Shown: positions 1 to 64,000 of the stretch, in pieces | How positions within the stretch are numbered: position 1 is the stretch's first letter | Layout: every line of letters starts with the position of its first letter | DNA from: an uncultured Candidatus Saccharibacteria bacterium | Lineage (GTDB): Bacteria > Patescibacteriota > Minisyncoccia > UBA6257 > 2-01-FULL-56-20 | NCBI GenBank assembly: GCA_964416665.1 | Contig: CAYQFA010000001.1 | Coordinates: forward strand, 40,082 to 104,081 | DNA length: 64,000 bases | Direction of reading: 5' to 3' | The notes under the pieces: model-generated | Database searches by the model: none | What the model saw: the letters and a program-made list of their open reading frames with translations, nothing else | What the model was told of the DNA's origin: nothing | Program-made: the position numbers and the translations under genes

Positions 1-1212
1 GATGAGTTTGATGTCGCCCTTGGGGGCATGGCCGGAAGAGTGGATGTCCACAAGCGCCGAGTGGAAGACGATCGCGCCCTGGCGCGCCAGATTGTCCTTC
101 ACGGTCTGCACGCTTTTCTCATTGCCCGGAATGACGGATGACGAGAGCACGAACGTGTCGCCCGGCTTGATCTTGATGTGGCGGTGCTCGCCGTTTATGA
201 TTTTCATAAGGCCGGCGTTCGATTCGCCCTGGGCGCCGGTGGAAAGGATCATTACTTTATCATCTTTGAATTTACTGACCTCCTCCACGGAGATGAGCGT
301 GCCCTCTTTCGCCTTCACAAAGCCGAGGTTCTGCGCGATCTGGATGTTCGTCTTCATTGAGTAGCCGTTCAGCGCGACCTTGCGGCCAAGTTTCTCGGCG
401 ATCTTGATGATCTCCGCGATGCGCGTGATGAGAGAAGAGAACGTCGCCACGACGATGCGGCCCTCGGCAGCCCTGAATATCTCTTCGAGATTTTTCTCCA
501 CGGTTTTTTCCGAGACCGAATGGCCGGGCTTCTCTGCATTCGTGCTGTCCACCATGAAGGTGTGCACGCCCATTTTGCCGAGCTTTTCGAACTCCTCGAG
601 GCCGTGCGGGTTGCCTTCGTCATCGTAGTCAAGACGGAAGTCCGCGAAGTGGACGATGTTGCCGATCGGCGTCTTCATCATTACGCCGGTCGTTTCCGGG
701 ATCGTATGCGGTACGCCGAAGAACAGCGCAGTGAAGTTGTTCGAGAGTTTCATTTCGTCGCCATTTTTGACGATCTGGATATTCATTTTCGGCGCGTTCG
801 GAAAATCGTCGGCGCGCTTTTCGATGATCGCCTTTGTGATGGATGTCGCGTAGATCGGAGGATTGCCGAGCCGGCCGAGCACGTGCGGCAGTGCGCCAAT
901 GTGGTCATAGTGGCCGTGCGTCAGAATGATGGCGGCGATGTTTTGTTTCCTTTTTTCGAGATAATCGACGTTTGGGATGATGTAATCGATTCCCGGGGTT
1001 TCTTCTTCGGGGAACTGCAGACCCATATCAATGATCACGATCTCATTCTTGTACTCCAGAAATGAGCAGTTGCGGCCGACCTCTTCAAGCCCACCAAGCG
1101 GCACAAGGCGCACCGCGTCCGGGTTGGATCTTTCATTGGGATCGCGGGCGACCATCGGCTTCGGACCCAGTTTCGAGTTTGGCACATTGATGACGCCTGG
1201 CCGTGGGCCCAT
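1..1212 (-). CDS. rnj: ribonuclease J (metallo-beta-lactamase / beta-CASP family); the C-terminal end lies beyond the window edge
   Basis: The minus-strand frame ending at nt 1 translates to MGPRPGVINVPNSKLGPKPMVARDPNERSNPDAVRLVPLGGLEEVGRNCSFLEY...ILTHGHYDH...GDIKLI. The HxHxDH zinc motif is encoded at 901-918 (reverse complement). It is absent from the ORF track because no stop codon falls inside the window. The ATG at 1212 is tentative, since the frame stays open further upstream. Confidence 0.75.
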   Translation of the reverse strand, partial: MGPRPGVINVPNSKLGPKPMVARDPNERSNPDAVRLVPLGGLEEVGRNCSFLEYKNEIVIIDMGLQFPEEETPGIDYIIPNVDYLEKRKQNIAAIILTHGHYDHIGALPHVLGRLGNPPIYATSITKAIIEKRADDFPNAPKMNIQIVKNGDEMKLSNNFTALFFGVPHTIPETTGVMMKTPIGNIVHFADFRLDYDDEGNPHGLEEFEKLGKMGVHTFMVDSTNAEKPGHSVSEKTVEKNLEEIFRAAEGRIVVATFSSLITRIAEIIKIAEKLGRKVALNGYSMKTNIQIAQNLGFVKAKEGTLISVEEVSKFKDDKVMILSTGAQGESNAGLMKIINGEHRHIKIKPGDTFVLSSSVIPGNEKSVQTVKDNLARQGAIVFHSALVDIHSSGHAPKGDIKLI

Positions 1213-1639
1213 CGCTCGCGGCGAGGCGGAACGCGGACCTCGCGGCCGATCTCCATGTTCGCGGTGCTCACGTGTCCCCGGCGCTTGGCGTGAGGCCTGG
1301 CCGTGGTTATTATGCGCCGGCGTCGGTGCTGCCATCGGCATCGCCATTGATGGCCGCATCGCCGGGCCTGTCGGTGCCGGCCGTCGGCGTATTTCCGGCG
1401 GCTTTATCCTGGGCCGCTCGGTTGGTTTTTGATTTTCGTTTTTCTTTATCATTTGTTTCTTTTATTTTTAATGTTTAATTTTTTTTATTTAAAATGCTTA
1501 CGTTTTCTGTTTTTTTGTTTAGTTTGTTTTTGTCGCCTAAAATCCGGCCGGAGTTCATCGGCGCGATGTCTTACGATGCTTGACTATGAGGTCTGACATG
1601 AAATGCAATTTGCCATTGTCGCGATGCTTTTTCGATCTG

Positions 1640-1723
1640 TGCCCTCCAGAGGATTTGAACCTCCACGGGATTGCTCCCACAGCGACCTGAACGCTGCGCG
1701 TCTGCCGGTTTCGCCAGGAGGGC
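1640..1723 (-). tRNA. tRNA-Leu(CAG), class II with a long variable arm; CCA not encoded
   Basis: The reverse complement folds as a cloverleaf. Acceptor stem GCCCTCC/GGAGGGC; anticodon stem CAGCG/CGCTG with loop TTCAGGT (anticodon CAG, G37); variable arm GGGA-GCAA-TCCC; T arm GGAGG-TTCAAAT-CCTCT. Confidence 0.8.
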
Positions 1724-1831
1724 AGAACAATCCACTTCTCCGTCACTTTAGAAGGAGTAACCGTCTTAGTGCTTCCAGTATACCACGGCGGTCGTCCTTT
1801 GGTCAATCAGCGCTTTGTCCTGCCCGAGTAG

Positions 1832-3490
1832 TCACTTCAAGACCCGCGCAGTATCAAGATACCAGCCACTGATATCACGGAAGCGATCGGAGGGATCGAT
1901 GAGGAGGCTGCTGGTCGTGATGCCCTGTACGTTGTTGTTGGCAATATAGAGATAATCTGGCGAGTAGAGGAATGTTGCGGGGTAGCCTGCAACGATCTCG
2001 TTTTGCGCCGCCGTCATCTCTTGCGAGGTCGTCGCGCTCTCCGGGGCCTGTCGTGCCGATTCGATCAGTGAATCGGCGGCGCCGTCATCATAGATGGCAA
2101 GATTGAGACCGGGATAGAAACGTTGCGACGAGTCCCAGAAGGAGTAGAGGTCGGAGCTCGGGCCGAGAACATTGCCGAAGAGCAGCGCTTCATAGTCGCG
2201 GTTTTTTATGGCATTCGCAACAATGTCGCTTGGCGAGTCGGTGGTGATGTTCACCTGCACGCCGATCGTCTGCCACGCGACCTGAAGGGCGTTCGCGGTT
2301 TTCTCCAAAAAATCGATCTGCGGTACCGTGAGATTTATAGTGAGCGGGATATCGCTCCCTTTGATGGTCTTCGAACGGAAAGTACTTGAACCGAGGGTCC
2401 ATCCGGCGTTGTCCAGAAGATCTTCGGAAAATTGGGCTGACGAAGTGGTCGGCGTCGGTGCGTAGTAGGCGGCATTTTCCGGGATCGGTCCGTATTCCGG
2501 CGTTGCTTTTTGCGCGGTGCTGCCATCGCCGAAGGTTTGATCGATAAGATCGTTCCTGTCGATGGCTGCCGAAAGCGCCTCGCGCACCGCCGGATCCTGT
2601 AGTGCGATATTCTTGCTTTGGTTGAAAAAGACCGCATAGTATCCTGCCGTCCGCCATGAGAAGATATCATACGGTCGCGCAATTTCGGAGACGTCCTCGG
2701 GCGAGGCGTTGCCGAAGCCGTCGATCTGTCCGGCGTTGAAACTTTTTACAAGGGCGTTCTCGTCGTTGAAAAACTTAAAATCGAAATCTTGGATGAGCGG
2801 CTTGGCGTCGCTGGTGCCGTTCCATGCGGTGAGATCATATGAAGAGATGAAGCCGTCCGAATCCTTATTATAAGAGACAAATTTATACGGGCCGCTGCCT
2901 ACCGGTTTCAGGTTGTAGTCGGAAAGCCGCCAATTGCCCGGCGGGGTATCCGCAAAAATGTGCTTCGGCAGGATGTAGAGATTTTTAAGGTTGCTACCGA
3001 AGAAGGCGTATGGCGCCGCGAGCGTAAACTGCACCTCCAATTCGCTCGAGCGGCTCACCGTCACGCCTTGCCACATTTGGTAGAGCGGCGAGTTGGCATC
3101 GGGATTTTGGATGGATTGCACCGTGAACACGACGTCATCAGCCGTCAGCTTCGCGCCATCCTGCCAAAAAAGGTTATCTTTAATGCGGACCGTCCACGTT
3201 TTCAGGTCCGGCGACGCCGTGACGCTGTCGGAAAGATCCGAAAGATTGTCGTATACCAACTTTGTGAGTCCCAGGTCCGTTTCCGAGGAAGCAATGACGG
3301 GGTTGACGTACTCGGGCTGCCCGACGACCCCTTCGGTGTATTCGCCGCCTGCCTCAGGAACGGCCTTGGTGATCTGCGCGATGACGATGCCCATGACGAC
3401 GGCGAAACTTACGATCGCCCCCGCGGCGGCACAAAGGAACGTTATGCGTTCTTTTTTCGTGAACGCGTCAAATATTTTTTTAAACCACAT
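1832..3490 (-). CDS. ABC transporter substrate-binding protein, family 5 (peptide/nickel/OppA-DppA-like); orphan, no permease genes nearby
   Basis: 552-aa ORF with ATG start and an N-terminal signal/TM segment. Overall SBP_bac_5-like sequence character (…WQDGAKLTADDVVFT…, …GSGPYKFVSY…). Confidence 0.55.
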   Translation of the reverse strand: MWFKKIFDAFTKKERITFLCAAAGAIVSFAVVMGIVIAQITKAVPEAGGEYTEGVVGQPEYVNPVIASSETDLGLTKLVYDNLSDLSDSVTASPDLKTWTVRIKDNLFWQDGAKLTADDVVFTVQSIQNPDANSPLYQMWQGVTVSRSSELEVQFTLAAPYAFFGSNLKNLYILPKHIFADTPPGNWRLSDYNLKPVGSGPYKFVSYNKDSDGFISSYDLTAWNGTSDAKPLIQDFDFKFFNDENALVKSFNAGQIDGFGNASPEDVSEIARPYDIFSWRTAGYYAVFFNQSKNIALQDPAVREALSAAIDRNDLIDQTFGDGSTAQKATPEYGPIPENAAYYAPTPTTSSAQFSEDLLDNAGWTLGSSTFRSKTIKGSDIPLTINLTVPQIDFLEKTANALQVAWQTIGVQVNITTDSPSDIVANAIKNRDYEALLFGNVLGPSSDLYSFWDSSQRFYPGLNLAIYDDGAADSLIESARQAPESATTSQEMTAAQNEIVAGYPATFLYSPDYLYIANNNVQGITTSSLLIDPSDRFRDISGWYLDTARVLK

Positions 3491-3510
3491 AAGCTGAAAA
3501 CTAAGCTAGG

Positions 3511-3732
3511 TTAGTGCGTCTGTGCGTAAAGCTGATACACGGCGAGCCCGACGAATATCACACAAAGCACGATCGTCGAATAAAAGATCATTTTTTCCAT
3601 TCCGCGGCGCGCCTGATAATAGCCGCTGCTGTCGCCACCCAAAAGCCCGGACATGCCGGACGAGCGTTCCTGAAGCAGGATGAGCGTGATGATGAGCGCT
3701 GAAATGATGACTTGGATGATGGCGATGGTCAT
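3511..3732 (-). CDS. secG: preprotein translocase subunit SecG
   Basis: 73 aa with two TM helices and the SecG-like core LLQERSSGMSGLLGGDSSG (LLQ.gKg.Gl..fGg). Confidence 0.6.
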   Translation of the reverse strand: MTIAIIQVIISALIITLILLQERSSGMSGLLGGDSSGYYQARRGMEKMIFYSTIVLCVIFVGLAVYQLYAQTH

Positions 3733-4097
3733 AATGCGAGATGAATGACGAAATTGATGACGCTCACGATGAGCGTCGCGAAGAAAAGCGCCGGAATGCT
3801 CTGTATCATAATGCTTCCGCGCAGAAAGTCAATGTGATTCGCGACGATGGGCAGGAGATAGAGGATAAGCGCATTCACGACGATGAGGCCGAGGCCGAGC
3901 GTGAGAATTATGACCGGGCCGAGCACAAGCGTGAGGACGGGCTTCAGGAGGAAATTCAGTAACGAGAGGATGAGTGCGACCAGAACGATCGCTACCCAGT
4001 TGCCGTGCAGCGCAAAACCGGGAACGTATTGGTTCGCAAGCCACAACGCGAGGGCGTTGCCTCCTATCATGAGAATTGCCCGTCCAAGCCAGTTCAT
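3729..4097 (-). CDS. small 4-TM membrane protein (DUF360 / phage-holin-superfamily-IV-like)
   Basis: 122 aa, four hydrophobic helices. Its stop overlaps the secG start by 4 nt, indicating translational coupling. Confidence 0.4.
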   Translation of the reverse strand: MNWLGRAILMIGGNALALWLANQYVPGFALHGNWVAIVLVALILSLLNFLLKPVLTLVLGPVIILTLGLGLIVVNALILYLLPIVANHIDFLRGSIMIQSIPALFFATLIVSVINFVIHLAL

Positions 4098-4115
4098 AGT
4101 TCCATTGTACCAGAT

Positions 4116-5651
4116 TTACATCAACCCATCCAGAATGCTCCTACCGGTCATCTCTTCGGGCTTCGGGATCCCCATAAGCTCAAGCATGGTCGGCGCGACA
4201 TCGGCAAGGGAGCCGAGCGTCTCGATTGCCAGATCGTTGACGTTGACGAACTTCCGCCCTTTGAGTTGCTCGCTCACGAGATAGAGTGGGACGGGGCTCG
4301 CGACGTGCTGGCTTTCAGGAAGGCCGGTCACTTCATTGATCAACTCTTCTATGTGGCCATGATCGGAGGTGATAACAAGGAGGACATCAGGGCTATCCAC
4401 GGTTTTTATGACGCGGGAGATCTCGCGATCGATGACTTTTACCACTTCGATGCTCGCTTCGTAGTTTGCGGTGTGGGCGATCGCGTCGGGGTTCGCATAA
4501 TTTACCAGAATGAAATCGAATGCCCTGCTTCGGATGGCTTCAATAAGGCGGTCGGTGACCGCAGTCGCCATCATTTCCGGATGTTCTTCGGGATGGAGGC
4601 CCGAGGCCGAAGGGATGAGCGCGCGGAATTCTCCGGGAAACGGTTGTTCGCGAAGGCCGTTGAAGAAATAAGTGACGTGGGCATATTTATAGCTTTCGGC
4701 GATGCGGATCTGGGTAAGCCCCCTGTCGCTCAATACTTTTCCTATCGGATTTTCCACGATGTCCGCGGGGAAGGCGACCGGGACGGAGAATGCGTCGTTG
4801 TAATGTGTCATGGTCGCGACAAAAAGATCTTTGAACGGAAGAATTGGGAATTTGTCGAAACCCGGCGTGATGAAGGAGGATGCGAGTTGCTGAATGCTGT
4901 CTTCGCGATAATTAAAAAAGAACAACGAATCGCCGTCCTGGATCTTTCTATCTTCGGCAAAGCGCATCGGCGAAAGATATTCCTCGGTTTGGCCTTGTTT
5001 ATAGGTCGCTTCCACAATAGGCGCGAAATCGGCGACGATCTGTCCGGATTGCCCCGTCATGGTCTGATAGGCCGTTTCGGTGAGCTGCCAGTTTCCCTCG
5101 CGATCCATTGCGTAATAGCGTCCAATGAGCGATGCGAGATATTCTGTAGGGATCTGCTTGAGGAATCCCTCAAGAGTGTGCGGTGCGCTGTCTTTCCCGT
5201 CGGCGAAAAGATGGAGGTTTATTTTGGGCACTTTTTCATCTTTCGCCATTTTAACGAGCGCTACAATATGTTCCAAAGCGGCGTGGACGTTGCCTTTCGA
5301 GAGCAGTCCCGCGAAATTGATCGCCGAGTTGCGTTCTCGCGCGTGGGCACAGGCATCTTTAAGGACCTTGTTCTCAAAGAAGGTACCATCGTGGATCGCC
5401 ATTGTTATCTTCGGATAGTACTGGTAGAGCACCTTTCCGGCGCCGAGCGTCAAGTGTCCCACTTCGCTGTTGCCGACCTCGCCCCACGGCAGGCCAACCG
5501 AAATGCCCGACGCCTGAAGGCTCGTGGTCGGATAATTATCCTGGAGCCACTGGAAGATCTGTGGCTTCACGACGTAGATCGGATTTGATTCGTTGTTGTG
5601 CCCGATACCCCAGCCGTCGAGAACGATAAGGACGGCGATTTTCTTTGCCAT
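4116..5651 (-). CDS. gpmI: 2,3-bisphosphoglycerate-independent phosphoglycerate mutase
   Basis: 511 aa. Metal-binding and catalytic motifs of iPGM are present: LIVLDGWGIG, SEVGHLTLGAG and ITSDHGHIEE. Confidence 0.85.
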   Translation of the reverse strand: MAKKIAVLIVLDGWGIGHNNESNPIYVVKPQIFQWLQDNYPTTSLQASGISVGLPWGEVGNSEVGHLTLGAGKVLYQYYPKITMAIHDGTFFENKVLKDACAHARERNSAINFAGLLSKGNVHAALEHIVALVKMAKDEKVPKINLHLFADGKDSAPHTLEGFLKQIPTEYLASLIGRYYAMDREGNWQLTETAYQTMTGQSGQIVADFAPIVEATYKQGQTEEYLSPMRFAEDRKIQDGDSLFFFNYREDSIQQLASSFITPGFDKFPILPFKDLFVATMTHYNDAFSVPVAFPADIVENPIGKVLSDRGLTQIRIAESYKYAHVTYFFNGLREQPFPGEFRALIPSASGLHPEEHPEMMATAVTDRLIEAIRSRAFDFILVNYANPDAIAHTANYEASIEVVKVIDREISRVIKTVDSPDVLLVITSDHGHIEELINEVTGLPESQHVASPVPLYLVSEQLKGRKFVNVNDLAIETLGSLADVAPTMLELMGIPKPEEMTGRSILDGLM

Positions 5652-5679
5652 TGCTTCATTCTAACAGATTTTGCTTTTA

Positions 5680-5708
5680 TTGACCGCCGCGCCATTTCAC
5701 GGTATCAT
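5680..5708 (+). promoter_or_regulatory. sigma70-like promoter for rny
   Basis: TTGACC (5680-5685), 17-nt spacer, TATCAT (5703-5708). Lies in the divergent gpmI/rny intergenic region, ~63 nt upstream of the rny ATG. Confidence 0.4.
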
Positions 5709-5771
5709 AAGAACAATTAAAACGTCATTAAATGAGCTCTAAAAATTTAGGGATTACCTATAACAACTATT

Positions 5772-7298
5772 ATGGAAAGTTCTACAGCGCTTATCGCCGC
5801 TCTCTTTCTCGTGATTGGGGCAGCAGTCGGTTACTTTACGCGGGGTTCCTGGGCAACTAAAAAACAGGGTGAGGTCGAGGAGAAAATAAAAAAGAGCATC
5901 GCCGAGGCGGAGACAAAGGCGAAGGAGATAGTGATAGACGCCAAGGAAAAGGCGGCGTCGCTTTTGGTCGAGATAAAGAATGATGAGCGGGATCGCCGGA
6001 AGGAGATCGAGTCGCTCGAATCGCGCATATTACATCGCGAAGAGTCGCTCGACAAGAAGTTGACCGACCTTGCAGCCGAGGAAACAAAGCTGAAGACGAA
6101 AGATCAACAGCTGAAGGAGAAGGAGGAGTTGGTGGCCAAGAAAGAAGGGGAGATCGACGGGCGCCTAGAAAAGATAGGCAACCTTTCAATAGCGGAAGCA
6201 AAAGAGGAGATTTTGCGCCGTGCGCGCGAGGATCGTGCGCAGGACCTTGCCCAGAGCATCCAAAAGATCGATCGCGAGAACCGCGACGACGTCGAAAAGC
6301 GTGCGAATGACATCATTACGATAGCGCTCCAGCGTTATGCGCGTTCGCATGTCGCCGAAATGACCACCACGCTTTTCCCGCTTGGGGACGAGGAATTCAA
6401 GGGGAAGATCATTGGTCGTGAGGGGAGGAATATCCGCGCGCTTGAGCGTGCGACCGGCGTGGAGTTCATTATTGATGAGGCTCCGGATGCGATCATCATC
6501 TCGTCGTTCGACCCGTATCGCCGCGAGACCGCGCGGCTGGCGCTCGAAAAACTCATTAAAGACGGCCGTATTCAACCCGCGAAGATCGAGGAAAAGGTGG
6601 AAGAGGCGAAGTCCGAGCTCGTAAAGCGCACACAGGAGATCGGCGAGAGTGCGGCGCAGGATCTCGGCGTTTACGATCTTCCGAAAGAATTGCTTCAACT
6701 TATCGGTCGGCTCCATTTCCGCACAAGCTACGGTCAGAACGTGCTCACCCACTCGGTGGAAATGGCGTATATTGCCGAGATGATGGCGCGCGAGCTTGGT
6801 TTGAATTCCGAAGTTGCGAAGAAAGGCGCGTTGCTCCACGACATCGGCAAAGCCGTCGATCAGGAGGTGGAAGGCACGCATGTCGATCTCGGCATGAAAC
6901 TGCTCAAAAAATATAATATAGATGAACGCGTGATCGAGGCGATGCAATCGCATCACGACGATTATCCGTATGCGCGCCCCGAGGCCTACGTGGTGACGGC
7001 GGCGGACGTGCTTTCGGCGGCGCGCCCGGGCGCGCGGCGTGGGACCCTCGAAAATTACGTAAAGCGCCTTGCCGACCTTGAGAAGATCGCGGGCGAGTTT
7101 CAGGGCGTTAAGAGCGCCTACGCGATCGCCGCCGGACGCGAACTCCGCGTGTTCGTGATCCCCGAAAAGGTGGACGACTTCCGCGCGCTCGAACTTGCCC
7201 GTGAGATTGCCAACCGCATCCAATCGGAGTTAAAATATCCTGGTGAAATAAAAGTGAACGTCATTCGGGAAATGAGGGCTGTGGAATACGCCCGCTAG
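5772..7298 (+). CDS. rny: ribonuclease Y
   Basis: 508 aa. N-terminal TM helix, a long coiled-coil, a KH domain (IIGREGRNIRALE) and an HD domain (LLHDIGKA…). Confidence 0.85.
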   Translation: MESSTALIAALFLVIGAAVGYFTRGSWATKKQGEVEEKIKKSIAEAETKAKEIVIDAKEKAASLLVEIKNDERDRRKEIESLESRILHREESLDKKLTDLAAEETKLKTKDQQLKEKEELVAKKEGEIDGRLEKIGNLSIAEAKEEILRRAREDRAQDLAQSIQKIDRENRDDVEKRANDIITIALQRYARSHVAEMTTTLFPLGDEEFKGKIIGREGRNIRALERATGVEFIIDEAPDAIIISSFDPYRRETARLALEKLIKDGRIQPAKIEEKVEEAKSELVKRTQEIGESAAQDLGVYDLPKELLQLIGRLHFRTSYGQNVLTHSVEMAYIAEMMARELGLNSEVAKKGALLHDIGKAVDQEVEGTHVDLGMKLLKKYNIDERVIEAMQSHHDDYPYARPEAYVVTAADVLSAARPGARRGTLENYVKRLADLEKIAGEFQGVKSAYAIAAGRELRVFVIPEKVDDFRALELAREIANRIQSELKYPGEIKVNVIREMRAVEYAR

Positions 7299-7332
7299 CA
7301 AACGATCATAACTTGGAATATAATTACCTCAT

Positions 7333-8826
7333 ATGAACACTGATACCGTTTTTGCCCATCCGGTGACCACCGCTGTCATCGCTGCGTTTCTCCTTGTCGG
7401 CATCGTCGGCAAGCTCATGAAGGTTTCCTTCGAAAGGATCGCGCAGTGGTACCTGTATATTTCGGCCTTTTCCGTTCTTGTGGTGATGAACTCAATATTC
7501 TTTCCCTTCATTGGCGGAAAGGATTATTTTTTCAGGTTCGCGATAGAATTGGCCCTGATCTGTGTGTTGCTGTGGTGGGGATTTGAGGCGAAGTCCGGAG
7601 ATCTTAAGCGCCGGCTGGCAATTATGTTTAAAAAGCCGCTTGTCATCGCGACGACCGTATTCGCGGTCGTGTTCGAGCTTGCGTGCCTTTTTGCCTACGA
7701 TATGCATGCGGCATTCTGGTCAAATTATGAGCGCGGGGAAGGCGGGTTCCAGATGCTTCACTACTATCTCTTTTTCCTGCTTTTGGTGTTCCTTTTCACC
7801 GAAGAAAAACAATGGAAAAATCTTTTCAATTTTTCTCTGGTTTCGGCCGGGCTCATGATTCTTTACGGCCTCGCCGGAAATTATTCGTTGAACGGCTTCA
7901 TTGGTCCGTATGCGGGGGGAACAGCGCCGACGAATTGGTGGCACGAACTGATCGACGGCAGATTCCAGGGAACGCTTGGCAACCCGGCGTACGTTGACCC
8001 CTATTTCATCTTCTCCATGTTTTATGTCGGTTATCTTTGGACATCGGCGAAGATCGCCGGAAAGTCCCTGAAAGTTTGGGGATGGGTCTACGCCGCGCTT
8101 ATCGCTATCTTCTCAATCTTCTTTGTTTTGGGGCAAACGCGTGGCGCTTTCCTGGGACTTGGAGCGGGCGTTCTTGCATTCCTTATCTATCTGATCTTTT
8201 CCTCAAGTCGCAAGGTCCAAAAGTGGTCATCGCTCGCGCTCGGCATCCTTATCATCCTTGGTATTGGCCTGTATGCGGTGCGGAACACTTCCTACGTGCA
8301 GAATTTGCCCGAGGGGAGGTTGTTACAGATCAGCCTTTCCGACACGACTGCCCAGACGCGTTTCTGGGTCTGGGGTGAGGCATGGAAAGGATTCCTTGAT
8401 AGGCCGATCCTCGGCTGGGGTCCCGAGAATTTCACCACGGTCTTTGATAAATATTTCAATCCGAACTTCTACATTCCCGGCCAAAATTCGGAAACGTGGT
8501 TCGATCGGGCGCATAGCATTTACTTCGATTATCTTGTCGAGACCGGCATCATCGGGTTGATCAGCTATTTGGCGATATTCGCGGTTTTCTACTGGAGCCT
8601 TGGCAAAAAAATATTGAAACACCGGAAGGCGTCGCACGAATCCCAGCCGGAAGTGCATCACAAGACGGCGCTCAATATCCAGATCGGCCTGTTGCTCGCG
8701 ATCCCGCTTGCGTATCTTGTCCAGGGTGTTGCAATATTCGACGTGTTCCCGATGTACATCTGCCTGTTCACCCTTTTTGCGTTCGGAACTTATTACACTA
8801 ATAACTATGGCAACCATGGAAGATAG
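7333..8826 (+). CDS. O-antigen ligase / Wzy_C family polytopic membrane protein (candidate polymerase or O-oligosaccharyltransferase)
   Basis: 497 aa, about 12 TM helices. Carries the Wzy_C signature loop RFWVWGEAWKGFLDRPILGWGPENF. Confidence 0.7.
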   Translation: MNTDTVFAHPVTTAVIAAFLLVGIVGKLMKVSFERIAQWYLYISAFSVLVVMNSIFFPFIGGKDYFFRFAIELALICVLLWWGFEAKSGDLKRRLAIMFKKPLVIATTVFAVVFELACLFAYDMHAAFWSNYERGEGGFQMLHYYLFFLLLVFLFTEEKQWKNLFNFSLVSAGLMILYGLAGNYSLNGFIGPYAGGTAPTNWWHELIDGRFQGTLGNPAYVDPYFIFSMFYVGYLWTSAKIAGKSLKVWGWVYAALIAIFSIFFVLGQTRGAFLGLGAGVLAFLIYLIFSSSRKVQKWSSLALGILIILGIGLYAVRNTSYVQNLPEGRLLQISLSDTTAQTRFWVWGEAWKGFLDRPILGWGPENFTTVFDKYFNPNFYIPGQNSETWFDRAHSIYFDYLVETGIIGLISYLAIFAVFYWSLGKKILKHRKASHESQPEVHHKTALNIQIGLLLAIPLAYLVQGVAIFDVFPMYICLFTLFAFGTYYTNNYGNHGR

Positions 8827-9463
8827 AACCTATCACAAAGTAGCGGCAATAGTCCTTTCGATCGCGATCCTCGGCGTCGCGCTTTACGGCTCGTACCTTC
8901 CGATGAGGAAAGCGCAGATGTTCATCGCCACGTTACAGAGCCTCCAGACCACTCCCGCGACATCATTGTCGGATCTTAAATCTCGCCTTTCTATACCGCT
9001 CGATTATCCTTCGCCGATCGGTCAGGAAGAACTCGTGCGCAACCTGGCGAACAGCGTCCTTTCATTCATACAGCAAGGCGCCGACCCCTCCTCGACCGCC
9101 CAGCTCATGAGTTTCTTGAACAGCTACTACAATCCGATTTTAAATACCGGCAAGGGCATGAGCTTTGGGCAGGATGTTTATCTTGAGGGCGCCATCAACG
9201 AGATAGCGTTTGCCGAGACCGGCGATCAGTCGTATCTTGCTGCCGCCAAGCAGTGGTATCTGGAGGCACGTCAACTCGGTCCCAATCGCCCACAGTCGCT
9301 TTATGGTCTGTTCGATGTTTATCGCGCCGCGAACGACGCGCCGGACACTATCGCGATAGGGGGGCAAATCATCGCCAATTGGCCGAGTGATGCCCGCATT
9401 CAGATGGCACTCCAGCAGTTTATGGCAGCTCAATCTTCGACAGCGACCTCGACGGGGAAGTAG
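8807..9463 (+). CDS. hypothetical membrane-anchored protein (N-terminal TM, helical/TPR-like C-terminal region)
   Basis: The ATG at 8807 (MATMEDRTYHK…) overlaps the end of the Wzy_C gene by 20 nt. The track ORF actually begins further upstream in the same frame. No recognisable catalytic motif. Confidence 0.4.
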   Translation: MATMEDRTYHKVAAIVLSIAILGVALYGSYLPMRKAQMFIATLQSLQTTPATSLSDLKSRLSIPLDYPSPIGQEELVRNLANSVLSFIQQGADPSSTAQLMSFLNSYYNPILNTGKGMSFGQDVYLEGAINEIAFAETGDQSYLAAAKQWYLEARQLGPNRPQSLYGLFDVYRAANDAPDTIAIGGQIIANWPSDARIQMALQQFMAAQSSTATSTGK

Positions 9464-9528
9464 GACGCGGCGATACAATAGAAATCGTAAAAAAGTACTT
9501 GCTCCCTGTGAGGATGGCGGTCGTCTTG

Positions 9529-9558
9529 TTGACTGGCACTGTCAATAAATTGTAATAT
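9529..9558 (+). promoter_or_regulatory. promoter heading the + strand glycan gene block (rfbF … hddC)
   Basis: TTGACT (9529-9534), ~18 nt, TAATAT (9553-9558). The -10 ends only 6 nt before the rfbF ATG, suggesting a leaderless transcript. Confidence 0.4.
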
Positions 9559-9564
9559 CATACC

Positions 9565-10347
9565 ATGAAAGTCGTGATTCTATGCGGTGGCTACGGTACG
9601 CGAATAAGGGACGTAGCCGATGATATCCCGAAGCCGATGATCCCGATCGGGGATCGGCCCATCGTGTGGCACATCATGAAGTATTATTCCACCTTCGGGC
9701 ATAATGATTTTGTTTTATGCCTTGGATATAAGAGTGAGGTGATCAAGAATTACTTCGTGAATTACGAAGCCCGGGCCAACGACATCCAGATAACGCTGGG
9801 AAAAGACAGTGGCGTCGGTTATGCCACGGCTCACGACGAAGCGGGTTGGAAGATCACAATGGCCGAAACGGGTTTGAACGCTCTGACCGGCGCCAGGATA
9901 AATCGGATCAAAAAATATATAGGAGACGATAAATATTTTATGCTGACCTACGGCGATGGCGTCGGCGATGTCGATATTGATGCTCTTTTGGCTTTCCATA
10001 AATCTCACGGTAAAATAGCGACCTTGACCGGAGTGCGGCCGCCGGGTCGTTTCGGTGAGCTTGAGATAGGCCCCAACAAGGAAGTTTTGGGGTTCAACGA
10101 GAAGCCGCAGGCGAGCGCCGGGCGGATCAATGGAGGTTTCTTTATTCTGAACACCGAGGTTTTCGATTATCTTTCCGACGACGAGAGATTGATGTTCGAG
10201 CAGGAACCGATCAAAAAATTGGTGGCTGACGGCCAGTTGATGGTCTTTGAGCACGATGGGTTTTGGCAGCCGATGGACACATCGAGGGATTATGCGCTGT
10301 TGAACGGTCTTTATAATGATAAAAAAGCGCCATGGATAAAGTGGTGA
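9565..10347 (+). CDS. rfbF: glucose-1-phosphate cytidylyltransferase
   Basis: 260 aa. Nucleotidyltransferase N-terminus MKVVILCGGYGTRIR and RfbF-like body (…YGDGVGDVDIDAL…). Confidence 0.8.
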   Translation: MKVVILCGGYGTRIRDVADDIPKPMIPIGDRPIVWHIMKYYSTFGHNDFVLCLGYKSEVIKNYFVNYEARANDIQITLGKDSGVGYATAHDEAGWKITMAETGLNALTGARINRIKKYIGDDKYFMLTYGDGVGDVDIDALLAFHKSHGKIATLTGVRPPGRFGELEIGPNKEVLGFNEKPQASAGRINGGFFILNTEVFDYLSDDERLMFEQEPIKKLVADGQLMVFEHDGFWQPMDTSRDYALLNGLYNDKKAPWIKW

Positions 10348-11456
10348 GCAGGAAAAAATTATTTGGGGGTGTTTACCAAGGGAAGAAGGTGCTTGTCACC
10401 GGGCACACGGGATTCAAGGGAAGCTGGCTGACGGCCTGGCTTCTGCAGCTTGGAGCGGACGTGTATGGGATATCGAACGGTATTCCAACCAAGCCGTCTC
10501 ACTTCGAGGAATTAGGGTTGAGAAAAAAAATCGTCCATTTCGAGGAGGATGTGCGCGATCTGGACGTCATGGTAAAGATCGTGAAGAAGGTCAAGCCTGA
10601 TTTTCTGTTCCACCTTGCGGCGCAACCCATCGTGTCTTTGTCATACACCGATCCGATAAAGACCGTCACCTCGAATGTCGTCGGAACCGCCAATATATTG
10701 GAGGCTTTGCGTTTGGCCGATCGAAAATGTGTCGCGGTCATCATCACGAGCGATAAATGCTACGACAACGTAGAACAGATCTGGGGGTACAAAGAAGGCG
10801 ATACTTTGGGAGGAAAAGATGTCTATAGCGGATCCAAGGGAGCTGCCGAGCTTATTTGCAAATCGTATTATCATTCATTTTTCAAGAACAATAGTCCCGT
10901 CCGCATGGCTACCGCGAGAGCGGGAAATGTCATAGGTGGCGGCGATTGGGCGGCTGACCGGATCGTGCCCGATTGCATGAGGGCATGGTCAAAAAATAAA
11001 ACTGTCGCGATCCGCAGCCCGAAGGCAACAAGGCCGTGGCAACATGTTTTGGAGCCGCTGAGCGGATATTTATTGTTGGGAGAAGCGTTGCTGGGCGACG
11101 CTTCATTGTCCGGTTCAAGCTTCAACTTCGGGCCGAGGTCCGATTATACGCAGACGGTGCAAACGGTTTTGGAAGATCTGAGCGCCTGCTGGCAGTTTTC
11201 TTCCCCGAAGGAAGCTTATGCGGTCGTCGATGGGACGAAGTTCCACGAGGCCGGACTGCTGAAACTGAATTGTGAAAAGGCGGCATACTATTTAAAATGG
11301 TCTCCCGTTCTTGATTATAAAACCTGTGTTGATTTTACCGGAAAATGGTACTTTTCTTTCTATAAGAAAAAAGAGGATATGATGGATTACACCCTGAACC
11401 AGATAAAAGAGTATGAGCGGCTGGCCGCCGCCATGAAACTGCCATGGACAAATTGA
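10332..11456 (+). CDS. rfbG: CDP-glucose 4,6-dehydratase
   Basis: 374 aa SDR-fold protein with VLVTGHTGFKGSWL and the catalytic YSGSKGAAE motif. Overlaps rfbF by 16 nt. Confidence 0.8.
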   Translation: MDKVVSRKKLFGGVYQGKKVLVTGHTGFKGSWLTAWLLQLGADVYGISNGIPTKPSHFEELGLRKKIVHFEEDVRDLDVMVKIVKKVKPDFLFHLAAQPIVSLSYTDPIKTVTSNVVGTANILEALRLADRKCVAVIITSDKCYDNVEQIWGYKEGDTLGGKDVYSGSKGAAELICKSYYHSFFKNNSPVRMATARAGNVIGGGDWAADRIVPDCMRAWSKNKTVAIRSPKATRPWQHVLEPLSGYLLLGEALLGDASLSGSSFNFGPRSDYTQTVQTVLEDLSACWQFSSPKEAYAVVDGTKFHEAGLLKLNCEKAAYYLKWSPVLDYKTCVDFTGKWYFSFYKKKEDMMDYTLNQIKEYERLAAAMKLPWTN

Positions 11457-11878
11457 TCTCGGGGGTCGTTCTTACTCCACTCAAGGTCATCGCCAATCCG
11501 CTTGGGGACGTGTACCACGGCATGAAAAAATCCGATCCCGGTTTCGCCGGCTTTGGAGAGGCTTATTTTTCCACCGTTAATAAAGGTGATATCAAATCTT
11601 GGAAAAAACATACTTCGATGACCTTGAACCTCGTCGTACCCGTCGGGGCGATTCGTTTTGTCGTTCATGATGACAGGGAGGGGAGCGAGACCAAAGGTTT
11701 ATTCAACGATTTCACGCTTTCTCTGGATAATTATCAACGGCTCACGGTGCCACCGGGAGTGTGGATGGCCTTTCAGGGCGTCGGTGAGAAAAATCTTTTA
11801 TTGAACGTTGCCAATTTGGAACACGTGCCGGAGGAGGGCGCCCGCGTCGAGCTCGGAACATTTCCTTATCGCTGGTAA
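11444..11878 (+). CDS. RmlC-like cupin sugar-nucleotide 3,5-epimerase/isomerase
   Basis: 144-aa cupin. Has the RmlC-family layout (…FGEAYFSTV…VPPGVWMAFQ…). Overlaps rfbG. Confidence 0.55.
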   Translation: MDKLISGVVLTPLKVIANPLGDVYHGMKKSDPGFAGFGEAYFSTVNKGDIKSWKKHTSMTLNLVVPVGAIRFVVHDDREGSETKGLFNDFTLSLDNYQRLTVPPGVWMAFQGVGEKNLLLNVANLEHVPEEGARVELGTFPYRW

Positions 11879-11879
11879 T

Positions 11880-12860
11880 ATGCGGATATTCATTACCGGG
11901 GCAAGCGGATATCTGGGAGCGCGGATCAGTAAGTTTTTCGCAGATAGGGGAGATCAGGTCTTTACGCTATGTTTTTCTGCGATTCCCGACGATCCGGAGT
12001 GGGTGAATGCCATGGAGGAGGTTCTTGTTGGCGATGTCCGCGATGAGAACTTAATGAAGGAGGTCGCCAACAAAAAGATGGACGCCATTATACACTTGGT
12101 GTCCCTGGACCAGAAACAATCCGGTGGGTTGCCGTCGTTCGTGTCATCCGTCAACGTGGCGCCGACATGGAGTTTGCTTGACGTCTTTTCCGGGCAGGGA
12201 CTCAAGCAATTCATCTATTTTTCCACCGTCCATGTCTACGGCAACCTCGACGCGTTGGGCGGCGAAACCATAACGGAGAGCAGGGAATTGGATTGCAAAA
12301 ATCCTTATGCCCTCACGCATGCGTTGGGCGAGGAGATCTGCGATTATTATGCTAAGACGTCGGACACGGCTTGCACGATTCTCAGACTATCGAACAGCTA
12401 TGGAAGTCCCGTGCTCCTGAACGCCAATTGTTGGCAACTCGTAGTGAACAATCTATGCAAGAGCGCTTTTGAAAAAAAGAAGATTGAATTGTCGGGGGAT
12501 GGTTCTTCGATGAGGGATTTCATCCACGGGGACGATGTTTGCCGGGCCGTCGAGGCCGTGATGGATCGGTCGGCCGTTCGTGCTCCCGCCGCGGATATCT
12601 TCAATGTCTCCTCCGGCACGGCCCTCACGGTATTGGAGCTCGCTGGGGTGGTACGAGAAGAATATCAAAGGCGTTACGGAGAGAACATTCCCGTATCAAC
12701 ATCAAACGGCGCTTGCGATAATTTTGATTTGTTCAAGGACAAAGCGAAGTACACTATTTCAAACACCGGTCTGAAAAATATAGGTTTTGTGCCAAAAAAC
12801 GACTTGAAAGACGGTATCAATGGCCTCTTTTCTTTCTTAGAGCTGAACAATAAAGCGTGA
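11880..12860 (+). CDS. NAD-dependent epimerase/dehydratase (SDR); likely 4-reductase/epimerase of the CDP-6-deoxyhexose branch
   Basis: ATG at 11880 directly after the upstream stop (MRIFITGASGYLGARI…). YxxxK-type SDR features are present. Confidence 0.6.
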   Translation: MRIFITGASGYLGARISKFFADRGDQVFTLCFSAIPDDPEWVNAMEEVLVGDVRDENLMKEVANKKMDAIIHLVSLDQKQSGGLPSFVSSVNVAPTWSLLDVFSGQGLKQFIYFSTVHVYGNLDALGGETITESRELDCKNPYALTHALGEEICDYYAKTSDTACTILRLSNSYGSPVLLNANCWQLVVNNLCKSAFEKKKIELSGDGSSMRDFIHGDDVCRAVEAVMDRSAVRAPAADIFNVSSGTALTVLELAGVVREEYQRRYGENIPVSTSNGACDNFDLFKDKAKYTISNTGLKNIGFVPKNDLKDGINGLFSFLELNNKA

Positions 12861-12872
12861 TACAATGTGGGG

Positions 12873-13781
12873 ATGGCTCGCAAAATAACCGTTCTTCTTA
12901 TGGGTGGGTTGGGCAATCAGATGTTCCAGTATGCGGCCGGTTTTAGCCTTGCAAAAAAGAACAACGCGCAGCTTTTCCTCGACACGACGCTTCTCAACGA
13001 CCGTTTTCCGCGGAAGGAATTTACCTTTCGCACACTGGATCTTGATATTTTTGGCATCGCGCCGAATTTTACGACGTTTTCGAAGGTCTCTCAAGCGATG
13101 CCGATTCCCGGCGTCTGGCTCGGCATAGATTATTCGTTGATAAAAGCGAGGGATGTTCTCGGGATCCAAAAAACGATAAAAGAGCGATCTCCCGTGTTCG
13201 ACCCCGATATTTTCAATATGGAAAGTAACGCTCTCTTGTTCGGATATTGGCAAAGCGAAAAATATTTTGAAAACGTAAAGGACGACCTTCGCGCCGTCTT
13301 CGATTTCAAGATCCCGCTTGCAGGCGTAGCAAAAGAAATCGCGGAAAAGATAAAAAGTACCAACTCAGTCGCACTTTTTGTGCGCCGCGGGGATTACGTT
13401 AACTTTGCGCGTGTGCGCGCGGAAATGGGCGATACCAACATAACGTACTATAAAAATGCCATTACTTACATCGCGGAACGCGTCAATAATCCCGCGTTCT
13501 TTATCTTTTCGAACGATATCGAGTGGTGCAGGGACAATTTGAAAATTCCTTTTCCTGCCATGTATATAGACAACGATCCGGCGAAGGTCGGCCCCAAGTT
13601 CTCTTATCAATTGCAGCACATGTCCCTTTGTAAGCACAATATCATCGCGAACAGCACGTTTCCCTGGTGGGGTGCGTGGTTGAATCCGAACCCACAGAAA
13701 ATAGTGATCGCGCCGCGCCAGTGGAACCTTCTTTTGCCGAGTGGGCAGGGTCCGGTACCTTCAGACTGGATAAAAATGTAG
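12873..13781 (+). CDS. glycosyltransferase family 11 (alpha-1,2-fucosyltransferase-like)
   Basis: GT11 motifs are present: N-terminal GGLGNQMFQYA and the HVRRGDY-type motif (LFVRRGDYVNF). The track start at 12867 is GTG; the first ATG is at 12873. Confidence 0.7.
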   Translation: MARKITVLLMGGLGNQMFQYAAGFSLAKKNNAQLFLDTTLLNDRFPRKEFTFRTLDLDIFGIAPNFTTFSKVSQAMPIPGVWLGIDYSLIKARDVLGIQKTIKERSPVFDPDIFNMESNALLFGYWQSEKYFENVKDDLRAVFDFKIPLAGVAKEIAEKIKSTNSVALFVRRGDYVNFARVRAEMGDTNITYYKNAITYIAERVNNPAFFIFSNDIEWCRDNLKIPFPAMYIDNDPAKVGPKFSYQLQHMSLCKHNIIANSTFPWWGAWLNPNPQKIVIAPRQWNLLLPSGQGPVPSDWIKM

Positions 13782-13786
13782 CATCC

Positions 13787-14815
13787 ATGAAGAAGTATTT
13801 TTATATTCTGAACCATCCTCTTTGTCCGACCCCGTATACCCACCGTTTTTTTGTCGAGAAATTCGCTTCGGGTTTCACCTACCATGGCTATGAGGTGAAG
13901 CTGATCTCGTCACCGCAGGAGATCGTGGGCCCGGGCGTGATGATGATCTACGATGCCGGATTTTATTTCTATTGGAACGATGGCATAAGGAATCTTCGTC
14001 GGGATTTTTTCATCATTGTCGACAGGGCTTTCAAAGCGCTGAAGTTAACGTGGTTCTCCGATCTCTGTTGGCATCTTCGCAAGAAGGCGATCATGCAATT
14101 TGCCCCGACGTTGAAAGAAAAGAATGTGGTATTGTTGGGATGGTTCTGGTTCTGGCAGAAGAAATTTTTCGACGACAACAGCATAAAGATCGTCTACACC
14201 GGTGAATACTTCTATCGAGAACCGGTTCACCGGCATCGTAAGGCGTGGTGGCATTTTTATACTGAGAATCGTGAGGGCCATGCGTTACCCATCCAGTTCG
14301 CCGCCGCGATGGATCCTCTCGTCGTAGGGTCGGATCCGGAAGCGAAAAGGGATATTATGGTATCATTCGTAGGGGAGCGAAAGTATAAGCCCGACTGGCA
14401 GGCCCTGTTCAATAAGCGGTCGGACTGTCGGATCGTGCCTACTCCTCCCTACATTCCCGAACTCGAGCGAATTGATATTTATAAGAGAAGTCTTGTTTCC
14501 TTAGGGCTTGAAGGATGTCCTCTTATAAGAGATGGGCTTGTGACGGAAAGGATTTTTGAGGCCTTGGCATACGGGGCCGTGTGCATTACCAACCATGATG
14601 AAGCCGTTGAAGCGACGAACGGCGCCGCGGTCTTTGCAAAGGATGCAAACGATGCGGAGGAGAAGGTGAAATATTTTTCCGCCGATAGGGCCGCAGCGAC
14701 GAGGCAGAGGGCGTTGGGATTTCGGTTTGTGAAAGAACAGGGGACATATGCTCATCAGGCAGGGAAATTCATTGCACTTATAGAAGGCGGTGTTCAGCAA
14801 AATTCTCATTTGTAA
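13787..14815 (+). CDS. putative glycosyltransferase (GT1/GT4-like C-terminal domain)
   Basis: ATG at 13787 (MKKYFYILNHP…) follows the upstream stop at 13781. The C-terminal region ERIFEALAYGAVCIT resembles the GT-B donor-binding fold. Confidence 0.4.
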   Translation: MKKYFYILNHPLCPTPYTHRFFVEKFASGFTYHGYEVKLISSPQEIVGPGVMMIYDAGFYFYWNDGIRNLRRDFFIIVDRAFKALKLTWFSDLCWHLRKKAIMQFAPTLKEKNVVLLGWFWFWQKKFFDDNSIKIVYTGEYFYREPVHRHRKAWWHFYTENREGHALPIQFAAAMDPLVVGSDPEAKRDIMVSFVGERKYKPDWQALFNKRSDCRIVPTPPYIPELERIDIYKRSLVSLGLEGCPLIRDGLVTERIFEALAYGAVCITNHDEAVEATNGAAVFAKDANDAEEKVKYFSADRAAATRQRALGFRFVKEQGTYAHQAGKFIALIEGGVQQNSHL

Positions 14816-14817
14816 CA

Positions 14818-15486
14818 ATGGACATAAGAAAAAAATTTTTAGGTGTCGGTAAGACCATCAGGGATGCTATTCTTTACGATAAGTATCAAAAGATACACTT
14901 ACAATTTCTCAAAGATTTTGGGGAGGACACCTTGCGTCTTGATTACGACTTTCTTACCGAAGATTCGGTGGTCTTTGATTTAGGTGGCTATCGCGGGCAG
15001 TCGACAAGCGATCTGTTCTCGAAATATGGGCCGAATATGTATGTTTTTGAGCCAGTCGAGGAGTATGCTGATTTTCTTCGCAAAAGATTTGCGAGGAGGA
15101 GCAACAAGATAAAAATATTCCAATTTGGACTTGGCAGTAGGACCGAAGAACAAACAATAAAGCTCGAGGCCGAAGGGTCAAGTACTTATAAATCGGCAGG
15201 CGACACTTCTATACATATCGAGGATTTTATGGAATTTGTAAAAAGGGAAAAAATTGAAAAGATCGACCTCCTGGAGATAAATATCGAAGGTGGAGAATAT
15301 GATGTGCTGCCATATTTAATAGAGACGGGATATATTAAAAACATACGTGCGTTACAGATACAATTTCACAACTTAATGAAAGACGCGCCGCAAAGGGTTG
15401 CCAAGATAAGGGAGGGGCTCGCAAAGACCCATGTTTGTGATTATAGCTACGATTTTAGCTGGGATGGTTGGACGTTGAAAAAATAA
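14818..15486 (+). CDS. FkbM-family SAM-dependent methyltransferase
   Basis: FDLGGYRGQST…VFEP…IDLLEINIEGGEYDVL, the FkbM-domain signature. Confidence 0.65.
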   Translation: MDIRKKFLGVGKTIRDAILYDKYQKIHLQFLKDFGEDTLRLDYDFLTEDSVVFDLGGYRGQSTSDLFSKYGPNMYVFEPVEEYADFLRKRFARRSNKIKIFQFGLGSRTEEQTIKLEAEGSSTYKSAGDTSIHIEDFMEFVKREKIEKIDLLEINIEGGEYDVLPYLIETGYIKNIRALQIQFHNLMKDAPQRVAKIREGLAKTHVCDYSYDFSWDGWTLKK

Positions 15487-15508
15487 AGATGGATAGAATT
15501 TCAACGCT

Positions 15509-16285
15509 ATGGATTATATATTGAAAAAGATAAGATTTTTATATAAAGAGCAGGGGATACTCGGCCCAACCCGCGCGCTTGGTCGGAAGATCTATTATTA
15601 TGGTATCCGAATTCCCGGACATTTTTTTTCCTACCTTTGGGCAGTGACGATAAGGAGGAAGAGATTTCCAACATTCGCCTTTGAGGGGAAGACCTACGAC
15701 TATCTTTGCAGCTATAAGAATTTTGCGTGGCTGTCGGAAAGGACAGCCGAGGTTCCCATCGCCGCCGGGTATATGCGGGACGCGCTCGCGAAGGGGAGTC
15801 GGGTTTTGGAGGTTGGCGATGTTCTCCGGCAGTATACCGGCCTGCGCGCGCAAGACATTGTCGATAAGTATGAGTATCGCAAAGGTATTATTAACGAGGA
15901 TATCGAAGAATTTGTGCCCAAGGAGCGCTATGATTTCATTGTGAGCGTTTCCACCATGGAACACGTGGGTTGGGATGCGCCGGATATTCGCGATCCCGAA
16001 AAATCCGCCCGTGTGATGCGCCTGTTCAAAGATAAATTCCTTACCCCCGGAGGAATGGGCGTCATCACGCTTCCCGTGGGTCAGAATCCCGAGCTTGATA
16101 AACGCCTGCGTGCCCACGCCCTTCCTTTCACAGAAACCTATTTTTTGAAGAGGATATCGAAAGAGAACGAATGGGTGGAAACCGACGAGGCTGACGCGTT
16201 CACGAAAAAATATCACTCGCCTTTTCCCAACGCGAACGCCATTGTTATTGGTATTATTCGGGCAGAAGGGAAAGACAAGGCATGA
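15509..16285 (+). CDS. class I SAM-dependent methyltransferase-like protein
   Basis: VLEVGDVL…FIVSVSTMEHVG resembles methyltransferase motifs I and post-I. Confidence 0.4.
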   Translation: MDYILKKIRFLYKEQGILGPTRALGRKIYYYGIRIPGHFFSYLWAVTIRRKRFPTFAFEGKTYDYLCSYKNFAWLSERTAEVPIAAGYMRDALAKGSRVLEVGDVLRQYTGLRAQDIVDKYEYRKGIINEDIEEFVPKERYDFIVSVSTMEHVGWDAPDIRDPEKSARVMRLFKDKFLTPGGMGVITLPVGQNPELDKRLRAHALPFTETYFLKRISKENEWVETDEADAFTKKYHSPFPNANAIVIGIIRAEGKDKA

Positions 16286-17352
16286 TAAGAATATTCTCCA
16301 TAAAACCATTTTCGGGGAGTCCCACCGATGGCATTGATAATGTGAATAGTGCCGTATTCAAGCGTCTTGATCTTGCGCGCATAGAATTCCACTCTGAAAT
16401 GGCAGACGGCATTTTGGAAGAGGGGAGCATAAAAAAGTTGGCGATGGGGCCACGCGGGGGGATAAGGAAGATCATTCATAAAATAATCTTGCTGCGGCGC
16501 ATGAATCCCGAATATTTATTTGGGATAGGGACCGTCTCCGACGTCGTCTTTATATTGGCGAAACCTCGCCGGACGAAATATGTGATCGCATGGCACACCG
16601 TCCTTTTTAAGAATAGCTCGTCATGGCGCGTTCGTACGCCCTGGTTCTTGAGGGTTTTCATTTTCAATCGCGCAGACTTTATTATCACCGTCTCTACGTT
16701 TTCGGCTGACGCAATACGACATTTTTTCCCACACAAGAAAGTCATTGTTATATTAAACGGCGTGGATGTAACTCTTTTCGACACCGTCCGGGGAGATCAG
16801 GGTTATTTGCACGAAAAATATCACATCGATTTTTCGAAGCCAGTTATGGTATTCGTGGGCGCCATGAGCGAGAGAAAGCGGCCGGATATCTTCTTCAAGC
16901 TCTCGGAGGACTTTCCGGGGGCAAACTTCGTTGCAGTCGGAAGGGATCCCGTGGGTTGGGATTTTCTCCGCTCTCCGCGCTCCGCTCATTTTCAGTGGAT
17001 AGAGTCGATGCCCCGCGAAGATATCGCCCGTCTTTTTGCGGCGAGTAGAATATTTGTTTTTCCCAGCCTGAACGATGCTTCGGCAGCGGTTATTTTGGAG
17101 GCGATGGCATCCGGGTGCGTCCCCATCGTTTCGAGAAGCGGGGGGAGCCCGGAATTCTTTAAGGAGGGTGTTAGTGGATTTTCCATTCCTGTAGACGACG
17201 AGGAAATAGCGGCCTTCTCTCAGAGAATAAAGCTACTTCTCGGCGATGCCGTTTTCGACCCAGCGCGATTGATGGCGCGAAAAGAGGCGGAACAGCACTC
17301 CCTGGACGCTGTTGCCAAGCAATACGAAAAAATTTTTGAAGAAAATGTCTAA
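16282..17352 (+). CDS. glycosyltransferase family 4 (GT-B, Glycos_transf_1)
   Basis: C-terminal EAMASGCVPIVSRSGGSPEF and an EX7E-like motif. ATGA overlap with the upstream gene. Confidence 0.75.
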   Translation: MIRIFSIKPFSGSPTDGIDNVNSAVFKRLDLARIEFHSEMADGILEEGSIKKLAMGPRGGIRKIIHKIILLRRMNPEYLFGIGTVSDVVFILAKPRRTKYVIAWHTVLFKNSSSWRVRTPWFLRVFIFNRADFIITVSTFSADAIRHFFPHKKVIVILNGVDVTLFDTVRGDQGYLHEKYHIDFSKPVMVFVGAMSERKRPDIFFKLSEDFPGANFVAVGRDPVGWDFLRSPRSAHFQWIESMPREDIARLFAASRIFVFPSLNDASAAVILEAMASGCVPIVSRSGGSPEFFKEGVSGFSIPVDDEEIAAFSQRIKLLLGDAVFDPARLMARKEAEQHSLDAVAKQYEKIFEENV

Positions 17353-18220
17353 TCAAGACACCGAGCGGCAGTGTTTAGCCTTAGTCTCGATCATTATCCC
17401 CTCGTACAACTCCGCGGCATATGTCCGGGAGGCGGTGGATTCGGCTCTTGGGCAGACGTACACGAAAAAGGAGGTGATCGTCGTTGACGACGGCTCGACG
17501 GACGATATTGCCGAGATCCTCCAACCCTATGTTCGTGAGCAAAAAATAATTTATATCCATCAGGAGAACAAGGGATTGCCGGCGGCACGGAATACGGGGA
17601 TAAAGGCTTCGCATGGCGAGTTCATCGCGCTTCTCGATTCGGACGATATTTTCTTGCCGAACAAGATCGAGCGGCAGGTCGCGTATCTTCGGCAGCATCC
17701 TGATTGCGGCGTGTGCTATTGCGACATGTACCAGTTTTACGAAGAGGAGCCGGAAAGGCTGCTAAAATTGGACTATACCTATTACTCGGGTGACGATGTT
17801 TTTCCGAACCTCCTCCGCATGAATTTCATAGGTCCACTTACGGTGGTTTTGCGCAAGAGCGAGATTGATCGGGTCGGTCTTTTTGATGAGACATATCGTC
17901 GTTCCGAGGATTGGGAATATTGGGTACGACTGGCGCAACATGGCGTGCGGTTCGAACATCTTCCCGAGATGCTTGCGAAATATCGTATGCGCAGGATGAG
18001 CGCATCCCACGATTGGAAATCCGAGATCCAGAGGAAGGCGACGACCTTGCAGATCATCGAGGCTGCAAATGCGGCAATGACGTCGGAGGAGCGGCGGAGG
18101 TACGGCATGACGGCGATACTCCGCATGCATCGTGGTAAACTATGGTATGCGTACGCGGGAACGTATTTCCCGCCGTTGCGATGGTTGCTCACATGGAGAC
18201 AAAAAAACCGCCTCAAGTAA
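17345..18220 (+). CDS. glycosyltransferase family 2
   Basis: SIIIPSYNSAAYVREAVDSALGQTY…VIVVDDGSTDD…LDSDD. The ATG at 17345 overlaps the upstream stop. Confidence 0.75.
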   Translation: MSNQDTERQCLALVSIIIPSYNSAAYVREAVDSALGQTYTKKEVIVVDDGSTDDIAEILQPYVREQKIIYIHQENKGLPAARNTGIKASHGEFIALLDSDDIFLPNKIERQVAYLRQHPDCGVCYCDMYQFYEEEPERLLKLDYTYYSGDDVFPNLLRMNFIGPLTVVLRKSEIDRVGLFDETYRRSEDWEYWVRLAQHGVRFEHLPEMLAKYRMRRMSASHDWKSEIQRKATTLQIIEAANAAMTSEERRRYGMTAILRMHRGKLWYAYAGTYFPPLRWLLTWRQKNRLK

Positions 18221-19029
18221 GTATAATATTGCCGACCTACAATCGTTCCGTGCAGTTGCGCCGTGCGATTGGGAGTGTCCTTGAACAAAGTTTTACCGAC
18301 TGGGAGCTCATCGTGGTTGATGACGCTTCGACTGATGATACCCCGGCGGTAGTGCGTGCGATCAGCGCGCACGATTCGCGGGTGGTGTATGTTCGCAACG
18401 AGAAGAACAACTATCCCGATATCGCGCGAACGCTCAATCGCGGCATCGAATACGCGCGCGGCTCGCTGATCGCGCGCATTGATGACGATGATTATTGGAT
18501 AGATGATGACAAGCTCGAAAAGCAGGTCTCATTTTTTGAGCGTCACTCCGACTGCGCGGTGGTCGGGAGCGGCATGGTGCTGGTCGATCCCAACGGACAC
18601 GAGATCGCGCGGTATTTAAAAAAAGAGACCGATCAGGAGATCAGAAAGACGGCGTTATTCGCCAACCCGTTCTCGCACACCACCGTCATGTTTCGCGCCG
18701 ATCTCGCGCGCAAGGTCGGGGGGTATGGTGATTGGCGCTACGCGGAGGATTGGGACCTCTGGCTTAAAATGGGCTGCGTCGGCACACTCTATAATTTTCC
18801 GGAATATTTTGCGGCCTATACGGTGAGCGGCAAGAACAAGTCGTTCGTCTATCTTCGTGCGCAGACGAAAATGAACTTCAAATTCCTTGCGCTTCACAAG
18901 AACGAATATCCCGGCTATACGAAGGCCTACGTGATCAACCTGCTGCAATATATCTACTCCTTCCTTCCCGTCGCACTGCGACGACGCTTTCAGTCGGTGC
19001 TGTCGAATCTAAAACGGCGTCTGTTCTAA
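18193..19029 (+). CDS. glycosyltransferase family 2
   Basis: SIILPTYNRSVQLRRAIGSVLEQSF…LIVVDDASTDDT…IDDDD. The ATG at 18193 overlaps the upstream gene. Confidence 0.75.
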   Translation: METKKPPQVSIILPTYNRSVQLRRAIGSVLEQSFTDWELIVVDDASTDDTPAVVRAISAHDSRVVYVRNEKNNYPDIARTLNRGIEYARGSLIARIDDDDYWIDDDKLEKQVSFFERHSDCAVVGSGMVLVDPNGHEIARYLKKETDQEIRKTALFANPFSHTTVMFRADLARKVGGYGDWRYAEDWDLWLKMGCVGTLYNFPEYFAAYTVSGKNKSFVYLRAQTKMNFKFLALHKNEYPGYTKAYVINLLQYIYSFLPVALRRRFQSVLSNLKRRLF

Positions 19030-19087
19030 CGGTCGCCTGCGCAGATGCGCAGTTGACGTTTGGGCCATATTCTAGGAGAATTAAGAC

Positions 19088-20104
19088 ATGATTGTTTCAC
19101 GTGCGCCGATGCGCGTCAGTTTTGTTGGGGGAGGCACCGACCTTCCTGATTTTTATAAACGCTATCCCGGGCGGGTTATTTCGACGAGCATCGACAAATT
19201 CGTCCATGTGGTGCTGAACCGCACGCCGCTCATCGACAAGATCTCTGCCCGTTATAATATCGCGGAAACCGTTGACTATCCGAGCGAACTTAAGCATACG
19301 AGGATCAAGGCGGCCCTGCTCGATCTTGAAATCACAAAGGGCCTTGAGATCGGTTCTTTCGCAACACTTCCGCAGAGCACCGGCATGGGTTCATCGTCCA
19401 GTTTTTCTGTGGCGCTTATCAAGGCGCTTTATGCCTATCAGGGAAAAAGGATAGGAAAGCGCGAGGTTGCCGAGGCGGCGTCGCGCTTGGAGATCGAATT
19501 GGTAGGCGAGCCGATCGGGAAACAGGACCAGTACGCCGCCGCATTCGGCGGATTCAACATCTTTCAATTCAACGCCGACGGAACGGTGGACGTGAAGCCG
19601 ATCCTTCTTGACTACAAGAAGTCGTTTGATTTCCAGAACCATATTCTGGTGTTCTTCACGGGTGTCACGCGTTCGGCCTCAAGTGTTCTCACCGAGCAAA
19701 AGAGCAATATTGATAAAAAATTCGAGACGCTCAAAGAGATGTCGGATTCCGTTCCGGAGTTTGAGGCGCGTCTTTTGAAGGGCGACATAAAGGGCCTGGG
19801 AGGCATGTTGCATGATGGGTGGGTCAAGAAAAAAACACTGTCGTCCAACGTTTCGAATTCCGTCATCGATGGCCTTTATGAGGCCGGTATGGCGAACGGC
19901 GCGTGGGGCGGAAAGGTGCTTGGGGCAGGCGGCGGAGGCTGCGTCATGTTCGTTGTTCCCCCCGAGAAACGCGCAGCTGTTCATTCCGAGCTTATAAAAA
20001 AGGCCGCCGGGCTCGATCTGGCGGGTGCGAAGGAGATACCGATCGGCTTCATCCAATCGGGCGTCGAGATTGTGCACAACAGCGACAAAAATATCTCACT
20101 CTAA
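19088..20104 (+). CDS. hddA: D-glycero-alpha-D-manno-heptose 7-phosphate kinase (GHMP kinase)
   Basis: N-terminus MIVSRAPMRVSFVGGGTDLPDFY plus the GHMP ATP-binding loop PQSTGMGSSSSFSVA. Confidence 0.75.
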   Translation: MIVSRAPMRVSFVGGGTDLPDFYKRYPGRVISTSIDKFVHVVLNRTPLIDKISARYNIAETVDYPSELKHTRIKAALLDLEITKGLEIGSFATLPQSTGMGSSSSFSVALIKALYAYQGKRIGKREVAEAASRLEIELVGEPIGKQDQYAAAFGGFNIFQFNADGTVDVKPILLDYKKSFDFQNHILVFFTGVTRSASSVLTEQKSNIDKKFETLKEMSDSVPEFEARLLKGDIKGLGGMLHDGWVKKKTLSSNVSNSVIDGLYEAGMANGAWGGKVLGAGGGGCVMFVVPPEKRAAVHSELIKKAAGLDLAGAKEIPIGFIQSGVEIVHNSDKNISL

Positions 20105-20111
20105 AAAAACC

Positions 20112-20717
20112 ATGGAAGACTTCATTAAAGATTTCGCGCGGAAGGTTGAGGATTGCCTGGAGAATCTTCCCGCCGAAGAGATCGCGAAAGCGATCAATAT
20201 CATTCAGGCTTGCTACGAGCGCGATGGGAGGATATATATCTTCGGCAACGGCGGCTCGCTCGCCATCGCCACCCACTGGGTGTCCGATATCAACAAGACC
20301 ATTTTCAGCCATCATCTTGACCATCCGGGTCGGCGATTCCAGGCAATCCGCCTGCCCTCCACAGAATCGGAGATCACCGCATGGGCGAATGATGTCGGTT
20401 ATGACATGGTCTTCGCCGGTCCGCTTAAGAACTATCTTCAGGAAACTGACGTCATCATTGCTATTTCGAGTTCGGGGAATTCCGAAAACATCGTAAAGGC
20501 GGCGCAGTTCGCCAAGGAGCAGAATGTTCCGATCATCGGCCTTTCGGGTTTCGACGGCGGCAAACTGAACGAGCTTTCCGACGCAAAGATATTGGTGAAA
20601 ACGGAAAAAGGGGAATATGAAGTGGTGGAAAGCGCGCACGGGACGATCATGCATCTCATCGTAAAATATTTCAAAAATTATTTCGATCATCTTGTCGAAC
20701 ACCGTGCCGCGAAGTAA
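20112..20717 (+). CDS. gmhA: phosphoheptose isomerase (SIS domain)
   Basis: RIYIFGNGGSLAIATHW…AISSSGNSENIV SIS motifs. The ATG at 20112 sits 8 nt after the hddA stop. Confidence 0.8.
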   Translation: MEDFIKDFARKVEDCLENLPAEEIAKAINIIQACYERDGRIYIFGNGGSLAIATHWVSDINKTIFSHHLDHPGRRFQAIRLPSTESEITAWANDVGYDMVFAGPLKNYLQETDVIIAISSSGNSENIVKAAQFAKEQNVPIIGLSGFDGGKLNELSDAKILVKTEKGEYEVVESAHGTIMHLIVKYFKNYFDHLVEHRAAK

Positions 20718-21282
20718 CCTCAAAAAAACGAGAGCTGTTTTTCTCGATCGCGACGGCGTGATCAACCGTGAGGTCGGCATTTTGAGCTCGGTACAACAGC
20801 TCACGATCCTTCCGAAGGCCGCCGCTGCGATAGCGGCCATCAACAAGCTGGGATTCCTTGTGGTGGTCGCCACCAATCAGCCCGTCATCGCGCGCGGACT
20901 GATCTCAGAGCCCGAGCTCGATGCGATCCACGCGGTCATGGTCAGCCGTCTTGCGCGTCACGGCGCGAAGATCGATGCCATTTATTATTGTCCGCACCAT
21001 CCCGATGCGAACCTCAAAAAATATCGCGTGCGGTGCCGGTGCCGTAAGCCCAACATCGGTCTCATCATGCGGGCGGTAAAGGAGCACGGCATCGCGCTCG
21101 ATAAAAGCTTTCTCATCGGCGACCGGACGGTGGACATCGTGGCGGGCAAGAAAGCCCGCGTTCGTACCATTCTCGTGAGAACCGGTTTCGGCGGGAAGGA
21201 TGGGAAGTTCGATGTCGCTCCTGATTTCACTGCAAAAGATCTTGGTGCTGCCGTAAGAATAATAAAAAAATATGCAAAATAA
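20692..21282 (+). CDS. gmhB: D,D-heptose 1,7-bisphosphate phosphatase (HAD family)
   Basis: HAD motif I FLDRDGVIN plus the CxHx…CxC zinc site (YYCPHHP…CRCRKP) typical of GmhB. Confidence 0.75.
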   Translation: MSNTVPRSNLKKTRAVFLDRDGVINREVGILSSVQQLTILPKAAAAIAAINKLGFLVVVATNQPVIARGLISEPELDAIHAVMVSRLARHGAKIDAIYYCPHHPDANLKKYRVRCRCRKPNIGLIMRAVKEHGIALDKSFLIGDRTVDIVAGKKARVRTILVRTGFGGKDGKFDVAPDFTAKDLGAAVRIIKKYAK

Positions 21283-22015
21283 GATCACGCAGGCCGTCAT
21301 TTTGGCAGCCGGTCTCGGCACGCGTCTGCGGCCGCTTACCGACACCGTGCCGAAGGTGATGGTCCCTATCGCGCCGGGCAAACCGCTTCTTGAGCATATC
21401 GTCGAGCTTCTGCGTGGCCAGGGCATCACGGACTTTATTGTCAATGTCCATTATCTGCCGGAAGTGATCACTTCGTATTTTGGCGACGGAACAAAATGGG
21501 GCGTGCGCATTCGCTACAGTGATGAGCGCGATCGACCGCTTGAGACCGCAGGTGCGATGAAAAAAATGGAGTCGATGCTGGACGATAATTTCCTTTTTCT
21601 CTACGGCGATACGCTTCATTTTCTCGATTTCGAACCGCTCATTGAGGAGCATATGGAACACGGCGCCATTGGAACGCTTGTTCTCAAGAGATCCGATTAT
21701 CCGAAGGACGGCGATATCGGCGAGTTCGATGTAGCGACCAAAAAGATCATCCGATGGCACACGCGCCCGCACGACATCACCGTGCTCGGTCCGAACATGC
21801 TGGTGAATGCCGGTCTCTACGCATTTTCAAAAAAAATAGCCGATTATATTCCTTCCGGCGTCCCCGTGAAGCTTGATGGCGAGGTCATTCCCAAGGCGAT
21901 GGCGGCCGGCGAGCCGCTCTACGCCTATCCTACCGACGAGATCATCTGGGATATCGGCAGACCGGAAAAATATGAAAAGGCGAAAGAGTATTACGCGAGC
22001 CGGATGAAAAACTAA
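21272..22015 (+). CDS. hddC: D-glycero-alpha-D-manno-heptose 1-phosphate guanylyltransferase
   Basis: Nucleotidyltransferase N-terminus AVILAAGLGTRLRPLT. Sits in the hddA-gmhA-gmhB context. Confidence 0.65.
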   Translation: MQNKITQAVILAAGLGTRLRPLTDTVPKVMVPIAPGKPLLEHIVELLRGQGITDFIVNVHYLPEVITSYFGDGTKWGVRIRYSDERDRPLETAGAMKKMESMLDDNFLFLYGDTLHFLDFEPLIEEHMEHGAIGTLVLKRSDYPKDGDIGEFDVATKKIIRWHTRPHDITVLGPNMLVNAGLYAFSKKIADYIPSGVPVKLDGEVIPKAMAAGEPLYAYPTDEIIWDIGRPEKYEKAKEYYASRMKN

Positions 22016-22062
22016 AACCCGCACCATGGTTGTGGCGCGGGGCTGTCTTTCTTTGCCGCTTT
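22016..22062. terminator. bidirectional intrinsic terminator between convergent hddC and the P-loop kinase gene
   Basis: Hairpin CCCGC-A-CCA[TGGTTG]TGG-C-GCGGG, flanked by an A-run on the 5' side and a T-rich tract on the 3' side. Confidence 0.45.
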
Positions 22063-22066
22063 TCGG

Positions 22067-22633
22067 CTAGGAAAGGATGTATTTGATTGCCTCATCAACG
22101 CAGTTTTCGACCGTGTTCGGTGGGGAGGTGTCGAGCGTGAGATGTTCAACGGGCGGTATCTCGAAGCGGGCTTTCACTTCGTGGTAGCGTTCAAGCGAAT
22201 TGACACTTGACCAGCAGTTTACGCCGAATTGTCGGCTCGCGAGACGGCGAGCGATCTCCTCGTCGCTGTCGTTCTCCGGCTTGCACCAGATCACTCGTAG
22301 GTTCGGAGAGAGCCTGGCGGCAATGAGTATCTCCAGGAAGTTGTCCCAGTAGCTTGTTCGGGAGAATGTTGCCGTCACAATGAGCCTCCGGCCCATCGCC
22401 ATATTTGCGGTGATGGAGGAATAGAAAAGGTCGTAAGCGCCTTTCATTTCCCTGCGATCCTTTTCCATCTCCTGTTGTGAGACGGGGTGAGGGTTGGGCG
22501 TGCCAAAATTCAATACTCGCACGGCGTCGATATCCAACCAATGGATGTTGAGCTGCTTTGCGATCGCCGCCGCGAGAGTGTCTTTACCTGCGACAGCCCA
22601 CCCACAAAGTACGATCAATTCGCCGTCGTTCAT
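22067..22633 (-). CDS. P-loop NTPase / small-molecule kinase (AAA_33-like; weak adenylylsulfate-kinase-like motifs)
   Basis: Start MNDGELIVLCGWAVAGKDTL (Walker A), followed by LDIDAVRVLNF, which resembles the APS-kinase LDGDNVRHGLN. The ATG overlaps the upstream stop in an ATGA arrangement. Confidence 0.45.
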   Translation of the reverse strand: MNDGELIVLCGWAVAGKDTLAAAIAKQLNIHWLDIDAVRVLNFGTPNPHPVSQQEMEKDRREMKGAYDLFYSSITANMAMGRRLIVTATFSRTSYWDNFLEILIAARLSPNLRVIWCKPENDSDEEIARRLASRQFGVNCWSSVNSLERYHEVKARFEIPPVEHLTLDTSPPNTVENCVDEAIKYILS

Positions 22634-23445
22634 ATTACACTTCCTTTCAGGAGTTTCAGGATAGCCCTTTGGTCGGTTCCGTTTCCCGAAGCAACGATGT
22701 TCCGGGAATTTTCGAAGGTCGGCCAGTCGCCATTCCAGTCGGTGACGATCCCTCCCGCTTCTTGAGCAAAGATGATCGCCGGAAGGTTGTCCCACGGGGC
22801 GTTGTCCACCGACACCAGGGCACCTACATGACCTTGCGCCAGGGCGGTTGCCGCGACACAACTCGAAAAGCTTGGTCGTACAGTAAGAGTTTTTCCAAGC
22901 TCGGATACCTGCGGCGATTTGAAGAACTTCTTCGATGAGCCCTCAAGCATCACGGTCAGCCGTTCGAGTTGGCCTTCGCGCGCCACGTGGAGTTGATGAT
23001 ACAATTGGTGTTCCTCGCACCATTGCCAGGCTCCTCGTCCGTTCTCCGCGTAGAAAAACCCATTTCCGCGGAGCGTTTGGTCGACGGGCCTGAAGATTGC
23101 GGCATAGAGCACGTCATCTCCTTGCCTTCTCGAGATAGCGGCGCCATAAGAGTTGAGTCCCATGCGTCGGTTTCCCGTTCCATCGAGTCCGTCGAGATAC
23201 CATTCCGGGCGTTCGCCGTGGTTCTCATCCTTGATGTTGTCTTCCTCACCGACGGTGCTGTCGGCAGGGAAATAGTTGTGAACTACTTCACGCAGTTTTG
23301 CGAGCGCCAAGTGGTCAAGGCTTCCGACGGGAGTTCCGTCGCCCTTGATCTTGTCGCCTAACTGCTCATGTGCTGTGCCGATGTAATTCGGGAGAAGGCT
23401 GAGGAACAGCCCTCGCAGCGCCGTAGTGAATGCTTCATAGCCCAT
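22630..23445 (-). CDS. inositol-monophosphatase / CysQ-family phosphatase
   Basis: IMPase-family motifs WYLDGLDGT and WDNLPAIIFAQEAGGIVTD. The ATG at 23445 (MGYEAF…) is preceded by a strong SD, GAAGGAGG, 8 nt upstream. The longer track ORF starting at 23517 lacks an SD. Confidence 0.6.
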   Translation of the reverse strand: MGYEAFTTALRGLFLSLLPNYIGTAHEQLGDKIKGDGTPVGSLDHLALAKLREVVHNYFPADSTVGEEDNIKDENHGERPEWYLDGLDGTGNRRMGLNSYGAAISRRQGDDVLYAAIFRPVDQTLRGNGFFYAENGRGAWQWCEEHQLYHQLHVAREGQLERLTVMLEGSSKKFFKSPQVSELGKTLTVRPSFSSCVAATALAQGHVGALVSVDNAPWDNLPAIIFAQEAGGIVTDWNGDWPTFENSRNIVASGNGTDQRAILKLLKGSVI

Positions 23446-23533
23446 CGCGGGCCTCCTTCTTTCTTTTCCGAAATCTCTCAGACCAAAATTTGTGAAGGTC
23501 TGGGCATATAATAACACATATCTAGCACTAAAG

Positions 23534-23706
23534 TCAACTCACACGCCATCCCGCAGCTTGGTAGAATTTCTTATGTTTTAGTTGGTATGGGCTGCTCTCA
23601 GGAATCGATTTAATGACCTCTTCCAGAAGAGGCTCTTTGAGCATCTTCAAGGCGGCAAAATATACCAGTGCGCCGAGCGCAATGTATGGGTATATAATGG
23701 GTGCTT
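23534..23706 (-). pseudogene. 3'-terminal remnant of a Wzx-type flippase gene (about 57 codons, no start codon)
   Basis: The in-frame peptide …IYPYIALGALVYFAALKMLKEPLLEEVIKSIP…* matches the C-terminus of the intact wzx (…VIYFLILKILKEPLLEEVFSLIP…). Over the core, 26 of 29 nt are identical (23615-23643 vs 24630-24658). Confidence 0.5.
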
Positions 23707-23773
23707 CTATTGAAGGGATAGTTCGGTTATAATGAGGTCAGGAGCTATGAGATGGTGACCCCTTGAATCAGGC

Positions 23774-23796
23774 CAGCGGTCCGCTGCCTCTTTTTT
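23774..23796 (+). terminator. intrinsic terminator / attenuator-like hairpin immediately upstream of the FkbM gene
   Basis: CAGCG-GTC-CGCTG followed by CCTCTTTTTT. It is preceded by a TATAAT box (23728-23733) and two 3-4 codon mini-ORFs. Confidence 0.35.
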
Positions 23797-23817
23797 ATGG
23801 GGTTCTTATAAAAATCA

Positions 23818-24585
23818 ATGGAAAAGATTTTCAAGCAATTTCAAGGGTTGAGACAATACGGGTTGAAATACACCCCATTTATTCTTGCTCGCCTCGGCCT
23901 TAAAAGATCCGGCGAGATCACGGTAAAATTTTTCTGGGGTAAGACAGTGAAGCTGCCGTTCAACGCCGTAACGACGGAGCTGTATTATTTGCAAGCCGTG
24001 CCGGAGCCCAGGCTGATAGATTTCCTATCGAAGACATTAAAGGAAGGTGATGTCTTTTATGATATCGGAGCGAATTATGGCTTTTATTCTTTCCTCGCTA
24101 GTCATTTGCGCGCGAAGGTATTCCTCTTTGAACCTATAGCGGAAAATTGTAAGGCTATCAGAAAAAATATCTCTCCTGCGGAAGATATTTCCGTGAATGA
24201 GGTGGCCGTTGGGGAGGTTGCGAATGAACAGATCCCGTTTTATGAGGCGACGATACGAAATTCACAGAGTAGCGCCGACTCAAAGGCGGTCGAGGGAGTC
24301 AAAACCAGAAAGGTTTTGGCCAAAACGGAGTCCATTGATAACTTTGTGCTTACCCATCCAAAACCCACAGTTCTTAAAATAGATGTTGAAGGCTTTGAAG
24401 AGAAAGTCATAAAAGGGGGATCCACTTTTTTCCGCGATAACTTCCCCGTGATTATCATGGAGGCGTGGGGTGGAGAGAAGGGAGAACAATTTGCGCCGCC
24501 AGCGATAACATATCTCAATTCGCTCGGTTACAAAATTCGAGAGAATCTCGATGGCAACAATGTGTTCAGAAAAGTGAGCGCGTAA
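23818..24585 (+). CDS. FkbM-family SAM-dependent methyltransferase (second copy)
   Basis: FYDIGANYGFYS…LFEP…LKIDVEGFEE FkbM signature. Own -10-like TATAAA box 5 nt before the ATG. Confidence 0.65.
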   Translation: MEKIFKQFQGLRQYGLKYTPFILARLGLKRSGEITVKFFWGKTVKLPFNAVTTELYYLQAVPEPRLIDFLSKTLKEGDVFYDIGANYGFYSFLASHLRAKVFLFEPIAENCKAIRKNISPAEDISVNEVAVGEVANEQIPFYEATIRNSQSSADSKAVEGVKTRKVLAKTESIDNFVLTHPKPTVLKIDVEGFEEKVIKGGSTFFRDNFPVIIMEAWGGEKGEQFAPPAITYLNSLGYKIRENLDGNNVFRKVSA

Positions 24586-24591
24586 ATCGCT

Positions 24592-26067
24592 CTATCCAAC
24601 CAATGGGTTCTTCCGTGGGATCAAACTGAAAACCTCTTCCAAAAGAGGCTCTTTAAGGATTTTTAATATTAGGAAATAGATGACGCAGCTAATGGATATA
24701 TTGACGATGACGTTGATGTGGAGAAAAAGGAAAATCGTTGTGAAAATCCCCATAACAACGCTCGCGAGAGCTATGTTTTTAAGCCGTGTTATTACGGTGA
24801 ATCTATTTATTTTTTTCATAGCCCACCACAGGTAGCCGTTATTTACGGCCTGGGCGATGAGCGTGGCCACCGCCGAACCGGCGATGCCGAAGAACGGAAT
24901 CAGGGCAAGATCGAGGCCGACGTTCACTATGCCGCCGAGCGTGGAAGAAACAATGAGGCTCTTTTGGTGGTCATAGGCGAAGAGCGCGTTGATGATGATG
25001 GATGCGGGAAAGTCGAAGATGAGCGTCGCCGCGAGGATTTTGAAAGCGAGGCCTCCCGCTGCGTAGGGCGCGCCGAATACGAAGCCCATGATTTGCGTAC
25101 CAAGTACGACCCCGCCGATAGACAGCGGGAAGGAAGCAAGGAATACCATGCCGAGCGTGCGTTCGAAAGTGCTGCGAAATCGCTCGTTGTCGTGCTTCGC
25201 AAGGCGTGAAATGAGCGGGAGGGTGGCGAATTGTATGATGCTTGGTACAAGATAGAACATCTGGATGATGCGGATGGCTGCGGAATAGACGCCGACATCT
25301 GAGGCCGATCGCATCCAGCTGATGATGAGGATATCGCTGTTTGTAAAGAGCAGGCCGAGCGCGCCACTGATTGCAAATGGCCATGCTGCCCTAAGGATCG
25401 GCATGATACGCTCCGGCTCGAAACCCGAGAATATTTTTTTGAAGTAACCACGCAAGGCTATCACTGAAGCCGCAGTGCCGACGGCGTCGCCGGCAACATA
25501 ACCCCAACTGAATGCCTGTACGTTCGCTGCATAGGCGAGGAAGATGAAGCCGAACACGACGATGCCGAGGTTGGTGAGAAGGAACAACCCCGCCTCCCAC
25601 TCCATCTTTTCCATGGCGCGGAAGAGCGACAAAAAGAATTCACGCATAGTATCGAAAGCGAGCACAAGAGCGACAATAGGAATCAGAACCTTGGCTCCCG
25701 GGAGTGTGGTGAAAAGAGGGGCGACAAACAGGATGCCCATGACGCCGACGAGTAAAAGCACGATCTTTATCGCGAACATCGTCCCGAACATCGCGCGGCG
25801 TTCCTTTTCATCAACCTTCCCCGCATCGCGGATAAGGATGCCATTGATGCCAGGATCCATAAGAAGTGTGAGGAACCCGGCGAGTGTGATGACGTAGGAA
25901 AAGACGCCGTAGCCGTCGGTGCCCAAGATACGCGCGGCATAGATGATGATGACCGCCTTAATGAGTCGCCCGCCGAAATTCGACACCGAGAGCCAGAACG
26001 TATTTTTTACCACGGTCTGTTTGGCGCTTGTGTTCTTAAAAAGGAAGGCTTTTATTTTTTTGAACAT
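24592..26067 (-). CDS. wzx: oligosaccharide flippase (Wzx, MOP superfamily)
   Basis: About 12-14 TM helices with polysaccharide-biosynthesis-protein family character. ATG at 26067 (MFKKIKAFLF…); the track ORF starts at a GTG at 26130. Confidence 0.7.
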   Translation of the reverse strand: MFKKIKAFLFKNTSAKQTVVKNTFWLSVSNFGGRLIKAVIIIYAARILGTDGYGVFSYVITLAGFLTLLMDPGINGILIRDAGKVDEKERRAMFGTMFAIKIVLLLVGVMGILFVAPLFTTLPGAKVLIPIVALVLAFDTMREFFLSLFRAMEKMEWEAGLFLLTNLGIVVFGFIFLAYAANVQAFSWGYVAGDAVGTAASVIALRGYFKKIFSGFEPERIMPILRAAWPFAISGALGLLFTNSDILIISWMRSASDVGVYSAAIRIIQMFYLVPSIIQFATLPLISRLAKHDNERFRSTFERTLGMVFLASFPLSIGGVVLGTQIMGFVFGAPYAAGGLAFKILAATLIFDFPASIIINALFAYDHQKSLIVSSTLGGIVNVGLDLALIPFFGIAGSAVATLIAQAVNNGYLWWAMKKINRFTVITRLKNIALASVVMGIFTTIFLFLHINVIVNISISCVIYFLILKILKEPLLEEVFSLIPRKNPLVG

Positions 26068-26123
26068 TGAGGTTATACTTGACTCATACAGGATAGCCGA
26101 AAAAACGGCTTCCGTAAATTGAT

Positions 26124-26627
26124 ATGACACCCAAAAAGAAATTGGCGAGGCGCGTTAAAAAAGATCCCAAAAAAGTCGTGGTTGCGGTCTCCGGCGGATT
26201 CGATCCGATCCACATCGGCCATGTGCGGATGTTCGAGCGGGCCAGATCGCTCGGCGATGAGCTGGTCGTGATTTTGAATAATGACAATTGGCTCAAAAAG
26301 AAAAAAGGGTATGTGTTCATGCCGGAGCGGGAGCGGAAGGAGGTGATCGAAGGGCTCCGCGCGGTGGACCGTGTGGTCGTCACCAAGCATAAGCCGGACG
26401 ACAACGATGTAAGTGTGTGCCGTGAACTTCGCGCGATCAAGCCCGACGTCTTCGCTAATGGCGGCGACAGGAAATTCGATAATACCCCCGAGGTCGCCGT
26501 CTGTGATGCCATTGGATGCGCGATGGTGTTCAATGTCGGCAAGGGCGGGAAGATACAATCCAGTTCATGGCTGCTGAAGAACCACGCCAATCACATTGCC
26601 GGAAAGAGCGGAAAGAAAGCGCAGTGA
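26124..26627 (+). CDS. cytidylyl/adenylyl-transferase-like nucleotidyltransferase (RfaE domain II / TagD-like HxGH fold)
   Basis: VVAVSGGFDPIHIGHVRMFERARSLGDELVVILNND…ERKEVIEGLRAVDRVV matches the (H/T)xGH cytidylyltransferase core of the HldE C-terminal domain. Confidence 0.55.
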   Translation: MTPKKKLARRVKKDPKKVVVAVSGGFDPIHIGHVRMFERARSLGDELVVILNNDNWLKKKKGYVFMPERERKEVIEGLRAVDRVVVTKHKPDDNDVSVCRELRAIKPDVFANGGDRKFDNTPEVAVCDAIGCAMVFNVGKGGKIQSSSWLLKNHANHIAGKSGKKAQ

Positions 26628-26636
26628 TAGAACGGG

Positions 26637-27563
26637 TCAGACTTTAATCGTCTCAAGCGTTTTCCGGATACCTTCCCTCAATTTTATCGTCGGCGTCCAC
26701 CCAAGAACTTTTTTCGCCTTGCCTGCCTTGATGGATATCTGATAGACCTCTCCTTTTCGATACGCCGCAAAGACGGGTTTTTCGGGATAGCCGGTGCTTG
26801 CGGCAATCTCATCGAATATCATCCTATCGGTGACCGTCTTGCCCCAGCCGAGGTTGACGATATCATTACGGCCCTTCTTGAGCGCAAGGACGTTCGCGTG
26901 CACCACATCGTGGACGAAGGTGTAATCGCGTGCTTTCGTACCATCGCCAAAAATGGTGGGCCGTTTTCCGGATTTCATGAGGCCGCCAAAGATGGCGACC
27001 ACGCCGGCCTCGCCTTTCGGATTTTGGCGTGGGCCATAGACGTTCGGATAACGGAAAATGAGGTAGGTAAAGCCGTACTGGCGGGCGTAGAAGGTGATCA
27101 CTTCCTCGCCGAGCAGTTTGGAAAGTCCATAGGGGGAAAGCGGGGCTGCGGTGGTGGATTCGTCGGCGGGGATCTTTTTGGGTTCGCCATAGATCGCGCC
27201 GCCCGTGGAAGAGAATATGAATTTCCTGTTCTTTCCCTTCCCGTGATGTCCGAATGCGAGCAGTACGTTCGTTGTACCGAGCACATTCACCTGGAGGGTC
27301 GGTATGGGGTCGCGCAGCGATTTGACCACTTCCGCGATTGCCGCATGGTGGTTCACGACCTCAGGCCTTTCCTTTTTGAATATCCTTTCCATCGCCGCCG
27401 CATCGCGGATATCGGCTTTGTAGAACGTCGCTTTCGGGTTGACGTTCTTTCTGAACCCGGTGGAAAGGTCGTCAATGACCGCCACGCGATGACCGGCTTT
27501 TATATAAGCGTCAACGATGTGCGACGCGATGAACCCCGCTCCGCCCGTAACGATGATTTTCAT
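26637..27563 (-). CDS. UDP-glucose 4-epimerase family NAD-dependent epimerase
   Basis: MKIIVTGGAGFIASHIVD…YGLSKLLGE (YxxxK) SDR epimerase motifs. Confidence 0.7.
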   Translation of the reverse strand: MKIIVTGGAGFIASHIVDAYIKAGHRVAVIDDLSTGFRKNVNPKATFYKADIRDAAAMERIFKKERPEVVNHHAAIAEVVKSLRDPIPTLQVNVLGTTNVLLAFGHHGKGKNRKFIFSSTGGAIYGEPKKIPADESTTAAPLSPYGLSKLLGEEVITFYARQYGFTYLIFRYPNVYGPRQNPKGEAGVVAIFGGLMKSGKRPTIFGDGTKARDYTFVHDVVHANVLALKKGRNDIVNLGWGKTVTDRMIFDEIAASTGYPEKPVFAAYRKGEVYQISIKAGKAKKVLGWTPTIKLREGIRKTLETIKV

Positions 27564-27614
27564 AGTGCCTTTATTATAGCAAAAAGCCGGATCATGTGAA
27601 TCCAGAGCCTCCTG

Positions 27615-28952
27615 CTACTCTGGATTCACAAAGAGCGACTTGATCGTCTTGAGAATGATGGCCCAATCCAAAATCGGCGAGCGGTTCTTGAGGTAGTAGA
27701 TATCGTATTGCAGTTTTTCCACGACGTCGGCATCGGTGAGATCGGCGCGATGATGGATCTGCGCCCACCCCGTGATCCCGGGCTTGATAAAGAGCCGCGC
27801 TTCATAATAGGGGATCCGCTCCTCGAGCTTTGCCACGAACTCAGGCCGTTCCGGTCGTGGGCCGACAAAAGAAAGGTCACCGCGGATGATATTCCAAAGC
27901 TGTGGTAATTCGTCGAGGTGGGATTTGCGGAGGAACCCGCCGATGGGCGTCGTGCGTCGATCGTTCTTTGCCGCCCATTGCGCACCGTCCTTTTCCGCGT
28001 CCACGCGCATGGTGCGGAATTTATAGAACATGAACTCTTTCCCTTTCTCGCCGACGCGGACCTGTTTGTAAATGATGGGGCCGCGCGAGGTGAGCCTTAC
28101 GAGCAGGGCGATGATGATCTCGATAGGGATGAGAACGATGCCAAGCACGAGCGCCTCGATCAGCTCTGATGCCCTTTTAAGGGGATCATAAAAACGCGTG
28201 TCTCTGGCTATGTTCTCCAGGAACCAGGTCTCTTTGATCTCGGTAAGCGGGACCTTTCGCATGATAAGTTCATAGAGGCTTGTCATATCGGTTACGAGGA
28301 CGCCGCCGCCAAAGAGCTCGTAAAGCACGGCGACCAGTTTCGGCTCCTGCTTGAGATGGCTGGAAATGACGATGAGATTGATATGCTCACGCCGCGCGAT
28401 CGTTTTTATTTCCTCCGGCGTCGCGTACGCGGTCTTCTCTTCCACGTCTGCTTTGATGGCGTAGCCAAGCTGGGGATTCTCGGTGATGGTCTTTTTTATT
28501 TCTGCCGCGATCGTCCCGTCGCCGATGATGAGGGTTCGGTTGGGCGCTTCGCCGAACGCCATGGCGCGGTTCAAGGATCGGCGCCAAAATATTTCAATGA
28601 TCGTAAAAATGACGGCGAACAGCAGGAGGTTGGTCTTTGGCGCGATGCCGAACGCGGGAATGAGGTAGAAGAGTGATATCGCGAGGGCGGTATTCACTCC
28701 GATGCACAAGAAGAGCGTTTTGATGAAGTCCAGATTATTGCGAAGGCGACGCAGATCATAGAGTCCTGCGATATAGAAAACGGCGATCCATAGGACGAAG
28801 ATGGCGGTAAAGGGGAGCGCGTGCGCATCGCGGAATTGTGCGTAAAATCCGGAACCGTATCTGATGATAAGCGTGAGGAAGAGCGCCGCATAGAGTGCGA
28901 CGGCGTCTGCAATGACGAACAAAAAAGCCTTTAATTTATGGACGGCATCCAT
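27615..28952 (-). CDS. polyprenyl-phosphate hexose-1-phosphate transferase (WbaP/WcaJ-like initiating sugar transferase, Bac_transf)
   Basis: N-terminal TM block, then a C-terminal Bac_transf domain: DELPQLWNIIRGDLSFVGPRPERPEF…PGITGWAQI. Confidence 0.75.
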   Translation of the reverse strand: MDAVHKLKAFLFVIADAVALYAALFLTLIIRYGSGFYAQFRDAHALPFTAIFVLWIAVFYIAGLYDLRRLRNNLDFIKTLFLCIGVNTALAISLFYLIPAFGIAPKTNLLLFAVIFTIIEIFWRRSLNRAMAFGEAPNRTLIIGDGTIAAEIKKTITENPQLGYAIKADVEEKTAYATPEEIKTIARREHINLIVISSHLKQEPKLVAVLYELFGGGVLVTDMTSLYELIMRKVPLTEIKETWFLENIARDTRFYDPLKRASELIEALVLGIVLIPIEIIIALLVRLTSRGPIIYKQVRVGEKGKEFMFYKFRTMRVDAEKDGAQWAAKNDRRTTPIGGFLRKSHLDELPQLWNIIRGDLSFVGPRPERPEFVAKLEERIPYYEARLFIKPGITGWAQIHHRADLTDADVVEKLQYDIYYLKNRSPILDWAIILKTIKSLFVNPE

Positions 28953-28964
28953 GGCATCCTTGTT

Positions 28965-29843
28965 TTACCACGTTTTGACGAAATAGGCGATGGTCGCGGC
29001 GAGCAGGAAAAAACAAACAAGGGCGCCTGCCGCGATGGCGAATTCCCTGGTTTTGCTCTCCGGTTTGCAGATGCCGCTCTGGCCATCCGCGAAGCGCACT
29101 TCCGTTGACACCGTGGTGAACGGCCGGTTGAAGAGCGTGATCCAAAAATAATTGAGCGTATAACGTACCCCCATGGTAAAAACACCCTCCTTCGCGATCC
29201 TTCGCCCCGACGAGCGCAGGGAAAACCGGAATGAGAAGACCACCTTTCCGATCTTATTGAGCCGCTTTGCAAGATCGGCATCATCGCCGTAAAACTTGAG
29301 ATCGACGTTGTGTCCGCCGATTTTGCGCAGGGCCGATGAGCGCACCACCGCACCGCCGCCTTGGATCGCTGATGTGGTATGGAGGATGAACCGGTTTGTG
29401 AAGTAAACCAGCCAGGAGAGACAATCAAAGGTTCTTGTGAGGATGCGCATCGCGACGGGTAGGTCATAAAAAACGAACGGACCGCTCACGCAGACCAGTT
29501 TCGGGTCGAGTGCAAATTCCCCCTCGACTCGCGCGATCCAGTCGGGGACGACTTCGGTATCGGAGTCGAGAAAAGCGACGAGGTCGCCATGCGAAGCCTC
29601 GAAACCGGTCTCCCGCGCGCGATTTGCGCCGCGCCGCGGCTCGCGGAGGAGCGTTACGTGATGGTATCTTCCGACGACTGCCGCGGTGCCGTCCGTAGAG
29701 TTGTTGTCCACTACGATGACCTCGTAGTTGGCATCCTTGCCTATCGCATAATCCGGTCCGCCGATTGCGGCAGTGATCATATCAAGACAATGAGCGATAT
29801 AATGCTCTTCGTTGTACGCGGGGATGATAAAGCTGAGTTTCAT
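28965..29843 (-). CDS. glycosyltransferase family 2 (with C-terminal TM helix)
   Basis: LSFIIPAYNEE…VIVVDNNSTDGT…LDSDT. Start ATG at 29843 (ATGA overlap) or 29858. Confidence 0.7.
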   Translation of the reverse strand: MKLSFIIPAYNEEHYIAHCLDMITAAIGGPDYAIGKDANYEVIVVDNNSTDGTAAVVGRYHHVTLLREPRRGANRARETGFEASHGDLVAFLDSDTEVVPDWIARVEGEFALDPKLVCVSGPFVFYDLPVAMRILTRTFDCLSWLVYFTNRFILHTTSAIQGGGAVVRSSALRKIGGHNVDLKFYGDDADLAKRLNKIGKVVFSFRFSLRSSGRRIAKEGVFTMGVRYTLNYFWITLFNRPFTTVSTEVRFADGQSGICKPESKTREFAIAAGALVCFFLLAATIAYFVKTW

Positions 29844-30559
29844 CGTATTTGTTTCCATTCACTGCTGTACGACCGGTGAAAGTGTTTTACGTAAAAATTA
29901 TTCAGGAACCATTGGAGCCAGAGCCGGGGCCAGCCGATCTGGTGGGCGCGACGGCCGGTATGGTATACCGTGAGCCGCCATTCCATCAGCGTCCTCCCGA
30001 TGGTCGCAAGCCGCACGAACATATCCTCATCTTCCGCCGCCGCGAGATTTTCCTGGAAGCCGTGCAGTTTTTCGAATGCGTCGCGTCGGATCATTTCGAT
30101 CTCGCCGGAAGCGCTTCCCACGTGGCGCGTATTGTTCCGCCGTCGATGACGGAGGTTCGTAAGGCCGAACACAATATTATCGAGCCACGTCGCGTCTTCG
30201 GGGAAGACATTGAGTTGCGTGGTGACGCCGACAAGATTTGGGTCGGCAGCAAAGTCATCGACGACGATCTTGAAAAAATGGTTGGGATCGGGAACGAATA
30301 CGTCGGCATCGATGAAGATGAGAAAATCTCCCCGCGCCGCCGCCGCGCCCTGATTCCGATTCCAGCCGATCGTATGGTGCCTTTTGGTGATGATCACTCT
30401 CGCGTAGGCGCGGGCGATCTCGGCGGTCCGGTCGTCGCTTTCACTATCGGCGACGATAAGTTCGTAGGGGTATGCCGTGAGATTGTCGTGGATCTGCTTG
30501 AGTGTTTTCTCGATGGCGAGCTCTTCGTTCAGCGTGGGGACAACAATGGAGAGTAGCAT
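29840..30559 (-). CDS. glycosyltransferase family 2
   Basis: ATG at 30559 (MLLSIVVPTLNEE) lies 7 nt downstream of the dedA stop. LIVADSESDDRT…IDADV motifs. The longer track ORF starts at a TTG inside dedA. Confidence 0.65.
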   Translation of the reverse strand: MLLSIVVPTLNEELAIEKTLKQIHDNLTAYPYELIVADSESDDRTAEIARAYARVIITKRHHTIGWNRNQGAAAARGDFLIFIDADVFVPDPNHFFKIVVDDFAADPNLVGVTTQLNVFPEDATWLDNIVFGLTNLRHRRRNNTRHVGSASGEIEMIRRDAFEKLHGFQENLAAAEDEDMFVRLATIGRTLMEWRLTVYHTGRRAHQIGWPRLWLQWFLNNFYVKHFHRSYSSEWKQIR

Positions 30560-30566
30560 GGTATTC

Positions 30567-31160
30567 CTAGAGTTTAGCATTAAATCGGGTGCGCATAAAC
30601 TTCCCAAAGCCGAAAAGGCCGAACGCGGCAACGACGATAAGGGAGATAACAAATGCCCATCGCAGGCTTTTGTCCACCCAGGTGTAGAAATTGCCGAGGA
30701 AGAAACCGGCGGCGAGCAGTATTCCCGTCCAGATGAACTGGCCGAATAGGTTTATGGTGAAATACTTTTTGAACGGGACTTTCGCCATACCGGCGGCGAC
30801 GAGCGTCGCGAGCGCGAAGCCGAGTCCCATGGTGATTTTTGAGATAAAAAGGATCTTTATCTGGTGGTCCTTAAAAAACCCTTCGGCACGTTCGACGTTC
30901 CCTTCGGTAAGATTGACGAAGCGTCCATACTTTTCGATGAGCGGCCGTCCGCCGTTCCGTCCGACGAAATACCAGAAAACGTCTCCCGTGAGGTCGCCGG
31001 CCATCAGAATGAGATAGATCGGCCAAAAACTGAAAAAGCCGATCCGGATCAGGAAGCCGGAAAGCAGCATCACAAGCGGCCCTTCGACGATGGCAAGCGG
31101 AAAGGCGATCGGGTAGCGGAACGTGAGCAGCCAGGACACCAGTGGGATGTTCAGAAACAT
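30567..31160 (-). CDS. DedA / VTT-domain family membrane protein
   Basis: 197-aa polytopic protein with the DedA-like core …GRNGGRPLIEKYGRF… and an extended -10 (TACTATAAT) 7 nt upstream of the ATG. Confidence 0.6.
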   Translation of the reverse strand: MFLNIPLVSWLLTFRYPIAFPLAIVEGPLVMLLSGFLIRIGFFSFWPIYLILMAGDLTGDVFWYFVGRNGGRPLIEKYGRFVNLTEGNVERAEGFFKDHQIKILFISKITMGLGFALATLVAAGMAKVPFKKYFTINLFGQFIWTGILLAAGFFLGNFYTWVDKSLRWAFVISLIVVAAFGLFGFGKFMRTRFNAKL

Positions 31161-31260
31161 GGGATAGATTATAGTATAACCGATTTCGGGGACGATAGGG
31201 CTTGCGACCGCACTCTATCGCTTCTTGAATAAAATCCGCTCGCGCGATAAAATTATTGCT

Positions 31261-32097
31261 ATGGAAGAACAAAAACAAGAAAATGGTGCGGAGGAAATGG
31301 AGATCGTGGTGCGTGATGGGAAAAAGAGGGACATCATCCTTCCTGTGAGCATCATCGTTGCCGCCATCATGATCGGCGGTGCCATTATCTTTATGACCCT
31401 TTATAAGGGCGGTTCTGCCCCCGGGGGGATGGCGAACAATCCCGCCGCCGCTGGTGGCGGTAATATTGCCGTTGCCACCAATACGGTTCCGTCATCGGCC
31501 TCGACGAGCGCGATCCTTGCCCTTGGCCCGCGCGATGCCGTTCTGGGCAATAAGAATGCGCCGGTGACGGTCATCGAATATGGCGATTATCAATGTCCGT
31601 TTTGCGCGCAGTATTTTCAGAATGTCCAGCCGACGATTTCTCAGCAGTATATTGATACCGGGAAAGTGAAAATGGTATTCAGAAACTTCGCATTTCTCGG
31701 CCCCGAATCGATAGCTGCCGCCGAGGCCGCAGAGTGCGCGGAAGACCAGAACCAGCTTTGGCCCTATCATGACGCGCTCTACAGCGCGAAACTCGCGGAC
31801 GATAATAAGGGTGGTACCGAAGATGACGGTGTGCTCAATCGGACCTTGTTCTTAGGCATCGCAAAGCAGCTCAATTTGAACATGGGGGATTTCACAAGCT
31901 GTCTTGATACTAATAAATACGCATCTTTGGTGGCCCAAGAAAAAGCCGACGGCGCGGTGCTTATTACGACGCTTGGTATTGCATCTACTCCCGCGACGCT
32001 GGTGAATGGCGTGTTGGTGACCGACAGCACCGGTAACAGCGTTGGCGCCGATCCGACCTTGGTTTTGACCGCGATCGCAAACGCCGTTGCAAAATAA
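31261..32097 (+). CDS. DsbA-family thiol:disulfide oxidoreductase (membrane-anchored, thioredoxin fold)
   Basis: CPFC active site (YGDYQCPFCAQYF) after a TM anchor. ATG at 31261; the track ORF begins at an upstream TTG. Confidence 0.65.
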   Translation: MEEQKQENGAEEMEIVVRDGKKRDIILPVSIIVAAIMIGGAIIFMTLYKGGSAPGGMANNPAAAGGGNIAVATNTVPSSASTSAILALGPRDAVLGNKNAPVTVIEYGDYQCPFCAQYFQNVQPTISQQYIDTGKVKMVFRNFAFLGPESIAAAEAAECAEDQNQLWPYHDALYSAKLADDNKGGTEDDGVLNRTLFLGIAKQLNLNMGDFTSCLDTNKYASLVAQEKADGAVLITTLGIASTPATLVNGVLVTDSTGNSVGADPTLVLTAIANAVAK

Positions 32098-32131
32098 ACT
32101 TGGATTGACTTCGATTATTTCGGCCTCTACA

Positions 32132-32368
32132 ATGGAGAGAGTGAAAGAGCACTGGATCGAACTTATGGTCGGAGCATTTGTTCTTGTGTCCCCGTGGTTC
32201 CTTGGTTTCTCGGATATTACGCTTGCGCGGTGGGGTAATGTGATATGCGGCCTCATCCTCATCCTTGTGAATATCTGGGCGATATGCGGGGATTCTCCGG
32301 TTCCTACTCTCACGGAAAACGTTCGTACGAAAAAATTAAAGAACAGCAAAAGCCGGGAAACCAATTAA
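32132..32368 (+). CDS. SPW-repeat small membrane protein
   Basis: Two hydrophobic helices, each with an SPW motif (VLVSPWFLGFS…). Confidence 0.45.
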   Translation: MERVKEHWIELMVGAFVLVSPWFLGFSDITLARWGNVICGLILILVNIWAICGDSPVPTLTENVRTKKLKNSKSRETN

Positions 32369-32387
32369 TACATTTTTTACAATCACT

Positions 32388-32624
32388 ATGGCAAAAGTAA
32401 CCATTTACAGCACTCCGGTCTGTGTCTACTGCAAGATGACGAAGGAATTTTTCGCGAAGAACAATATCAAGTACGACGAATTCAATGTGGCATCGGATCT
32501 GAAGGCCCGGGAGGAAATGGTGGGCAAGTCCCATCAACTTGGCGTTCCCGTCATTGATATTGATGGTACGATCATCGTTGGGTTTGATCAAAAGAAGCTC
32601 GAGGCGGCGCTTGGCCTGAAATAG
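32388..32624 (+). CDS. glutaredoxin / NrdH-like redoxin
   Basis: 78 aa with a CVYC active site in a thioredoxin fold (VTIYSTPVCVYCKMTKEFF). Confidence 0.7.
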   Translation: MAKVTIYSTPVCVYCKMTKEFFAKNNIKYDEFNVASDLKAREEMVGKSHQLGVPVIDIDGTIIVGFDQKKLEAALGLK

Positions 32625-32647
32625 CGACCAATTAAAATTTCATCAAT

Positions 32648-33568
32648 ATGATGTACGACGTCATTATCATCGGTGGCGGTCCCGGCGGCATCGCTGCCGG
32701 GGTTTACGCTGCGCGAAAAAAGATGAAGACGCTCTTGATCACCGACAGTTTCGGCGGACAGTCGCTGACGTCCGCGGGGATCGAGAATTGGATCGGCATA
32801 AAATCGATCTCGGGCTACGACCTCGCGAAGATGCTTGAGGAACATTTGCGTGCGCAGCAGGGTATCGAGATCGTTGATAACGACCTTGTGAGCGGCGTCA
32901 CAAAAAAGGATGGCGGTTTTGATGTTGTTACAAAGGGTGGTAAAACGTTCGAGACGAAATACATCCTTATGGCTTCGGGGAGCAGGAGAAAAAAGCTCGG
33001 TATTCCCGGCGAAGCGGAATTTGACGGCAAGGGCGTGGTGTATTGCTCGACGTGCGACGCGCCGATCTTCGGCGGTAAGACCGTGGTGGTCGTAGGCGGT
33101 GGAAATTCTGCGCTCGAATCGGTCGTCGATCTTCTGCCCTATGCGTCAAAGATCTATTTGATGGTTCGCAGTGACGTCATGCGGGGTGATCCTGTCACGC
33201 AGGAAAAATTGAAGAGTCATCCGCAGGTGGAGATTCTTTTCAATGCGGCGCCGCAGGAAGTAATTGGAAAAGATTTTGTGACCGGTTTGCGCTACAAAGA
33301 CGCGAAGACCGGCGAGCAAAAGGAATTGGCGCTCGACGGCGTCTTTGTCGAGATCGGTCTCGTGCCGAATTCCGATTTTGTAAAAGACCTCGTGACGCTG
33401 AACGAATTTGGCCATGTGATCGTCGATCACAAAACACAGCAGACGTCCTGCCCCGGCATCTGGGCCGCAGGCGACGTAAGCGACGTGCTCTACGACCAGA
33501 ATAATATCTCCGTAGGCGACTCTATCAAGGCAGTGTTGAATATCTACGACAGGGTGAAGAAGGATTAG
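32648..33568 (+). CDS. trxB: thioredoxin-disulfide reductase-like FAD/NAD(P) oxidoreductase
   Basis: FAD site DVIIIGGGPGGIAAG, redox-active CSTC, NAD(P) site VVVVGGGNSALE, and C-terminal GIWAAGDV. Confidence 0.7.
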   Translation: MMYDVIIIGGGPGGIAAGVYAARKKMKTLLITDSFGGQSLTSAGIENWIGIKSISGYDLAKMLEEHLRAQQGIEIVDNDLVSGVTKKDGGFDVVTKGGKTFETKYILMASGSRRKKLGIPGEAEFDGKGVVYCSTCDAPIFGGKTVVVVGGGNSALESVVDLLPYASKIYLMVRSDVMRGDPVTQEKLKSHPQVEILFNAAPQEVIGKDFVTGLRYKDAKTGEQKELALDGVFVEIGLVPNSDFVKDLVTLNEFGHVIVDHKTQQTSCPGIWAAGDVSDVLYDQNNISVGDSIKAVLNIYDRVKKD

Positions 33569-33683
33569 GAACGCAAGGTACTCTTTGTTTTGGAGGTCGC
33601 GTCGTTTTCTGCTGAAAACGCGCTACGCCTCGGCGCCTACGCGCCTCCGGCATACCTCCAAAACAAAGAGTACCTTGCGTTCC
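33568..33683 (+). repeat. 116-nt compound palindromic element: perfect 29-bp inverted repeat enclosing two internal hairpins
   Basis: Outer arms GGAACGCAAGGTACTCTTTGTTTTGGAGG (33568-33596) and CCTCCAAAACAAAGAGTACCTTGCGTTCC (33655-33683). The interior contains CGTTTT-CTGCTG-AAAACG and a GC-rich hairpin. Starts at the last base of the trxB stop codon. Confidence 0.6.
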
Positions 33684-33752
33684 TAATCCTTCTTCAGTTA
33701 GCCAGAATCAAGATTAATCCCCAGAGGGAAAGCCAAATAGCAAGGGTACGCA

Positions 33753-33791
33753 CTTTTGCGGCCTGCTGCGAAGACGCAACGGCCGCAAAAG
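33753..33791 (+). repeat. conserved-loop hairpin family member A
   Basis: Stem CTTTTGCGGCC/GGCCGCAAAAG (11 bp); 17-nt loop TGCTGCGAAGACGCAAC. Confidence 0.6.
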
Positions 33792-33837
33792 CATGTGCCC
33801 TTGCTATTTAGCCCAACTTGATGTATCATAATCCATA

Positions 33838-34104
33838 ATGCTTACTAAAAGAGTGAAATCCCGCATCGTCGGGGAACATAAAACGAGCGAAAAAGACACG
33901 GGTTCCGCCCAGGTTCAGGTTGCCATGCTTTCGCGTCAGGTTGGCGAACTCGCCACCCATCTCAAGAAAAATCCGAAGGATAACCATTCTCGTCGCGGGT
34001 TGTTAAAGATGGTCTCCAAGCGCAGGAAACTTCTGTCGTATCTGAAGAAACACGAGCCAGCCTCGTATGAAAAGTTGATCAAGAAGCTTGAACTTAAAAA
34101 ATAA
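33838..34104 (+). CDS. rpsO: 30S ribosomal protein S15
   Basis: 88 aa: MLTKRVKSRIVGEHKTSEKDTGSAQVQVAMLSRQVGELATHLKKNPKDNHSRRGLLKMV…. Confidence 0.9.
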   Translation: MLTKRVKSRIVGEHKTSEKDTGSAQVQVAMLSRQVGELATHLKKNPKDNHSRRGLLKMVSKRRKLLSYLKKHEPASYEKLIKKLELKK

Positions 34105-34775
34105 TGAAGCAAGGAACAAATTATTCCAACCAGCGAGTTGGGATTTTTGTTGATGTGTCGAATCTGTACCACTCAGCAAAAAATCTTTATCAGGGGCGCG
34201 TGAATTACGCCGAGCTCATCAAGCATCTTGTGGGCGGGCGCCAGCTCATTCGCGCCGTGGCGTACGTGGTGCGGAGCGAGGGCGTGGAACCGCAACAGCC
34301 GCGCGGGCATATGCGCATGGCCGAGAAGGACCAGGCTGCGGCAGTCTCGATCGTTCCGGCATCCGCGAACGCGAATGGATCGAATGGTACCGGCGACGGC
34401 GCGAACGGGGGTATGTCCTCCGAAGCGAGTTTCTTTGAAGCGCTCGAGAAAGCCGGACTTGAGCTTCGCATGAAGGACCTTCAGATCTACGCGGGCGGGC
34501 TTAAGAAGGGCGATTGGGATGTCGGCCTCACTGTGGACGTCATCCGCATGATGCCGTTCCTCGATGTCATTATTCTGGTCACTGGCGACGGCGATTACAT
34601 TCCGCTGGTCAATTATGTGAAATGGGCAGGAGGGCGAGTGGTCGAGATCGCCTCGTTTCGAAGGAGCGCATCGTCAAAACTGGTGGAGGCGGCGGACGAG
34701 TTCATAAACATAGAGGCTCTTCCGCGGGCGATCATGAAGTCGCGGTATGTCGCAAGGACGAAAAGGCCGCAGTAA
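34104..34775 (+). CDS. NYN-domain (LabA-like) predicted ribonuclease with an internal low-complexity insert
   Basis: VGIFVDVSNLYH…VILVTGDGDYIPL NYN/PIN-like motifs. The ATG overlaps the rpsO stop by 1 nt (TAATG). Confidence 0.6.
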   Translation: MKQGTNYSNQRVGIFVDVSNLYHSAKNLYQGRVNYAELIKHLVGGRQLIRAVAYVVRSEGVEPQQPRGHMRMAEKDQAAAVSIVPASANANGSNGTGDGANGGMSSEASFFEALEKAGLELRMKDLQIYAGGLKKGDWDVGLTVDVIRMMPFLDVIILVTGDGDYIPLVNYVKWAGGRVVEIASFRRSASSKLVEAADEFINIEALPRAIMKSRYVARTKRPQ

Positions 34776-34843
34776 ACGTACAGCAAGTAGCAGTCGGTAA
34801 AAGATCAAAAATAAATTAACTAACCGAAGCGCGATAAAGGGGA

Positions 34844-34919
34844 TGTCATTCCGAGCTTTGCGCGAGATCCGTCAAAACGGCATGGGCCGCAGCGATCTTT
34901 CTCAAAGCTCAGGATGACA
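34844..34919 (+). promoter_or_regulatory. long imperfect hairpin in the pnp 5' leader (candidate RNase III / autoregulatory site)
   Basis: Arms TGTCATTCCGAGCTTTGCGCGAGATC and GATCTTTCTCAAAGCTCAGGATGACA (26 nt, a few mismatches) around a 24-nt loop, 35 nt upstream of the pnp ATG. Confidence 0.4.
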
Positions 34920-34954
34920 AGACTCCCTCCGGTTCGCGGTTCAAAATTAAAAAT

Positions 34955-37060
34955 ATGTTGCAAAAAAAGGAATTTTCCACGGAAATTGCGGGTAAAAAAT
35001 TAACAATCGAGATTTCGGCGCTCGCGGAGCAGGCCAACGCCGCGGTGATCGCGAAGTACGGCGAGACGGTGATATTGGCGACCGCTGTCATGGGTCGCAA
35101 AGATATCGAGCTTGATTATCTTCCTCTTAAGGTTGATTACGAAGAGAGGTTCTACGCCGCGGGCAAGATACTCGGCAGCCGTTATGTCCGTCGCGAAGGC
35201 CGCGCTTCCGAAGAGGCGATACTGGCCGGTCGGCTCATCGACCGCACCATCCGCCCGCTTTTCGATAACCGCATGCGCCGTGATATCCAAGTGGTCGTCA
35301 CTGTGTTGCAGATCGACGAGGAAAACACGCCGGAGTTTGTCGGTTTGCTCGGCGTTTCCACGGCGTTGTTCATCTCCGACATTCCATGGGGCGGTCCGGT
35401 CGCCGGCGTCCACGTCGCGCAGTTCGCGGACGGCTTCAAGGTCAATGCGGACAAATCATCGATCGCGAAAAATGAACACGTCTTCGAATCGTTCGTCTCG
35501 GGTTCCCGTGATCGCATCAATATGATCGAGCTTGGCGGACTGGATGCACAGGAAAAAGACGTCGTTGAAGGATTCAAGCTTGCGCAGCAGGAGATCAACA
35601 AACTCATTGCGTTCCAGGAAACGATACAAAAGGAGATCGGCAAAGCGAAGGCCGAGGTTGCACTCGTTGAGCCCGATCCGGAACTCAAGGCGGAAGTGAC
35701 GGCATTCTTGGCAGACAAGTTGGAGGATGCGATATACAAGCCGACGAAAGTGGAGCACACGACCGCGGTGGGCGCGTTGAACCATGAACTCAACCTTCAC
35801 CTTAAGGAAAAATTCGCGGAAACGAAAGAAAAGATAAACTGGAAGGCGGTGGAATCGCTTTTTGAGGAGATGGTGAATGACCTCGTTCATAAGAATGTTT
35901 TGGAAAAGGAAAGGCGTCCTGACGGCAGGAAGCTTGACGAGGTTCGCGCACTTGATGGTCAGGTGGGCCTGTTCTCCCGCGTCCACGGTTCCGCGTTCTT
36001 CTCACGCGGGAACACGCAGGCGCTCGCGATAACGACGCTTGGCGTTCCGGGTTCCGAGCAGCTCATTGAAAGTATGGAAACCAATGAGAAGCGTCGCTTC
36101 CTTTTGCACTATAATTTCCCGCCGTATTCCGTCGGCGAGGTCGGCAACTTCCGCGGGCCGGGCCGTCGCGAGATCGGTCATGGTAATCTGGCGCGCAAAT
36201 CGCTCGAGCGGTTGCTCCCTTCGAAAGAGGAGTTTCCGTACACCATCCGCGTGGTTTCTGAGATCATGTCATCGAACGGATCGTCTTCGCAGGCGACCGT
36301 GTGCGCCTCCGCGCTCTCGATGATGGACGCTGGCGTACCGCTCAAAAAGCCGGCAGCAGGCATTGCGATGGGGCTCATGATGAGCGATGTCGACCACTAC
36401 AAAGTGCTGACCGATATCCAGGGACCGGAAGATCATCATGGCGACATGGACCTTAAGGTTGCAGGGACCGATGATGGCGTAACCGGCATGCAGATGGACG
36501 TCAAAGTGGACGGGCTCACGATCGAAATTCTGGCCGCGGCATTCGAACAGGCAAAGCAGGCGCGTATCCACATCTTGAAGACTGTGAAGGCGATCCTCCC
36601 GATGCATCGCGATAAACTTTCGCCGTTCGTTCCGACCATCCGTCAGTTCAAGATCGATCCGTCAAAGATCGGTACGGTCATTGGCCCTGGCGGCAAGATG
36701 ATCAACGGTCTTATCGCGAAATACGAATTGGCTGGCATTGACATTGAAGAGGACGGCGGCGTTTTCGTTTCCGGTACCGACCTTGCAAAAGTCGAGGCGG
36801 CGGTTGCGGAGATCATGGGAATGACCAAGGAATATAAAGTTGGCGAGATCGTAGAGGGCACTATCGTGAAGATCCTTGAATTCGGCGCGATCGTCGATAT
36901 CGGCGGTGGCCGTGATGGCATGATCCACGTTTCGGAGCTTCGGCAGGGGTTCGTGAAGAACGTCGAAGACGTGGTGAAACTTGGCGATTTCGTCCGCGCG
37001 AAGATCATCAAGGCCGAAGACGGCAAGATAGGCCTTTCGTTGAAACAGATGGAAGGGTAA
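34955..37060 (+). CDS. pnp: polyribonucleotide nucleotidyltransferase (PNPase)
   Basis: 701 aa with two RNase PH domains, a KH domain and an S1 domain (…GPGGKMINGL…, …VEGTIVKILEFGAIVDIGGGRDGMIHVSEL…). Confidence 0.9.
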   Translation: MLQKKEFSTEIAGKKLTIEISALAEQANAAVIAKYGETVILATAVMGRKDIELDYLPLKVDYEERFYAAGKILGSRYVRREGRASEEAILAGRLIDRTIRPLFDNRMRRDIQVVVTVLQIDEENTPEFVGLLGVSTALFISDIPWGGPVAGVHVAQFADGFKVNADKSSIAKNEHVFESFVSGSRDRINMIELGGLDAQEKDVVEGFKLAQQEINKLIAFQETIQKEIGKAKAEVALVEPDPELKAEVTAFLADKLEDAIYKPTKVEHTTAVGALNHELNLHLKEKFAETKEKINWKAVESLFEEMVNDLVHKNVLEKERRPDGRKLDEVRALDGQVGLFSRVHGSAFFSRGNTQALAITTLGVPGSEQLIESMETNEKRRFLLHYNFPPYSVGEVGNFRGPGRREIGHGNLARKSLERLLPSKEEFPYTIRVVSEIMSSNGSSSQATVCASALSMMDAGVPLKKPAAGIAMGLMMSDVDHYKVLTDIQGPEDHHGDMDLKVAGTDDGVTGMQMDVKVDGLTIEILAAAFEQAKQARIHILKTVKAILPMHRDKLSPFVPTIRQFKIDPSKIGTVIGPGGKMINGLIAKYELAGIDIEEDGGVFVSGTDLAKVEAAVAEIMGMTKEYKVGEIVEGTIVKILEFGAIVDIGGGRDGMIHVSELRQGFVKNVEDVVKLGDFVRAKIIKAEDGKIGLSLKQMEG

Positions 37061-37066
37061 AACAAC

Positions 37067-37139
37067 AAAACAACCCCACCCTCTTTTGAAAACCTGCTGT
37101 GCGGACACAACGGTTTTCAAAAGAGGGTGGGGTTGTTTT
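37067..37139 (+). terminator. pnp terminator; also conserved-loop hairpin family member B
   Basis: Perfect 28-bp stem AAAACAACCCCACCCTCTTTTGAAAACC/GGTTTTCAAAAGAGGGTGGGGTTGTTTT around loop TGCTGTGCGGACACAAC, followed by TTTTGTTTCTCTT. Confidence 0.65.
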
Positions 37140-37165
37140 GTTTCTCTTGTGCTAGAATAAAACAA

Positions 37166-37528
37166 ATGGAAAATACTTCTAACTTTCAAGGTAGTATTCC
37201 CGGCGCACCGCCACCTCCATCGGAAGTGAAAGTCCGCACCATGCGCAGCGATTTGGAATCTATGACGAGAAGCGGCGGTGGTGCACCGCGCTTCGAGAAC
37301 GTGGCGGTCACGGGGCTGACCATGCAGGACGGAGCGCCACAGGCGGCAGAAACCGCCGGGGGACAAAGCGGTGCCGTTGGCACATCATTGCGATCGCTTT
37401 TGGGACCTGTTTTGGTCATAATCGTCGCCCTCGTCGCCCTCGCAGTCGTAGGGTATTTTGCATACACCGTTTTTAATTCTTCCGCGAGCCAAACGCCGGC
37501 ACCCGCGGCAACTCCAACGACCCCGTAG
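37166..37528 (+). CDS. hypothetical protein with a C-terminal TM helix (Pro/Ala-rich)
   Basis: ATG at 37166 (MENTSNFQ…). The upstream GTG of the track ORF lies inside the terminator stem. No homology recognisable. Confidence 0.3.
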   Translation: MENTSNFQGSIPGAPPPPSEVKVRTMRSDLESMTRSGGGAPRFENVAVTGLTMQDGAPQAAETAGGQSGAVGTSLRSLLGPVLVIIVALVALAVVGYFAYTVFNSSASQTPAPAATPTTP

Positions 37529-37563
37529 CCGGTCATCGTCCGCGGCTGCGCTTTATGTGCGCT

Positions 37564-38619
37564 TTACTCTCCTTCCGGTCCAGCGACCTCTCCGACGGGA
37601 GTTTCCGCGATCTTCTTTTTTATCGCGCTGAGCAGCTTCTTATCTTCTTTGAGCTTTGTCCGCGCGTTTTCAAATCCAACACCAAGCCGCTCGCCTTCGA
37701 AGCTGAAACTTGATCCCGCTTTTTTTACCACGCCGCGGTTGACCGCTGCATTCAAAACATCGCCCTCATAGGAGATGCCTTCGTTGAAAAGAATATCGAA
37801 CTCCGCAAATTTGAACGGCGCGGCGACTTTATTTTTTACCACCTTCGCTTTCACGCGGTTACCGACGACATTCTCACCCCTCTTCACCTGCGCAATTCTG
37901 CGGATATCGATACGCACCGAGGCAGCAAAAGGGAGCGCCCGACCACCCGGGGTCGTTTCCGGATTACCGAACATGATGCCGATCTTCATGCGAAGCTGGT
38001 TGATAAAAATGACGAGCGTCTGGCTGGTCGCCGCGATCGCTGTGAGTTTGCGGAGCGCCTGACCCATCATGCGTGCCTGGCGTCCCACATGCTGCTCTCC
38101 CATTTCACCCTCGAGTTCTGCGCGCGGTACGAGCGCTGCGACGGAGTCCACAACGACCACCGATATCATGCCGGAGCGCACCAAACTTTCGAGAATATTC
38201 AAAGCTTCCTCGCCGCTGTCCGGCTGGGAAATAAGCAGCTCGTTCACGTTCACGCCCAGTTTCGCCGCGTATTGAGGATCCATGGCATGTTCCGCGTCAA
38301 TGAATGCCGCCGTTCCGCCCTGTTTTTGGGCCTGCGCGACGACGTTCAGGGCGAGGGTGGTCTTACCGCTGGATTCGGGGCCGAATATCTCGACGACGCG
38401 CCCGCGTGGAAGTCCGCCAACGCCGAGGGCAAGGTCGAGAGAGAAGGATCCGGTGGAGACTACGGAAACGTCCACTTTACTTACTTCGCCAAGACGCATG
38501 ATTGATCCTGCGCCAAATTTTTCCTGCATGGACGAAAGGAGATTCTCAAAATCCTTCGGGCTGGTTTGTTTGGCGGCTTTTGAAGGCGCCGCTCCTTTAT
38601 GCTTTTTTATAGGTGTCAT
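37564..38619 (-). CDS. recA: recombinase RecA
   Basis: Walker [13 protein letters not shown]; …[10 protein letters not shown]…; …VVVDSVAAL…. An extended -10 TGGTATAAT sits on the minus strand (38626-38634), 6 nt upstream of the ATG. Confidence 0.9.
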
Positions 38620-38653
38620 GGGTTCATTATACCAGAAGACACATTAAAAAAAT

Positions 38654-39415
38654 CTAAAGTCGGGTCGAGGTGGCGGTGCCGGTGGTAGTGCTTGCGCCAG
38701 GCCCGGAAACCGGGGTTGATGTGGCAGTTGTGGAATTATTGACGCTTCCCGTTGCGTTCGTGTTTGTATTGACGATCTGTTCGATAACATCCGTCTCGCC
38801 GCCGAGGAATTTTTTAGCGGCTATTTTGAACGAATTCAAGCCGCTTCCGAGCAACACCGGCTCCTGCCACGACCCATCCGAAGCGACGGCTATCTCCTGG
38901 CTATCGCTCGCTTCCTGATTATCGCCTACCAAATAAAGCGAATCGGCGTTTGTGACGGTGCCTTCAAGAACGAACGTGCTTGAAGAGGTGGTGTACGGAC
39001 TTTGATCGGGGGACGTGATGGCGATCGATGGTTTTCCTAAAATGCGCGGAAGTTGAAACGCGAGATAGATCAAAACGATCACCGCCACGCCGATCGCCCA
39101 TAAATATTTTGGCGGCGATTGTTTGATGAAACGATTGCGCGGAAGCGTGTCGAGCTCGCCGGAATTTTTGACGACGCCTTCCTTTTTCAATTTCATCCAC
39201 CACGCTTCGCCGTCGAAATCGAGGGCGTTGCCGAGATGGACGAGGTACCCATGGAAATACGGCGCCGACGGCATGCTTTCGTAATCCCCGCGCAGCAGGC
39301 TTTCAATATGTGTCGGGGCAATGCCTGTTATATCGGAGAGCTTTTTAAGGGAAATGCCTCGTTCTTTTATCTTTTCCGCAAAGAATTGCTCGAATGGTGT
39401 GTCGTTTGGGCTCAT
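38654..39415 (-). CDS. RodZ-like HTH (XRE) domain membrane protein
   Basis: N-terminal HTH (ISLKKLSDITGIAPTHIESLL), a single TM helix, and a Ser/Thr-rich C-terminus. -10 TAGAAT 8 nt upstream of the ATG. Confidence 0.55.
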   Translation of the reverse strand: MSPNDTPFEQFFAEKIKERGISLKKLSDITGIAPTHIESLLRGDYESMPSAPYFHGYLVHLGNALDFDGEAWWMKLKKEGVVKNSGELDTLPRNRFIKQSPPKYLWAIGVAVIVLIYLAFQLPRILGKPSIAITSPDQSPYTTSSSTFVLEGTVTNADSLYLVGDNQEASDSQEIAVASDGSWQEPVLLGSGLNSFKIAAKKFLGGETDVIEQIVNTNTNATGSVNNSTTATSTPVSGPGASTTTGTATSTRL

Positions 39416-39453
39416 ATGTCCTGATTCTAAGGCGCATCGCGAAATTAGTCCAC

Positions 39454-41604
39454 TTACGACAGCCGTTCTTCTATCTTTTCGATATTCACATCGCGTGCTT
39501 TTGCGCCATCACCGGGGCCAATGAGGTCAGCGGCTTCCATAAGGTCGAGCAGGCGCGCCGCGCGGGCATAACCGACTTTAAGGCGACGTTGGAGGAGCGA
39601 AGCGGAAGCTTTCTTTGCTTCGGCGACAACGGCGATCGCCTCATCAAAGAGATCGTCTTCATCCTCATCGTTGCCGCCTCCGCTTCCGCCATTAGCAACA
39701 AATGCCTCGAATGTTTGCGGCGTGATGCCCGCATGAGTCTCTATATTATCACTTTCGGTTTCCACCACCTGTACTTTGTTGTTCTCTTTTATGAAGCTCA
39801 CCACGCTCTTTAATTCCTCTTCGGTGATGTATGAACCCTGGATGCGCTTCGGCTTGGAAAGCTCCGCCGAGAGGAAGAGCAGGTCGCCGTGGCCAAGAAG
39901 CTTTTCCGCGCCGGCGGTGTCGAGGATGGTGCGCGAGTCGATTTGGCTGGCGACCTGGAGGGCCACGCGCGTCGGGATGTTTGCCTTGATAAGGCCCGTG
40001 ATCACCTCCACCGAGGGCCGTTGCGTCGCGAGGAGCAGGTGGATGCCGGTCGCGCGCGCCATTTGCGCCAAGCGTACGATGGCGCCTTCAACTTCGCGGC
40101 CAAAAGAGCTCATGAGGTCCGCCATTTCGTCGATACCGATGAGGATGAAGGGAAGCGCCTCGGTCGGGTTGGCTTTGTTATAGCTTGAGATGTCGCGACA
40201 ACCCGCTTTTTGCAGCACCTCATAACGGTGGTCCATTTCCGAGATCGCCCACTTCAGGACACTCAACGCCTTTTTATTTTCGGTGATCACCGGCGTGATC
40301 AGGTGGGGGATGCCGTCATACATGGAAATCTCGACGCGTTTCGGATCGATGAGTGCGAGCTTCAGTGGTTGCGGCGAATTTTTGAAAAGCAGTGAGGTGA
40401 TGAGCGAGTGGACGAGGATCGATTTGCCCGCACCGGTCGCGCCGGCGACCAGCATGTGCGGCATTTTCTCGATGTTCGCGAACACCGGTTGGCCGGAAAC
40501 ATCACGGCCAAGCACGAAGCCGAGCGGTCCTGAGGCCTGGAATTCCGGATAATGCATCAGGCTGCCGAGGCGCACGAGCGCAGCGGCGCGGTTCGGCACC
40601 TCGATGCCGACGAGCGACTTGCCCGGGATCGGCGCCTCGATGCGAATGGGATGTGCAGCGAGCGCGAGCGCGAGGTCGGAGCTCAGGGCGGTGATACGCG
40701 AAAGTTTCATGCCTTCGGCGGGCTTTAATGTGTAGCGCGTGACGGCAGGACCGACGTTGATCTCGCCCATCTCGACCGAGATGCCGAAGCTCTCGAGCGT
40801 ACGCTTGATGACGTTCGCATTCGCAAGGAGGTCGCCGGTGGTCGGCTTGCTCATATCCGAGTTCAAAAGCGAGAGCGGCGGTGGAACATAGTTCGCGAAG
40901 ACCGGCATTTTTGTCTTTTTCAGCTTTCCGGCGCCCTTTTCATCTTTTTGGTGGACGACCTCTATGTCATCAACCATCTTTTCTCCTCCTTTTTTATCTT
41001 TCTCCGGCGCCGTTTTTTCTTCCTCCAATTTTTCCACATCACCACCCGCTTCCGTCACCATGACAGGCGCCTCCTTTTCTTTCTTTTCCGGCCACTTGAA
41101 TTTTACGGGAATGTTCGCGGTGATGATGACGGAGATGATGAGGATGAAGATATCAATTACGAGAGCGGCGATGGTACCGAACGGGACCTTGAGCGATCCC
41201 AAAACCAAACCGAGCCATCCGCCGTTGCCGGGCGAAAGGATGTCGATAAAACCGAGGAACGAAAGGATCAGGAGTACCGCCCCAAGGAGAGTGATTCCCA
41301 AGATCTTTTTGCGTCCTGAAAATAAAAGGACGATTGCGGTAAAAAGGAGGGTCGCCGGCAGGATAAAGTAACCCCATCCCAGGAGGGTATTGAGGCCGTT
41401 GAAGATCGCCACGCCCGCCGGGCCCGCCAGTGCGAAATTCGCCAAAACGAGCACGATGGCCACGCAAATGAAGCTGATGGCCCAAATGCTGTTGGCTGCG
41501 TCGGGATGGAGGAGGGGTTCTTTGGCGGGAGCCGGGCTTCTTTTCTCTTTTTTGCCGTTGCTGTCGTTCTTCACGCTCTTCTTAACACCGTTCTTTTTTG
41601 CCAT
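39454..41604 (-). CDS. ftsK: DNA translocase FtsK/SpoIIIE
   Basis: N-terminal TM domain, low-complexity linker, and motor domain with Walker A VAGATGAGKS plus a gamma-domain-like C-terminus. Confidence 0.85.
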   Translation of the reverse strand: MAKKNGVKKSVKNDSNGKKEKRSPAPAKEPLLHPDAANSIWAISFICVAIVLVLANFALAGPAGVAIFNGLNTLLGWGYFILPATLLFTAIVLLFSGRKKILGITLLGAVLLILSFLGFIDILSPGNGGWLGLVLGSLKVPFGTIAALVIDIFILIISVIITANIPVKFKWPEKKEKEAPVMVTEAGGDVEKLEEEKTAPEKDKKGGEKMVDDIEVVHQKDEKGAGKLKKTKMPVFANYVPPPLSLLNSDMSKPTTGDLLANANVIKRTLESFGISVEMGEINVGPAVTRYTLKPAEGMKLSRITALSSDLALALAAHPIRIEAPIPGKSLVGIEVPNRAAALVRLGSLMHYPEFQASGPLGFVLGRDVSGQPVFANIEKMPHMLVAGATGAGKSILVHSLITSLLFKNSPQPLKLALIDPKRVEISMYDGIPHLITPVITENKKALSVLKWAISEMDHRYEVLQKAGCRDISSYNKANPTEALPFILIGIDEMADLMSSFGREVEGAIVRLAQMARATGIHLLLATQRPSVEVITGLIKANIPTRVALQVASQIDSRTILDTAGAEKLLGHGDLLFLSAELSKPKRIQGSYITEEELKSVVSFIKENNKVQVVETESDNIETHAGITPQTFEAFVANGGSGGGNDEDEDDLFDEAIAVVAEAKKASASLLQRRLKVGYARAARLLDLMEAADLIGPGDGAKARDVNIEKIEERLS

Positions 41605-41656
41605 GATGCAATCATTTTACCACCACTTTTCCGCCCACGCGATAGTGTCGCTCGGG

Positions 41657-43474
41657 TCAGAGGATATTGATGGTGATATTGGAGAGAATATCTTCGAATA
41701 CTTTTACCGCTGCTTCCTCTATAAGCTTCGCTTCCTCCTCGGTTTGCTCCTTTGTTTTCGCGCGGAGATCGCCTTTCACGGCGGTGTAATATTTCATTTT
41801 CGGTTCTGTACCGGAAGGCCGCACATGAAGGGAATTTCGCTCGTCGTCGTTAAAGAAAAACGAGAGCATGTCTCCTCTATCCCAATTCCTTGTCTCGATA
41901 AGCGTTCCGGTTTGTCCGTCTTTCACTTCGCCAGTAAGCCGGTCGATGACCTTGACGACTTTTCGTCCGCCGATCTCCCGCGGCAGATCTCCCCGAAGCT
42001 GTTTCATAGCATCATTCATTCGTTCAAAAGCTCCGAGACCTTCGATCGAGCGATAATAGAGGCGTTGGGCGTAGTAACCATATTTTTGGTAAATGGACTC
42101 AAGAAGCCTTTCTGGGGTCGTGCTGTTCGCCTTGCACCATGCTGCCATTTCAGCTGCCACGACCGCCGGCGTTTCCGCTCCTTTGTCCCGATAGGCGTCA
42201 CCAAAAAGATAGCCGCAGCTTTCCTCGCATCCCATGATAAAGTGCTTTTCCTCCGGCAGGTGTTGCAGGCGGTCGCCGATGAATTTGAATCCGACCAAAA
42301 GATCGCCGATGACCTCAGCGCCGAAACTTTCCGCGATATCGCGTACCAGTTCGGTGGTGACGGAGGTCTTTATCACGACGGGGTTGCTCGGCATGGCCTT
42401 TGCCTCGTAAAGGGCGTTCATATAGAAATATTCCAAGAGTGCAGCGCTCTGATTTCCGCTCAGAGGCCCCCAGGCCCCGCTTCTATCAGCGATCGCTATT
42501 CCTAACCGGTCCGCATCGGGATCTGAAACAATGGCGATGTCGGCGGCGATCTTTTCGGCCAACGCGATCGGTTTTTCGTACACCGCCAAAAGCTCCGGGT
42601 TCGGAAAATGATCCTTCACGGTGGGAAAATCCCCGTCCAGCGTCATCTGTTCCTCAACGACGGAAATATTTTTGAAGCCGATGCCTTGCAAAACGGGAAG
42701 CACCGATTGTGACCCAACGCCGTGAAGGGGAGAAAAGGCAATGGTGGTATCCCGTCCTGGGTAGACGGAGATATTCCTCGCCGCCGCTATGAAGGCCGCG
42801 TCAACCTCGTCGTTGATATAATGTATCGCCCCGCTCGCGATCGCTTCATCGAAGGAAATTTTCTTGATCTCTTTAATGCCGTTGAATTCCATCTCAATGA
42901 GCTTTCCGGCCTCTGGAAGTACCTGCACGCCGTTGGAATCATAGACTTTATACCCATTGAACTCCGGGGGATTATGGCTTGCAGTGATGACGATGCCGCC
43001 GGCGAGCTTCAGGTGGCGCACCGCGAAGGAAAGTTCCGGCGTTGCGCGATAATACTTGAAAATATGGACCGGGATGTTGTTTGCTGCGAGCACCCGGGCA
43101 GTTTCCTTCATGAACTCATCTGAATGATGTCGGCTGTCGTACGCGATGGCGACGCCTCGCGCAGCCGAATCAGGCTGGTATTTTATAAGATATTGCGCAT
43201 ATGCCTGGGAGGCCCAGCGTATCGTGTAGTTGTTGATGCGGTTGGTCCCGACATCCATCACCCCCCTGATCCCTCCCGTGCCAAACATAACGATCCGGTA
43301 GAACGCGTCCATGAGCATGGCCCAATCGCCGCGCTGTATCTTTTCCGTGAGGATCGGGGCGAACTCCTCGAATTCTTTTTCGGTCATCCAGCGCGTTATC
43401 TCGTCGTGGGCGGTCCGGTTCAGTTTTTTCTCCCGGAGCGCTGTCGCCAATTTCTCTTGTATGATGTTGTCCAT
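41657..43474 (-). CDS. phosphoglucomutase / phosphomannomutase family (alpha-D-phosphohexomutase)
   Basis: Active-site loop GIVITASHNPPEFNGYK and the metal-binding DPDADR motif. Confidence 0.8.
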   Translation of the reverse strand: MDNIIQEKLATALREKKLNRTAHDEITRWMTEKEFEEFAPILTEKIQRGDWAMLMDAFYRIVMFGTGGIRGVMDVGTNRINNYTIRWASQAYAQYLIKYQPDSAARGVAIAYDSRHHSDEFMKETARVLAANNIPVHIFKYYRATPELSFAVRHLKLAGGIVITASHNPPEFNGYKVYDSNGVQVLPEAGKLIEMEFNGIKEIKKISFDEAIASGAIHYINDEVDAAFIAAARNISVYPGRDTTIAFSPLHGVGSQSVLPVLQGIGFKNISVVEEQMTLDGDFPTVKDHFPNPELLAVYEKPIALAEKIAADIAIVSDPDADRLGIAIADRSGAWGPLSGNQSAALLEYFYMNALYEAKAMPSNPVVIKTSVTTELVRDIAESFGAEVIGDLLVGFKFIGDRLQHLPEEKHFIMGCEESCGYLFGDAYRDKGAETPAVVAAEMAAWCKANSTTPERLLESIYQKYGYYAQRLYYRSIEGLGAFERMNDAMKQLRGDLPREIGGRKVVKVIDRLTGEVKDGQTGTLIETRNWDRGDMLSFFFNDDERNSLHVRPSGTEPKMKYYTAVKGDLRAKTKEQTEEEAKLIEEAAVKVFEDILSNITINIL

Positions 43475-43510
43475 ATCACAAAGTTTAGCACTAGATGAAA
43501 AAGATATTAA

Positions 43511-43539
43511 ATTGACACTTGCGCGTCCCGAAGGTAAGA
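43511..43539 (+). promoter_or_regulatory. sigma70-like promoter for the exonuclease-iscS-htrA block
   Basis: TTGACA (43511-43516), 17 nt, TAAGAT (43534-43539). The leader contains hairpin TTCCGG-ATAACATA-CCGGAA. Confidence 0.4.
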
Positions 43540-43583
43540 TGCGGCTAACATCGGAGTTTTCCGGATAACATACCGGAAGCGTC

Positions 43584-44180
43584 GTGTATTATCTATATAT
43601 GGCCCTCGACACCCTCGTTTTCGACATAGAAACACAGAACTTTTTCACCGACCCCGACGTGGGCTGGGATAATTACGCCGCGCTCAAGATCTCCGTCGTC
43701 GCGGTCTATTCCTACCTTCAGGGCCGCTATTTTTGCTATGAGGAGAACGAGATGGATAAGCTGGTGGAACTTTTTGAGGACGCGCGGCGCATCGTCGGGT
43801 TCAGTATGAATCGCTACGACATCCCGGTACTTAACCAATATTTTCAAAAGATAAAAGGCGCGCCGCGGCTTTGGGAAATGGAACGCGTCGATCTATTGGA
43901 GGAGATAGAGATGTCCGCTGGCCAACGGGTGAGCCTGAACCGTCTTGCCGAGTTGAACCTTGGCGAAAAGAAGACGCATCATGGCTCGGAGGCGATCACA
44001 CTCTATCGCGACGGTAAAATGGACGAACTGAAGGAATATTGCATCAACGACGTCAAACTCACCAAGGGCCTTTACGACCTTTATCGCAAACAGAATTACT
44101 TGATGATGCCGGACAAAAAAACAGGAGAGATCATCAAGGTTGAATTTGCGAATTTGTCGATAACCCCGGCGCTCTTATAA
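43584..44180 (+). CDS. RNase H-like 3'-5' exonuclease (DEDD / PolB-exo-like)
   Basis: LVFDIETQNFF (Exo I) …YDIPVLN…; alternative start at 43599. Confidence 0.5.
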   Translation: MYYLYMALDTLVFDIETQNFFTDPDVGWDNYAALKISVVAVYSYLQGRYFCYEENEMDKLVELFEDARRIVGFSMNRYDIPVLNQYFQKIKGAPRLWEMERVDLLEEIEMSAGQRVSLNRLAELNLGEKKTHHGSEAITLYRDGKMDELKEYCINDVKLTKGLYDLYRKQNYLMMPDKKTGEIIKVEFANLSITPALL

Positions 44181-45356
44181 ATGAAGCACATATATTTTGA
44201 TTACGCTGCATCAACGCCGCTTGATATACGCGTAGAGCGGGCCATGCGGCCTTATTTTTTAAAACATTTCGGTAACCCGGGATCACTGCACTATTTTGGG
44301 CAGGAGGCGATCGCTGCGGTTGACGCGTCGCGTGAAAAACTCGCGCGGCTGATCAATGCCGATTTTCGCGAGGTCGTCTTTACCGGTTCTGCGACGGAGG
44401 CCAATAACTTGGCGCTTCGTGGGGCGGTGCGGGCATGGCAGGAACAACACATCGGGGTTCAGCCGCGCGTGGTTGTCTCCGCGATCGAACACGAATCCGT
44501 GCTTGAGACGGTGCGCGATCTGGCGCGCGATGGCGTCGAGGTGGTTTATCTTCCGGTAGACCGCGCCGGAGTTGTCAGCCTTACGGCGCTTCGTAGCGCG
44601 TTCAACGAGCGGACGGTCATCGTCTCCATCATGTATGCCAATAATGAGATCGGCGTGGTTCAGCCGGTGGTGGAAATCGCCAAGATCATCGCTGAGTTCA
44701 AAAAAACCGCGCGTTATCCATTGTTTCATGCCGACGCCGTTCAGGCCTTCCAGTTCTTGAACTGCGACGTCCGCGTGCTCGGTGTCGATATGATGACGCT
44801 CTCGGCGCACAAAATTTACGGCCCCAAAGGGATTGGTCTTCTTTACGCCAAAAACGCGACGGCCGAGCCCTCCTATATAAGAGGCGAGATCGCGGGCGGC
44901 GGTCAAGAGTTCGGTTTGCGTTCGGGAACCGAGAATGTTCCGCTGATCGTGGGGTTCGCCAAGGCGGCGGAGATTGCGCTTGCGGTGCAGAAAAAAGAAG
45001 CGAAGCGCACCCTCATCATTCGCAATTACCTCCTGAAGAACATTAAAAAAATATTTCCCGCAGCCGAGGTCAACGGGGGAGTCGATGATAACGCCGCCGT
45101 CGCGACACTGCCCAACATCCTCAATGTTTATATTCCTGACCATACTGCCGAAGACATGGTGGTGAAGTTGGATCTGGCGGGCATCGCCGTTTCTGCGGGA
45201 TCGGCGTGCCGCGCCCGCGCGTTGACGTCGTCACACGTCGTTGAAGCGCTCGGCTATGCAAAAGAGCGGGCAAAATCCAGCCTACGGTTCAGTCTTGGGC
45301 GTCAAACAAAAAAAGAGGAGGTGGTGAAACTTTTTGACCGGCTCGTCGGTATATAA
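44181..45356 (+). CDS. cysteine desulfurase (class V aminotransferase, IscS/NifS-like)
   Basis: …VVFTGSATEANNLAL…, PLP-lysine region SAHKIYGPKGIG, and the catalytic-loop cysteine AVSAGSACRAR. Confidence 0.8.
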   Translation: MKHIYFDYAASTPLDIRVERAMRPYFLKHFGNPGSLHYFGQEAIAAVDASREKLARLINADFREVVFTGSATEANNLALRGAVRAWQEQHIGVQPRVVVSAIEHESVLETVRDLARDGVEVVYLPVDRAGVVSLTALRSAFNERTVIVSIMYANNEIGVVQPVVEIAKIIAEFKKTARYPLFHADAVQAFQFLNCDVRVLGVDMMTLSAHKIYGPKGIGLLYAKNATAEPSYIRGEIAGGGQEFGLRSGTENVPLIVGFAKAAEIALAVQKKEAKRTLIIRNYLLKNIKKIFPAAEVNGGVDDNAAVATLPNILNVYIPDHTAEDMVVKLDLAGIAVSAGSACRARALTSSHVVEALGYAKERAKSSLRFSLGRQTKKEEVVKLFDRLVGI

Positions 45357-45373
45357 TAGTAAGAGAAGTACCT

Positions 45374-46663
45374 ATGACGAGAACAAGAAAAGCAACCATC
45401 ATTGCGATTGTCGTTGTTATTGTGGTGGTTTTTGGTGTCTGGTTGCGCAAGCCACACATCCCCGCCGCAGTAAGCAATCCTTTTATCACCTTTTGGCATG
45501 ACATCCGTTCGCCGCTCGTACCAAAGGGAGGTCGGAGTGTTTTATCTAATAATTCGTCGTCCTCCGCCACCGTCCTTTACCAACCCGACAATGATTATGA
45601 GGCGGCAGTGATCGCCGCAGTACAAAAGGCGTCGCCCGCCGTGGTCTCGATCACCGTTTCCGAGAATGTTCCCATTATAGAGAACTGCCCCGACAATTCT
45701 TTCGACCTTAACGGCCTTGACCCCGAATTCCAGCAACTTTTCGGAGACATTCTTCCGACATCAACGCCCTGCGACAGTGGAAAAACAGAATTTCAGGAAG
45801 TTGGCGGCGGAAGCGGCTTTATCATCTCTCCCAACGGACTGATCCTCACCAACAAACACGTGGTTTCGGACACGAATGCGTCCTATTCGGTGCTCACGAA
45901 CGACGGCAAGACCTACACTGCGAAAGTGCTCGCGCGCGATTCCAATCAGGACCTTGCCATTCTCAAGATCAATGCGACGGGATTGCCGACCGTGACGCTT
46001 GGTGACTCGAACGGCTTGCAGCTCGGCCAGACGGCGATTGCGATCGGCAATGCGCTTGGCCAGTTTTCCAACACCGTCTCGGTCGGCGTCGTTTCCGGAC
46101 TTTCCCGAACGGTCACTGCGGCTGCGCCCGATAGCGATATTCCGGAGACCATCACGGGCGTCATCCAGACCGATGCTGCCATCAATCCCGGCAATTCTGG
46201 CGGCCCACTGCTCGACCTGCGCGGCGAGGTGATCGGCATCGATACCGCTATCGCTTCCGATGCGCAAGATATCGGCTTTGCCATCCCCATCGATCAGGCG
46301 AAATCGGCCATAAGCTCAGTAGAAGCAACAGGGCAGATCCAGGTTCCCTATCTTGGCGTGCGATATGTTCCGGTGGATGCCGATCTTGCCACAAGCCAGA
46401 AGCTGCCGATAGCGTACGGCGCCCTCATCCGCGGCGACGCCGACGGTCCTGCGGTTGAGCCGGGATCACCGGCGGCAAAAGCCGGCATTCAGACCGGGGA
46501 CATCATTGAATCGGTGAGCGGGGAGAAGATCGACGCGGATCACGACCTCGGGAACATCATCGACCAATATAATGTGAGCAGTACGGTCGTTCTGGTGATC
46601 AACCGAAAGGGTAAGGAGATGACCATGCCGGTGGTCTTGGCCAAGCGGCCTGCCGGAATATAG
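45374..46663 (+). CDS. HtrA/DegP-family serine protease with PDZ domain
   Basis: Catalytic triad context TNKHVV…DLAILKI…GNSGGPLLD, an N-terminal TM anchor, and a C-terminal PDZ-like region. Confidence 0.8.
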   Translation: MTRTRKATIIAIVVVIVVVFGVWLRKPHIPAAVSNPFITFWHDIRSPLVPKGGRSVLSNNSSSSATVLYQPDNDYEAAVIAAVQKASPAVVSITVSENVPIIENCPDNSFDLNGLDPEFQQLFGDILPTSTPCDSGKTEFQEVGGGSGFIISPNGLILTNKHVVSDTNASYSVLTNDGKTYTAKVLARDSNQDLAILKINATGLPTVTLGDSNGLQLGQTAIAIGNALGQFSNTVSVGVVSGLSRTVTAAAPDSDIPETITGVIQTDAAINPGNSGGPLLDLRGEVIGIDTAIASDAQDIGFAIPIDQAKSAISSVEATGQIQVPYLGVRYVPVDADLATSQKLPIAYGALIRGDADGPAVEPGSPAAKAGIQTGDIIESVSGEKIDADHDLGNIIDQYNVSSTVVLVINRKGKEMTMPVVLAKRPAGI

Positions 46664-46695
46664 CGGGGTGGGTGATTAGCAATCTAGTGCTTCGA

Positions 46696-46724
46696 TTGAC
46701 AATGGGGTGCGACGAACCTATAAT
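46696..46724 (+). promoter_or_regulatory. perfect-consensus sigma70 promoter for clpB (leaderless)
   Basis: TTGACA (46696-46701), 17 nt, TATAAT (46719-46724). The clpB ATG at 46731 is only 6 nt downstream. Confidence 0.55.
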
Positions 46725-46730
46725 AACCTT

Positions 46731-49382
46731 ATGCCAAACTTTCACCGTTTTACTATAAAAGCACAGGAAGCGTTGCAGAATGCGCAAGAGATCGCGGCAA
46801 AAAAGAACCACGGCGAGCTGAAATCGCTTCATCTTCTGGCGGCGCTTTTGGAAGACGAGCAGTCGCTGGTCATTCCGGTGCTTGAGCGCTCCGGAGTCGA
46901 CCTTTCCAAACTCGATGAGCAAATAGAGGTGGAGCTCGACCGCATTCCTCCCATTCTTGCCAATTCTTCCGTCGGCCAATTGTATCTTTCTCAGGAGTTG
47001 ATGAAAGTGCTTGATCAGGCGGCAAAAATTGCCGCCCAGCAGAAAGACGAATTCGTTTCGTGCGAGCACCTTCTTTTGGCGTTGCTCGACGTCCAGGGTC
47101 CGACGAAATCTCTTTTGGAAAAATTCGGCGCAAAGCGCGAGCAGGCGTTTCGTGTTCTGGCCCAACTCCGCGGTTCGGTGCGTGTCACGGACGAGACGCC
47201 GGAGAGCAAGTTCCAGGTGCTTGAAAAATATGCGATCAACCTGAGCGATAAAGCGAAGGCCGGCCAGCTTGACCCGGTGATCGGCCGCGAGGAGGAACTG
47301 CGGCGGCTTATGCAGGTGCTTTCGCGCCGCACGAAGAACAATCCGTGCCTCATTGGTGAGCCGGGCGTCGGCAAGACCGCCATCGTGGAAGGCCTGGCCC
47401 AGCGTATCGCTTCCGGCGATGTTCCGGAGCTTTTGAAAGGTAAACAGGTTTTGATGCTCGATTTGGGATCTCTTATCGCCGGAACGAAGTTCCGTGGCGA
47501 GTTCGAGGACCGTTTAAAGGCTTTTGTAAAAGAAGTGAAGAACGCTGCCGGACAGATCATCTTGTTTATAGATGAAATTCACACCATCGTTGGTGCCGGC
47601 GCCGCTGAAGGTGCGATCGATGCCTCGAACTTATTGAAGCCCGCGCTCGCGCGTGGCGAATTGCATGCCATCGGCGCAACCACCATTCGTGAATATCAGA
47701 AATATATAGAGAAGGATCCCGCGCTTGAGCGGCGCTTCCAGCCGATCACCGTCGAAGAGCCTTCTATTGAGGACTCCATCGCCATTTTGCGTGGTCTTAA
47801 GGAAAAATATGAGATCCATCACGGCATGCGCATCAGCGACGAGGCGATCATCGAGGCGGTCAATCTTTCTGCGCGGTATATCACCGATCGCTTTTTGCCC
47901 GATAAAGCCGTTGACCTCATAGACGAGGCCGCTGCTGCACGAAGATTGGAATCGGAAAGTTTGCCGAAGGAGATCGACAGGATTCGTCGTGAGATAACGC
48001 GGTTGGAGGTGGAGAAACAATCGCTTTCAAAGGAAGGGCAAAAAAGCGTTGCGCGCTTGAAGGAGATCGATGGCCACCTTGCGAAGCTGAAAGAGGAAAA
48101 CGACGAGCTTTCAAGTAAATGGCATTCGGAGAAAATAAAATTCGAGACCCTGCATCAGCTTCGCCAGAAAGTTGATAATTTGAAGCGCGAGGCGGAAGTT
48201 GCCGAGCGCGAGGCGAACCTTGAGCGCGTGGCAGAGATCATTTACGGCGAGTTGCCTGCGGCGGAAAAGGATTTCCAGATATTTGAAAAGAAAAACTTCG
48301 GCGCTACCGCCACCAAGCGGGCCCGGGCCGGTGGTAAAGTTCCGGATGATCGCTTCCTTAAGGAGGCGGTGGACAAGGAGGATGTTGCGGCGGTGGTCGC
48401 CGTGTGGACTGGCATCCCACTGAAGCGGATGCTTGAGACGGACACTGAAAAGCTTATTCACATCGAGGAGGTGTTGCACGAACGGGTGGTCGGACAGGAA
48501 GAGGGGATCGGCGCCGTTGCGTCCGCACTCCGCCGTGCACGGGCAGGGCTTTCTGACGCCAATCGTCCCATTGGATCGTTCATGTTCCTCGGTCCTACGG
48601 GCGTTGGTAAGACCGAGCTTGCCCGCGCCCTCGCGGAATTGATGTTCAACGACGAAAAGGCCCTTATTCGCGTGGACATGTCCGAATATATGGAACGTCA
48701 CGCGGTCAGTCGCCTTGTCGGTTCGCCGCCTGGCTATGTGGGACACGAGGAAGGCGGCCAGCTTACCGAAATGATCAGGCATCGTCCTTATAGCGTCATT
48801 CTTTTTGATGAGATCGAGAAGGCCCATCCCGAAGTATTCAATTTACTTTTGCAGGTGCTTGATAACGGCCGCCTCACCGACAGCAAGGGCAAAACGGTGA
48901 ACTTCAAGAATTCCATCATCATTATGACCTCGAACGTCGGCAGCGAATATTTGAAGGCGATGTCCCGCATCGGATTCAGCACTGACGGCGGTGATGCTTC
49001 CCATCAGGAGAGCGATTATCGGGAGAAGGTCATGGAAGCGCTCAAATCGGGTTTCCGGCCGGAGTTTTTGAACCGCATCGACGAGATCGTTATATTCAGA
49101 CCCCTTCGCAAGGCGGACATTGAGAAGATCGTGGATATCCAGATCAAGCTTATCGAAAGCCGCCTTGCCGAGCGGAATATCAAGCTTGCCATCGAACCCG
49201 CCGCCCGTGCTTATCTCTCCAAAGAGGGATTCAGCGCCGAATTCGGTGCCCGACCCTTGAAGCGTCTCATCCAGAAGGTTATCCTTGATAGGTTGGCGGA
49301 CAAGATCATTCGTGGGGAATTCAAAGACGGGGGGAGGGTGAAGGTGAATTTCAAAGCGAATGCGCTTACGTTCACGCCGTAA
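46731..49382 (+). CDS. clpB: ATP-dependent chaperone ClpB
   Basis: Two AAA+ modules ([15 protein letters not shown] and [15 protein letters not shown]) and a long middle coiled-coil. ATG at 46731 (MPNFHRF…). Confidence 0.9.
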
Positions 49383-49385
49383 ATA

Positions 49386-50129
49386 ATGCCACTGCGCAAA
49401 CTGCGGGCGCTAAAATCCAAGGCGATCTCCATGCGCGGCTCCCTTATAAGGGCCGGCGTCTTTGCGGTCGCCTGGATGATCCTCCCGTGGTGGCTGTTCA
49501 TCCCCGTTGCGCTCTACCTCTATTTCGTCCCCTTATCCCAGGCAAAGATCGCGGTCGCGCCATTTATTACCCTCTTAGCGCTTTGTTTTGTTCAGCCGAC
49601 AGGATGGTGTGCCGCCGTCATCTTCGGCGTCATCTTTTTATATGTTCTCCTCATCAAAGACCTCTATATCATTAACAGGAAGTCCGCTTATGAGATGCTC
49701 TCGCTTATCCTTATGTTCCTTCTCGTGAGGATTTTTTATCTTGATATGGCTGGGCAGGCCGGAGTCTTTTCCATTTTGTGCGCGTTTGTTGTTGCGGCGC
49801 TGTTCGCAAGCCTCGTCAGTGGCTTTGTAAGCCATTTTTCTCCCGACGCCGGGGCGCCGGTAGCGGATGCGACCACGCAAAAACCCCTTCGGCGCACCAC
49901 AACGCTCATTGCCCTTCTTCTCTTCTTCCAATTTCTTATCGTAGGACTTTTCCTTCCGCTGGATTTCATTTATCAATCGGTGGTCGTCTTTCTGATCGGT
50001 ACGCTCATCATCGAGTTCTTCCCGTATTACCTTTTCGGAACCTTTTCGCGTACCAAGCTGCTTACCACCTCAAGCGTCGTATTCACTTTGCTTGTGCTGG
50101 TACTTGGCTCAGCTCGCTGGGGATTGTAG
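49386..50129 (+). CDS. hypothetical polytopic membrane protein
   Basis: About 7 hydrophobic helices, no recognisable motifs. The ATG lies 3 nt after the clpB stop. Confidence 0.35.
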   Translation: MPLRKLRALKSKAISMRGSLIRAGVFAVAWMILPWWLFIPVALYLYFVPLSQAKIAVAPFITLLALCFVQPTGWCAAVIFGVIFLYVLLIKDLYIINRKSAYEMLSLILMFLLVRIFYLDMAGQAGVFSILCAFVVAALFASLVSGFVSHFSPDAGAPVADATTQKPLRRTTTLIALLLFFQFLIVGLFLPLDFIYQSVVVFLIGTLIIEFFPYYLFGTFSRTKLLTTSSVVFTLLVLVLGSARWGL

Positions 50130-50138
50130 AATAGAGAT

Positions 50139-50945
50139 ATGAAAAAAATCACCAAATTGGTACTGCCCATTGCCGGGCTCGGCAAACGCCTGCTTCCTCT
50201 TACTGCGATAACTCCAAAGAATCTCATTCCCGTGAATGGCAAACCCATTTTGGAGTATGTCCTTGAAGAGGCGGTTGCGAGCAAGATAAAAGAGGTGATA
50301 CTTATCATCAATCCCAAACACCTTAAGGATTTCAAGGCGTATCTTGCAAAGAACAAGAAGCGGTTTCCCACGCTTACGTTCCATATCCGCATCCAGGAAA
50401 CGCCGGGCGGAAATGGCCATGCGATCGCTCAGGCTTATGATCTCGTGAAAGGCGAGCCTTTCGCGGTACGTTTCTGTGATGATGTGCTTTCGGGCGAGCC
50501 GGCTGCACTTCCGGCGCTCCTTGAGATCTTCAAAAAATATCAGGCGTCGGTGGTGCTTCTGGAAGCGGTTCCCAAGGCTGATGTCTCGCGGTTCGGGGTC
50601 GTTGGGTTTGAAAAGGGGAAGGCGGCAACGGCCTCCTTCGCTGGCGGGACCATTTATAAAATAAACAAGATAATTGAAAAGCCAAAAACGAAAGACGCAC
50701 CTTCGAATTTGATCATCGTCGGCGGTTATGTGCTTACCCCGGACATACTCCGCAATCTAAAAATGGTTGCCGATACTTTGCCGGTCGTTGCCGACGATGC
50801 GTTGCCGCTCGCGGTGGCGCTGCAGATCGAATTGATCGTTAAGGGCAGAATTTATGGCTGGGAATTTCCCGGCAAGCGCCTTGATTGCGGCACGTTGGAA
50901 AAGTTGCAGCAAACGGAAGAATACCTGAGAAACAACAAGCAGTAA
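50139..50945 (+). CDS. galU: UTP-glucose-1-phosphate uridylyltransferase-like nucleotidyltransferase
   Basis: N-terminus KLVLPIAGLGKRLLPLTAITPKNLIPV and a GalU-like body. Confidence 0.65.
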   Translation: MKKITKLVLPIAGLGKRLLPLTAITPKNLIPVNGKPILEYVLEEAVASKIKEVILIINPKHLKDFKAYLAKNKKRFPTLTFHIRIQETPGGNGHAIAQAYDLVKGEPFAVRFCDDVLSGEPAALPALLEIFKKYQASVVLLEAVPKADVSRFGVVGFEKGKAATASFAGGTIYKINKIIEKPKTKDAPSNLIIVGGYVLTPDILRNLKMVADTLPVVADDALPLAVALQIELIVKGRIYGWEFPGKRLDCGTLEKLQQTEEYLRNNKQ

Positions 50946-51026
50946 TCCGGCAAAACAAAACAGTCCCTTTCCGGCTCGTGATGAGAATAATTCGCCGGAA
51001 AGGGACTGTTTTGTTTTGCCGGATTA
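50941..51026 (+). repeat. perfect 34-bp palindrome IR1 with an asymmetric 18-nt centre
   Basis: GTAATCCGGCAAAACAAAACAGTCCCTTTCCGGC - TCGTGATGAGAATAATTC - GCCGGAAAGGGACTGTTTTGTTTTGCCGGATTAC. The first arm contains the galU stop codon. Confidence 0.7.
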
Positions 51027-51089
51027 CTGCTTTATTTTCTTTAGGTTCTTCCGTTTGCTGCAACTTTATCTTTCCGGCAAAGCCATACG

Positions 51090-51179
51090 GCAATTGCAGG
51101 ATAGCAAGGAGAATGGCTTTCCGGCGAATTATTCTCATCACGAGCCGGAAAGCCATTCTCCTTGCTATCCTGCAATTGC
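51090..51179 (+). repeat. perfect 36-bp palindrome IR2 with the same 36-nt core as IR1 in opposite orientation
   Basis: GCAATTGCAGGATAGCAAGGAGAATGGCTTTCCGGC - GAATTATTCTCATCACGA - GCCGGAAAGCCATTCTCCTTGCTATCCTGCAATTGC. The centre is the reverse complement of the IR1 centre. Confidence 0.7.
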
Positions 51180-51181
51180 TA

Positions 51182-51190
51182 TGGTATAAT
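51182..51190 (+). promoter_or_regulatory. extended -10 element (TGGTATAAT) 6 nt upstream of the regulator ATG
   Basis: TGGTATAAT followed by CCGGCA-ATG. It is identical to the box upstream of recA. Confidence 0.4.
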
Positions 51191-51196
51191 CCGGCA

Positions 51197-51862
51197 ATGC
51201 TAGAGAACGGCAAGGATCGCTTTATTTTTACGAAATCTTATGAGATTGCTTACGCCTTGTTTCGTATGGCAGGGCAAATTGAAGAAAAGGATTTTTCCGA
51301 AAGGCTGAGGGTGCTTGGGGGATCGTTGCTTCAGGCTTCGGCAGGGCAGGATTACGTCGAGGCGAGCAAATCATTGCAAATGATCGAGTGTCTGGCAAAG
51401 TTCGCGGGAGATGTGAACATAATTAGCTCGGCGAACTCTAATATCTTCCTTGGGGAGATATACACACTCGATGCGGCAATTATAGAGTACCGCAATGCGG
51501 CAAATAACGACCGGCTGAACTTGTCGGATATCTTTTCCAAAACCGAACCGGAAGTGACCCCTCCGCCGGTGGTTTATGATAATCCGGCAAACAATAATCC
51601 GGCAATGGAAATTGCCGCAAGCGAGATGCCGGTAGCCGATAGTGCGGCAAATAATATGAAAGCGGAAATGCGGCAATCTACCATCGTGGAAAGAATCCGG
51701 CAATCCGGCAATTGCCGCTTGAAGGATATCAGGGAACTTTTGCCGGATACCAGCGAGCGGACCATCCGATATGACCTTCAATCCCTTCTCGAGAAGAACC
51801 TTATCGAGCGGGTAGGGGATGGAGGGCCGTCGGTGTTTTATCGGTTGCGGGAGTTGGCATAG
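51197..51862 (+). CDS. putative transcriptional regulator: N-terminal helical domain, low-complexity linker, C-terminal DeoR-type winged HTH
   Basis: The C-terminus STIVERIRQSGNCRLKDIRELLPDTSERTIRYDLQSLLEKNLIERV is DeoR-HTH-like. ATG at 51197; the track ORF starts earlier, inside the palindromes. The linker DNA carries the AATCCGGCAA repeats. Confidence 0.45.
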   Translation: MLENGKDRFIFTKSYEIAYALFRMAGQIEEKDFSERLRVLGGSLLQASAGQDYVEASKSLQMIECLAKFAGDVNIISSANSNIFLGEIYTLDAAIIEYRNAANNDRLNLSDIFSKTEPEVTPPPVVYDNPANNNPAMEIAASEMPVADSAANNMKAEMRQSTIVERIRQSGNCRLKDIRELLPDTSERTIRYDLQSLLEKNLIERVGDGGPSVFYRLRELA

Positions 51863-51916
51863 GGGCAGTTTCGGCGGTAACTTTTTATTTTCCGCCGCGT
51901 TGTATATAATGATTCA

Positions 51917-52026
51917 AGGTTCGGTGTGAGGCTGAACCGCCAGTGTTTTCCATTGATCGCAACCGCCTGTTTTTCGTAGTGGTATTGCGCTCATAATTCA
52001 GCCTCGCCCAAAAGCGAGTTTTTTCT
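51917..52026 (+). ncRNA. candidate ~110-nt small RNA or structured 5' leader upstream of the giant surface-protein gene
   Basis: TATATAAT -10 box at 51903-51910 (TATAAT hexamer 51905-51910). Internal hairpin GGTTCGGTGTGAGGCTGAACC. Intrinsic terminator CTCGC-CCAAAA-GCGAG followed by TTTTTTC at 52001-52026. Confidence 0.3.
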
Positions 52027-52205
52027 TTATTTAGCTATAACCCCGTTTTCTGCGCACTCTCCGTTTGCAACCCTCACTTGCGAATTGAGCGATGCGCCGG
52101 CAACGGCGCCCAGAATAAAATTGGTATACGGAAAGGTCGACGGCTAAAGAATTCGGAAAAGAATTCTTAGGTCGATAACTTAAAAAAATCGAAATAAAAA
52201 TTAAA

Positions 52206-55200
52206 ATGAGCATAAATAAAAAATTGGTTTCAGCAGTTCTTACTGCCACCACGATTTCGTGGGCGGTCGGTATCGCTGCGTTGCCTCTCGCTCAAGCACA
52301 GACCACGACGAGCCTTCAGTCTCAGATCGCAGCCTTGCTTGCGCAGATCCAACAGCTTCAGGGCCAATTGAATTCTTCGGGAACGCCGGCAATGGCGACG
52401 ACCTCGTATGCCTTCACCAAAAACCTCACAGTTGGTTCGAAGGGTGCGGACGTCACAGCGCTCCAGCAGATTTTGATCAATGGCGGATACTTGACAGCGG
52501 TCTCAGCTCCGACCGGATACTTCGGGTCAGCGACCCAGAAGGCTTTGGCGGCGTTCCAGGCTGCGAAGGGTATCACCCCCTCAGCAGGTTATTTCGGTCC
52601 TAAGACCATGGCGTATCTTGCGTCCAATGGTACGACGACCACAACGACGACGACAACCACGACAGGTGGTACGACGACCACAACGACGACAGGAACCGGT
52701 ACGACAGTTGTCGCTCCGGCAACTGGCATGTCGGTCAGCTTGGCTTCCACCAATCCGGCCGCCGGCTCTTTGATCTCAAGCGCAAGCGCGGGATCATCGC
52801 GCGTCCCGGTTTTGGCAGTGAGCTTCACTGCAGGAACCGCGGGTCCGGTAACCCTCTCTAGTGTGAGCTTCCAGAAGACTGGAGTTCTTTCTGATAGCGC
52901 AGTCGCTGGCGCCTACCTTACCCAGAACGGTCAGGTTCTCGCCCAGTACAACTCGCTTAACTCGGGCTTGTTGAGCTTCTCCGGTTTGAACTTGTCGATT
53001 CCGGCAGGTCAGACGGTAACTCTCACGCTCGCGATCGACGTTTCTGCAAATCTTTCCGCGGGTAACACCACTGGCTTCGCTTTAGAGAGCGCGTCGGCGA
53101 TTTCCGCGTTTGATAGCAATAACGCCGCGGTCACTCCGGCCGGTTCGTTCCCGTTGACGGGCAGTACCTTCACGGTGACGAGCGTAACGAATCCTTCCCT
53201 TGCATACGTGACGATCGCCTCGTCCTCAATTGGAACGACGGTGACGGCTGGTACGCAGGGAAACATCGTTGGTTCTTGGAACTTTACGGTGAACAACAGC
53301 CCTGTCTACCTTCAGAATCTTAACTTCCACGTTATTGGTTCCGCGAATGTCACGAACATTCAGAACGTGAAGTTGATGGTGAACGGTACGCAGGTTGGTC
53401 AGACATTGTCTTCGGTCCCGGCATCGGGCTTGGCCGACTTCAGTGCAACGGGTTCAGCGATCAAGTTGAACACGGGTTCGAACAATGTTCAGGTTGTGGC
53501 TGATGTCACAGGATCCCCGAGCGACTACTTCCAGTTCGAGATCTTGAACGGATATGACGTCTTGGCAATCGACAGCCAGTACAACGTCCCCATCTCGGTA
53601 ACGAACAATGGTGGCGTCGGTACGCAGGTTGCGATCCAGGTCGGTCAGATCACGATCAACCAGGATGCAAATACCCCGACGGGTAACATTGCAAAGGGCC
53701 AGTCCGCGGTAGTGTTGGCTAAGTACGACATCTACGCAGCGGGCGAGCCGGTCAAGGTGAAATTCCTCGACTTCAACATCGTATTGGGTGGTGCGAGCGG
53801 TCAGGCTCTCAGCAATGAGATCCAGAACGTCGCCATCACGGATGATGCGGGTAACCAGGTGGGCACCAGCATCAACCAGCCTCCGTCCAGCAATGTTTGT
53901 CAGGCTACGAACGCCGTTGCATCGTATAACACGGTCAGCGACACGTACTCCGACTGCTTTGGTACGCCGTCTTCGCCGATCAATTACATTGTTCCGGCGA
54001 ACACGACCCGCATCCTTAGCTTGAAGGCTGACATCCAGACTGGCGCGAGCTTCAATACCATCACTGCGAACTTGTCGGGTGATACCGGCAACTTGCAGGG
54101 TATGACGTCAAGCCAGATCGGTAACACCGCTGGTGCTACCGGTGTCTCCTTGACACTCGTTTCTTCGAGCTTGTCGGTATCTCAGAACAACGCTTTGGGA
54201 ACCCAGAGCGTCTCTGCTGGTACGACGAACCTCAAGATCGGTTCATATGCGTTCAGCGCTTCTTCGGCTGAAGGCGTAAATGTGAACACGGTCACCGTCA
54301 AACTCACCCCGGACAGCACCTTGTCTGCTTTCCAGAATCTCAAACTTTTTGTGAATGGAACGCAGTTTGGTACGACCCAGGGTGTGTTGAGCGGTGAGAC
54401 GAACTATGCGTTCTCTGGTACGGCGTTCAATGTTCCGGCCGGTCAGACCGTGAATGTTGACGTGTATGCCGACACCTTGTCCGCTGCAACGGGTACCTAC
54501 ACCCCTGCGACGAGCTTGGTTGGCTACTCGGGTACTGGCGCGACATCGTTCACTTCGGTGAACATTCCTGCCAACACCACGTACACTGGCCAGACGGTGA
54601 ACTTCAGCGGTCAGCCCGCCATCACGATTGCTGCAGACTCGAGCAATCCTCCGGCTGGTATCATCGTTCAGAACACCTCGGGCAATACGCTTGCGGTCTT
54701 CCGCTTCACGGAAACCTCGAACGTTGAGAACGTGAAAGTCACGCAGTTGAATGTCTTGGACAAAGTCCAGACGACCTCGCTTCTCGGAAATGGCCAGTCG
54801 AAGACCTTGGCCGCGTTCAGCAATGTCAGCTTGTGGAATGGTTCACAGGAACTCGGCACTGCCGCTTCGCCGGTCTGGGATGCTTCGAATGGCGGTTACG
54901 ACTACAACTTCAACAGCTTCACCAATGCGTTAGTGGTTCCGCAGGGCAATTCGGTCTCGCTCACCCTTAAGGGCGATGCAGGATCGTACACCAACGGTTC
55001 ACTCTCCGATAACACCACCTCGACCTTCGAGATCGTGCAAACGGGCGCTGGCAGCAACTATGTTGCTGCGACAGCGGCATCAAGCACCCTTACGGTCAAT
55101 ATGCCGTCATTGCTTGCTGCGGGTAACTACTCGTATTACGTGACTGTCAACGGAATAACGTCTCCGGCTCAGACCTTTACGGCTGCTGGCGTTTCGTCAA

Positions 55201-56036
55201 CTACAGATGCGACGACGTTGGCAAGTGACATCGTAACCACACTGACGGGGAACTTGTCTGCTTTCGGTCTTACCGGAGCGACGATTTCTTCCAGTGGTAA
55301 TGTTGTTACCATCGTTTCTACGCACACCGCAAGTTTGGGCGCTTCGGCTGCCCTCTGGGGTGCATCGACTGTTTCGATCGCGGCCGTTAACAACGCCGGT
55401 GCCGCTGGAAGCGGTACCGCAACCACGCAGAACGTGATTGCACGCGGTGCGACGTCGAACAAGACTGCCAATGTGGCGCTCTCAAATGCGACGGGTAACC
55501 CCCAGACCACTTTGAGGACGTTGCTCGGTGTAGCGGCGACCCCTGTGACCACCTTGCCTCCGGCAAGCTTCTCGCAGATCGGTTCGCTTACCTTCACCGC
55601 GAACAGTTCTGGTGATGCGGAGCTCAATAACTTGACGCTCACGTTCAACACCACGAGCACGGCGTTCATGAACACCGTAGCCTTGCATGACCCGAGCGGT
55701 AATGACATCTACACCGTCGACCACTTTGCGACCTCCACGGTTGCGACCTCCACGACCACTGCCACAGGCACAATCACGTGGGTGTTCGCTACATCAACCA
55801 ATCCGCTTGATGTGACCGCCGGCAGTTCGTACACCTTGTCGATCTGGGGCAATTTGGCGACGATCCCGACTGTCGCAAGTCAGGGTCTGTCCCTCACTGC
55901 AACGATTGTCAACAATACCGACTTTGGCTATCTTGATGGCTCGAGTGGTACTCCGGCATTGATCAACTTGACGACGAGTCAGGCAAATACCTTGACCCCT
56001 GTAAATCTACAGTCGGGTGCGGGCTTGCCTCTCTAG
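52206..56036 (+). CDS. giant secreted cell-surface protein: signal peptide, PG_binding_1 domain, poly-Thr linker, about 1100 aa of Thr/Ser/Asn/Gly-rich beta-repeat region
   Basis: N-terminal signal peptide; peptidoglycan-binding domain GSKGADVTALQQILINGGYL…GYFGSATQKALAAFQAAKGI; TTTTTTTTTTTGGTTTTTTTGTGTT linker; degenerate internal repeats (GQTVTLTLAIDVSANLSAGNT… / GQTVNVDVYADTLSAATGT…). Confidence 0.8.
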   Translation: MSINKKLVSAVLTATTISWAVGIAALPLAQAQTTTSLQSQIAALLAQIQQLQGQLNSSGTPAMATTSYAFTKNLTVGSKGADVTALQQILINGGYLTAVSAPTGYFGSATQKALAAFQAAKGITPSAGYFGPKTMAYLASNGTTTTTTTTTTTGGTTTTTTTGTGTTVVAPATGMSVSLASTNPAAGSLISSASAGSSRVPVLAVSFTAGTAGPVTLSSVSFQKTGVLSDSAVAGAYLTQNGQVLAQYNSLNSGLLSFSGLNLSIPAGQTVTLTLAIDVSANLSAGNTTGFALESASAISAFDSNNAAVTPAGSFPLTGSTFTVTSVTNPSLAYVTIASSSIGTTVTAGTQGNIVGSWNFTVNNSPVYLQNLNFHVIGSANVTNIQNVKLMVNGTQVGQTLSSVPASGLADFSATGSAIKLNTGSNNVQVVADVTGSPSDYFQFEILNGYDVLAIDSQYNVPISVTNNGGVGTQVAIQVGQITINQDANTPTGNIAKGQSAVVLAKYDIYAAGEPVKVKFLDFNIVLGGASGQALSNEIQNVAITDDAGNQVGTSINQPPSSNVCQATNAVASYNTVSDTYSDCFGTPSSPINYIVPANTTRILSLKADIQTGASFNTITANLSGDTGNLQGMTSSQIGNTAGATGVSLTLVSSSLSVSQNNALGTQSVSAGTTNLKIGSYAFSASSAEGVNVNTVTVKLTPDSTLSAFQNLKLFVNGTQFGTTQGVLSGETNYAFSGTAFNVPAGQTVNVDVYADTLSAATGTYTPATSLVGYSGTGATSFTSVNIPANTTYTGQTVNFSGQPAITIAADSSNPPAGIIVQNTSGNTLAVFRFTETSNVENVKVTQLNVLDKVQTTSLLGNGQSKTLAAFSNVSLWNGSQELGTAASPVWDASNGGYDYNFNSFTNALVVPQGNSVSLTLKGDAGSYTNGSLSDNTTSTFEIVQTGAGSNYVAATAASSTLTVNMPSLLAAGNYSYYVTVNGITSPAQTFTAAGVSSTTDATTLASDIVTTLTGNLSAFGLTGATISSSGNVVTIVSTHTASLGASAALWGASTVSIAAVNNAGAAGSGTATTQNVIARGATSNKTANVALSNATGNPQTTLRTLLGVAATPVTTLPPASFSQIGSLTFTANSSGDAELNNLTLTFNTTSTAFMNTVALHDPSGNDIYTVDHFATSTVATSTTTATGTITWVFATSTNPLDVTAGSSYTLSIWGNLATIPTVASQGLSLTATIVNNTDFGYLDGSSGTPALINLTTSQANTLTPVNLQSGAGLPL

Positions 56037-56083
56037 TCTTGCGATCAATACCTTCGCGCGTCGCTTGTGACCTCGCGTGATAG

Positions 56084-56119
56084 AAAACTCCCCGGCGAAA
56101 GCCGGGGAGTTTTTGTTTG
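56084..56119 (+). terminator. intrinsic terminator of the giant surface-protein gene
   Basis: AAAACTCCCCGGC-GAAA-GCCGGGGAGTTTT followed by TGTTTG. Confidence 0.7.
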
Positions 56120-56132
56120 CCGCCCCCTTGTG

Positions 56133-56159
56133 TTGATTTTCCCCTGATTTTGCTATAAT
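56133..56159 (+). promoter_or_regulatory. promoter of the HU gene with extended -10
   Basis: TTGATT, 15 nt, TGCTATAAT (TG at 56151-56152, TATAAT at 56154-56159). Confidence 0.4.
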
Positions 56160-56171
56160 AATAAGGAACGA

Positions 56172-56483
56172 ATGGGCAAAGGTCGGAAAAAGCATCAACG
56201 AAAAATTATGAATAAAAAAGGATTAATCGAAGCGGTGATGAAGGCGACGGGTATCGAGACGAAGGCGGCTTCGGAACGGGCCGTCGATGCAGTGTTCGAT
56301 ACCATCGTGAAAACGATGAGTCGCGGCGAAGAAGTGGCGATCGCAGGATTCGGCACGTTCCGCGTGGCAAAGCGCGCAGCACGCGAGGGCCGCAACCCGG
56401 CGACCGGAGAGAAGATCCAGATCAAAGCTTCCATCAAACCGAAGTTTCGCGCTGGAAAGCTCCTCAAAGAAGCTGTTTTGTAA
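56172..56483 (+). CDS. hup: DNA-binding protein HU
   Basis: MNKKGLIEAVMKATGIETKAASERAVDAVFDTIVKTMSRGEEVAIAGFGTFRVAKRAAREGRNPATGEKIQIKAS…. An ATG at 56172 with a good SD (AAGGA) would add a basic 12-aa N-terminal extension. The canonical start is at 56208. Confidence 0.8.
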   Translation: MGKGRKKHQRKIMNKKGLIEAVMKATGIETKAASERAVDAVFDTIVKTMSRGEEVAIAGFGTFRVAKRAAREGRNPATGEKIQIKASIKPKFRAGKLLKEAVL

Positions 56484-56514
56484 CCATTGGAAAAGGATCC
56501 TTTTTCTAATACCA

Positions 56515-56540
56515 ATCCCGCCACCCGGCGGGATTTTGGT
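56515..56540 (+). terminator. intrinsic terminator after hup
   Basis: AATCCCGCC-ACCC-GGCGGGATT followed by TTGGTTTG. Confidence 0.6.
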
Positions 56541-56566
56541 TTGTGATCTGTGGTACAATAAAGGCA

Positions 56567-57034
56567 ATGGCAAAATTCGAGATCAAGTGGGACGCTCCGG
56601 AGTATGAACATCGTGAAAAGGATGCTTCGTGGTACTGGGCATCCATCATCATCGCCGCGGCCATCATCGTGTTCGCGGTATGGCAAAAGAATTATCTCTT
56701 CGGCATCTTCATCGTCATCGCGGAAGTGCTTTTCATCCTGTGGGGAAGCCGTCCGCCGCGCGTCCTCAATTTCGTGCTGACCGATGAGGAGCTTTCCATC
56801 CACGAGCAAAAGATACATTCGCTCAAGGAGTTTGAAAGCTGGAGCGTGAACAAGAACGATGCGACGTGGGCCGATCTCCATTTTTATTTTCGCGCGCGGT
56901 TGAAGACGCCGCTCCGGGTGATCGTTCCGATCGCGCGTCTTGATGAGGTTCGCTCGGATCTGAGGCCGGTGCTTCGGGAGATCGAGCACGAGGTGTCTCT
57001 TATTGATTCCATTGAAAAATTCCTCGGGTTCTAG
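56567..57034 (+). CDS. hypothetical 2-TM membrane protein
   Basis: ATG at 56567 (MAKFEIKWDAPEYEH…), two central hydrophobic helices, no known motifs. Confidence 0.35.
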   Translation: MAKFEIKWDAPEYEHREKDASWYWASIIIAAAIIVFAVWQKNYLFGIFIVIAEVLFILWGSRPPRVLNFVLTDEELSIHEQKIHSLKEFESWSVNKNDATWADLHFYFRARLKTPLRVIVPIARLDEVRSDLRPVLREIEHEVSLIDSIEKFLGF

Positions 57035-57042
57035 TATCGTTG

Positions 57043-57123
57043 AGCAGGAGATTAGGTTGTGCCATTTTATGACCTGCTGCGCAGACGCAACGGTCATAAA
57101 ATGGCACGACCTAATCTCCTGCT
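57043..57123 (+). repeat. conserved-loop hairpin family member C
   Basis: 32-bp stem (one G-U pair) AGCAGGAGATTAGGTTGTGCCATTTTATGACC/GGTCATAAAATGGCACGACCTAATCTCCTGCT; loop TGCTGCGCAGACGCAAC. Confidence 0.65.
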
Positions 57124-57273
57124 TCTCGTCTTTGTAAGAGCGGGGAGCGTGGGGTAAGGAGAACCCCTTACCTCACACGACGAGCCCTCGTCGTTCAACG
57201 GATAGGACGCAAGATTGCGGATCTTGTAATCGAAGTTCGATTCTTCGCGGGGGCACAAAACAGAAAGACAAAA

Positions 57274-57326
57274 CCCTCTTCTTTTCGACCGAATCGCGCG
57301 GACGCTAAAGGTCGAAAAGAAGATGG
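57274..57326 (+). repeat. divergent hairpin family member E
   Basis: Stem CCCTCTTCTTTTCGACC/GGTCGAAAAGAAGATGG (one mismatch); loop GAATCGCGCGGACGCTAAA retains the apical GCG-CGGA-CGC mini-helix. Confidence 0.45.
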
Positions 57327-57348
57327 CATTACTTGCTCTGTCCGTCAG

Positions 57349-57376
57349 TTGAAAATGGCCAGCGATAGGCTATAAT
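57349..57376 (+). promoter_or_regulatory. promoter for tRNA-Gly
   Basis: TTGAAA (57349-57354), 16 nt, TATAAT (57371-57376), about 35 nt upstream of the mature tRNA 5' end. Confidence 0.5.
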
Positions 57377-57410
57377 AGGAACTAGTTTTCTGCGCCTTGG
57401 GCGCAATGCC

Positions 57411-57482
57411 GCGGGTATCGTATAGCGGCTATTATGTAACCTTGCCAAGGTTAAGATACGGGTTCGACTCCCGTTACCCGCT
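57411..57482 (+). tRNA. tRNA-Gly(GCC); CCA not encoded
   Basis: Acceptor stem GCGGGTA/TACCCGC, anticodon loop TTGCCAA (anticodon GCC), T arm ACGGG-TTCGACT-CCCGT. Confidence 0.85.
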
Positions 57483-57484
57483 CA

Positions 57485-57579
57485 CAGACAGAACAAGCCA
57501 GAACAGAATACTCTTTTTCGACCTGCTGTGATTACACAACGGTCGAAAAAGAGTATTCTGTTCTGGCTTGTTTTGTCTG
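57485..57579 (+). repeat. conserved-loop hairpin family member D (39-bp stem), on the tRNA-Gly 3' trailer
   Basis: Arms CAGACAGAACAAGCCAGAACAGAATACTCTTTTTCGACC and GGTCGAAAAAGAGTATTCTGTTCTGGCTTGTTTTGTCTG. Loop TGCTGTGATTACACAAC. Starts 3 nt after the tRNA 3' end and is followed by a T-rich tract. Confidence 0.65.
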
Positions 57580-57613
57580 GTCTGGTTGCGGCCGAAATGG
57601 TAGAATTTTCCGC

Positions 57614-58471
57614 ATGGGAATTCTTCTCGCGCTTGTCGCGTTGCTCTCATGGGGCTTGGGAGATTTTTTGATCCAAAGGAGCACGAGAAAATTTGGGGAT
57701 TGGGTCGCTCTTTTTTACATCACGGCATTCGCGTCAATCGTTCTGCTCCCTTTTGTTTATAAGGACATCGCTCGTTCATTGGACGCTCATGGGATGTTGT
57801 TGTGGTTTGCGAGCTTCGCGATCCTGTTCGCCGGTCTTTTGGATTTCGAGGCGCTCCGGGTGGGAAAAATTTCGGTGGTAGAACCGATCTATGCGTTGGA
57901 AATTCCCGTAGCGGCCATTCTGGCGGCGTATATCATTCACGAACGGCTTAGTGTTTTGCAGATCGTTTTCGTGGCAATCCTTATGGTCGGCATTTTTCTT
58001 ATTGCCACGACGTCGTTCCAGCGGCTTAAAAAGATCAGCGCGGAACGCGGCGTGTGGCAGGCGGTTTTGGGGACCATTGCCGTGGGTATCGTGAATTTTC
58101 TGTTCGGCGTGGGATCGCGGGAAACGAGCCCGCTCATGATAAATTGGTTCACCAGTATTTTTATTGCGCTGGTCGCCCTTATTTATTTGGCCTCGACCTC
58201 GCGATTGCATGAACTTGGCGGCAACTTCAAAAACGGGAAAGCGCTCATTCTGAGCGTCGGGTTTTTTGATAATCTTGCATGGGTGACGTTTTCATACGCC
58301 ATGCTTTATATTCCAATTGCGATAGCGACCGGTATCAGCGAAGGATATATCGCTTTTGCCGGAGCGCTGGGGTTGTTCTTCAATAAGGAAAAGCTGCGCC
58401 GCCATCAATGGGCCGGTTTCTTTTTAGTGGTGATATCAGTTGTGCTATTAGCGTTCGTCACAAAGGATTGA
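57614..58471 (+). CDS. EamA/DMT-family transporter
   Basis: Ten TM helices with a duplicated EamA-like architecture. Confidence 0.6.
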   Translation: MGILLALVALLSWGLGDFLIQRSTRKFGDWVALFYITAFASIVLLPFVYKDIARSLDAHGMLLWFASFAILFAGLLDFEALRVGKISVVEPIYALEIPVAAILAAYIIHERLSVLQIVFVAILMVGIFLIATTSFQRLKKISAERGVWQAVLGTIAVGIVNFLFGVGSRETSPLMINWFTSIFIALVALIYLASTSRLHELGGNFKNGKALILSVGFFDNLAWVTFSYAMLYIPIAIATGISEGYIAFAGALGLFFNKEKLRRHQWAGFFLVVISVVLLAFVTKD

Positions 58472-58479
58472 GATAACAT

Positions 58480-58537
58480 AAACACCCCCTTCTTCAAAAG
58501 CATTATTCTTATCATGCTTTTGAAGAAGGGGGTGTTT
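58480..58537. terminator. bidirectional intrinsic terminator between convergent EamA gene and glmS; overlaps the glmS stop codon
   Basis: Perfect 24-bp stem AAACACCCCCTTCTTCAAAAGCAT/ATGCTTTTGAAGAAGGGGGTGTTT with a 10-nt loop, flanked by an A-run on one side and a T-run on the other. Confidence 0.7.
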
Positions 58538-60380
58538 ATTCTACCGTTACCGATTTCGCCAGATTTCGTGGCTTGTCCACATCGCATCCGCGCGCGACGG
58601 CAACGTGATAGGCGAAAAGATAAACGGGGATCGCGGCGAGGATAGGCATGAGCGCCTCGTGGCAATCGGGGATAGCGATGACGTCGTCGGTCCAGGCGCG
58701 CAACTCGGCTGCGGCAGCGCCAGCGGTCGTGAGCGCGATGACCGGCCCGCCGCGCGCCTTCACTTCTTCGAGGTTCGATTTGGTTTTCTCGTAGGTCTTG
58801 TCTTGGGGAATGATAAAGAACGTCGGCGTCTGTGCATCGATCATCGCGATCGGCCCATGTTTAAACTCGCCCGCGGCGCACCCTTCGGCATGCAGATAGC
58901 CGACCTCCTTCAGTTTGAGCGCGCCCTCAAGCGCGATAGGGAAGTTGTGGTTGCGTCCGAGGAAGAACATGTGCTGGACATGCGCGTATTTTTCCGCGGT
59001 TGCTTTTATTGTCGGTTCCTGTTCGAGGACTTTTTTGAGGAGCATCGGCAGAAGTTCAATTTCTAAAGATATCTTTTCCGCTCCAACGGCGTTTTCGTTT
59101 TCGCGCCGCCGCGCCATTTCCGCTGTGATCAACGTGAGCACGGTGAGTTGCGAGATAAACGCCTTCGTCGAAGCGACGCTGATCTCCGGTCCTGCGTGGT
59201 TATAGATGACGGCGTCGGTTTCCCGCGCGATGGTCGATCCGACCGTGTTCACGATGCCGAGCGTGCGCGCGCCACGCCGCTTTGCTTCGCGGATCGAGGC
59301 CAGCGTGTCTGCGGTCTCGCCTGACTGCGAGATGGCGATGGCGAGCGTTTTGGGGCGGAGCGGCGCCTTCCGATAGCGAAATTCGGAGCCGATATCAACT
59401 TCGACGGGGATATTGGCGTAGGCTTCAAGAAGGTATTTCCCGACGTATCCCGCGTGCGCCGCGGTGCCGCAGGCGACGATCGTGATATTCTCGATATCAT
59501 GCATGGCTTCGACGGCTGCGCCGAGCGTTTTGCCGTTCGCGCGCAGCGCGTTCACGACCACATCCGGCGCCTCAAAGATCTCTTTGTGCATAAAATGAGG
59601 GTGGCCATTTTTTCCCGCGTCCTCGAGGGTGACGGTCAGCGTCCGTACCGCATGCTCAACCTTTTTTCCATCAAGCGTTTCGATGGCAAGATTACCAGCT
59701 CCGACTTCAGCGATTTCTCCGTCATCGAGATAGATGACTTTTTTGGTGCGACTTAGGATCGCCGATGCATCCGAGGCGATGATGTTCTCGCCGTCGCCCA
59801 CGCCGATGATGAGCGGGCTCGCGCTTCGCGCGCAGACGATCGTTTTCGGATCGTTCGCGGCGATCGCGGCGATCGCGTAAGTGCCGCGTATTTCTTTAAG
59901 GGCACGCTGTGCGGCGTGGAAGAGTCCATGCTCGTCGCCCTCGTCATCCTCCGATTTTTTGCGATGATATTTTTCGATCAGGTGCGCGAGGACTTCCGTG
60001 TCGGTGTCCGAAGAAAATCGGTGCCCGTCGGATATCAGGTCTTTCTTGAGCTCCGCATAATTTTCGATGATGCCGTTATGGACGACAAGAATGGTGCCGC
60101 TGCAGTCGGCGTGAGGATGCGCGTTCCTTTCTGACGGCGCACCATGGGTCGCCCAACGTGTGTGCGCAATACCGATATGGGCCTTTTGTGCGCCGCCGTT
60201 ATCGCTGAGCTTCGCTTCCAGATTTGCGACCCGTCCGGCGGCGCGGATCCAAAGAACTTTGCCGTCGGTTATCGCTGCGACACCCGCTGAATCGTAGCCT
60301 CGATATTCAAGCCGCTTCAAACCGTCCACCAGAATGGGGATCACGTTCTCGTCGCCGATGTAGCCGATGATGCCGCACAT
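58536..60380 (-). CDS. glmS: glutamine--fructose-6-phosphate aminotransferase
   Basis: N-terminal MCGIIGY (Ntn glutaminase), two SIS domains, and C-terminal …KSVTVE. The ATG at 60380 gives the canonical Cys2 start; the track ORF starts 8 codons upstream. Confidence 0.9.
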   Translation of the reverse strand: MCGIIGYIGDENVIPILVDGLKRLEYRGYDSAGVAAITDGKVLWIRAAGRVANLEAKLSDNGGAQKAHIGIAHTRWATHGAPSERNAHPHADCSGTILVVHNGIIENYAELKKDLISDGHRFSSDTDTEVLAHLIEKYHRKKSEDDEGDEHGLFHAAQRALKEIRGTYAIAAIAANDPKTIVCARSASPLIIGVGDGENIIASDASAILSRTKKVIYLDDGEIAEVGAGNLAIETLDGKKVEHAVRTLTVTLEDAGKNGHPHFMHKEIFEAPDVVVNALRANGKTLGAAVEAMHDIENITIVACGTAAHAGYVGKYLLEAYANIPVEVDIGSEFRYRKAPLRPKTLAIAISQSGETADTLASIREAKRRGARTLGIVNTVGSTIARETDAVIYNHAGPEISVASTKAFISQLTVLTLITAEMARRRENENAVGAEKISLEIELLPMLLKKVLEQEPTIKATAEKYAHVQHMFFLGRNHNFPIALEGALKLKEVGYLHAEGCAAGEFKHGPIAMIDAQTPTFFIIPQDKTYEKTKSNLEEVKARGGPVIALTTAGAAAAELRAWTDDVIAIPDCHEALMPILAAIPVYLFAYHVAVARGCDVDKPRNLAKSVTVE

Positions 60381-60494
60381 GATTCGAGCATACCCGAAAA
60401 TCATTGCGAGCGCCTTTCACAGCACCGCGTGCGGCAACCGACTTCGGTGGGGATAATTTGACCATCCGCGTAAAGCACAATACAATCAGGAGTA

Positions 60495-61088
60495 ATGATC
60501 CTCTCCGACCGCGATATTAAAAAGTCATTAAAGGAGGGCCGTATTGTCATCGACCCGATGTTTCCGGGCTCGCTCCAGCCGGCATCGGTCGATCTGCATC
60601 TTGGCGGCAACTTTCTCGTTTTCAGGACCGATAATCATGTCTGCATCGATCCAAAAGAGCCAATCGACCACATGATGGAACCCGTGAAGATCGATGCCAG
60701 GAGACAGTTCGTCATCCACCCCGGCGAATTCAGCCTGGGCATGACCTACGAAACGGTCGGCGTCGCCGACGACATGGTCGGGCGGTTGGAAGGGAAGTCC
60801 TCTCTCGGCAGGATGGGCCTTATCATTCACGCGACGGCAGGATATTTAGATCCCGGAAACAAACTTAAGATGACGCTTGAATTCCATAATATTTCTCCGT
60901 TGCCGATCAAGCTTTATTACAAGATGCCGATCGCACAAATATCGTTCACGCCGCTTTCCTCGCACGCCGATCATCCGTATGGAAGATCGAAGCTTGGCAG
61001 CAAATATTTCGGCGATACGAAGCCGCAGGCGTCTCACTATTGGAGAAATTTCAAAAAGAACAACGATTGGATGACCTTCGGAAAATAA
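60495..61088 (+). CDS. dcd: dCTP deaminase
   Basis: MILSDRDIKKSL…PASVDLHLG…GKSSLGRMGL, the dCTP deaminase/dUTPase-fold signature. Confidence 0.8.
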   Translation: MILSDRDIKKSLKEGRIVIDPMFPGSLQPASVDLHLGGNFLVFRTDNHVCIDPKEPIDHMMEPVKIDARRQFVIHPGEFSLGMTYETVGVADDMVGRLEGKSSLGRMGLIIHATAGYLDPGNKLKMTLEFHNISPLPIKLYYKMPIAQISFTPLSSHADHPYGRSKLGSKYFGDTKPQASHYWRNFKKNNDWMTFGK

Positions 61089-62776
61089 TGTCGGAAAACG
61101 ATATTATCGCCTATAAGCCGGATTTTCCCGCCGAGGAGTGGTCGGCCGAGGAGCGGTTTTTGTTGTCTCCTTTTGCAAGCGATCTTGACGGATTTATTTC
61201 CGTCATGCGCAATCTTCCGCCGGAGATCGTCGGCGCGTTGTGCTCGCGCGCGAGTCGCGCATCGGGATCGCTGGTCCGCATTCTGCACGACGAATATTTT
61301 CAGCCGATCCTTCAGGGCGATCCTGCGCTCGCGCAGGAACTGCGCGATACGATCGCCTTCATCGGCGAGCACGGGTTCAAGAACATTTTGAACAACCAAC
61401 GCGCGCAATCATTCTACGCGAAATGGCTTTCGCAATACGGCGACGATTCCATCGCGCAGATGACAGGCACCCACGTGATCTTCTGGGGGATCTCACAGGT
61501 TGCCATGAAGTATATCGAGGACCAGCGCGTAGGGCTCGAGCCGATCGAAAAATCGACGCGATACGTCGCATTCGGCAAAAAGATCGGCGGCAATTATCTT
61601 TACTACACCCCGAAGCCGGACCTCGAGAAGCTGGGACTCCTTGAAAATTATCGCGCGGTTCTGGACGGATTGTTCGATGAATATGCCGCGTTGGTGGAGG
61701 AGATGAAGGCCTGGTTCAAGGCGAACTACGACGAAAAGGATGGCGTGCTCGAGAAGAAGGCATTCGACACCCTGCGCGGCATGCTTCCGATGGCGACGCT
61801 CGGGCAGGTGGCGTTCCGCGGCAATGCGCAGGCGCTTGAATATGCGATAAACCGCACGGCACAGCATGAGCTTGGCGAATTCCGCTGGATCGCCCATACC
61901 CTCAAGCAGGAACTTGATAAGGAGATCCCGTCGCTTTTGCTCAGGGCGAACGATGAGAAAACGAAACGGTACCAGGGATATCTCGCCGGACGGACGGCGG
62001 CCGTGCGCGAGGCGATAAAAAAGACCGCGCCGGAACTTTTTGCCGACGAGGTTCCGCCGACGCATCCGGTGGTCGAGCTGACGGAATACGATCACGATGC
62101 GGAAGATAAAGTGCTCGCCGGTATTTTATATGCCTCAAGCAACCACGGTTGGAGCGAGTGCCTGGCGAAGGCAAAGAGGTTTTCTCCCGAAGAAAGATCC
62201 GGCACGCTCAACGCCTATCTTTCCGGCCGTGATGCGCGTTGGCAAAAGATTGGCCGTGCTTTCGAAAATGCTTTTGTACGTTTCGATATTCTTATGGATA
62301 TCGGGTCGTACCGCGACCTTCATCGCCATCGTATGATGACGCAGGAGCGCCAACTCTTTTCCGTAAGGCACGGCTATGATGTACCAAAGGAGGTCATTGA
62401 TGCCGGATTCGAGAAGCGTTATCGCGCCGCGCTCGATTCGGTCAAGCCTCTTTTTGCCGCGATCGAAAAGAACTCGCCCCAACTCGCGCAATATCTTGTT
62501 CCTCTCGCGTACCGCGTGCGCTTCTATCAATATGAAAATCTGCGCCAGTTCTTTTGGGAAGCTGAATTACGCACCGGTCCGCAGGGCCATCCGAGCTATC
62601 GTTTCATTGAACAGGAAAAATATCGTCTTCTTAAGGACAAGCTGCCCCTCATCGGTAAATTCATGCTGGTTGATATGAACAACTACGACTTCGCGCGCCG
62701 CGGCACCGAAGAGGCGATAGCGGCGAAGGAAGAAAAGATCAAGCAACGACTTCAGGAACGTTCGGAGCAGGGATAG
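61088..62776 (+). CDS. thyX: FAD-dependent thymidylate synthase ThyX, long form (C-terminal ThyX domain with about 330-aa N-terminal extension)
   Basis: ThyX RHR motif DLHRHRMMTQERQLFS sits in the C-terminal third. The ATG at 61088 overlaps the dcd stop (TAATG). Confidence 0.55.
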   Translation: MSENDIIAYKPDFPAEEWSAEERFLLSPFASDLDGFISVMRNLPPEIVGALCSRASRASGSLVRILHDEYFQPILQGDPALAQELRDTIAFIGEHGFKNILNNQRAQSFYAKWLSQYGDDSIAQMTGTHVIFWGISQVAMKYIEDQRVGLEPIEKSTRYVAFGKKIGGNYLYYTPKPDLEKLGLLENYRAVLDGLFDEYAALVEEMKAWFKANYDEKDGVLEKKAFDTLRGMLPMATLGQVAFRGNAQALEYAINRTAQHELGEFRWIAHTLKQELDKEIPSLLLRANDEKTKRYQGYLAGRTAAVREAIKKTAPELFADEVPPTHPVVELTEYDHDAEDKVLAGILYASSNHGWSECLAKAKRFSPEERSGTLNAYLSGRDARWQKIGRAFENAFVRFDILMDIGSYRDLHRHRMMTQERQLFSVRHGYDVPKEVIDAGFEKRYRAALDSVKPLFAAIEKNSPQLAQYLVPLAYRVRFYQYENLRQFFWEAELRTGPQGHPSYRFIEQEKYRLLKDKLPLIGKFMLVDMNNYDFARRGTEEAIAAKEEKIKQRLQERSEQG

Positions 62777-62780
62777 TCTT

Positions 62781-63470
62781 TTAGTGCGTGTCGTTCAAAA
62801 CCTTTTGCGCTACCGCCCAAACTTTCTCGTGCACTTCCTCGATCGAAAGCAGTTTTCCGTTTTCCACGCACTCGATAAAAAAGTAATCATCCGGGAAAAG
62901 CACCGCAAGCCGCCGGTATACCCCCTCCGATCTTTTAAGGTGATTGATATCGGCTTCGTGCACGTCGCGTTTTTTGCCGGCCAAATATTTGCGTTCGTTC
63001 TTTCGGTCTACAAGTCCCTGCGCGATCTCCGCGGGCACATGCAGGATGATGTTCAGATCCGGCTTCGGGATCTTATTGATGGCATATTCCAATTCATGAT
63101 CCCATTCAAAATATTTCCTTTGTTCGTCCTCGTCCTCGTATTTCGCTCCTTGGTGGCCAAGATTTGAGGCAACGTAACGATTCGATATTACGATGGCGCC
63201 GGAAACGAGTGCTGCACGGATGGCCGGTGCCGCGGCGTAGCGGTCAAGGGCGTAGAAGAGCGATGCGGTCTTCGGCCCCACTTCTTGCAGTGTCCCAAAA
63301 TTTCCGTTCAGATACTCTTTTATGAACCAGGATGACGGCTCATCGTAGCGGGGGAAATCGAAGGGGGCGACGTCCCTCCCCGAATCCTTTATCCGTTTCA
63401 CGAGCCGGATGGTCTGCTCTCCCTTGCCGGATCCGTCACTGCCCTCGATAACGATGAATTTTCCAACCAT
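62781..63470 (-). CDS. tmk: thymidylate (dTMP) kinase
   Basis: P-loop FIVIEGSDGSGKGEQ and a Tmk-like body. ATG at 63470 (MVGKFIVIEG); the track ORF starts 16 codons upstream. Confidence 0.75.
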   Translation of the reverse strand: MVGKFIVIEGSDGSGKGEQTIRLVKRIKDSGRDVAPFDFPRYDEPSSWFIKEYLNGNFGTLQEVGPKTASLFYALDRYAAAPAIRAALVSGAIVISNRYVASNLGHQGAKYEDEDEQRKYFEWDHELEYAINKIPKPDLNIILHVPAEIAQGLVDRKNERKYLAGKKRDVHEADINHLKRSEGVYRRLAVLFPDDYFFIECVENGKLLSIEEVHEKVWAVAQKVLNDTH

Positions 63471-63639
63471 GATACGGAAAGTATACCTTTTGACGCTCGC
63501 CTTTAAAAGGGCTACCATTAAGGGATGGTGCCCCGGCTGAGGGCATTTTTAGTAAGAAATCGCCGAGGCCCGCGCGTCGTAAATCACCAGTAAAAGCCGA
63601 ATTTAAACCAGTAACTTATCCACAGATAATACGTTTTCT

Positions 63640-64000
63640 ATGTTAGACGGCGAAGAGCAATTGATCAAACGGGCCGTTAGGGGCGATTCCTCGGCTTTTG
63701 GCTCCCTTTATGACCATTATCAGGCGATGATCTATCGTTTTGTGGTGATCAAAGTAGGTAGCCGTGAGGAAGCCGAGGATATCACCCATCAGGTGTTCCT
63801 GTCGGCATGGCAGAAGGTGGGGTCCTACAAGCATCGCGGACATCCGTTCTCGAGTTGGCTTTATCGGATAGCCCGCAACCAGGTCATCGACCACTATCGT
63901 GCGAAGAAGGGCGAGGTAAGCATCGAAAAGATCGATCCGGAGCTTTTCGCCACAGCGGAGCGTGAGTCGGACGACCTTGCAAGAAAATTCCAGTTGGAAG
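63640..64000 (+). CDS. ECF-subfamily RNA polymerase sigma-70 factor; the C-terminal end lies beyond the window edge
   Basis: MLDGEEQLIKRAVRGDSSAFGSLYDHYQAMIYRFVVIKVGSREEAEDITHQVFLSAWQKVGSYKHRGHPFSSWLYRIARNQVIDHYR is a sigma-70 region-2 signature. Not in the ORF track because no stop codon falls inside the window. Confidence 0.75.
   Translation, partial: MLDGEEQLIKRAVRGDSSAFGSLYDHYQAMIYRFVVIKVGSREEAEDITHQVFLSAWQKVGSYKHRGHPFSSWLYRIARNQVIDHYRAKKGEVSIEKIDPELFATAERESDDLARKFQLE

Follow-up and report, generated by a model that had tools for sequence, protein, structure and literature searches.

What becomes of a lipid-linked sugar chain in a bacterium with a single membrane, when the only Wzy/WaaL-family protein encoded among its assembly genes has the fold of a lipid-directed ligase? 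The stretch of DNA analysed here (64 kb; the window) carries a 24-kb cluster for such a chain at 7333-31160, with the content and coordinates given in a first-pass annotation, and its one protein of this kind is a Wzy_C-family GT-C membrane protein (7333-8826, forward strand). We propose, with a probability of about one half, that the locus serves Wzx-dependent, en-bloc protein O-glycosylation and carries a hypervariable glycan island, in a monoderm Patescibacteria (Paceibacterota) host. Its parts are all of known kinds; we found nothing comparable described for these bacteria in the literature.

A glycan locus in a monoderm host

Close homologues of the Wzy_C protein (45-76% identity) fell in Patescibacteria/Paceibacterota MAGs in 29 of 29 genome loci, and the host is a Patescibacteria/CPR bacterium. 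NCBI places Paceibacterota as phylum Minisyncoccota in kingdom Bacillati, and closed relatives have genomes of 0.83-0.90 Mb. The phylum has been described as monoderm (PMC11665869) and its type species as Gram-positive (PMC12281837), so a lipid A-core acceptor for Wzy_C is very unlikely. The annotation's suggestion of a single-membrane host is thus borne out, as is its exclusion of WaaL-type ligation to lipid A, at the strength of "very unlikely". Its observation that LPS and outer-membrane genes are missing also holds within the window, where about 55 scanned ORFs gave no match to LPS, Lpt, Bam, Wzz/PCP or LCP families. The housekeeping genes that it named are all present: RNase J (1-1461, reverse strand, cut by the window edge), RNase Y (5772-7298), a DedA protein and a peptidoglycan-binding surface protein.

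Pfam and NCBIfam matches confirmed that the initiator, glycosyltransferases, methyltransferases, sugar modules and Wzx flippase of a full undecaprenyl-phosphate-linked pathway are encoded. On the forward strand, a CDP-6-deoxyhexose module (9565-12860) comprises a CDP-glucose synthase (glucose-1-P cytidylyltransferase; 9565-10347; TIGR02623, 319.8 bits, cut-off 300), a CDP-glucose 4,6-dehydratase (10332-11456; TIGR02622, 472.6 bits, cut-off 278), a weakly matched RmlC-like cupin (11444-11878) and an SDR epimerase/reductase (11808-12860), the last two from Pfam; both NCBIfam scores are above cut-off. A block of glycosyltransferases and methyltransferases follows on the same strand (12867-19029), with Pfam matches to GT11 (12867-13781), a GT1-like enzyme (13667-14815), an FkbM methyltransferase (14818-15486), GT4 (16282-17352) and two GT2 enzymes (17312-18220 and 18142-19029). 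Its GC content is 0.46-0.50, against 0.53-0.55 in the flanks. The annotation had counted three methyltransferases: two are FkbM proteins, the second lying at 23818-24585 (forward strand; Pfam), whereas the third (15509-16285, forward strand) is only a weak SAM-methyltransferase-like match (Methyltransf_23, E=0.023). Next to the block, a forward-strand module (19088-22015; Pfam and NCBIfam) encodes a GHMP kinase (HddA-like), an SIS isomerase (GmhA-like), a HAD phosphatase (GmhB-like) and a nucleotidyltransferase. These genes are heptose-like, as had been claimed, but the "GDP" label is not established because the best NCBIfam matches, HddA, GmhA and GmhB, all fall below equivalog cut-offs; we refer to an NDP-heptose-like module.

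The Wzx/MOP-family flippase (24592-26130, reverse strand; Polysacc_synt, E=1.5e-40) has at least nine TM segments. Beyond it lies a reverse-strand right arm (26637-30652; Pfam) of a GalE-like epimerase (26637-27563), a WbaP-like polyprenyl-phosphate hexose-1-P transferase, that is, a phosphoglycosyl transferase (27615-28952; Bac_transf; TIGR03025, 369 bits, cut-off 296), and two GT2 enzymes (28965-29858 and 29840-30652). The flippase, epimerase, initiator and Wzy_C protein thus each occur where they had been placed, and the claim of at least seven glycosyltransferases holds at seven (GT11, GT1-like, GT4 and four GT2). Three further genes had escaped the earlier list: a Pfam AAA_33 kinase (22067-22636, reverse strand), an IMPase-like phosphatase (22630-23517, reverse strand; Pfam) and a cytidylyltransferase-like protein (RfaE domain II/TagD-like; 26124-26627, forward strand; CTP_transf_like, E=1.9e-15; TIGR02199, 79 bits, below cut-off). 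The locus ends with the DedA/VTT-domain membrane protein (30567-31160, reverse strand; VTT_dom, E=2.4e-14). DedA/UptA proteins are polyprenyl-phosphate transporters, and by analogy this one may act in undecaprenyl-phosphate recycling. No Wzz/PCP, LCP, tyrosine kinase or second polymerase-like membrane protein was found within the 64-kb window.

A Wzy_C protein coupled to a TPR-like partner

The Wzy_C protein (497 aa, at least 12 TM helices) matches PF04932 at 76.4 bits (cut-off 31.7; E=2.7e-21). A Pfam scan gave no match to the PglL_A domain (PF15864). The AF2 model of the protein (pTM 0.84) has one significant fold match in the PDB, the ligase WaaL (7tpg_B; Foldseek E=5e-5, TM 0.53/0.63, 16% identity). 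Because the sequence has no detectable similarity to any solved structure in the PDB or to E. coli WaaL, candidate catalytic residues are predicted from invariance only: R210, R270, R329, D337, R343, H394 and E403 are invariant across 32 homologues. We propose that the protein is an O-oligosaccharyltransferase or ligase.

The next gene (8816-9463, forward strand), absent from the first-pass gene list, encodes a 215-aa TPR-like protein in which a single TM segment at the N terminus anchors an all-helical domain. From the partner's start to the Wzy_C stop the two genes overlap by 11 nt, and they are translationally coupled. A homologue of the partner (45-72% identity) follows Wzy_C in 28 of 29 loci, that is, in every locus that reaches past Wzy_C. 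Its best sequence match in the PDB is 7obi, a designed TPR protein (E=4.6e-5), and Foldseek matches of its low-confidence, all-helical AF2 model (pLDDT 63) are all TPR proteins. The window's own copy has no Pfam TPR match; nine of 30 homologues match TPR_14 or TPR_19 (best E about 1.5e-5). In two distant loci, L091 and L100, Wzy_C is fused, by way of one additional TM helix, to a TPR domain at its C terminus, clear in L091 (TPR_2, E=2.8e-14) and marginal in L100 (TPR_19 only, E=0.0064). An HMM of the partner family did not match these fused domains, and blastp gave only a weak match (E=0.015).

TPR modules usually bind proteins or peptides. Association with Wzy_C proteins has been reported for protein O-oligosaccharyltransferases: PglL and WsfB carry C-terminal TPR motifs, while WsaB has none and is encoded beside a small TPR protein, WsaA (PMC2943079).

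A conserved pair beside a variable glycan island

Across 29 related genomes the Wzy_C gene keeps its chromosomal position. Synteny extends from iPGM through RNase Y and Wzy_C to the TPR gene wherever the contig reaches; the last three of these make up a fixed unit passed on by vertical descent, and the glycan genes downstream vary from genome to genome. Pairwise Wzy_C identity follows RNase Y identity (Spearman 0.68) and is unrelated to how many downstream genes two loci share (rho 0.06, p=0.6); the median proportion of downstream genes in common is 0, and one pair of loci with 93% identical Wzy_C has none in common. Wzy_C is thus uncoupled from the variable glycan genes.

In the variable 12867-19029 block, homologues of at least 50% identity occurred across 28 related loci only for GT11 (six loci) and the GT2 at 18142-19029 (one locus). 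The heptose-like module is semi-conserved, each gene occurring in 6-10 of 42 metagenome loci; Wzx lies beside a WbaP homologue in 29 of the 42, the right-arm order (GalE-like, WbaP-like, two GT2) is kept in related metagenome loci, and DedA is syntenic in L031, L043 and L046. Relatives' variable regions contain almost no Wzz/PCP, LCP or second polymerase-like gene. Three loci (L011, L012 and L015) have the Wzy_C-TPR pair without a recognisable adjoining island. Among them only L011 is covered through to the conserved DsbA flank, its pair being followed by a dihydroorotate dehydrogenase gene and then a DsbA-like gene. At greater distance within the Patescibacteria, L091, L100 and L065 place the Wzy_C(-TPR) gene within 1-4 kb of WbaP-Wzx.

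Candidate acceptors and a proposed pathway

The giant secreted protein with a poly-Thr/Gly linker that had been put forward as an acceptor is present at 52206-56036 (forward strand, 1276 aa), 21 kb from the glycan locus. It has a signal peptide, a coiled coil, a PG_binding_1 domain, the poly-Thr/Gly run NGTTTTTTTTTTTGGTTTTTTTGTGTT (approximately residues 141-167) and an extended beta-rich region that is also rich in S/T/N. All of its homologues in other Patescibacteria retain a T/G/S/P-rich linker behind the PG-binding domain. It is a plausible candidate acceptor. Secreted proteins also neighbour the fused homologues: a pilin-like gene (N_methyl, FTLIELL) adjoins the fusion in L100, and a PG_binding_1 protein with a poly-Gly/Pro/Thr linker is encoded two genes downstream of that in L091. 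No pilin gene adjoins the locus in our window.

For the donor and acceptor, the transfer chemistry and the parts played by the TPR protein and DedA, we infer the following route. The WbaP-like transferase would place hexose-1-phosphate onto undecaprenyl phosphate at the cytoplasmic face, and the chain would be extended by as many as seven glycosyltransferases, together with two or three methyltransferases, from CDP-6-deoxyhexose, an NDP-heptose-like sugar and UDP-Gal/Glc produced locally. Wzx would flip the finished undecaprenyl-PP-oligosaccharide, and Wzy_C, with its WaaL/PglL fold, would move the glycan in one piece to Ser/Thr (or Tyr) residues within low-complexity stretches of secreted proteins. 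The membrane-anchored, extracytoplasmic TPR partner would work with Wzy_C and recruit the acceptor, either the PG-anchored Thr-rich surface protein or pilins or both, while DedA may aid recycling of the lipid carrier. The transferase pair would then be conserved core machinery with relaxed glycan specificity, and an island of hypervariable content at one fixed chromosomal site could yield strain- or species-specific surface glycans. If this reading is true, the product would be a functional analogue of O-antigen for a single-membrane cell.

Weighing other functions for the pair

Of the two roles that the annotation had offered for Wzy_C, comparative sequence data favour a putative O-oligosaccharyltransferase over a polymerase, given glycan-independent inheritance, TPR coupling and fusion, and the pilin-like and PG-binding neighbours of the fusions. 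We consider it unlikely that Wzy_C is a Wzy-type polymerase whose repeat units form a cell-wall or capsule-like polysaccharide, with the TPR protein as co-polymerase or chain-length factor and with peptidoglycan attachment left to another enzyme, such as an LCP-family transferase encoded elsewhere. The Pfam Wzy_C family includes many polymerases, and Wzy-dependent loci classically combine a Wzx flippase with a WbaP-like initiator. The gene nevertheless lies outside the variable region and its identity is uncoupled from glycan gene content. A semi-conserved right arm (WbaP, GalE, GT2s, Wzx and partly the heptose genes) could specify a conserved backbone and hence allow a conserved polymerase; Salmonella groups A, B and D1 share a common rfc/wzy gene outside the rfb cluster. 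The conserved partner, one TM helix with a helical ectodomain, might in principle control polymerisation, but both it and the fused domains consist of TPR repeats and do not have the coiled coil and two TM helices of a Wzz-like protein, and such repeats are reported for O-oligosaccharyltransferases (PglL, WsfB, WsaA/WsaB; PMC2943079), not polymerases. The lack of Wzz/PCP, tyrosine kinase and LCP genes in the window also counts against polymerisation, and eight transferases would point to one long unit, as is more usual for glycans transferred en bloc.

Somewhat more doubtful is a ligase for a non-protein acceptor, either a membrane glycolipid anchor or peptidoglycan, which would make the pair an LCP-independent WaaL analogue in a monoderm; we know of no precedent. 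The lone structural match to a lipid-directed ligase points this way, as do WaaL-like conservation independent of the glycan, the lack of an LCP gene in the window and the retention of the pair in genomes without an adjoining island, which suggests a core envelope role. We saw no candidate lipid-anchor or core-oligosaccharide genes, however, and the usual protein or peptide ligands of TPR modules, their reported place in protein O-oligosaccharyltransferases of this family and the secreted-protein neighbours of the fusions all favour a protein acceptor. The same island-free loci, together with co-inheritance of the pair with RNase Y and iPGM, could mean that adjacency is incidental, the pair serving an unrelated core process, with the glycan island inserted at a recombination-prone site beside it and the island's product completed by enzymes encoded elsewhere. 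This seems improbable: to our knowledge all characterised Wzy_C-family enzymes use undecaprenyl-PP-linked glycans, no other island enzyme could consume the flipped intermediate, and L091, L100 and L065 repeat the proximity to WbaP-Wzx.

Relation to known glycosylation systems

The proposed protein O-glycosylation system resembles the S-layer slg clusters (PMC2943079) of Gram-positive Bacillales, in Geobacillus stearothermophilus NRS 2004/3a (WsaP/WsaB/WsaA) and Paenibacillus alvei (WsfP/WsfB). The window and these clusters share a monoderm host, a WbaP-like initiating Gal-1-P-type transferase with five TM helices, nucleotide-sugar genes, glycosyltransferases and an O-methyltransferase in one cluster, and a predicted O-oligosaccharyltransferase with a Wzy_C domain whose TPR module is either fused (WsfB) or a small adjoining protein (WsaA by WsaB), like the 215-aa partner here. 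S-layer glycans that contain heptose have been described in this group, and the window has a heptose-like module. Unlike G. stearothermophilus, which builds its polymer on the lipid and exports it through Wzm/Wzt ABC transport, the window has Wzx and lacks an ABC transporter; its TPR gene is placed downstream, not upstream as wsaA is, and its product is membrane-anchored; no S-layer gene adjoins; and the host is a CPR bacterium of roughly 0.9 Mb with hypervariable content in a fixed slot.

In architecture, Wzx/Wzy O-antigen and capsule loci share with the window conserved flanks and machinery, a low-GC hypervariable centre at a fixed site, a WbaP initiator and a Wzx flippase. The window differs in having no Wzz/PCP, LCP or variable, cluster-specific Wzy gene; its single Wzy_C gene is TPR-associated and sits in the conserved flank. 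WaaL (cryo-EM, 7TPG) resembles the window's Wzy_C in its multi-TM GT-C fold, a large extracytoplasmic loop ahead of the final three helices, Arg and His residues that are invariant in loops, and conservation while the glycan cluster varies. Its lipid A-core acceptor, by contrast, should not exist in this monoderm phylum, sequence similarity is undetectable, and WaaL lacks a TPR partner. PglL of Neisseria and PilO/TfpO of Pseudomonas are Wzy_C-domain GT-C enzymes that pass flipped undecaprenyl-PP-glycans as intact units to Ser/Thr of pilins or of low-complexity regions, with the relaxed glycan specificity that we propose for the pair. Their hosts are diderm, and the window differs in lacking a detected PglL_A domain and an adjoining pilin gene and in having its TPR module as a separate protein. 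The C-terminal TPR motif reported for PglL (PMC2943079) parallels the TPR association seen here, and the pilin-like gene beside the fused homologue in L100 recalls pilA beside pilO.

Gene content of the glycan locus

ORF listing together with Pfam and NCBIfam HMM scans bore out the glycan gene content that the first-pass annotation had proposed for the 24-kb locus at 7333-31160. The Wzy_C gene (7333-8826) scores 76.4 bits on PF04932, whose cut-off is 31.7 bits. The WbaP-like phosphoglycosyl transferase (27615-28952), with five TM segments, carries PF02397 (Bac_transf, E=9.4e-65) and scores 369.1 bits on TIGR03025 against a cut-off of 295.55, which places it among the WbaP/PHPT polyprenyl-phosphate hexose-1-P transferases; a Wzx/MOP flippase and a GalE-like epimerase accompany it as transport and initiation genes. 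CDP-glucose synthase and CDP-glucose 4,6-dehydratase both exceed their equivalog cut-offs and are followed by a weak RmlC-like cupin and an SDR, and the glycosyltransferases comprise GT11, GT1-like and GT4 enzymes and four GT2s. Two of the three methyltransferases claimed are indeed FkbM proteins; the third, at 15509-16285, is a weak candidate (E=0.023). A heptose-like module (GHMP kinase, SIS isomerase, HAD phosphatase and nucleotidyltransferase) is present as well, with HddA, GmhA and GmhB as best matches, all below cut-off, so the proposed GDP-heptose assignment is plausible rather than established. The only multi-TM proteins of the locus are Wzx, WbaP, Wzy_C and DedA, the last a candidate for carrier recycling.

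Foremost among four overlooked genes is one for a 215-aa protein (8816-9463), whose reading frame overlaps the stop codon of Wzy_C; the others are cytidylyltransferase-like (26124-26627), IMPase-like (22630-23517, -) and an AAA_33 kinase gene (22067-22636, -). Both ribonucleases claimed were found as well, RNase Y at 5772-7298 and RNase J at 1-1461 (-), where it runs off the window edge. We rejected an ABC-transporter-dependent pathway because Wzm/Wzt are absent, and a synthase-dependent one because a processive synthase gene was not recognised. Promoter and terminator scans of the window gave counts at background.

A probable single-membrane envelope

A Wzy_C scan with one genome per species returned 29 loci at 45-76% identity, all from Patescibacteria/CPR MAGs whose labels read Paceibacterota, Parcubacteria, Minisyncoccia or 'Saccharibacteria'; closed chromosomes among these relatives measure 0.83-0.90 Mb. 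In NCBI taxonomy, 'Candidatus Paceibacterota' corresponds to phylum Minisyncoccota, kingdom Bacillati. Patescibacteria have been termed 'a phylum of monoderm bacteria' (PMC11665869), and Minisyncoccus archaeiphilus, the type species, has been reported as Gram-positive (PMC12281837). The earlier guess of a probable monoderm was therefore right, the relatives all belonging to a phylum that taxonomy and literature treat as monoderm or Gram-positive. The accompanying claim that lipid A, Lpt and outer-membrane genes are missing also held among the roughly 55 window ORFs scanned, which gave no match to LPS, Lpt, Bam, Wzz/PCP, LCP or ABC-exporter families and contained no Lpx or Kdo genes. Taken together, window ORFs, taxonomy and literature indirectly indicate that the organism does not make a lipid A-core acceptor. 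We rejected WaaL proper as an identity for Wzy_C because this LPS context is missing. Literature on LCP proteins or teichoic acids in Patescibacteria yielded nothing useful.

A conserved gene pair beside a hypervariable island

We compared the window with the 29 related loci by tblastn of its proteins and at the level of ORFs. Wherever the contig reaches, the left flank is a fixed block of SBP_bac_5 (-), iPGM (-), RNase Y (+), Wzy_C (+) and the 215-aa partner gene (+), with mean pairwise identities of 0.79 for RNase Y and 0.63 each for Wzy_C and the partner. Downstream of this block, most window cluster genes are unmatched in all 28 loci compared over 10 kb (shared genes being defined by >=50% identity and >=70% coverage). 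The GT11 gene has one in 6/28 loci, and the GT2 at 18142, two heptose genes, Wzx, the GalE-like gene and the flanking DsbA-like gene each have one in 1-2; the median fraction of downstream genes common to two loci is 0. Pairwise identity of Wzy_C correlates with that of RNase Y (Spearman 0.68) and of the partner (0.76), and shows no correlation with shared downstream gene content (Spearman 0.06, p=0.6). One pair of loci encodes Wzy_C proteins that are 93% identical and has zero downstream genes in common. The last two comparisons lend indirect support to the idea that Wzy_C may have a relaxed glycan specificity, but the right arm of the cluster (below) may supply a conserved backbone.

In L011, one of the related loci, a dihydroorotate dehydrogenase gene comes directly after the Wzy_C-TPR pair and a DsbA-like gene after that (11337-14265), the whole glycan island being missing there. 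The DsbA-like gene of the window sits past DedA, and the ~21.6-kb cluster therefore fills a variable slot between conserved flanks. Two further related loci, L012 and L015, likewise have no recognisable island after the pair. GC content is 0.46-0.50 at 12-18 kb, the most variable part, versus 0.53-0.55 in the flanks; this dip at 12000-18000 fits a block that has been exchanged or is of horizontal origin.

The far end of the cluster behaves differently from its middle. Searching metagenomes with the WbaP-like protein turned up 80 loci, and in the 42 of these that span at least 9 kb we counted the neighbours of the WbaP homologue: Wzx in 29 loci, TrxB in 19, GalE-like in 17, the 28965-type GT2 in 16, the 18142-type GT2 in 14, the nucleotidyltransferase (21272) in 10, DsbA-like in 8 and each of the heptose genes in 6, versus 0-1 for genes of the 9565-17352 block. 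By these counts the right arm (GalE-like, WbaP-like and two GT2 genes, 26637-30652, -) is semi-conserved and the left-central block hypervariable, a layout like that of O-antigen and capsule loci. The right arm may make an inner glycan portion that the loci share.

The Wzy_C protein

PF04932 spans residues 256-413 of the window Wzy_C above its gathering score and occurs in all 120 homologues listed; the protein has at least 12 hydrophobic segments. An AF2 model built with 32 homologues (pLDDT 77, pTM 0.84) had one significant Foldseek match in the PDB, the WaaL ligase 7tpg_B (E=5e-5, TM 0.53/0.63, 16% identity), with the next match at E=0.9, and Wzy_C is accordingly predicted by modelling to adopt a WaaL-like multi-TM fold. 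Similarity to characterised WaaL is absent at the level of sequence: PDB searches with the single sequence and with a 32-sequence profile found nothing meaningful, 7TPG included, and hhalign, run with the family profile and E. coli K-12 WaaL, returned no alignment (probability 0.7%).

Across 32 sequences, the invariant residues are R210-F211...L215-G216-N217-x-A219-Y220, T269-R270-G271, R329, D337, R343, W345, G361-W362-G363 and W389-F390-D391-x-A393-H394-S395. Among them, R210, R270, R329, R343 and H394 (motif DRAHS) are unchanged in 32/32. The invariant residues recall the Arg/His hallmarks typical of Wzy_C proteins as a general likeness, not residue for residue, and may include counterparts of the WaaL/PglL catalytic residues. 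The R210-Y220 and R329-S395 groups fall in two loops with four helices between them, which puts both loops on one side of the membrane.

Assignment to a subgroup by HMM, a check set beforehand, gave only sub-threshold scores with the subfamily models: 52.3 bits versus a cut-off of 188.1 for TIGR03097 (exosortase-associated putative O-glycosylation ligase, PEP_O_lig_1) and 50.4 versus 366.4 for TIGR00947 (IctB). PglL_A (PF15864) was not detected, Wzy_C being the sole Pfam match at E<=0.01. In five of the related loci (L008, L019, L023, L026 and L029; genes at ~10001-11650), the homologues are 545-559 aa long versus ~485-497 aa and thus carry an insertion of ~55-60 residues.

A TPR-like partner and natural fusions

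The 215-aa partner consists of a short N-terminal stretch, one TM helix and ~185 helical residues. Its family numbers 492 detected proteins, those with a source name being labelled Paceibacterota/Pacebacteria, and the members listed are stand-alone proteins of roughly 200-230 aa. Its top PDB sequence match is a designed TPR protein (E=4.6e-5), and Pfam TPR_14 or TPR_19 matches appear in 9 of 30 family members and not in the window's own partner. The Foldseek matches of its low-confidence AF2 model (pLDDT 63.5) are all TPR proteins, at E >= 0.006, and are only supportive.

Most informative for the TPR link are gene fusions, read as Rosetta-stone evidence. Distant Patescibacteria Wzy_C homologues (30% identity) are 734-751 aa long and consist of a Wzy_C core, a charged linker, one extra TM helix and a C-terminal TPR domain. 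The 734-aa fusion of locus L091 (3771-7966, -) has a strong TPR_2 match (E=2.8e-14), the 751-aa fusion of locus L100 (4356-9947, -) only a marginal one to TPR_19 (E=0.0064), and a third, truncated copy lies in locus L065. A Wzy_C-TPR combination thus occurs split in the window and fused in L091 and L100. Since the TPR domains of the L091 and L100 fusions escaped the partner-family HMM, the link between partner and fused domains is architectural, not demonstrated homology. In a WaaL-like topology, three helices follow the catalytic loop and the C-terminus is cytoplasmic; assuming such a topology, the extra helix would bring the fused TPR domain to the outer face of the membrane, where the catalytic loop lies, and the partner's own TM helix would give its TPR-like domain the same extracytoplasmic placement.

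Both arrangements have precedents. According to a review, WsaB of G. stearothermophilus and WsfB of P. alvei are predicted S-layer O-OTases with the Wzy_C domain of PilO and PglL; WsfB and PglL each have a TPR motif at the C-terminus, and WsaB, which has none, is encoded beside the 168-aa TPR protein WsaA (PMC2943079). The split window pair and the fusions of its relatives therefore match the two architectures reported for protein O-OTases, monoderm ones included. The WsaP/WsfP systems also begin with WbaP-like enzymes, as the window locus does.

Proposed protein O-glycosylation and its alternatives

En-bloc protein O-glycosylation is the best explanation of the locus, with a probability that we put at about 0.5. 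The phosphoglycosyl transferase would start a glycan on undecaprenyl phosphate, the glycosyltransferases and methyltransferases would build it up from CDP-6-deoxyhexose, an NDP-heptose-like sugar and UDP-hexoses, Wzx would flip the finished lipid-linked glycan, and secreted proteins would receive it from Wzy_C and its TPR partner. DedA may recycle the carrier, given the known role of DedA/UptA proteins.

Clues to acceptors come from the window and from the fused loci. The giant secreted protein with a poly-Thr/Gly linker previously proposed at 52206-56036 (+) is there, and its role as acceptor is a candidate one. It is 1276 aa long, with a signal peptide, a coiled coil, PG_binding_1, then NGTTTTTTTTTTTGGTTTTTTTGTGTT and a long S/T/N-rich region; homologues in other Patescibacteria all have a T/G/S/P-rich linker, variable in sequence, after the PG-binding domain. 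The gene lies 21 kb away from the locus. In L100, the gene adjoining the fusion encodes a 348-aa protein with the prepilin N-methylation motif FTLIELL (N_methyl E=6.7e-7), and in L091 the product of the second gene downstream has two PG_binding_1 domains and a GGGG...TTPPPPPVTPPPPPPASQPPPPS linker (poly-Gly/Pro/Thr). As single observations, one locus each for the pilin-like and PG-binding neighbours, these and the Thr-rich window protein are only suggestive, and the case they make for glycan transfer by Wzy_C to Ser/Thr/Tyr of proteins is circumstantial. The L100 fusion is flanked by the type IV pilin-like protein, an FkbM methyltransferase and a GT9 heptosyltransferase; a pilin motif scan of the window found no pilin gene.

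The chief alternative, which we consider rather unlikely, is that Wzy_C is a polymerase. A conserved backbone could be defined by the semi-conserved right arm, and Salmonella offers the precedent of a conserved wzy outside the variable cluster. Against this, Wzy_C is uncoupled from glycan gene content: in place of the co-variation with repeat-unit genes expected of a cluster-specific Wzy polymerase, the gene keeps to one site outside the variable block, and Wzy_C identity follows that of RNase Y. Its association with a TPR protein also argues against polymerisation, as does the absence of any Wzz/PCP co-polymerase or LCP ligase gene from the 64-kb window. A role for Wzy_C as ligase for a lipid or peptidoglycan acceptor we find quite improbable. 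The specific version in which the Wzy_C-TPR pair is a WaaL-like ligase, not an O-OTase, that attaches strain-variable undecaprenyl-PP glycans to a membrane glycolipid or peptidoglycan seems decidedly doubtful to us; were it true, an ultrasmall bacterium with a single membrane would display an O-antigen-like polymer independently of LCP. That the pair and the glycan island are neighbours by accident is very improbable, because distant loci again have Wzy_C(-TPR) within 1-4 kb of WbaP-Wzx.

Significance of the locus

Patescibacteria/CPR are host-attached bacteria with genomes of <1 Mb. Against chromosomes of 0.83-0.90 Mb, the 24-kb locus amounts to ~2.7-2.9% of the genome, a large investment, and its interest lies in this big share of a minimal genome and in an O-antigen-like island placed behind a conserved transferase-TPR pair. 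A conserved pair at a fixed site beside a hypervariable island is the pattern expected of a surface structure under diversifying selection, for instance for host recognition or for evasion of phages or predation. Full-text literature searches found no paper joining O-antigen ligase or Wzy_C with CPR/Patescibacteria, and those pairing O-antigen with Parcubacteria or oligosaccharyltransferase with Patescibacteria gave irrelevant matches only; a recent study of Saccharibacteria pili terms glycosylation in the group unexplored. As the components are all homologous to known systems, the advance is one of taxonomic scope and locus architecture, not of mechanism. It provides a concrete enzyme pair and candidate acceptors (the Thr-rich PG-binding protein and pilins) open to experiment, and a possible promiscuous O-OTase for glyco-engineering.

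Other features of the window

The RNase J product (1-1461, -) matches RNase_J_b_CASP (E=3.7e-44) and carries the metallo-beta-lactamase HxHxDH motif. Plus-strand ORFs at 2-364, 520-1065 and 1031-1432 were discarded as shadow ORFs of this gene, their apparent tblastn conservation in relatives arising because RNase J on the opposite strand is conserved. Between recA and ftsK, an ORF at 38654-39415 (-) combines HTH_25 (RodZ-like N-terminus) with a Glucodextran_B-like domain. The 247-aa ORF at 49386-50129 (+), flanked by ClpB (46707-49382) and a GalU-like nucleotidyltransferase (50139-50945), has ~8 predicted TM segments and no Pfam match. At 61040-62776 (+), a 578-aa ORF with two stretches matching ThyX (Thy1), about twice the usual ThyX length, overlaps the end of the dCTP deaminase gene (60495-61088); either two ThyX domains in tandem or a mis-set start could explain it.

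The Rfam scan of the window returned two tRNAs and nothing else; these, at 57184-57256 and 57411-57483, were also called by ARAGORN, which in addition called an 85-nt tRNA-Leu(CAG) at 1639-1723 (-) where the Rfam tRNA model was silent at its gathering threshold. Sugar-precursor enzymes are scattered around the locus, namely PGM/PMM (41657-43474, -), the GalU-like protein (50139-50945, +), GlmS (58536-60404, -) and iPGM (4116-5651, -), and the bacterium, for all its genome reduction, therefore makes hexose-phosphate and UDP-sugar precursors itself.

Follow-up and report, generated by a model that had tools for sequence, protein, structure and literature searches.

The window, the 64-kb stretch of DNA that was analysed, contains four co-directional and tightly packed open reading frames on the plus strand between positions 19088 and 22015. 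They encode an HddA-like GHMP kinase (19088..20104, 338 aa), a GmhA-like SIS isomerase (20112..20717, 201 aa), a GmhB-like HAD-IIIA phosphatase (20692..21282, 196 aa from a TTG at 20692 or 192 aa from a GTG at 20704), and a single-domain sugar-1-phosphate nucleotidyltransferase (21272..22015, 247 aa). The Pfam domains, in 5′ to 3′ order, are GHMP_kinases_N/C, SIS_2/SIS, Hydrolase_like/HAD_2, and NTP_transferase. All four proteins score below the NCBIfam cut-off of the heptose enzyme for which they are named (167/600, 99/209, 158/178, and 88/300 bits). The sequence places a 7-nt spacer between the kinase stop (20104) and the isomerase ATG (20112). The phosphatase start overlaps the isomerase stop at 20717 by 14-26 nt, with the TTG or the GTG as start codon, and the nucleotidyltransferase, with its ATG at 21272, shares 11 nt with the end of the phosphatase gene (stop at 21282); these two overlaps suggest co-translation. 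The initial annotation had described four contiguous genes with overlapping or near-abutting ends, as we also find. A longer isomerase starting at a GTG at 20025, which that annotation implied, is unlikely because both public gene calls use 20112.

The cassette appears to be one transcription unit that would run from a promoter-like site at 19053-19081 to a hairpin at 22018-22041. The upstream site is sigma-70-like (19053..19081, plus strand; TTGACG, 17 nt, GAGAAT; 9/12 match), and its -10 element ends 6 nt before the kinase ATG at 19088, so the mRNA is probably leaderless or near-leaderless. Such sites are enriched before the kinase gene elsewhere: a match of at least 9/12 occurs no more than 60 nt upstream in 22 of 38 loci, against a background of 6.7% among 60-mers drawn at random from these loci. 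At the other end, a GC-rich hairpin (9-bp stem, 7 GC pairs) lies between the convergent nucleotidyltransferase and AAA_33 genes. It has a T-run on the minus strand and a T-rich tract on the plus strand, and is a probable bidirectional terminator.

A 7-bp palindrome (CTGCGCA-GA-TGCGCAG, 19037..19052) directly abuts the -35 hexamer. It is possibly an operator, a hairpin at the end of the upstream gene, or chance; the same match count was reached in 17 of 100 shuffles. Here the initial annotation had seen, at 19030-19062, the relic of a hairpin loop marking a former element at which the cassette was joined to the glycosyltransferase block. The hairpin family in question has four copies in the window (33743, 37092, 57054, and 57503), in which a long perfect stem encloses the loop consensus CCTGCTGYG-N4-CRCAACGG. 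The palindrome has 11 of 12 bases in common with this loop. However, the local alignment score of the site against the family ranks 73rd among 12,792 sequence windows, no better than chance, with unrelated sites scoring higher, and no flanking stem arms were found at 19030-19062, where just a 12-nt stretch matches. The palindrome is also absent from the closest relative (L042), though the GT2-kinase junction is the same there. We therefore do not retain the relic. A joining site is likewise unsupported, since the spacer is promoter-like and the GT2-kinase junction is kept in a relative at 76-90% amino-acid identity.

The kinase clusters with heptokinases. Its best NCBIfam model is HddA (NF049969, 167.4 bits, below the cut-off of 600), followed by fucokinase at 88 bits. 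The best PDB matches are the three solved heptose-7-phosphate kinases, WcbL (4usk, 6e-43), 3k85, and 4n3o (range 1e-37 to 6e-43), compared with 5e-16 for the structure of the next relative, fucokinase. The WcbL residues probed by mutagenesis (R13, D22, S118-120, Q162, and D163; PMC4691232) are all conserved in a phmmer alignment to 4usk, where they align with R9, D18, a GMGSSS motif, and a KQDQY motif of the kinase. Relatives occur in more than 100 CPR protein clusters at 65-93% identity, and the JGI name is heptose-7-phosphate kinase. We predict that the protein phosphorylates O1 of heptose 7-phosphate, giving the alpha anomer.

The isomerase scores 99 bits with the gmhA model (TIGR00441), below the cut-off of 209. 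All of its strong PDB matches are GmhA phosphoheptose isomerases (9e-22 to 1e-15), followed by DiaA. The canonical GmhA active-site and metal residues are His, Glu, Gln, and His (Glu65 and His180 in E. coli numbering). The His residues are retained, with Asp in place of Glu (HWVSD) and Glu in place of Gln (VVESAH). Both changes appear to be selected and not decay, because the CPR clade of the isomerase keeps the HWV(S/A)D and VE(S/G)xH motifs throughout. The protein is predicted to convert sedoheptulose 7-phosphate to the 7-phosphate of D-glycero-D-manno-heptose, but with these clade-conserved changes the identity of the substrate is not guaranteed.

The phosphatase is slightly under the cut-offs of two NCBIfam models (PRK08942, 158.4 versus 178; TIGR00213, 127.8 versus 149.6) and passes the HAD-IIIA domain model (99.7 versus 44.6) and the histidinol-phosphatase domain model (129.7 versus 84.15). 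It scores 95/250 with the alpha-type model NF050049 and 158/178 with the beta-type PRK08942, but these HMM scores do not predict anomer preference. PDB matches are mainly GmhB structures (7.5e-31 to 2.3e-20), the others being related HAD proteins, and HisB comes last (1e-12). The protein has the DRDG (FLDRDG), TNQ, and Zn-loop (CPHH...CRCRKP) motifs, and in an alignment with E. coli GmhB (2gmw) its FLDRDG, CPHH, and CRCRKP are matched. It is predicted to act as a heptose-1,7-bisphosphate 7-phosphatase.

In about 50 Patescibacteria loci, synteny is kept for the kinase-isomerase pair and for the remaining two genes. In a kinase-based sample of 33 Patescibacteria-like genome loci, the SIS isomerase immediately follows the kinase in 30 of the 32 evaluable for this adjacency. 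A GmhB-like gene is found within 8 kb in 26 loci and an RmlA-fold nucleotidyltransferase in about 29; several related loci (L003, L005, L007, and L009) have no GmhB within 8 kb. The exact order kinase-isomerase-phosphatase-nucleotidyltransferase recurs in nine loci (L004, L008, L010, L011, L026, L041, L042, L049, and L064). These counts address the distribution in related genomes, for which the initial annotation had proposed a check. Heptose genes are also beside the nucleotidyltransferase in 11 of 12 metagenome loci in which that protein is at least 41% identical, and the exception is a 1.6-kb contig. Within the nucleotidyltransferase's own subclade, three proteins (P0062, P0079, and P0091; 52-54% identity) are fusions with GmhB and carry YSDE..LLDTAGA plus DRDG...CPH...CxCRKP. 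Such fusions are found in 8 other CPR loci and one Clostridia locus.

We consider it likely that the cassette encodes the four known steps by which sedoheptulose 7-phosphate is turned into a nucleotide-activated heptose destined for a surface glycan. The evidence supports a full set of enzymes of the alpha-heptose (HddA-type) route, lying in a polysaccharide locus: an isomerase, an anomeric GHMP kinase, a 7-phosphatase, and a nucleotidyltransferase. The SIS isomerase would act on sedoheptulose 7-phosphate to give the 7-phosphate of D-glycero-D-manno-heptose, the HddA-type GHMP kinase would phosphorylate O1 to form the alpha-1,7-bisphosphate, the GmhB-type HAD-IIIA phosphatase would remove the 7-phosphate, and the single-domain nucleotidyltransferase would couple heptose 1-phosphate to an NTP. 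The NDP-heptose could then be used by the glycosyltransferases of the surrounding Wzx/Wzy-type locus to build a surface glycan of the Patescibacteria (Minisyncoccia/Paceibacteria-type) cell. The heptose-activation role is well supported. What the sequences show is the order of the genes, their domain families and nearest characterised relatives, the catalytic residues that the kinase conserves, the synteny across loci, and the gene fusions; the substrates are inferred, as are the alpha anomer, the nucleotide, and the glycan for which the sugar is destined.

The cassette shares with HddA-type alpha-heptose systems the four enzyme classes, the logic of the pathway, and the clustering in a surface-polysaccharide locus. 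The kinase is clearly related to WcbL/HddA and keeps the catalytic residues, and the phosphatase has the GmhB Zn loop. In contrast to those systems, all four proteins fall under equivalog cut-offs, the nucleotidyltransferase has no EXXPLGTGGA motif and has Asn for Ser53, the isomerase has Asp and Glu for Glu and Gln, and the host is a CPR bacterium. CPR bacteria are generally described as having no outer membrane. We regard the cassette as a known pathway in a lineage-specific form. Of the complete hddA-gmhA-gmhB-hddC pathway proposed in the initial annotation, the four enzyme classes and the heptose role hold, the HddC identity does not, and GDP is one candidate nucleotide.

That annotation had also named what would point to a different sugar, a last enzyme grouping with mannose-1-phosphate guanylyltransferases and a kinase grouping with unrelated GHMP kinases. 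The first half of this applies, as the nucleotidyltransferase is closer to UGPase, GMPPs, and MurU than to HddC; the second half does not, because the kinase clusters with heptokinases. A hexose pathway, in which fructose-6-phosphate is converted to mannose-6-phosphate (SIS), mannose-1,6-bisphosphate (GHMP), mannose-1-phosphate (HAD), and NDP-mannose, bypassing phosphomannomutase, is in our judgment very improbable. No such route is known to us; the families and structures that best match the three upstream enzymes are, by a wide margin, specific for heptose; and the orthology-based JGI names agree with heptose. This weighs against the departure of the isomerase active site from canonical GmhA and the top-ranking mannose-1-phosphate guanylyltransferase model of the nucleotidyltransferase, which both fit a hexose, as do the acceptance of mannose-1-phosphate by HddC enzymes in assays (PMC6981941) and the mannose bound by WcbL in crystals (PMC4691232).

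The nucleotidyltransferase is predicted to act on heptose 1-phosphate, although it is not the HddC orthologue that the initial annotation had named. It scores 88 bits with the HddC equivalog (NF049965, cut-off 300), which ranks fifth after man1P_GTase, Arch_glmU, MurU, and AglF; the best model, mannose-1-phosphate guanylyltransferase, gives 133 bits and the UTP-enzyme models 102-123 bits. The best structures are, in order, UGPase tlr0611, GMPPs, MurU, and HddC, with HddC 5xhw eighth among the PDB matches (4.9e-17). The protein is a single domain of 247 aa with no beta-helix domain (AF2 model pLDDT 94). HddC has an EXXPLGTGGA motif with a guanine-binding Glu80, and Ser53 in loop L4 (PMC6981941). 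The protein instead has E85-RDR-PLETAGA, with one extra residue, Gly to Glu, and Gly to Ala, and Asn58 takes the place of Ser53; N58 (in 35 homologues) and E85 are both invariant. We reject HddC orthology on the model score, the closer match to tlr0611, GMPP, and MurU, the missing EXXPLGTGGA, and the Asn for Ser53.

The best match in sequence and fold is tlr0611, a cyanobacterial CugP-type UDP-glucose pyrophosphorylase (PDB 8x7s; 36% identity, TM 0.86). MurU, the N-acetylmuramate alpha-1-phosphate uridylyltransferase (PDB 4y7t/8hhd), is 30-31% identical (TM 0.87-0.88 by target), has the same single-domain length, and has an L6 motif resembling the PLET(A/G)G of our protein. Both enzymes have the L4 Asn in common with it. 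However, its partners in the genome are enzymes for heptose rather than AmgK or those of glucose metabolism, so the sugar substrate must differ from theirs. GDP-mannose pyrophosphorylases (ManC/GMPPB/VTC1; PDB 7d72 and 7x8j) have a catalytic domain 29-31% identical to the protein, supply its best NCBIfam model, and keep the Glu of the ExxPLG region. Unlike them, the protein has no C-terminal left-handed beta-helix domain (247 aa versus about 360 aa), has Asn where they have Ala in L4, and is translationally coupled to a GmhB phosphatase, with which it is fused in relatives.

GDP, the nucleotide assigned in the initial annotation, comes close to an even chance by analogy with the known pathway; the nucleotide loops of the protein differ from those of GTP enzymes. 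From the base-binding loops, UDP is almost as probable, though below even odds; with it would come the recruitment of a MurU/CugP-like pyrimidine-nucleotide enzyme into the cassette in place of HddC, a reading that we entertain only tentatively. The invariant Asn58 (L4 loop FIVNVHYLP) aligns with the Asn of UGPase tlr0611/8x7s (MVNVSHL) and with Asn52 of MurU (VVINHAWLG), which holds UTP (PMC6981941). GTP enzymes have Ala at this position (GMPPB, VTC1, and 7whr), or Ser53 in HddC (PMC6981941). The L6 loop, IRYSDERDRPLETAGAM, is like that of MurU, IRYSPEGEPLETGGGI, and unlike the EXXPLGTGGA of HddC; a UTP enzyme is the best structural and sequence match, and UTP enzymes are three of the four best NCBIfam models. 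However, E85, the counterpart of the Glu with which HddC binds guanine N1/N2, is kept and invariant, other members of the same clade, such as that of L026, have an HddC/GMPP-like ExEPLGTAGG motif, and the loop comparison draws on only about three reference enzymes for UTP and about five for GTP. An S53N mutant of HddC still preferred GTP (PMC6981941), so specificity is not determined by Asn alone. Use of GTP would make the protein an ordinary, if divergent, enzyme of the GDP-heptose pathway. Use of UTP would mean a new nucleotide sugar and a new case of non-orthologous enzyme displacement in a well-studied pathway, and we know of no alpha-UDP-heptose in nature. It is conceivable, though we think it unlikely, that Patescibacteria make an undescribed nucleotide-heptose with a clade-specific MurU/CugP-like nucleotidyltransferase as a widespread building block of surface glycans.

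The surrounding Wzx/Wzy-type locus includes Wzy_C (7333-8826), glycosyltransferases (12873-19029 and 28965-30559), a flippase, and an initiating phosphoglycosyltransferase. A companion block at 24592..28952 contains, by Pfam, a Wzx-type flippase (24592-26067, minus strand), a small cytidylyltransferase-like protein (CTP_transf_like; 26124-26627, plus strand), a GalE-like SDR epimerase (26637-27563, minus strand), and a polyprenyl-phosphate glycosylphosphotransferase (27615-28952, minus strand; TIGR03025, 369 bits versus 295). The block adjoins the cassette in the same order in seven related loci (L003, L005, L006, L008, L042, L049, and L052) and is a likely user of the activated heptose.

The small protein was previously read as an RfaE-domain-II-like nucleotidyltransferase of a possible second, ADP/CDP route. 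The open reading frame is present and rfaE_dom_II (TIGR02199) is its best NCBIfam model (79.3 bits, below the cut-off of 181.5), but the second route is unsupported because the window has no HldA-type kinase: no PfkB domain is on record among its called genes. The protein moreover travels with the flippase, epimerase, and phosphoglycosyltransferase, and not with the cassette itself. The cassette has the GmhA and GmhB steps in common with the PfkB-type (HldA) heptose route, and the small cytidylyltransferase-fold protein and the SDR superficially resemble HldC and HldD. That they are a real heptose nucleotidyltransferase and a 6-epimerase would agree with the JGI name HldE for the small protein, the match of the SDR to the heptose_epim model (114 bits), their recurrence near the cassette in the seven loci, and the ADP-heptose module reported in Paceibacteria (PMC9166423). 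We nonetheless regard this as highly improbable. Both proteins are far under the family cut-offs (79/181.5 and 114/274.6) and GalE fits the SDR better. PDB neighbours of the small protein are ethanolamine-phosphate (ECT), glycerol-3-phosphate (TagD), and choline-phosphate cytidylyltransferases, and also 3glv. Of the 36 genome loci retrieved with the kinase, only 4 have the small protein no more than 8 kb away, whereas an RmlA-fold nucleotidyltransferase, often GmhB-fused, was found in about 29. The cassette kinase is GHMP/HddA-type and not PfkB/HldA-type, and the nucleotidyltransferase has an RmlA fold and not a cytidylyltransferase fold; this gene content fits the alpha (HddA-type) route, not an ADP-heptose module.

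CPR/Patescibacteria are mostly uncultivated episymbionts whose cell-surface chemistry is almost unknown. Among the glycan genes of the Paceibacteria-type genomes sampled, those of the cassette and of the accompanying flippase/epimerase/phosphoglycosyltransferase block rank with the better conserved, the kinase being 65-75% identical across more than 100 protein clusters. In hundreds of CPR genomes the cassette is present, in some with a nucleotidyltransferase-GmhB fusion. This conservation suggests that a surface polymer containing heptose is common among Paceibacteria-type cells. Such a polymer could bear on attachment to hosts, on recognition by phages, and on strategies for labelling or enrichment.

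The four-gene cassette at 19088-22015 is probably a lineage-specific variant of the known nucleotide-heptose pathway that is widespread in Patescibacteria and already automatically annotated in part. It consists of four plus-strand ORFs: a GHMP kinase (HddA-like, 19088-20104, 338 aa), a SIS-domain isomerase (GmhA-like, 20112-20717, 201 aa from ATG 20112), a HAD-IIIA phosphatase (GmhB-like, from TTG 20692 or GTG 20704 to 21282), and a protein with the Pfam NTP_transferase domain (NTase, 21272-22015, 247 aa). The ORFs and their junctions, read from the sequence as a spacer of 7 nt followed by overlaps of 14-26 and 11 nt, bear out the tight, overlapping arrangement described in the initial annotation. 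The SIS gene almost certainly starts at ATG 20112 rather than at GTG 20025 farther 5′, because two independent public contigs call its start at ATG 20112. A GC-rich hairpin (22018-22041) lies 3′ of the last stop and is common to the convergent downstream gene. Identical genes also occur on a 119.5-kb JGI metagenome contig, an ENA contig, and a Logan contig, and the named homologues are from MAGs of Minisyncoccia, Parcubacteria, Paceibacteria, Liptonbacteria, and other Patescibacteria. The literature that we found on heptose in CPR bacteria is a lone mention for Paceibacteria, at the level of a KEGG module.

None of the four proteins reaches its NCBIfam equivalog cut-off (HddA 167 of 600 bits, GmhA 99 of 209, GmhB 158 of 178, and HddC 88 of 300), but for three of them the heptose family is the top match by a wide margin. 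The best solved matches of the kinase are all heptose-7-phosphate kinases (WcbL 4usk, 6e-43; 3k85, 1e-40; 4n3o, 3e-37), with fucokinase the next relative at 5e-16. The alignment indicates that the kinase keeps all of the WcbL residues (R13, D22, S118-120, Q162, and D163) whose mutation abolishes function (PMC4691232). Strong PDB matches of the SIS protein are exclusively phosphoheptose isomerases, followed by DiaA. Its catalytic/metal site has Asp for the canonical Glu and Glu for Gln (HWV(S/A)D...VE(S/G)xH), a substitution kept in essentially all Patescibacteria orthologues and therefore a selected variant rather than a sign of a decaying gene. The motifs of this clade (the window protein and its orthologues at related loci L003-L064) are GNGGSLA(L/I)ATHWV(S/A)D(F/I)NKT and (V/I)VE(S/G)xH. 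The HAD protein has the DxDG motif and the zinc loop CPHH...CxCRKP; its PDB matches, at 7.5e-31 to 2.3e-20, are GmhB structures and related HAD entries, and HisB comes last (1e-12).

The proposed check of cassette distribution in related genomes shows how widespread the arrangement is. A kinase-based scan of GTDB species genomes, with gene neighbours mapped by tblastn, recovered 36 loci, including 33 that are Patescibacteria-like (50-71% identity). The SIS gene is directly 3′ of the kinase in 30 of 32 evaluable loci, and within 8 kb of the kinase there is a GmhB-like gene in 26 loci and an RmlA-fold NTase in about 29. A reciprocal NTase-based scan of metagenome contigs recovered 62 loci. Where the NTase is at least 41% identical to that of the window, kinase, isomerase, or phosphatase genes adjoin it in 11 of 12 loci, the twelfth being a contig of only 1.6 kb. 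Of the loci below about 39% identity, most are without adjoining heptose genes. These neighbour counts tie the window-type NTase clade specifically to heptose genes.

The strongest single comparative item is gene fusion. Three NTase homologues (P0062, P0079, and P0091; 413-424 aa) have a GmhB-type phosphatase as their C-terminal half; they match the window NTase at 52-54% identity and have the loop YSDE..LL(D/E)TAGA in common with it. Fusions to GmhB also occur in a second NTase lineage, at eight further CPR loci and one Clostridia locus. Heptose 1-phosphate as the sugar substrate of the NTase is thus well supported by context, and a nucleotide-heptose pathway overall is probable. At related locus L003, a single 492-aa ORF (10615-12093) carries a tandem pair of NTase domains that have 44% and 43% identity to the window NTase; this ORF is 3′ of a kinase-isomerase pair, and a GmhB gene was not found within 8 kb.

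Both family and structure searches show that the NTase is no orthologue of HddC. NCBIfam models rank as mannose-1-phosphate guanylyltransferase (133 bits), archaeal GlmU (123), MurU (112), AglF (102), and HddC (88). The cyanobacterial UDP-glucose pyrophosphorylase tlr0611 (PDB 8x7s, 36% identity), a structure for which we found no literature, is first by phmmer and Foldseek, and is followed by GDP-mannose pyrophosphorylases (GMPPs), MurU, and then HddC (27-28% identity). The same PDB order is obtained with an NTase-GmhB fusion from Clostridia whose ExxPLGTAG motif is GMPP/HddC-like, so overall similarity is not diagnostic of nucleotide specificity, and we dropped the similarity ranking and tree for this purpose. 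The AF2 model (pLDDT 94) was also set aside as a discriminator of NTase type: Foldseek TM-scores for tlr0611, GMPP, MurU, and HddC all fall in a narrow band (0.77-0.87 on query length, and 0.84-0.88 on target length for single-domain MurU and HddC). Another NTP_transferase-domain gene, the third in the window (50139-50945, 268 aa), is distant from the glycan locus and adjoins a DeoR-type regulator.

The nucleotide-binding loops are more informative than the ranking. HddC has Ser53 in L4 and EXXPLGTGGA in L6, with Glu80 binding guanine (PMC6981941), and GMPPs have AV(S/A)Y and EEEPLGTAG. The UTP enzyme MurU has VVINHAWLG and YSPEGEPLETGGG; its Asn52 holds UTP and its Glu79 makes no contact with the base (PMC6981941). 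The corresponding loops of the window NTase are FIVNVHYLP and YSDERDRPLETAGA, with Asn58 and Glu85 invariant in 35 homologues, and tlr0611 likewise carries the Asn (MVNVSHL). On this comparison the loops are closer to those of UTP enzymes, as expected if the NTase used UTP to give UDP-heptose, but the guanine-binding Glu is kept, ExEPLGTAGG occurs in sister members of the clade, and an HddC S53N mutant remained GTP-specific (PMC6981941). GDP is the nucleotide that we tentatively predict, at somewhat below an even chance; UDP follows with a somewhat lower chance, and another or a promiscuous nucleotide accounts for what is left of the probability that we give the pathway. The initial annotation was therefore right about the type of pathway and over-specific in naming HddC and GDP, given that HddC ranks behind four other NCBIfam models and that the loops resemble those of UTP enzymes more. 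The testable point of interest is the nucleotide of a non-orthologous transferase in a heptose cassette.

Other Patescibacteria have a second cassette type, in which the kinase and isomerase are followed by an SDR gene and then the NTase. The NTase and GmhB are fused as a single ORF of 399-419 aa in six of these loci (L012, L014, L016, L025, L027, and L029), and the NTase is a separate gene in four (L015, L019, L028, and L037). Its L6 loop (DETGTR or SGIRI) is like that of the CTP enzyme RfbF and unlike that of HddC, which hints at a further nucleotide and at modification of the heptose.

A Wzx/Wzy-type polysaccharide locus of about 7.3-30.6 kb surrounds the cassette. It encodes a Wzy_C protein, GT11, GT1, GT4, and GT2 transferases, two FkbM methyltransferases, a flippase, an SDR epimerase, a polyprenyl-phosphate glycosylphosphotransferase, and a CDP-glucose route (9565-12860). 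The latter comprises RfbF (glucose-1-phosphate cytidylyltransferase; 319.8 bits, NCBIfam cut-off 300), RfbG (CDP-glucose 4,6-dehydratase; 472.6 bits, cut-off 278), a 144-aa protein with no family match, and an SDR, with the fucosyltransferase-family GT11 gene next. This second sugar-nucleotide route of the locus implies a CDP-6-deoxyhexose. The GC content over 18-22 kb (0.534) is within the range elsewhere in the window (0.46-0.56), and therefore there is no compositional break at the cassette by which horizontal acquisition could be argued.

In L042, the closest long relative (76-90% amino-acid identity), the order is GT4-GT2-GT2-kinase-isomerase-phosphatase-NTase, followed directly by the flippase block. 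The window differs in having an extra 2.5 kb (22067-24585) that encodes an AAA_33 P-loop kinase (22067-22633, minus strand), an inositol-monophosphatase-family protein (22630-23445, minus strand), and an FkbM methyltransferase (23818-24585, plus strand). AAA_33 homologues adjoin the cassette in L011, L033, and L046, once with an IMPase-like gene. The insert may be an accessory module, with a speculative role such as a bisphosphatase supplying sedoheptulose-7-phosphate, or sugar or glycan phosphorylation.

The flippase block (24592-28952) includes a small RfaE-II-like protein (26124-26627) that was initially proposed to provide a second (ADP/CDP) heptose-activation route. Its top model, rfaE_dom_II, scores 79 bits (cut-off 181.5), and its solved neighbours are ethanolamine-phosphate, glycerol-3-phosphate, and choline-phosphate cytidylyltransferases and the uncharacterised 3glv. 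The beta-heptose/ADP route requires a PfkB (HldA-type) kinase; none is recorded among the called genes of the window. Of the 36 genome loci, only 4 were found to have the small protein within 8 kb of the GHMP kinase. These results leave a second route unsupported. Patescibacteria have more than 120 clusters of homologues (67-87% identity), with no informative fusions and only the KO-level names 'HldE' and 'adenylyl/cytidylyltransferase family'. The protein is always within the block flippase(-)/cytidylyltransferase(+)/GalE-like SDR epimerase(-)/phosphoglycosyltransferase(-), which adjoins the cassette with conserved order and orientation in L003, L005, L006, L008, L042, L049, and L052. Across these loci the SDR (64-81% identity) and the small transferase (64-78%) are both more conserved than the cassette NTase.

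The window contains four long near-perfect hairpins (33735-33805, 37075-37131, 57046-57116, and 57495-57565), located 3′ of genes or tRNAs (e.g., PNPase and tRNA-Gly). Their stems, of up to about 20-25 bp, vary between copies, and the loop CCTGCTG(C/T)G-N4-C(G/A)CAACGG is common. Rfam identified only tRNAs in the window and no family for the hairpins, which resemble a terminator or repeat element that is specific to the lineage and whose apical loop is conserved. The supposed relic of this loop upstream of the kinase (19030-19062) matches 11 of 12 loop bases and lacks the stem arms, its region ranks 73 of 12,792 windows in a whole-window Smith-Waterman scan with the loop, and exact and 3-mismatch searches found no second copy of its palindrome; we rejected it. 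Nothing points to joining at a former element site, as L042 has the same GT2-kinase junction without the palindrome, with the promoter TTGAAA-17 nt-TATAAT. In the window a sigma-70-like promoter site, TTGACG-17 nt-GAGAAT (19053-19081), ends 6 nt 5′ of the kinase ATG. Sites with at least 9 of 12 matches occur within 60 nt 5′ of the kinase in 22 of 38 loci, compared with 6.7% of random 60-mers from the same loci (at least 10 of 12 matches, 21% compared with 0.7%), and in 16 of the 22 the -10 element lies so close to the ATG that only 6-12 nt separate them. This enrichment and positioning suggest that across Patescibacteria the operon has a promoter of its own and a transcript with a very short leader or none.

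Follow-up and report, generated by a model that had tools for sequence, protein, structure and literature searches.

A probable 3' remnant of a flippase gene at a rearrangement junction in the surface-glycan locus of an uncultured CPR bacterium

The DNA analyzed here is a stretch of 64,000 nucleotides (the window), which lies within the 119.5-kb JGI contig Ga0455670_0001261 (JGI 3300041809) and contains a surface-glycan locus. Glycosyltransferase genes occupy the plus strand upstream of position 19088, followed on the same strand by GHMP kinase, SIS, HAD and NTP-transferase genes that form a heptose-nucleotide-like operon (19088-22015). This operon resembles the nucleotide-activated heptose pathway, and its order is conserved in the related locus L006 (JGI 3300044823), where the proteins are 86-95% identical. 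It converges on a pair of minus-strand genes, one encoding an AAA_33-type kinase (22067..22633) and the other a protein of the inositol-monophosphatase family (IMPase; 22630..23445; PF00459, E=1.3e-18; 271 aa from the ATG at 23445), which overlap by 4 nt and are co-transcribed. Beyond the IMPase gene lie an FkbM-family methyltransferase gene, FkbM2 (23818..24585, plus strand; PF05050), which is extra relative to the related loci, and an intact PST-family flippase gene (24592..26067, minus strand), whose product has 491 aa from MFKKIKAF and matches PF01943 with E=1.5e-40, as well as PF13440 and PF03023. A CTP-transferase-like gene (26124-26627, plus strand), an epimerase gene (26637-27563, minus strand), a Bac_transf gene (27615-28952, minus strand) and minus-strand GT2 genes downstream of 28952 complete the locus on this side. 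A separate segment of low GC content (13000-16300, 44-48%) contains a GT11 fucosyltransferase-like gene, another glycosyltransferase gene, the first FkbM gene (14818-15486, 40% GC) and a 258-aa ORF (15509-16285) without a Pfam match; this segment, too, was probably acquired by the glycan locus.

Between the IMPase gene (22630-23445, minus strand) and FkbM2, where the original prediction had located it, the minus strand carries a frame that is open from stop to stop (23534..23737) in both the translation and the ORF list. Minus-strand translation of 23534-23821 yields, for 23737..23534, the peptide PHYNRTIPSIEAPIIYPYIALGALVYFAALKMLKEPLLEEVIKSIPESSPYQLKHKKFYQAAGWRVS, with IALGALVYFAALKMLKEPLLEEVIKSIP in its C-terminal end and a TGA stop at 23534-23536; stops 5' of the frame occur at 23738-23740 and beyond. 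The part that is homologous to the flippase family (23588..23686, minus strand) spans approximately 32 codons, covering the last hydrophobic segment and the motif YF..LK.LKEPLLEEV...IP, and its upstream limit at around 23686-23700 is the breakpoint. No ATG, GTG or TTG was found 5' of this homologous part in the ORF list or the translation, and the sole ORF listed in the frame, of 38 aa (23650-23534), begins at a TTG at 23650 inside the motif. We found no Shine-Dalgarno sequence for the frame, and a sigma-70-like scan of 23300-24700 detected no minus-strand promoter-like site 5' of it. The absence of both is suggestive of a silent relic.

The homologous part amounts to about 6% of the flippase protein, and transporter function is impossible. 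Flippases of PF01943 (PST/Wzx type, MOP superfamily) have about 490 aa and multiple membrane-spanning segments; the intact neighbor has this full length, and the relic frame retains only the C-terminal subfamily signature. The start codon and ribosome-binding site of a complete ORF are likewise missing. What the frame does have are the features of a gene remnant, namely significant homology to one portion of a working gene whose remainder is absent, and a location that corresponds to the position of the intact gene in L006 and L007 and to the flippase 3' end in L010. As a gene it probably does nothing, and in annotation it should not be called as one.

Homology to the flippase family was assessed with a family HMM (492 positions) that we built from 120 flippase homologues. 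The relic frame matched HMM positions 456-486 of 492 with a score of 16.4 bits (E=0.001), whereas reversed-sequence decoys reached at most 5.7 bits and 2000 shuffled versions of the relic peptide at most 5.5 bits. Across the window and L003-L011, translated in six frames, it was the only match besides the full-length flippases, and the HMM found no further flippase-like pieces in any frame of 23400-23830 or in the rest of the window. Homologues of the intact flippase number in the hundreds; the top 120 have 57-82% identity to it, and several of these are named Candidatus Paceibacterota by their sources. These 120 proteins, like the relic, carry the C-terminal signature YF..L[KR].L[KR]EPLL.E...P in this or a closely similar form. 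The scores above those of the decoys, the varied codons with which homologues encode the signature and the absence of Rfam matches within 23300-23900 together argue that the relic is a real piece of a flippase-family gene, and the original prediction of a start-less minus-strand frame homologous to the flippase C-terminus thus held up. Its use of the name wzx is a different matter. The gene encodes a PST/MOP-family flippase that is highly conserved across Paceibacterota, and the relic does come from the family of the intact gene, but wzx, which strictly denotes the flippase for undecaprenyl-PP-linked O units destined for Gram-negative LPS, is only a label by analogy. A search of a 5.8-billion-protein collection with the 67-residue relic peptide returned no candidate, a weak negative given that its word index requires three 5-residue words in common and that the intact flippase escaped it as well.

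The relic and the C-terminus of the intact flippase, which ends in ISISCVIYFLILKILKEPLLEEVFSLIPRKNPLVG, share 17 of 32 aligned residues. At the nucleotide level, the 29-nt core with 26 identities that had been reported for the two copies is correct, and the similarity does not stop there, as it might for a short convergent motif: local alignment extends it to 30 of 35 nt, and a repeat finder recovered a gap-free direct repeat of 64 nt at 72% identity, with one copy on the relic side (23587..23650) and the other inside the 3' end of the intact gene (24603..24666), 1016 nt apart from start to start. Over the 96 nt of the codon alignment (23683-23588 on the relic side), the relic and the resident copy differ at 38 positions, which fall on the three codon positions as 11, 8 and 19. 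These differences are unevenly spread, with 6 in the 36-nt core and 32 in the 60 nt outside it (Fisher p=0.0005), and identity peaks in the core (30/36) and gives way to 20 differences in 33 nt in the upstream flank. The relic core is also similar to those of L006 (28/36) and L010 (26/36). Its upstream flank differs from that of every functional flippase at 15-20 of 33 positions, compared to 13-14 of 33 among the functional flippases themselves. The best protein match of the relic is the resident copy, which is only marginally ahead of several others, and at approximately 96 nt the relic is too short for phylogenetic placement.

The intact copy looks native up to the core, since its C-terminus is nearest to that of L006 (26/41) and the two genes share a 3' tail of low GC content. 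Over the last ~260 nt the GC content is 0.40 in the window, compared to 0.55 in the gene body, with corresponding values of 0.41 and 0.56 in L006; this tail is absent in L003, L004, L008 and L017. We considered whether the tail was imported together with FkbM2 and rejected this, because L006, which has no FkbM2, shows the same drop (0.406 versus 0.564).

The end of the relic coincides with a predicted sigma-70-like promoter for the IMPase-kinase operon (23508..23537, minus strand), composed of a -35 hexamer TTGACT (23537-23532), an 18-nt spacer and a TG-extended -10 hexamer TATTAT (23513-23508). With 10 of 12 matches plus the TG, this is the best sigma-70-like site in 23300-24700; its promoter activity is a prediction only. 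The TGA stop of the relic (23536-23534) lies inside the -35 hexamer, and the TGA stop of the L010 flippase is likewise within TTGACT. Only the window and L010 have the -35 block TTGACTTTAG, the L006 counterpart being a separate TTGACA farther from its flippase stop; the window, L006 and L010 all conserve the -10 region, TGTTAT(T/C)ATAT, and the CCAGNCCTT that follows it. The overlap between the stop codon and the predicted -35 hexamer would explain why the extreme 3' end of the relic has been retained. It had been proposed that the IMPase promoter must lie within the relic; the predicted promoter overlaps the relic's end, where its -35 hexamer holds the stop, but its -10 hexamer lies outside.

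The relic also helps to place the start of the IMPase gene as well as its promoter. The start is likely the ATG at 23445, which has AAGGAGG 5' of it at 23458-23452 and agrees with the ENA call. A JGI call of 295 aa (22630-23517, minus strand) places the start at a GTG at 23517, upstream of the predicted -10. The 5' UTR (23465-23506, minus strand) contains the inverted repeat CAGACC(N12)GGTCTG directly after the -10, which may form a leader hairpin; L006 and L010 also conserve its first arm (CCAGNCCTT), and it has no Rfam match. The IMPase of the window is 70-72% identical to those of L003, L010 and L011, with L010 the closest at 72%, and only 46% identical to those of L006 and L007. Two very different IMPase types are therefore found at the same position of the locus (22630-23445 in the window, 3346-4185 in L006, 10001-10804 in L003 and 171-974 in L010), which indicates a second putative allelic replacement in one lineage.

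Comparison with relatives places the relic in the history of the locus. L006 and L007 (Logan SRR35360738) have the same order: an epimerase gene, a CTP-transferase gene, then flippase, IMPase and AAA_33 kinase, then NTP-transferase, HAD, SIS, GHMP and GT2 genes. This is the order of the window minus FkbM2 and the relic, with the flippase intact and on the same strand as the IMPase and kinase genes. The window and L006 are colinear to either side of the insert, and by BLAST the two core copies map to one and the same place in L006, 3164-3196. Protein identity to L006 is 95.5% for SIS, 92.6% for GHMP, 88% for HAD, 86% for the NTP-transferase, 81% for both the flippase and the epimerase, and 78% for the CTP-transferase; nucleotide identity falls from approximately 80% to 42-64% from the relic to the IMPase/kinase boundary. 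L010, a 1.4-kb contig from Trout Bog, starts inside a flippase gene whose product has IIALRVLNEPLLEEFLSLVSIPKAARS and LNEPLLEEFLSLVSIPKAARS at its C-terminal end, and 86 nt after its stop begins an IMPase gene whose product is 72% identical to that of the window, followed by a kinase gene. Since L006, L007 and L010 share this order, the junction of flippase, promoter, IMPase and kinase appears to be ancestral, and the relic very probably sits at this ancestral flippase/IMPase junction. By the same comparison of gene orders, FkbM2 and the 1016-nt offset are the derived features of the window lineage, not the IMPase/kinase pair. The relic thus marks a rearrangement breakpoint, as originally predicted; the suggestion that the kinase/IMPase pair had been inserted into a former flippase gene fails, because in L006 and L007 the flippase runs directly into IMPase and kinase.

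Other loci bear on the IMPase gene and on what follows the flippase. Scans for IMPase recovered one locus among genome contigs and two loci among metagenome contigs, and two short contigs, L013 and L014, which have an identical kinase, end before the relic. In L003/L011 (Minisyncoccia SPRUCE_393, Ga0187866_1000816), the IMPase gene lies behind the NTP-transferase gene and faces the flippase, an inverted arrangement compared with the window, and tblastn found no AAA_33 kinase homologue downstream of it. These loci are consequently uninformative on the junction, and their inverted IMPase placement without the kinase suggests that the IMPase module, too, can move within the locus. Identity to the window is 61-73% for their other genes and ~70% for their IMPase. 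Given that these more distant loci carry the IMPase type of the window at a level expected from vertical descent, it is L006 that may have swapped its IMPase.

Across 12 distinct loci, the stop codon of the flippase closes a conserved block of GT2 genes, Bac_transf, epimerase, CTP-transferase and flippase, beyond which at least six different genes are found. These are IMPase (L006/7 and L010), a convergent GT2 (L004/5, L008/9, L015, L018 and L020), a convergent FkbM (L016 and the window), an NTP-transferase-GT2 fusion (L017), a GT10 (L019) and an NTP-transferase-like gene (L003/L011). The flippases with the most relic-like C-termini (P0024, P0075 and P0054) have a convergent GT2 or GT10 gene beside them and no IMPase. 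A second flippase piece was found by six-frame HMM search in none of the 14 other loci scanned (L003-L011 and L013-L018, less L012, with L019 and L020 left out).

The insert that separates the relic from the intact flippase has an FkbM gene as its only gene content. FkbM2 has a GC content of 45%, compared to 52.7% for the window, and a search of 5.8 billion proteins gave a best homologue at 38% identity. This search identified no donor for it, the convergent FkbM of L016 being only 30% identical. The insert shows no transposon or insertion sequence features: there is no transposase gene, the flanking repeat is 64 nt at 72% and not exact, and such inverted repeats as occur are weak and stem from the coding palindrome. 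A 110-nt spacer without flippase homology (23707..23817, 45% GC) joins the relic to FkbM2, which has no Shine-Dalgarno sequence and no sigma-70-like site in front of it. This spacer contains a plus-strand terminator-like hairpin, CAGCGGTCCGCTG plus a T-run (23774-23796), 22 nt before the FkbM2 ATG; this hairpin may once have terminated a donor gene that is now lost.

Taken together, we consider it likely that the relic is a non-coding remnant of the last ~32-50 codons of a Paceibacterota PST-family (Wzx-like) flippase gene, left at the ancestral junction by an insertion of FkbM2 that was anchored in the flippase. In the ancestor, the flippase gene would have been followed by the promoter, IMPase and kinase. 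A recombination event with its anchor in the conserved 3' end of the flippase would then have placed approximately 1 kb of foreign, low-GC FkbM DNA between flippase and IMPase. The flippase reading frame would have survived intact, and beyond the insert a further copy of its 3' end, lacking a start codon, would have remained as a direct repeat. Recombination anchored there is the most likely event, with the exact path lying among single crossover, duplication and block import; that an FkbM2 cassette entered by way of this anchor is a reading to which we give slightly better than even chances. The homology, the truncation, the synteny and the promoter motif with its conservation are observed; both the direction and the mechanism are inferred, and the path we favor would be a single-crossover (Campbell-type) or homology-facilitated illegitimate integration of a segment comprising a flippase 3' end and a convergent FkbM gene. 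A crossover or anchor within the core would be expected to leave the identity between the two copies highest there and much lower to either side, as observed. The upstream flank of the relic is contiguous with the low-GC spacer and its plus-strand hairpin just before FkbM2, as if the donor's upstream gene had ended there, and a flippase followed by a convergent FkbM gene also occurs in L016.

In Campbell-type single-crossover and homology-facilitated illegitimate integration, an insert comes to be flanked by two direct copies of the anchor, one of which completes the gene while the other is truncated. The direct-repeat architecture that flanks the insert in the window is the same. Unlike in those systems, no circular intermediate, integrase or donor was identified, and the anchor would be only the near-identical core of 23-36 nt.

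An alternative that we regard as unlikely is block import: a segment running from a flippase 3' end through the promoter and IMPase, and perhaps the kinase, would have come from another Paceibacterota lineage and been joined next to a resident flippase with its convergent FkbM2, by an illegitimate join beside FkbM2 and a homologous one in the kinase gene or heptose operon, so that the relic would be hitch-hiking donor DNA. The IMPase, at 46% identity to that of L006 between flanks at 78-95%, fits such an import, as do the drop in nucleotide identity to 42-64% over precisely the stretch between the relic and the IMPase/kinase boundary, the junction with the stop inside the -35 hexamer that recurs in L010, whose IMPase is the closest found, and the flippase-convergent FkbM order of L016. 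However, the relic core is closer to the resident copy (30/36) and to L006 (28/36) than to L010 (26/36), the ~70% identity of the window-type IMPase in the distant L003/L011 fits vertical descent and a change in L006, and we found no genome that has flippase and FkbM2 without IMPase. Alternatively, the resident flippase 3' end could have been partially duplicated in place when FkbM2 was inserted and then have decayed neutrally, which we consider distinctly improbable. Direct repeats do flank the insert, the resident copy is nominally the best match of the relic, and the excess divergence of the upstream flank (15-20/33 against 13-14/33 among flippases) hints at some decay. A duplicate decaying in this way would not be expected to diverge as unevenly as 6/36 in the core and 32/60 outside it (Fisher p=0.0005), nor to show an excess of third-position changes (11/8/19) with every family-conserved residue intact and 67 codons open. 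This uneven, third-position-biased divergence with intact residues is a pattern of coding constraint and not of long neutral decay, and with 38 of 96 nt different, a recent duplication of the resident copy is unsupported; duplication had been one of the possibilities offered by the original prediction.

The remaining readings dispute that the frame is a relic at all. A chance or convergent motif, or a DNA palindrome (CCTCTTC-TG-GAAGAGG) maintained for a nucleic-acid function, is very improbable. The best-conserved 23 nt are indeed an imperfect palindrome, which is the source of inverted repeat I1, but homologues keep the EPLL.E peptide with other codons (GAGCCGCTCTTGGAAGAG, GAGCCACTCCTAGAAGAG and GAACCGCTGCTGATCGAG), the homology spans 31-32 residues including YF and IP, and the site is the position of an intact flippase end in relatives, with no Rfam match; the palindrome is a by-product of the Leu-Leu-Glu-Glu codons. 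There is similarly little chance that an assembler joined two strains or loci at shared flippase 3' sequence. Although a metagenome contig with a repeat at a junction invites this suspicion, a repeat of 72% over only 64 nt could not have led an assembler astray, colinearity with L006 extends to either side, and the ENA ERZ27250145 MEGAHIT contig k141_1846927 (12,354 bp), which may share its reads with the window, spans both junctions at 100% identity. Least of all would we credit a live small gene, such as one encoding the 38-aa product of the TTG ORF at 23650-23534 as a membrane-proximal peptide. The frame is open to the original stop, but it has no Shine-Dalgarno sequence, whereas the neighboring IMPase gene has AAGGAGG, and there is no minus-strand promoter-like site upstream; the 38-aa ORF would start in the middle of a helix and of the motif, and the null result for the 67-residue peptide in the protein collection adds a weak negative.

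Remnants of this kind have been described in O-antigen loci. For example, Salmonella groups B1 and D1 have wzy remnants between wbaV and wbaU, and group D2 has an H-repeat remnant at the D1/E recombination junction (PMC3715488). Like the relic, these are truncated, non-functional pieces of glycan-processing genes that record the history of gene order, and they lie at the junction of blocks that differ in their similarity to related clusters. The differences are that the host of the relic is an uncultured CPR bacterium (Paceibacterota/Minisyncoccia) and not an enterobacterium, that the relic is a piece of a flippase gene with an intact copy 1 kb away as a direct repeat, and that its locus has no insertion sequence or H-repeat and its stop codon forms part of a predicted promoter. 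Remnants in O-antigen and capsule loci are already well known, and the relic is a tidy example from the CPR: an ordinary scar of the shuffling of a cell-surface-sugar locus that calls for no category of its own.

The relic points to the direction taken by one step in the history of this locus, the gain of an FkbM gene between the flippase and the IMPase-kinase pair, and the stop codon of the flippase marks the boundary between a block that is conserved phylum-wide and one that is highly variable. We speculate, with considerable doubt, that the flippase 3' end, with its near-palindromic EPLLEE core, has repeatedly been the anchor for recombination that exchanges the variable half of the cell-surface glycan locus in Paceibacterota. 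If this were true, the relic would be a caught-in-the-act record of the homology-anchored capture of a foreign DNA cassette in a CPR bacterium. As it stands, it provides modest evidence for the capture of foreign genes in CPR glycan loci, with no need for a new mechanism.
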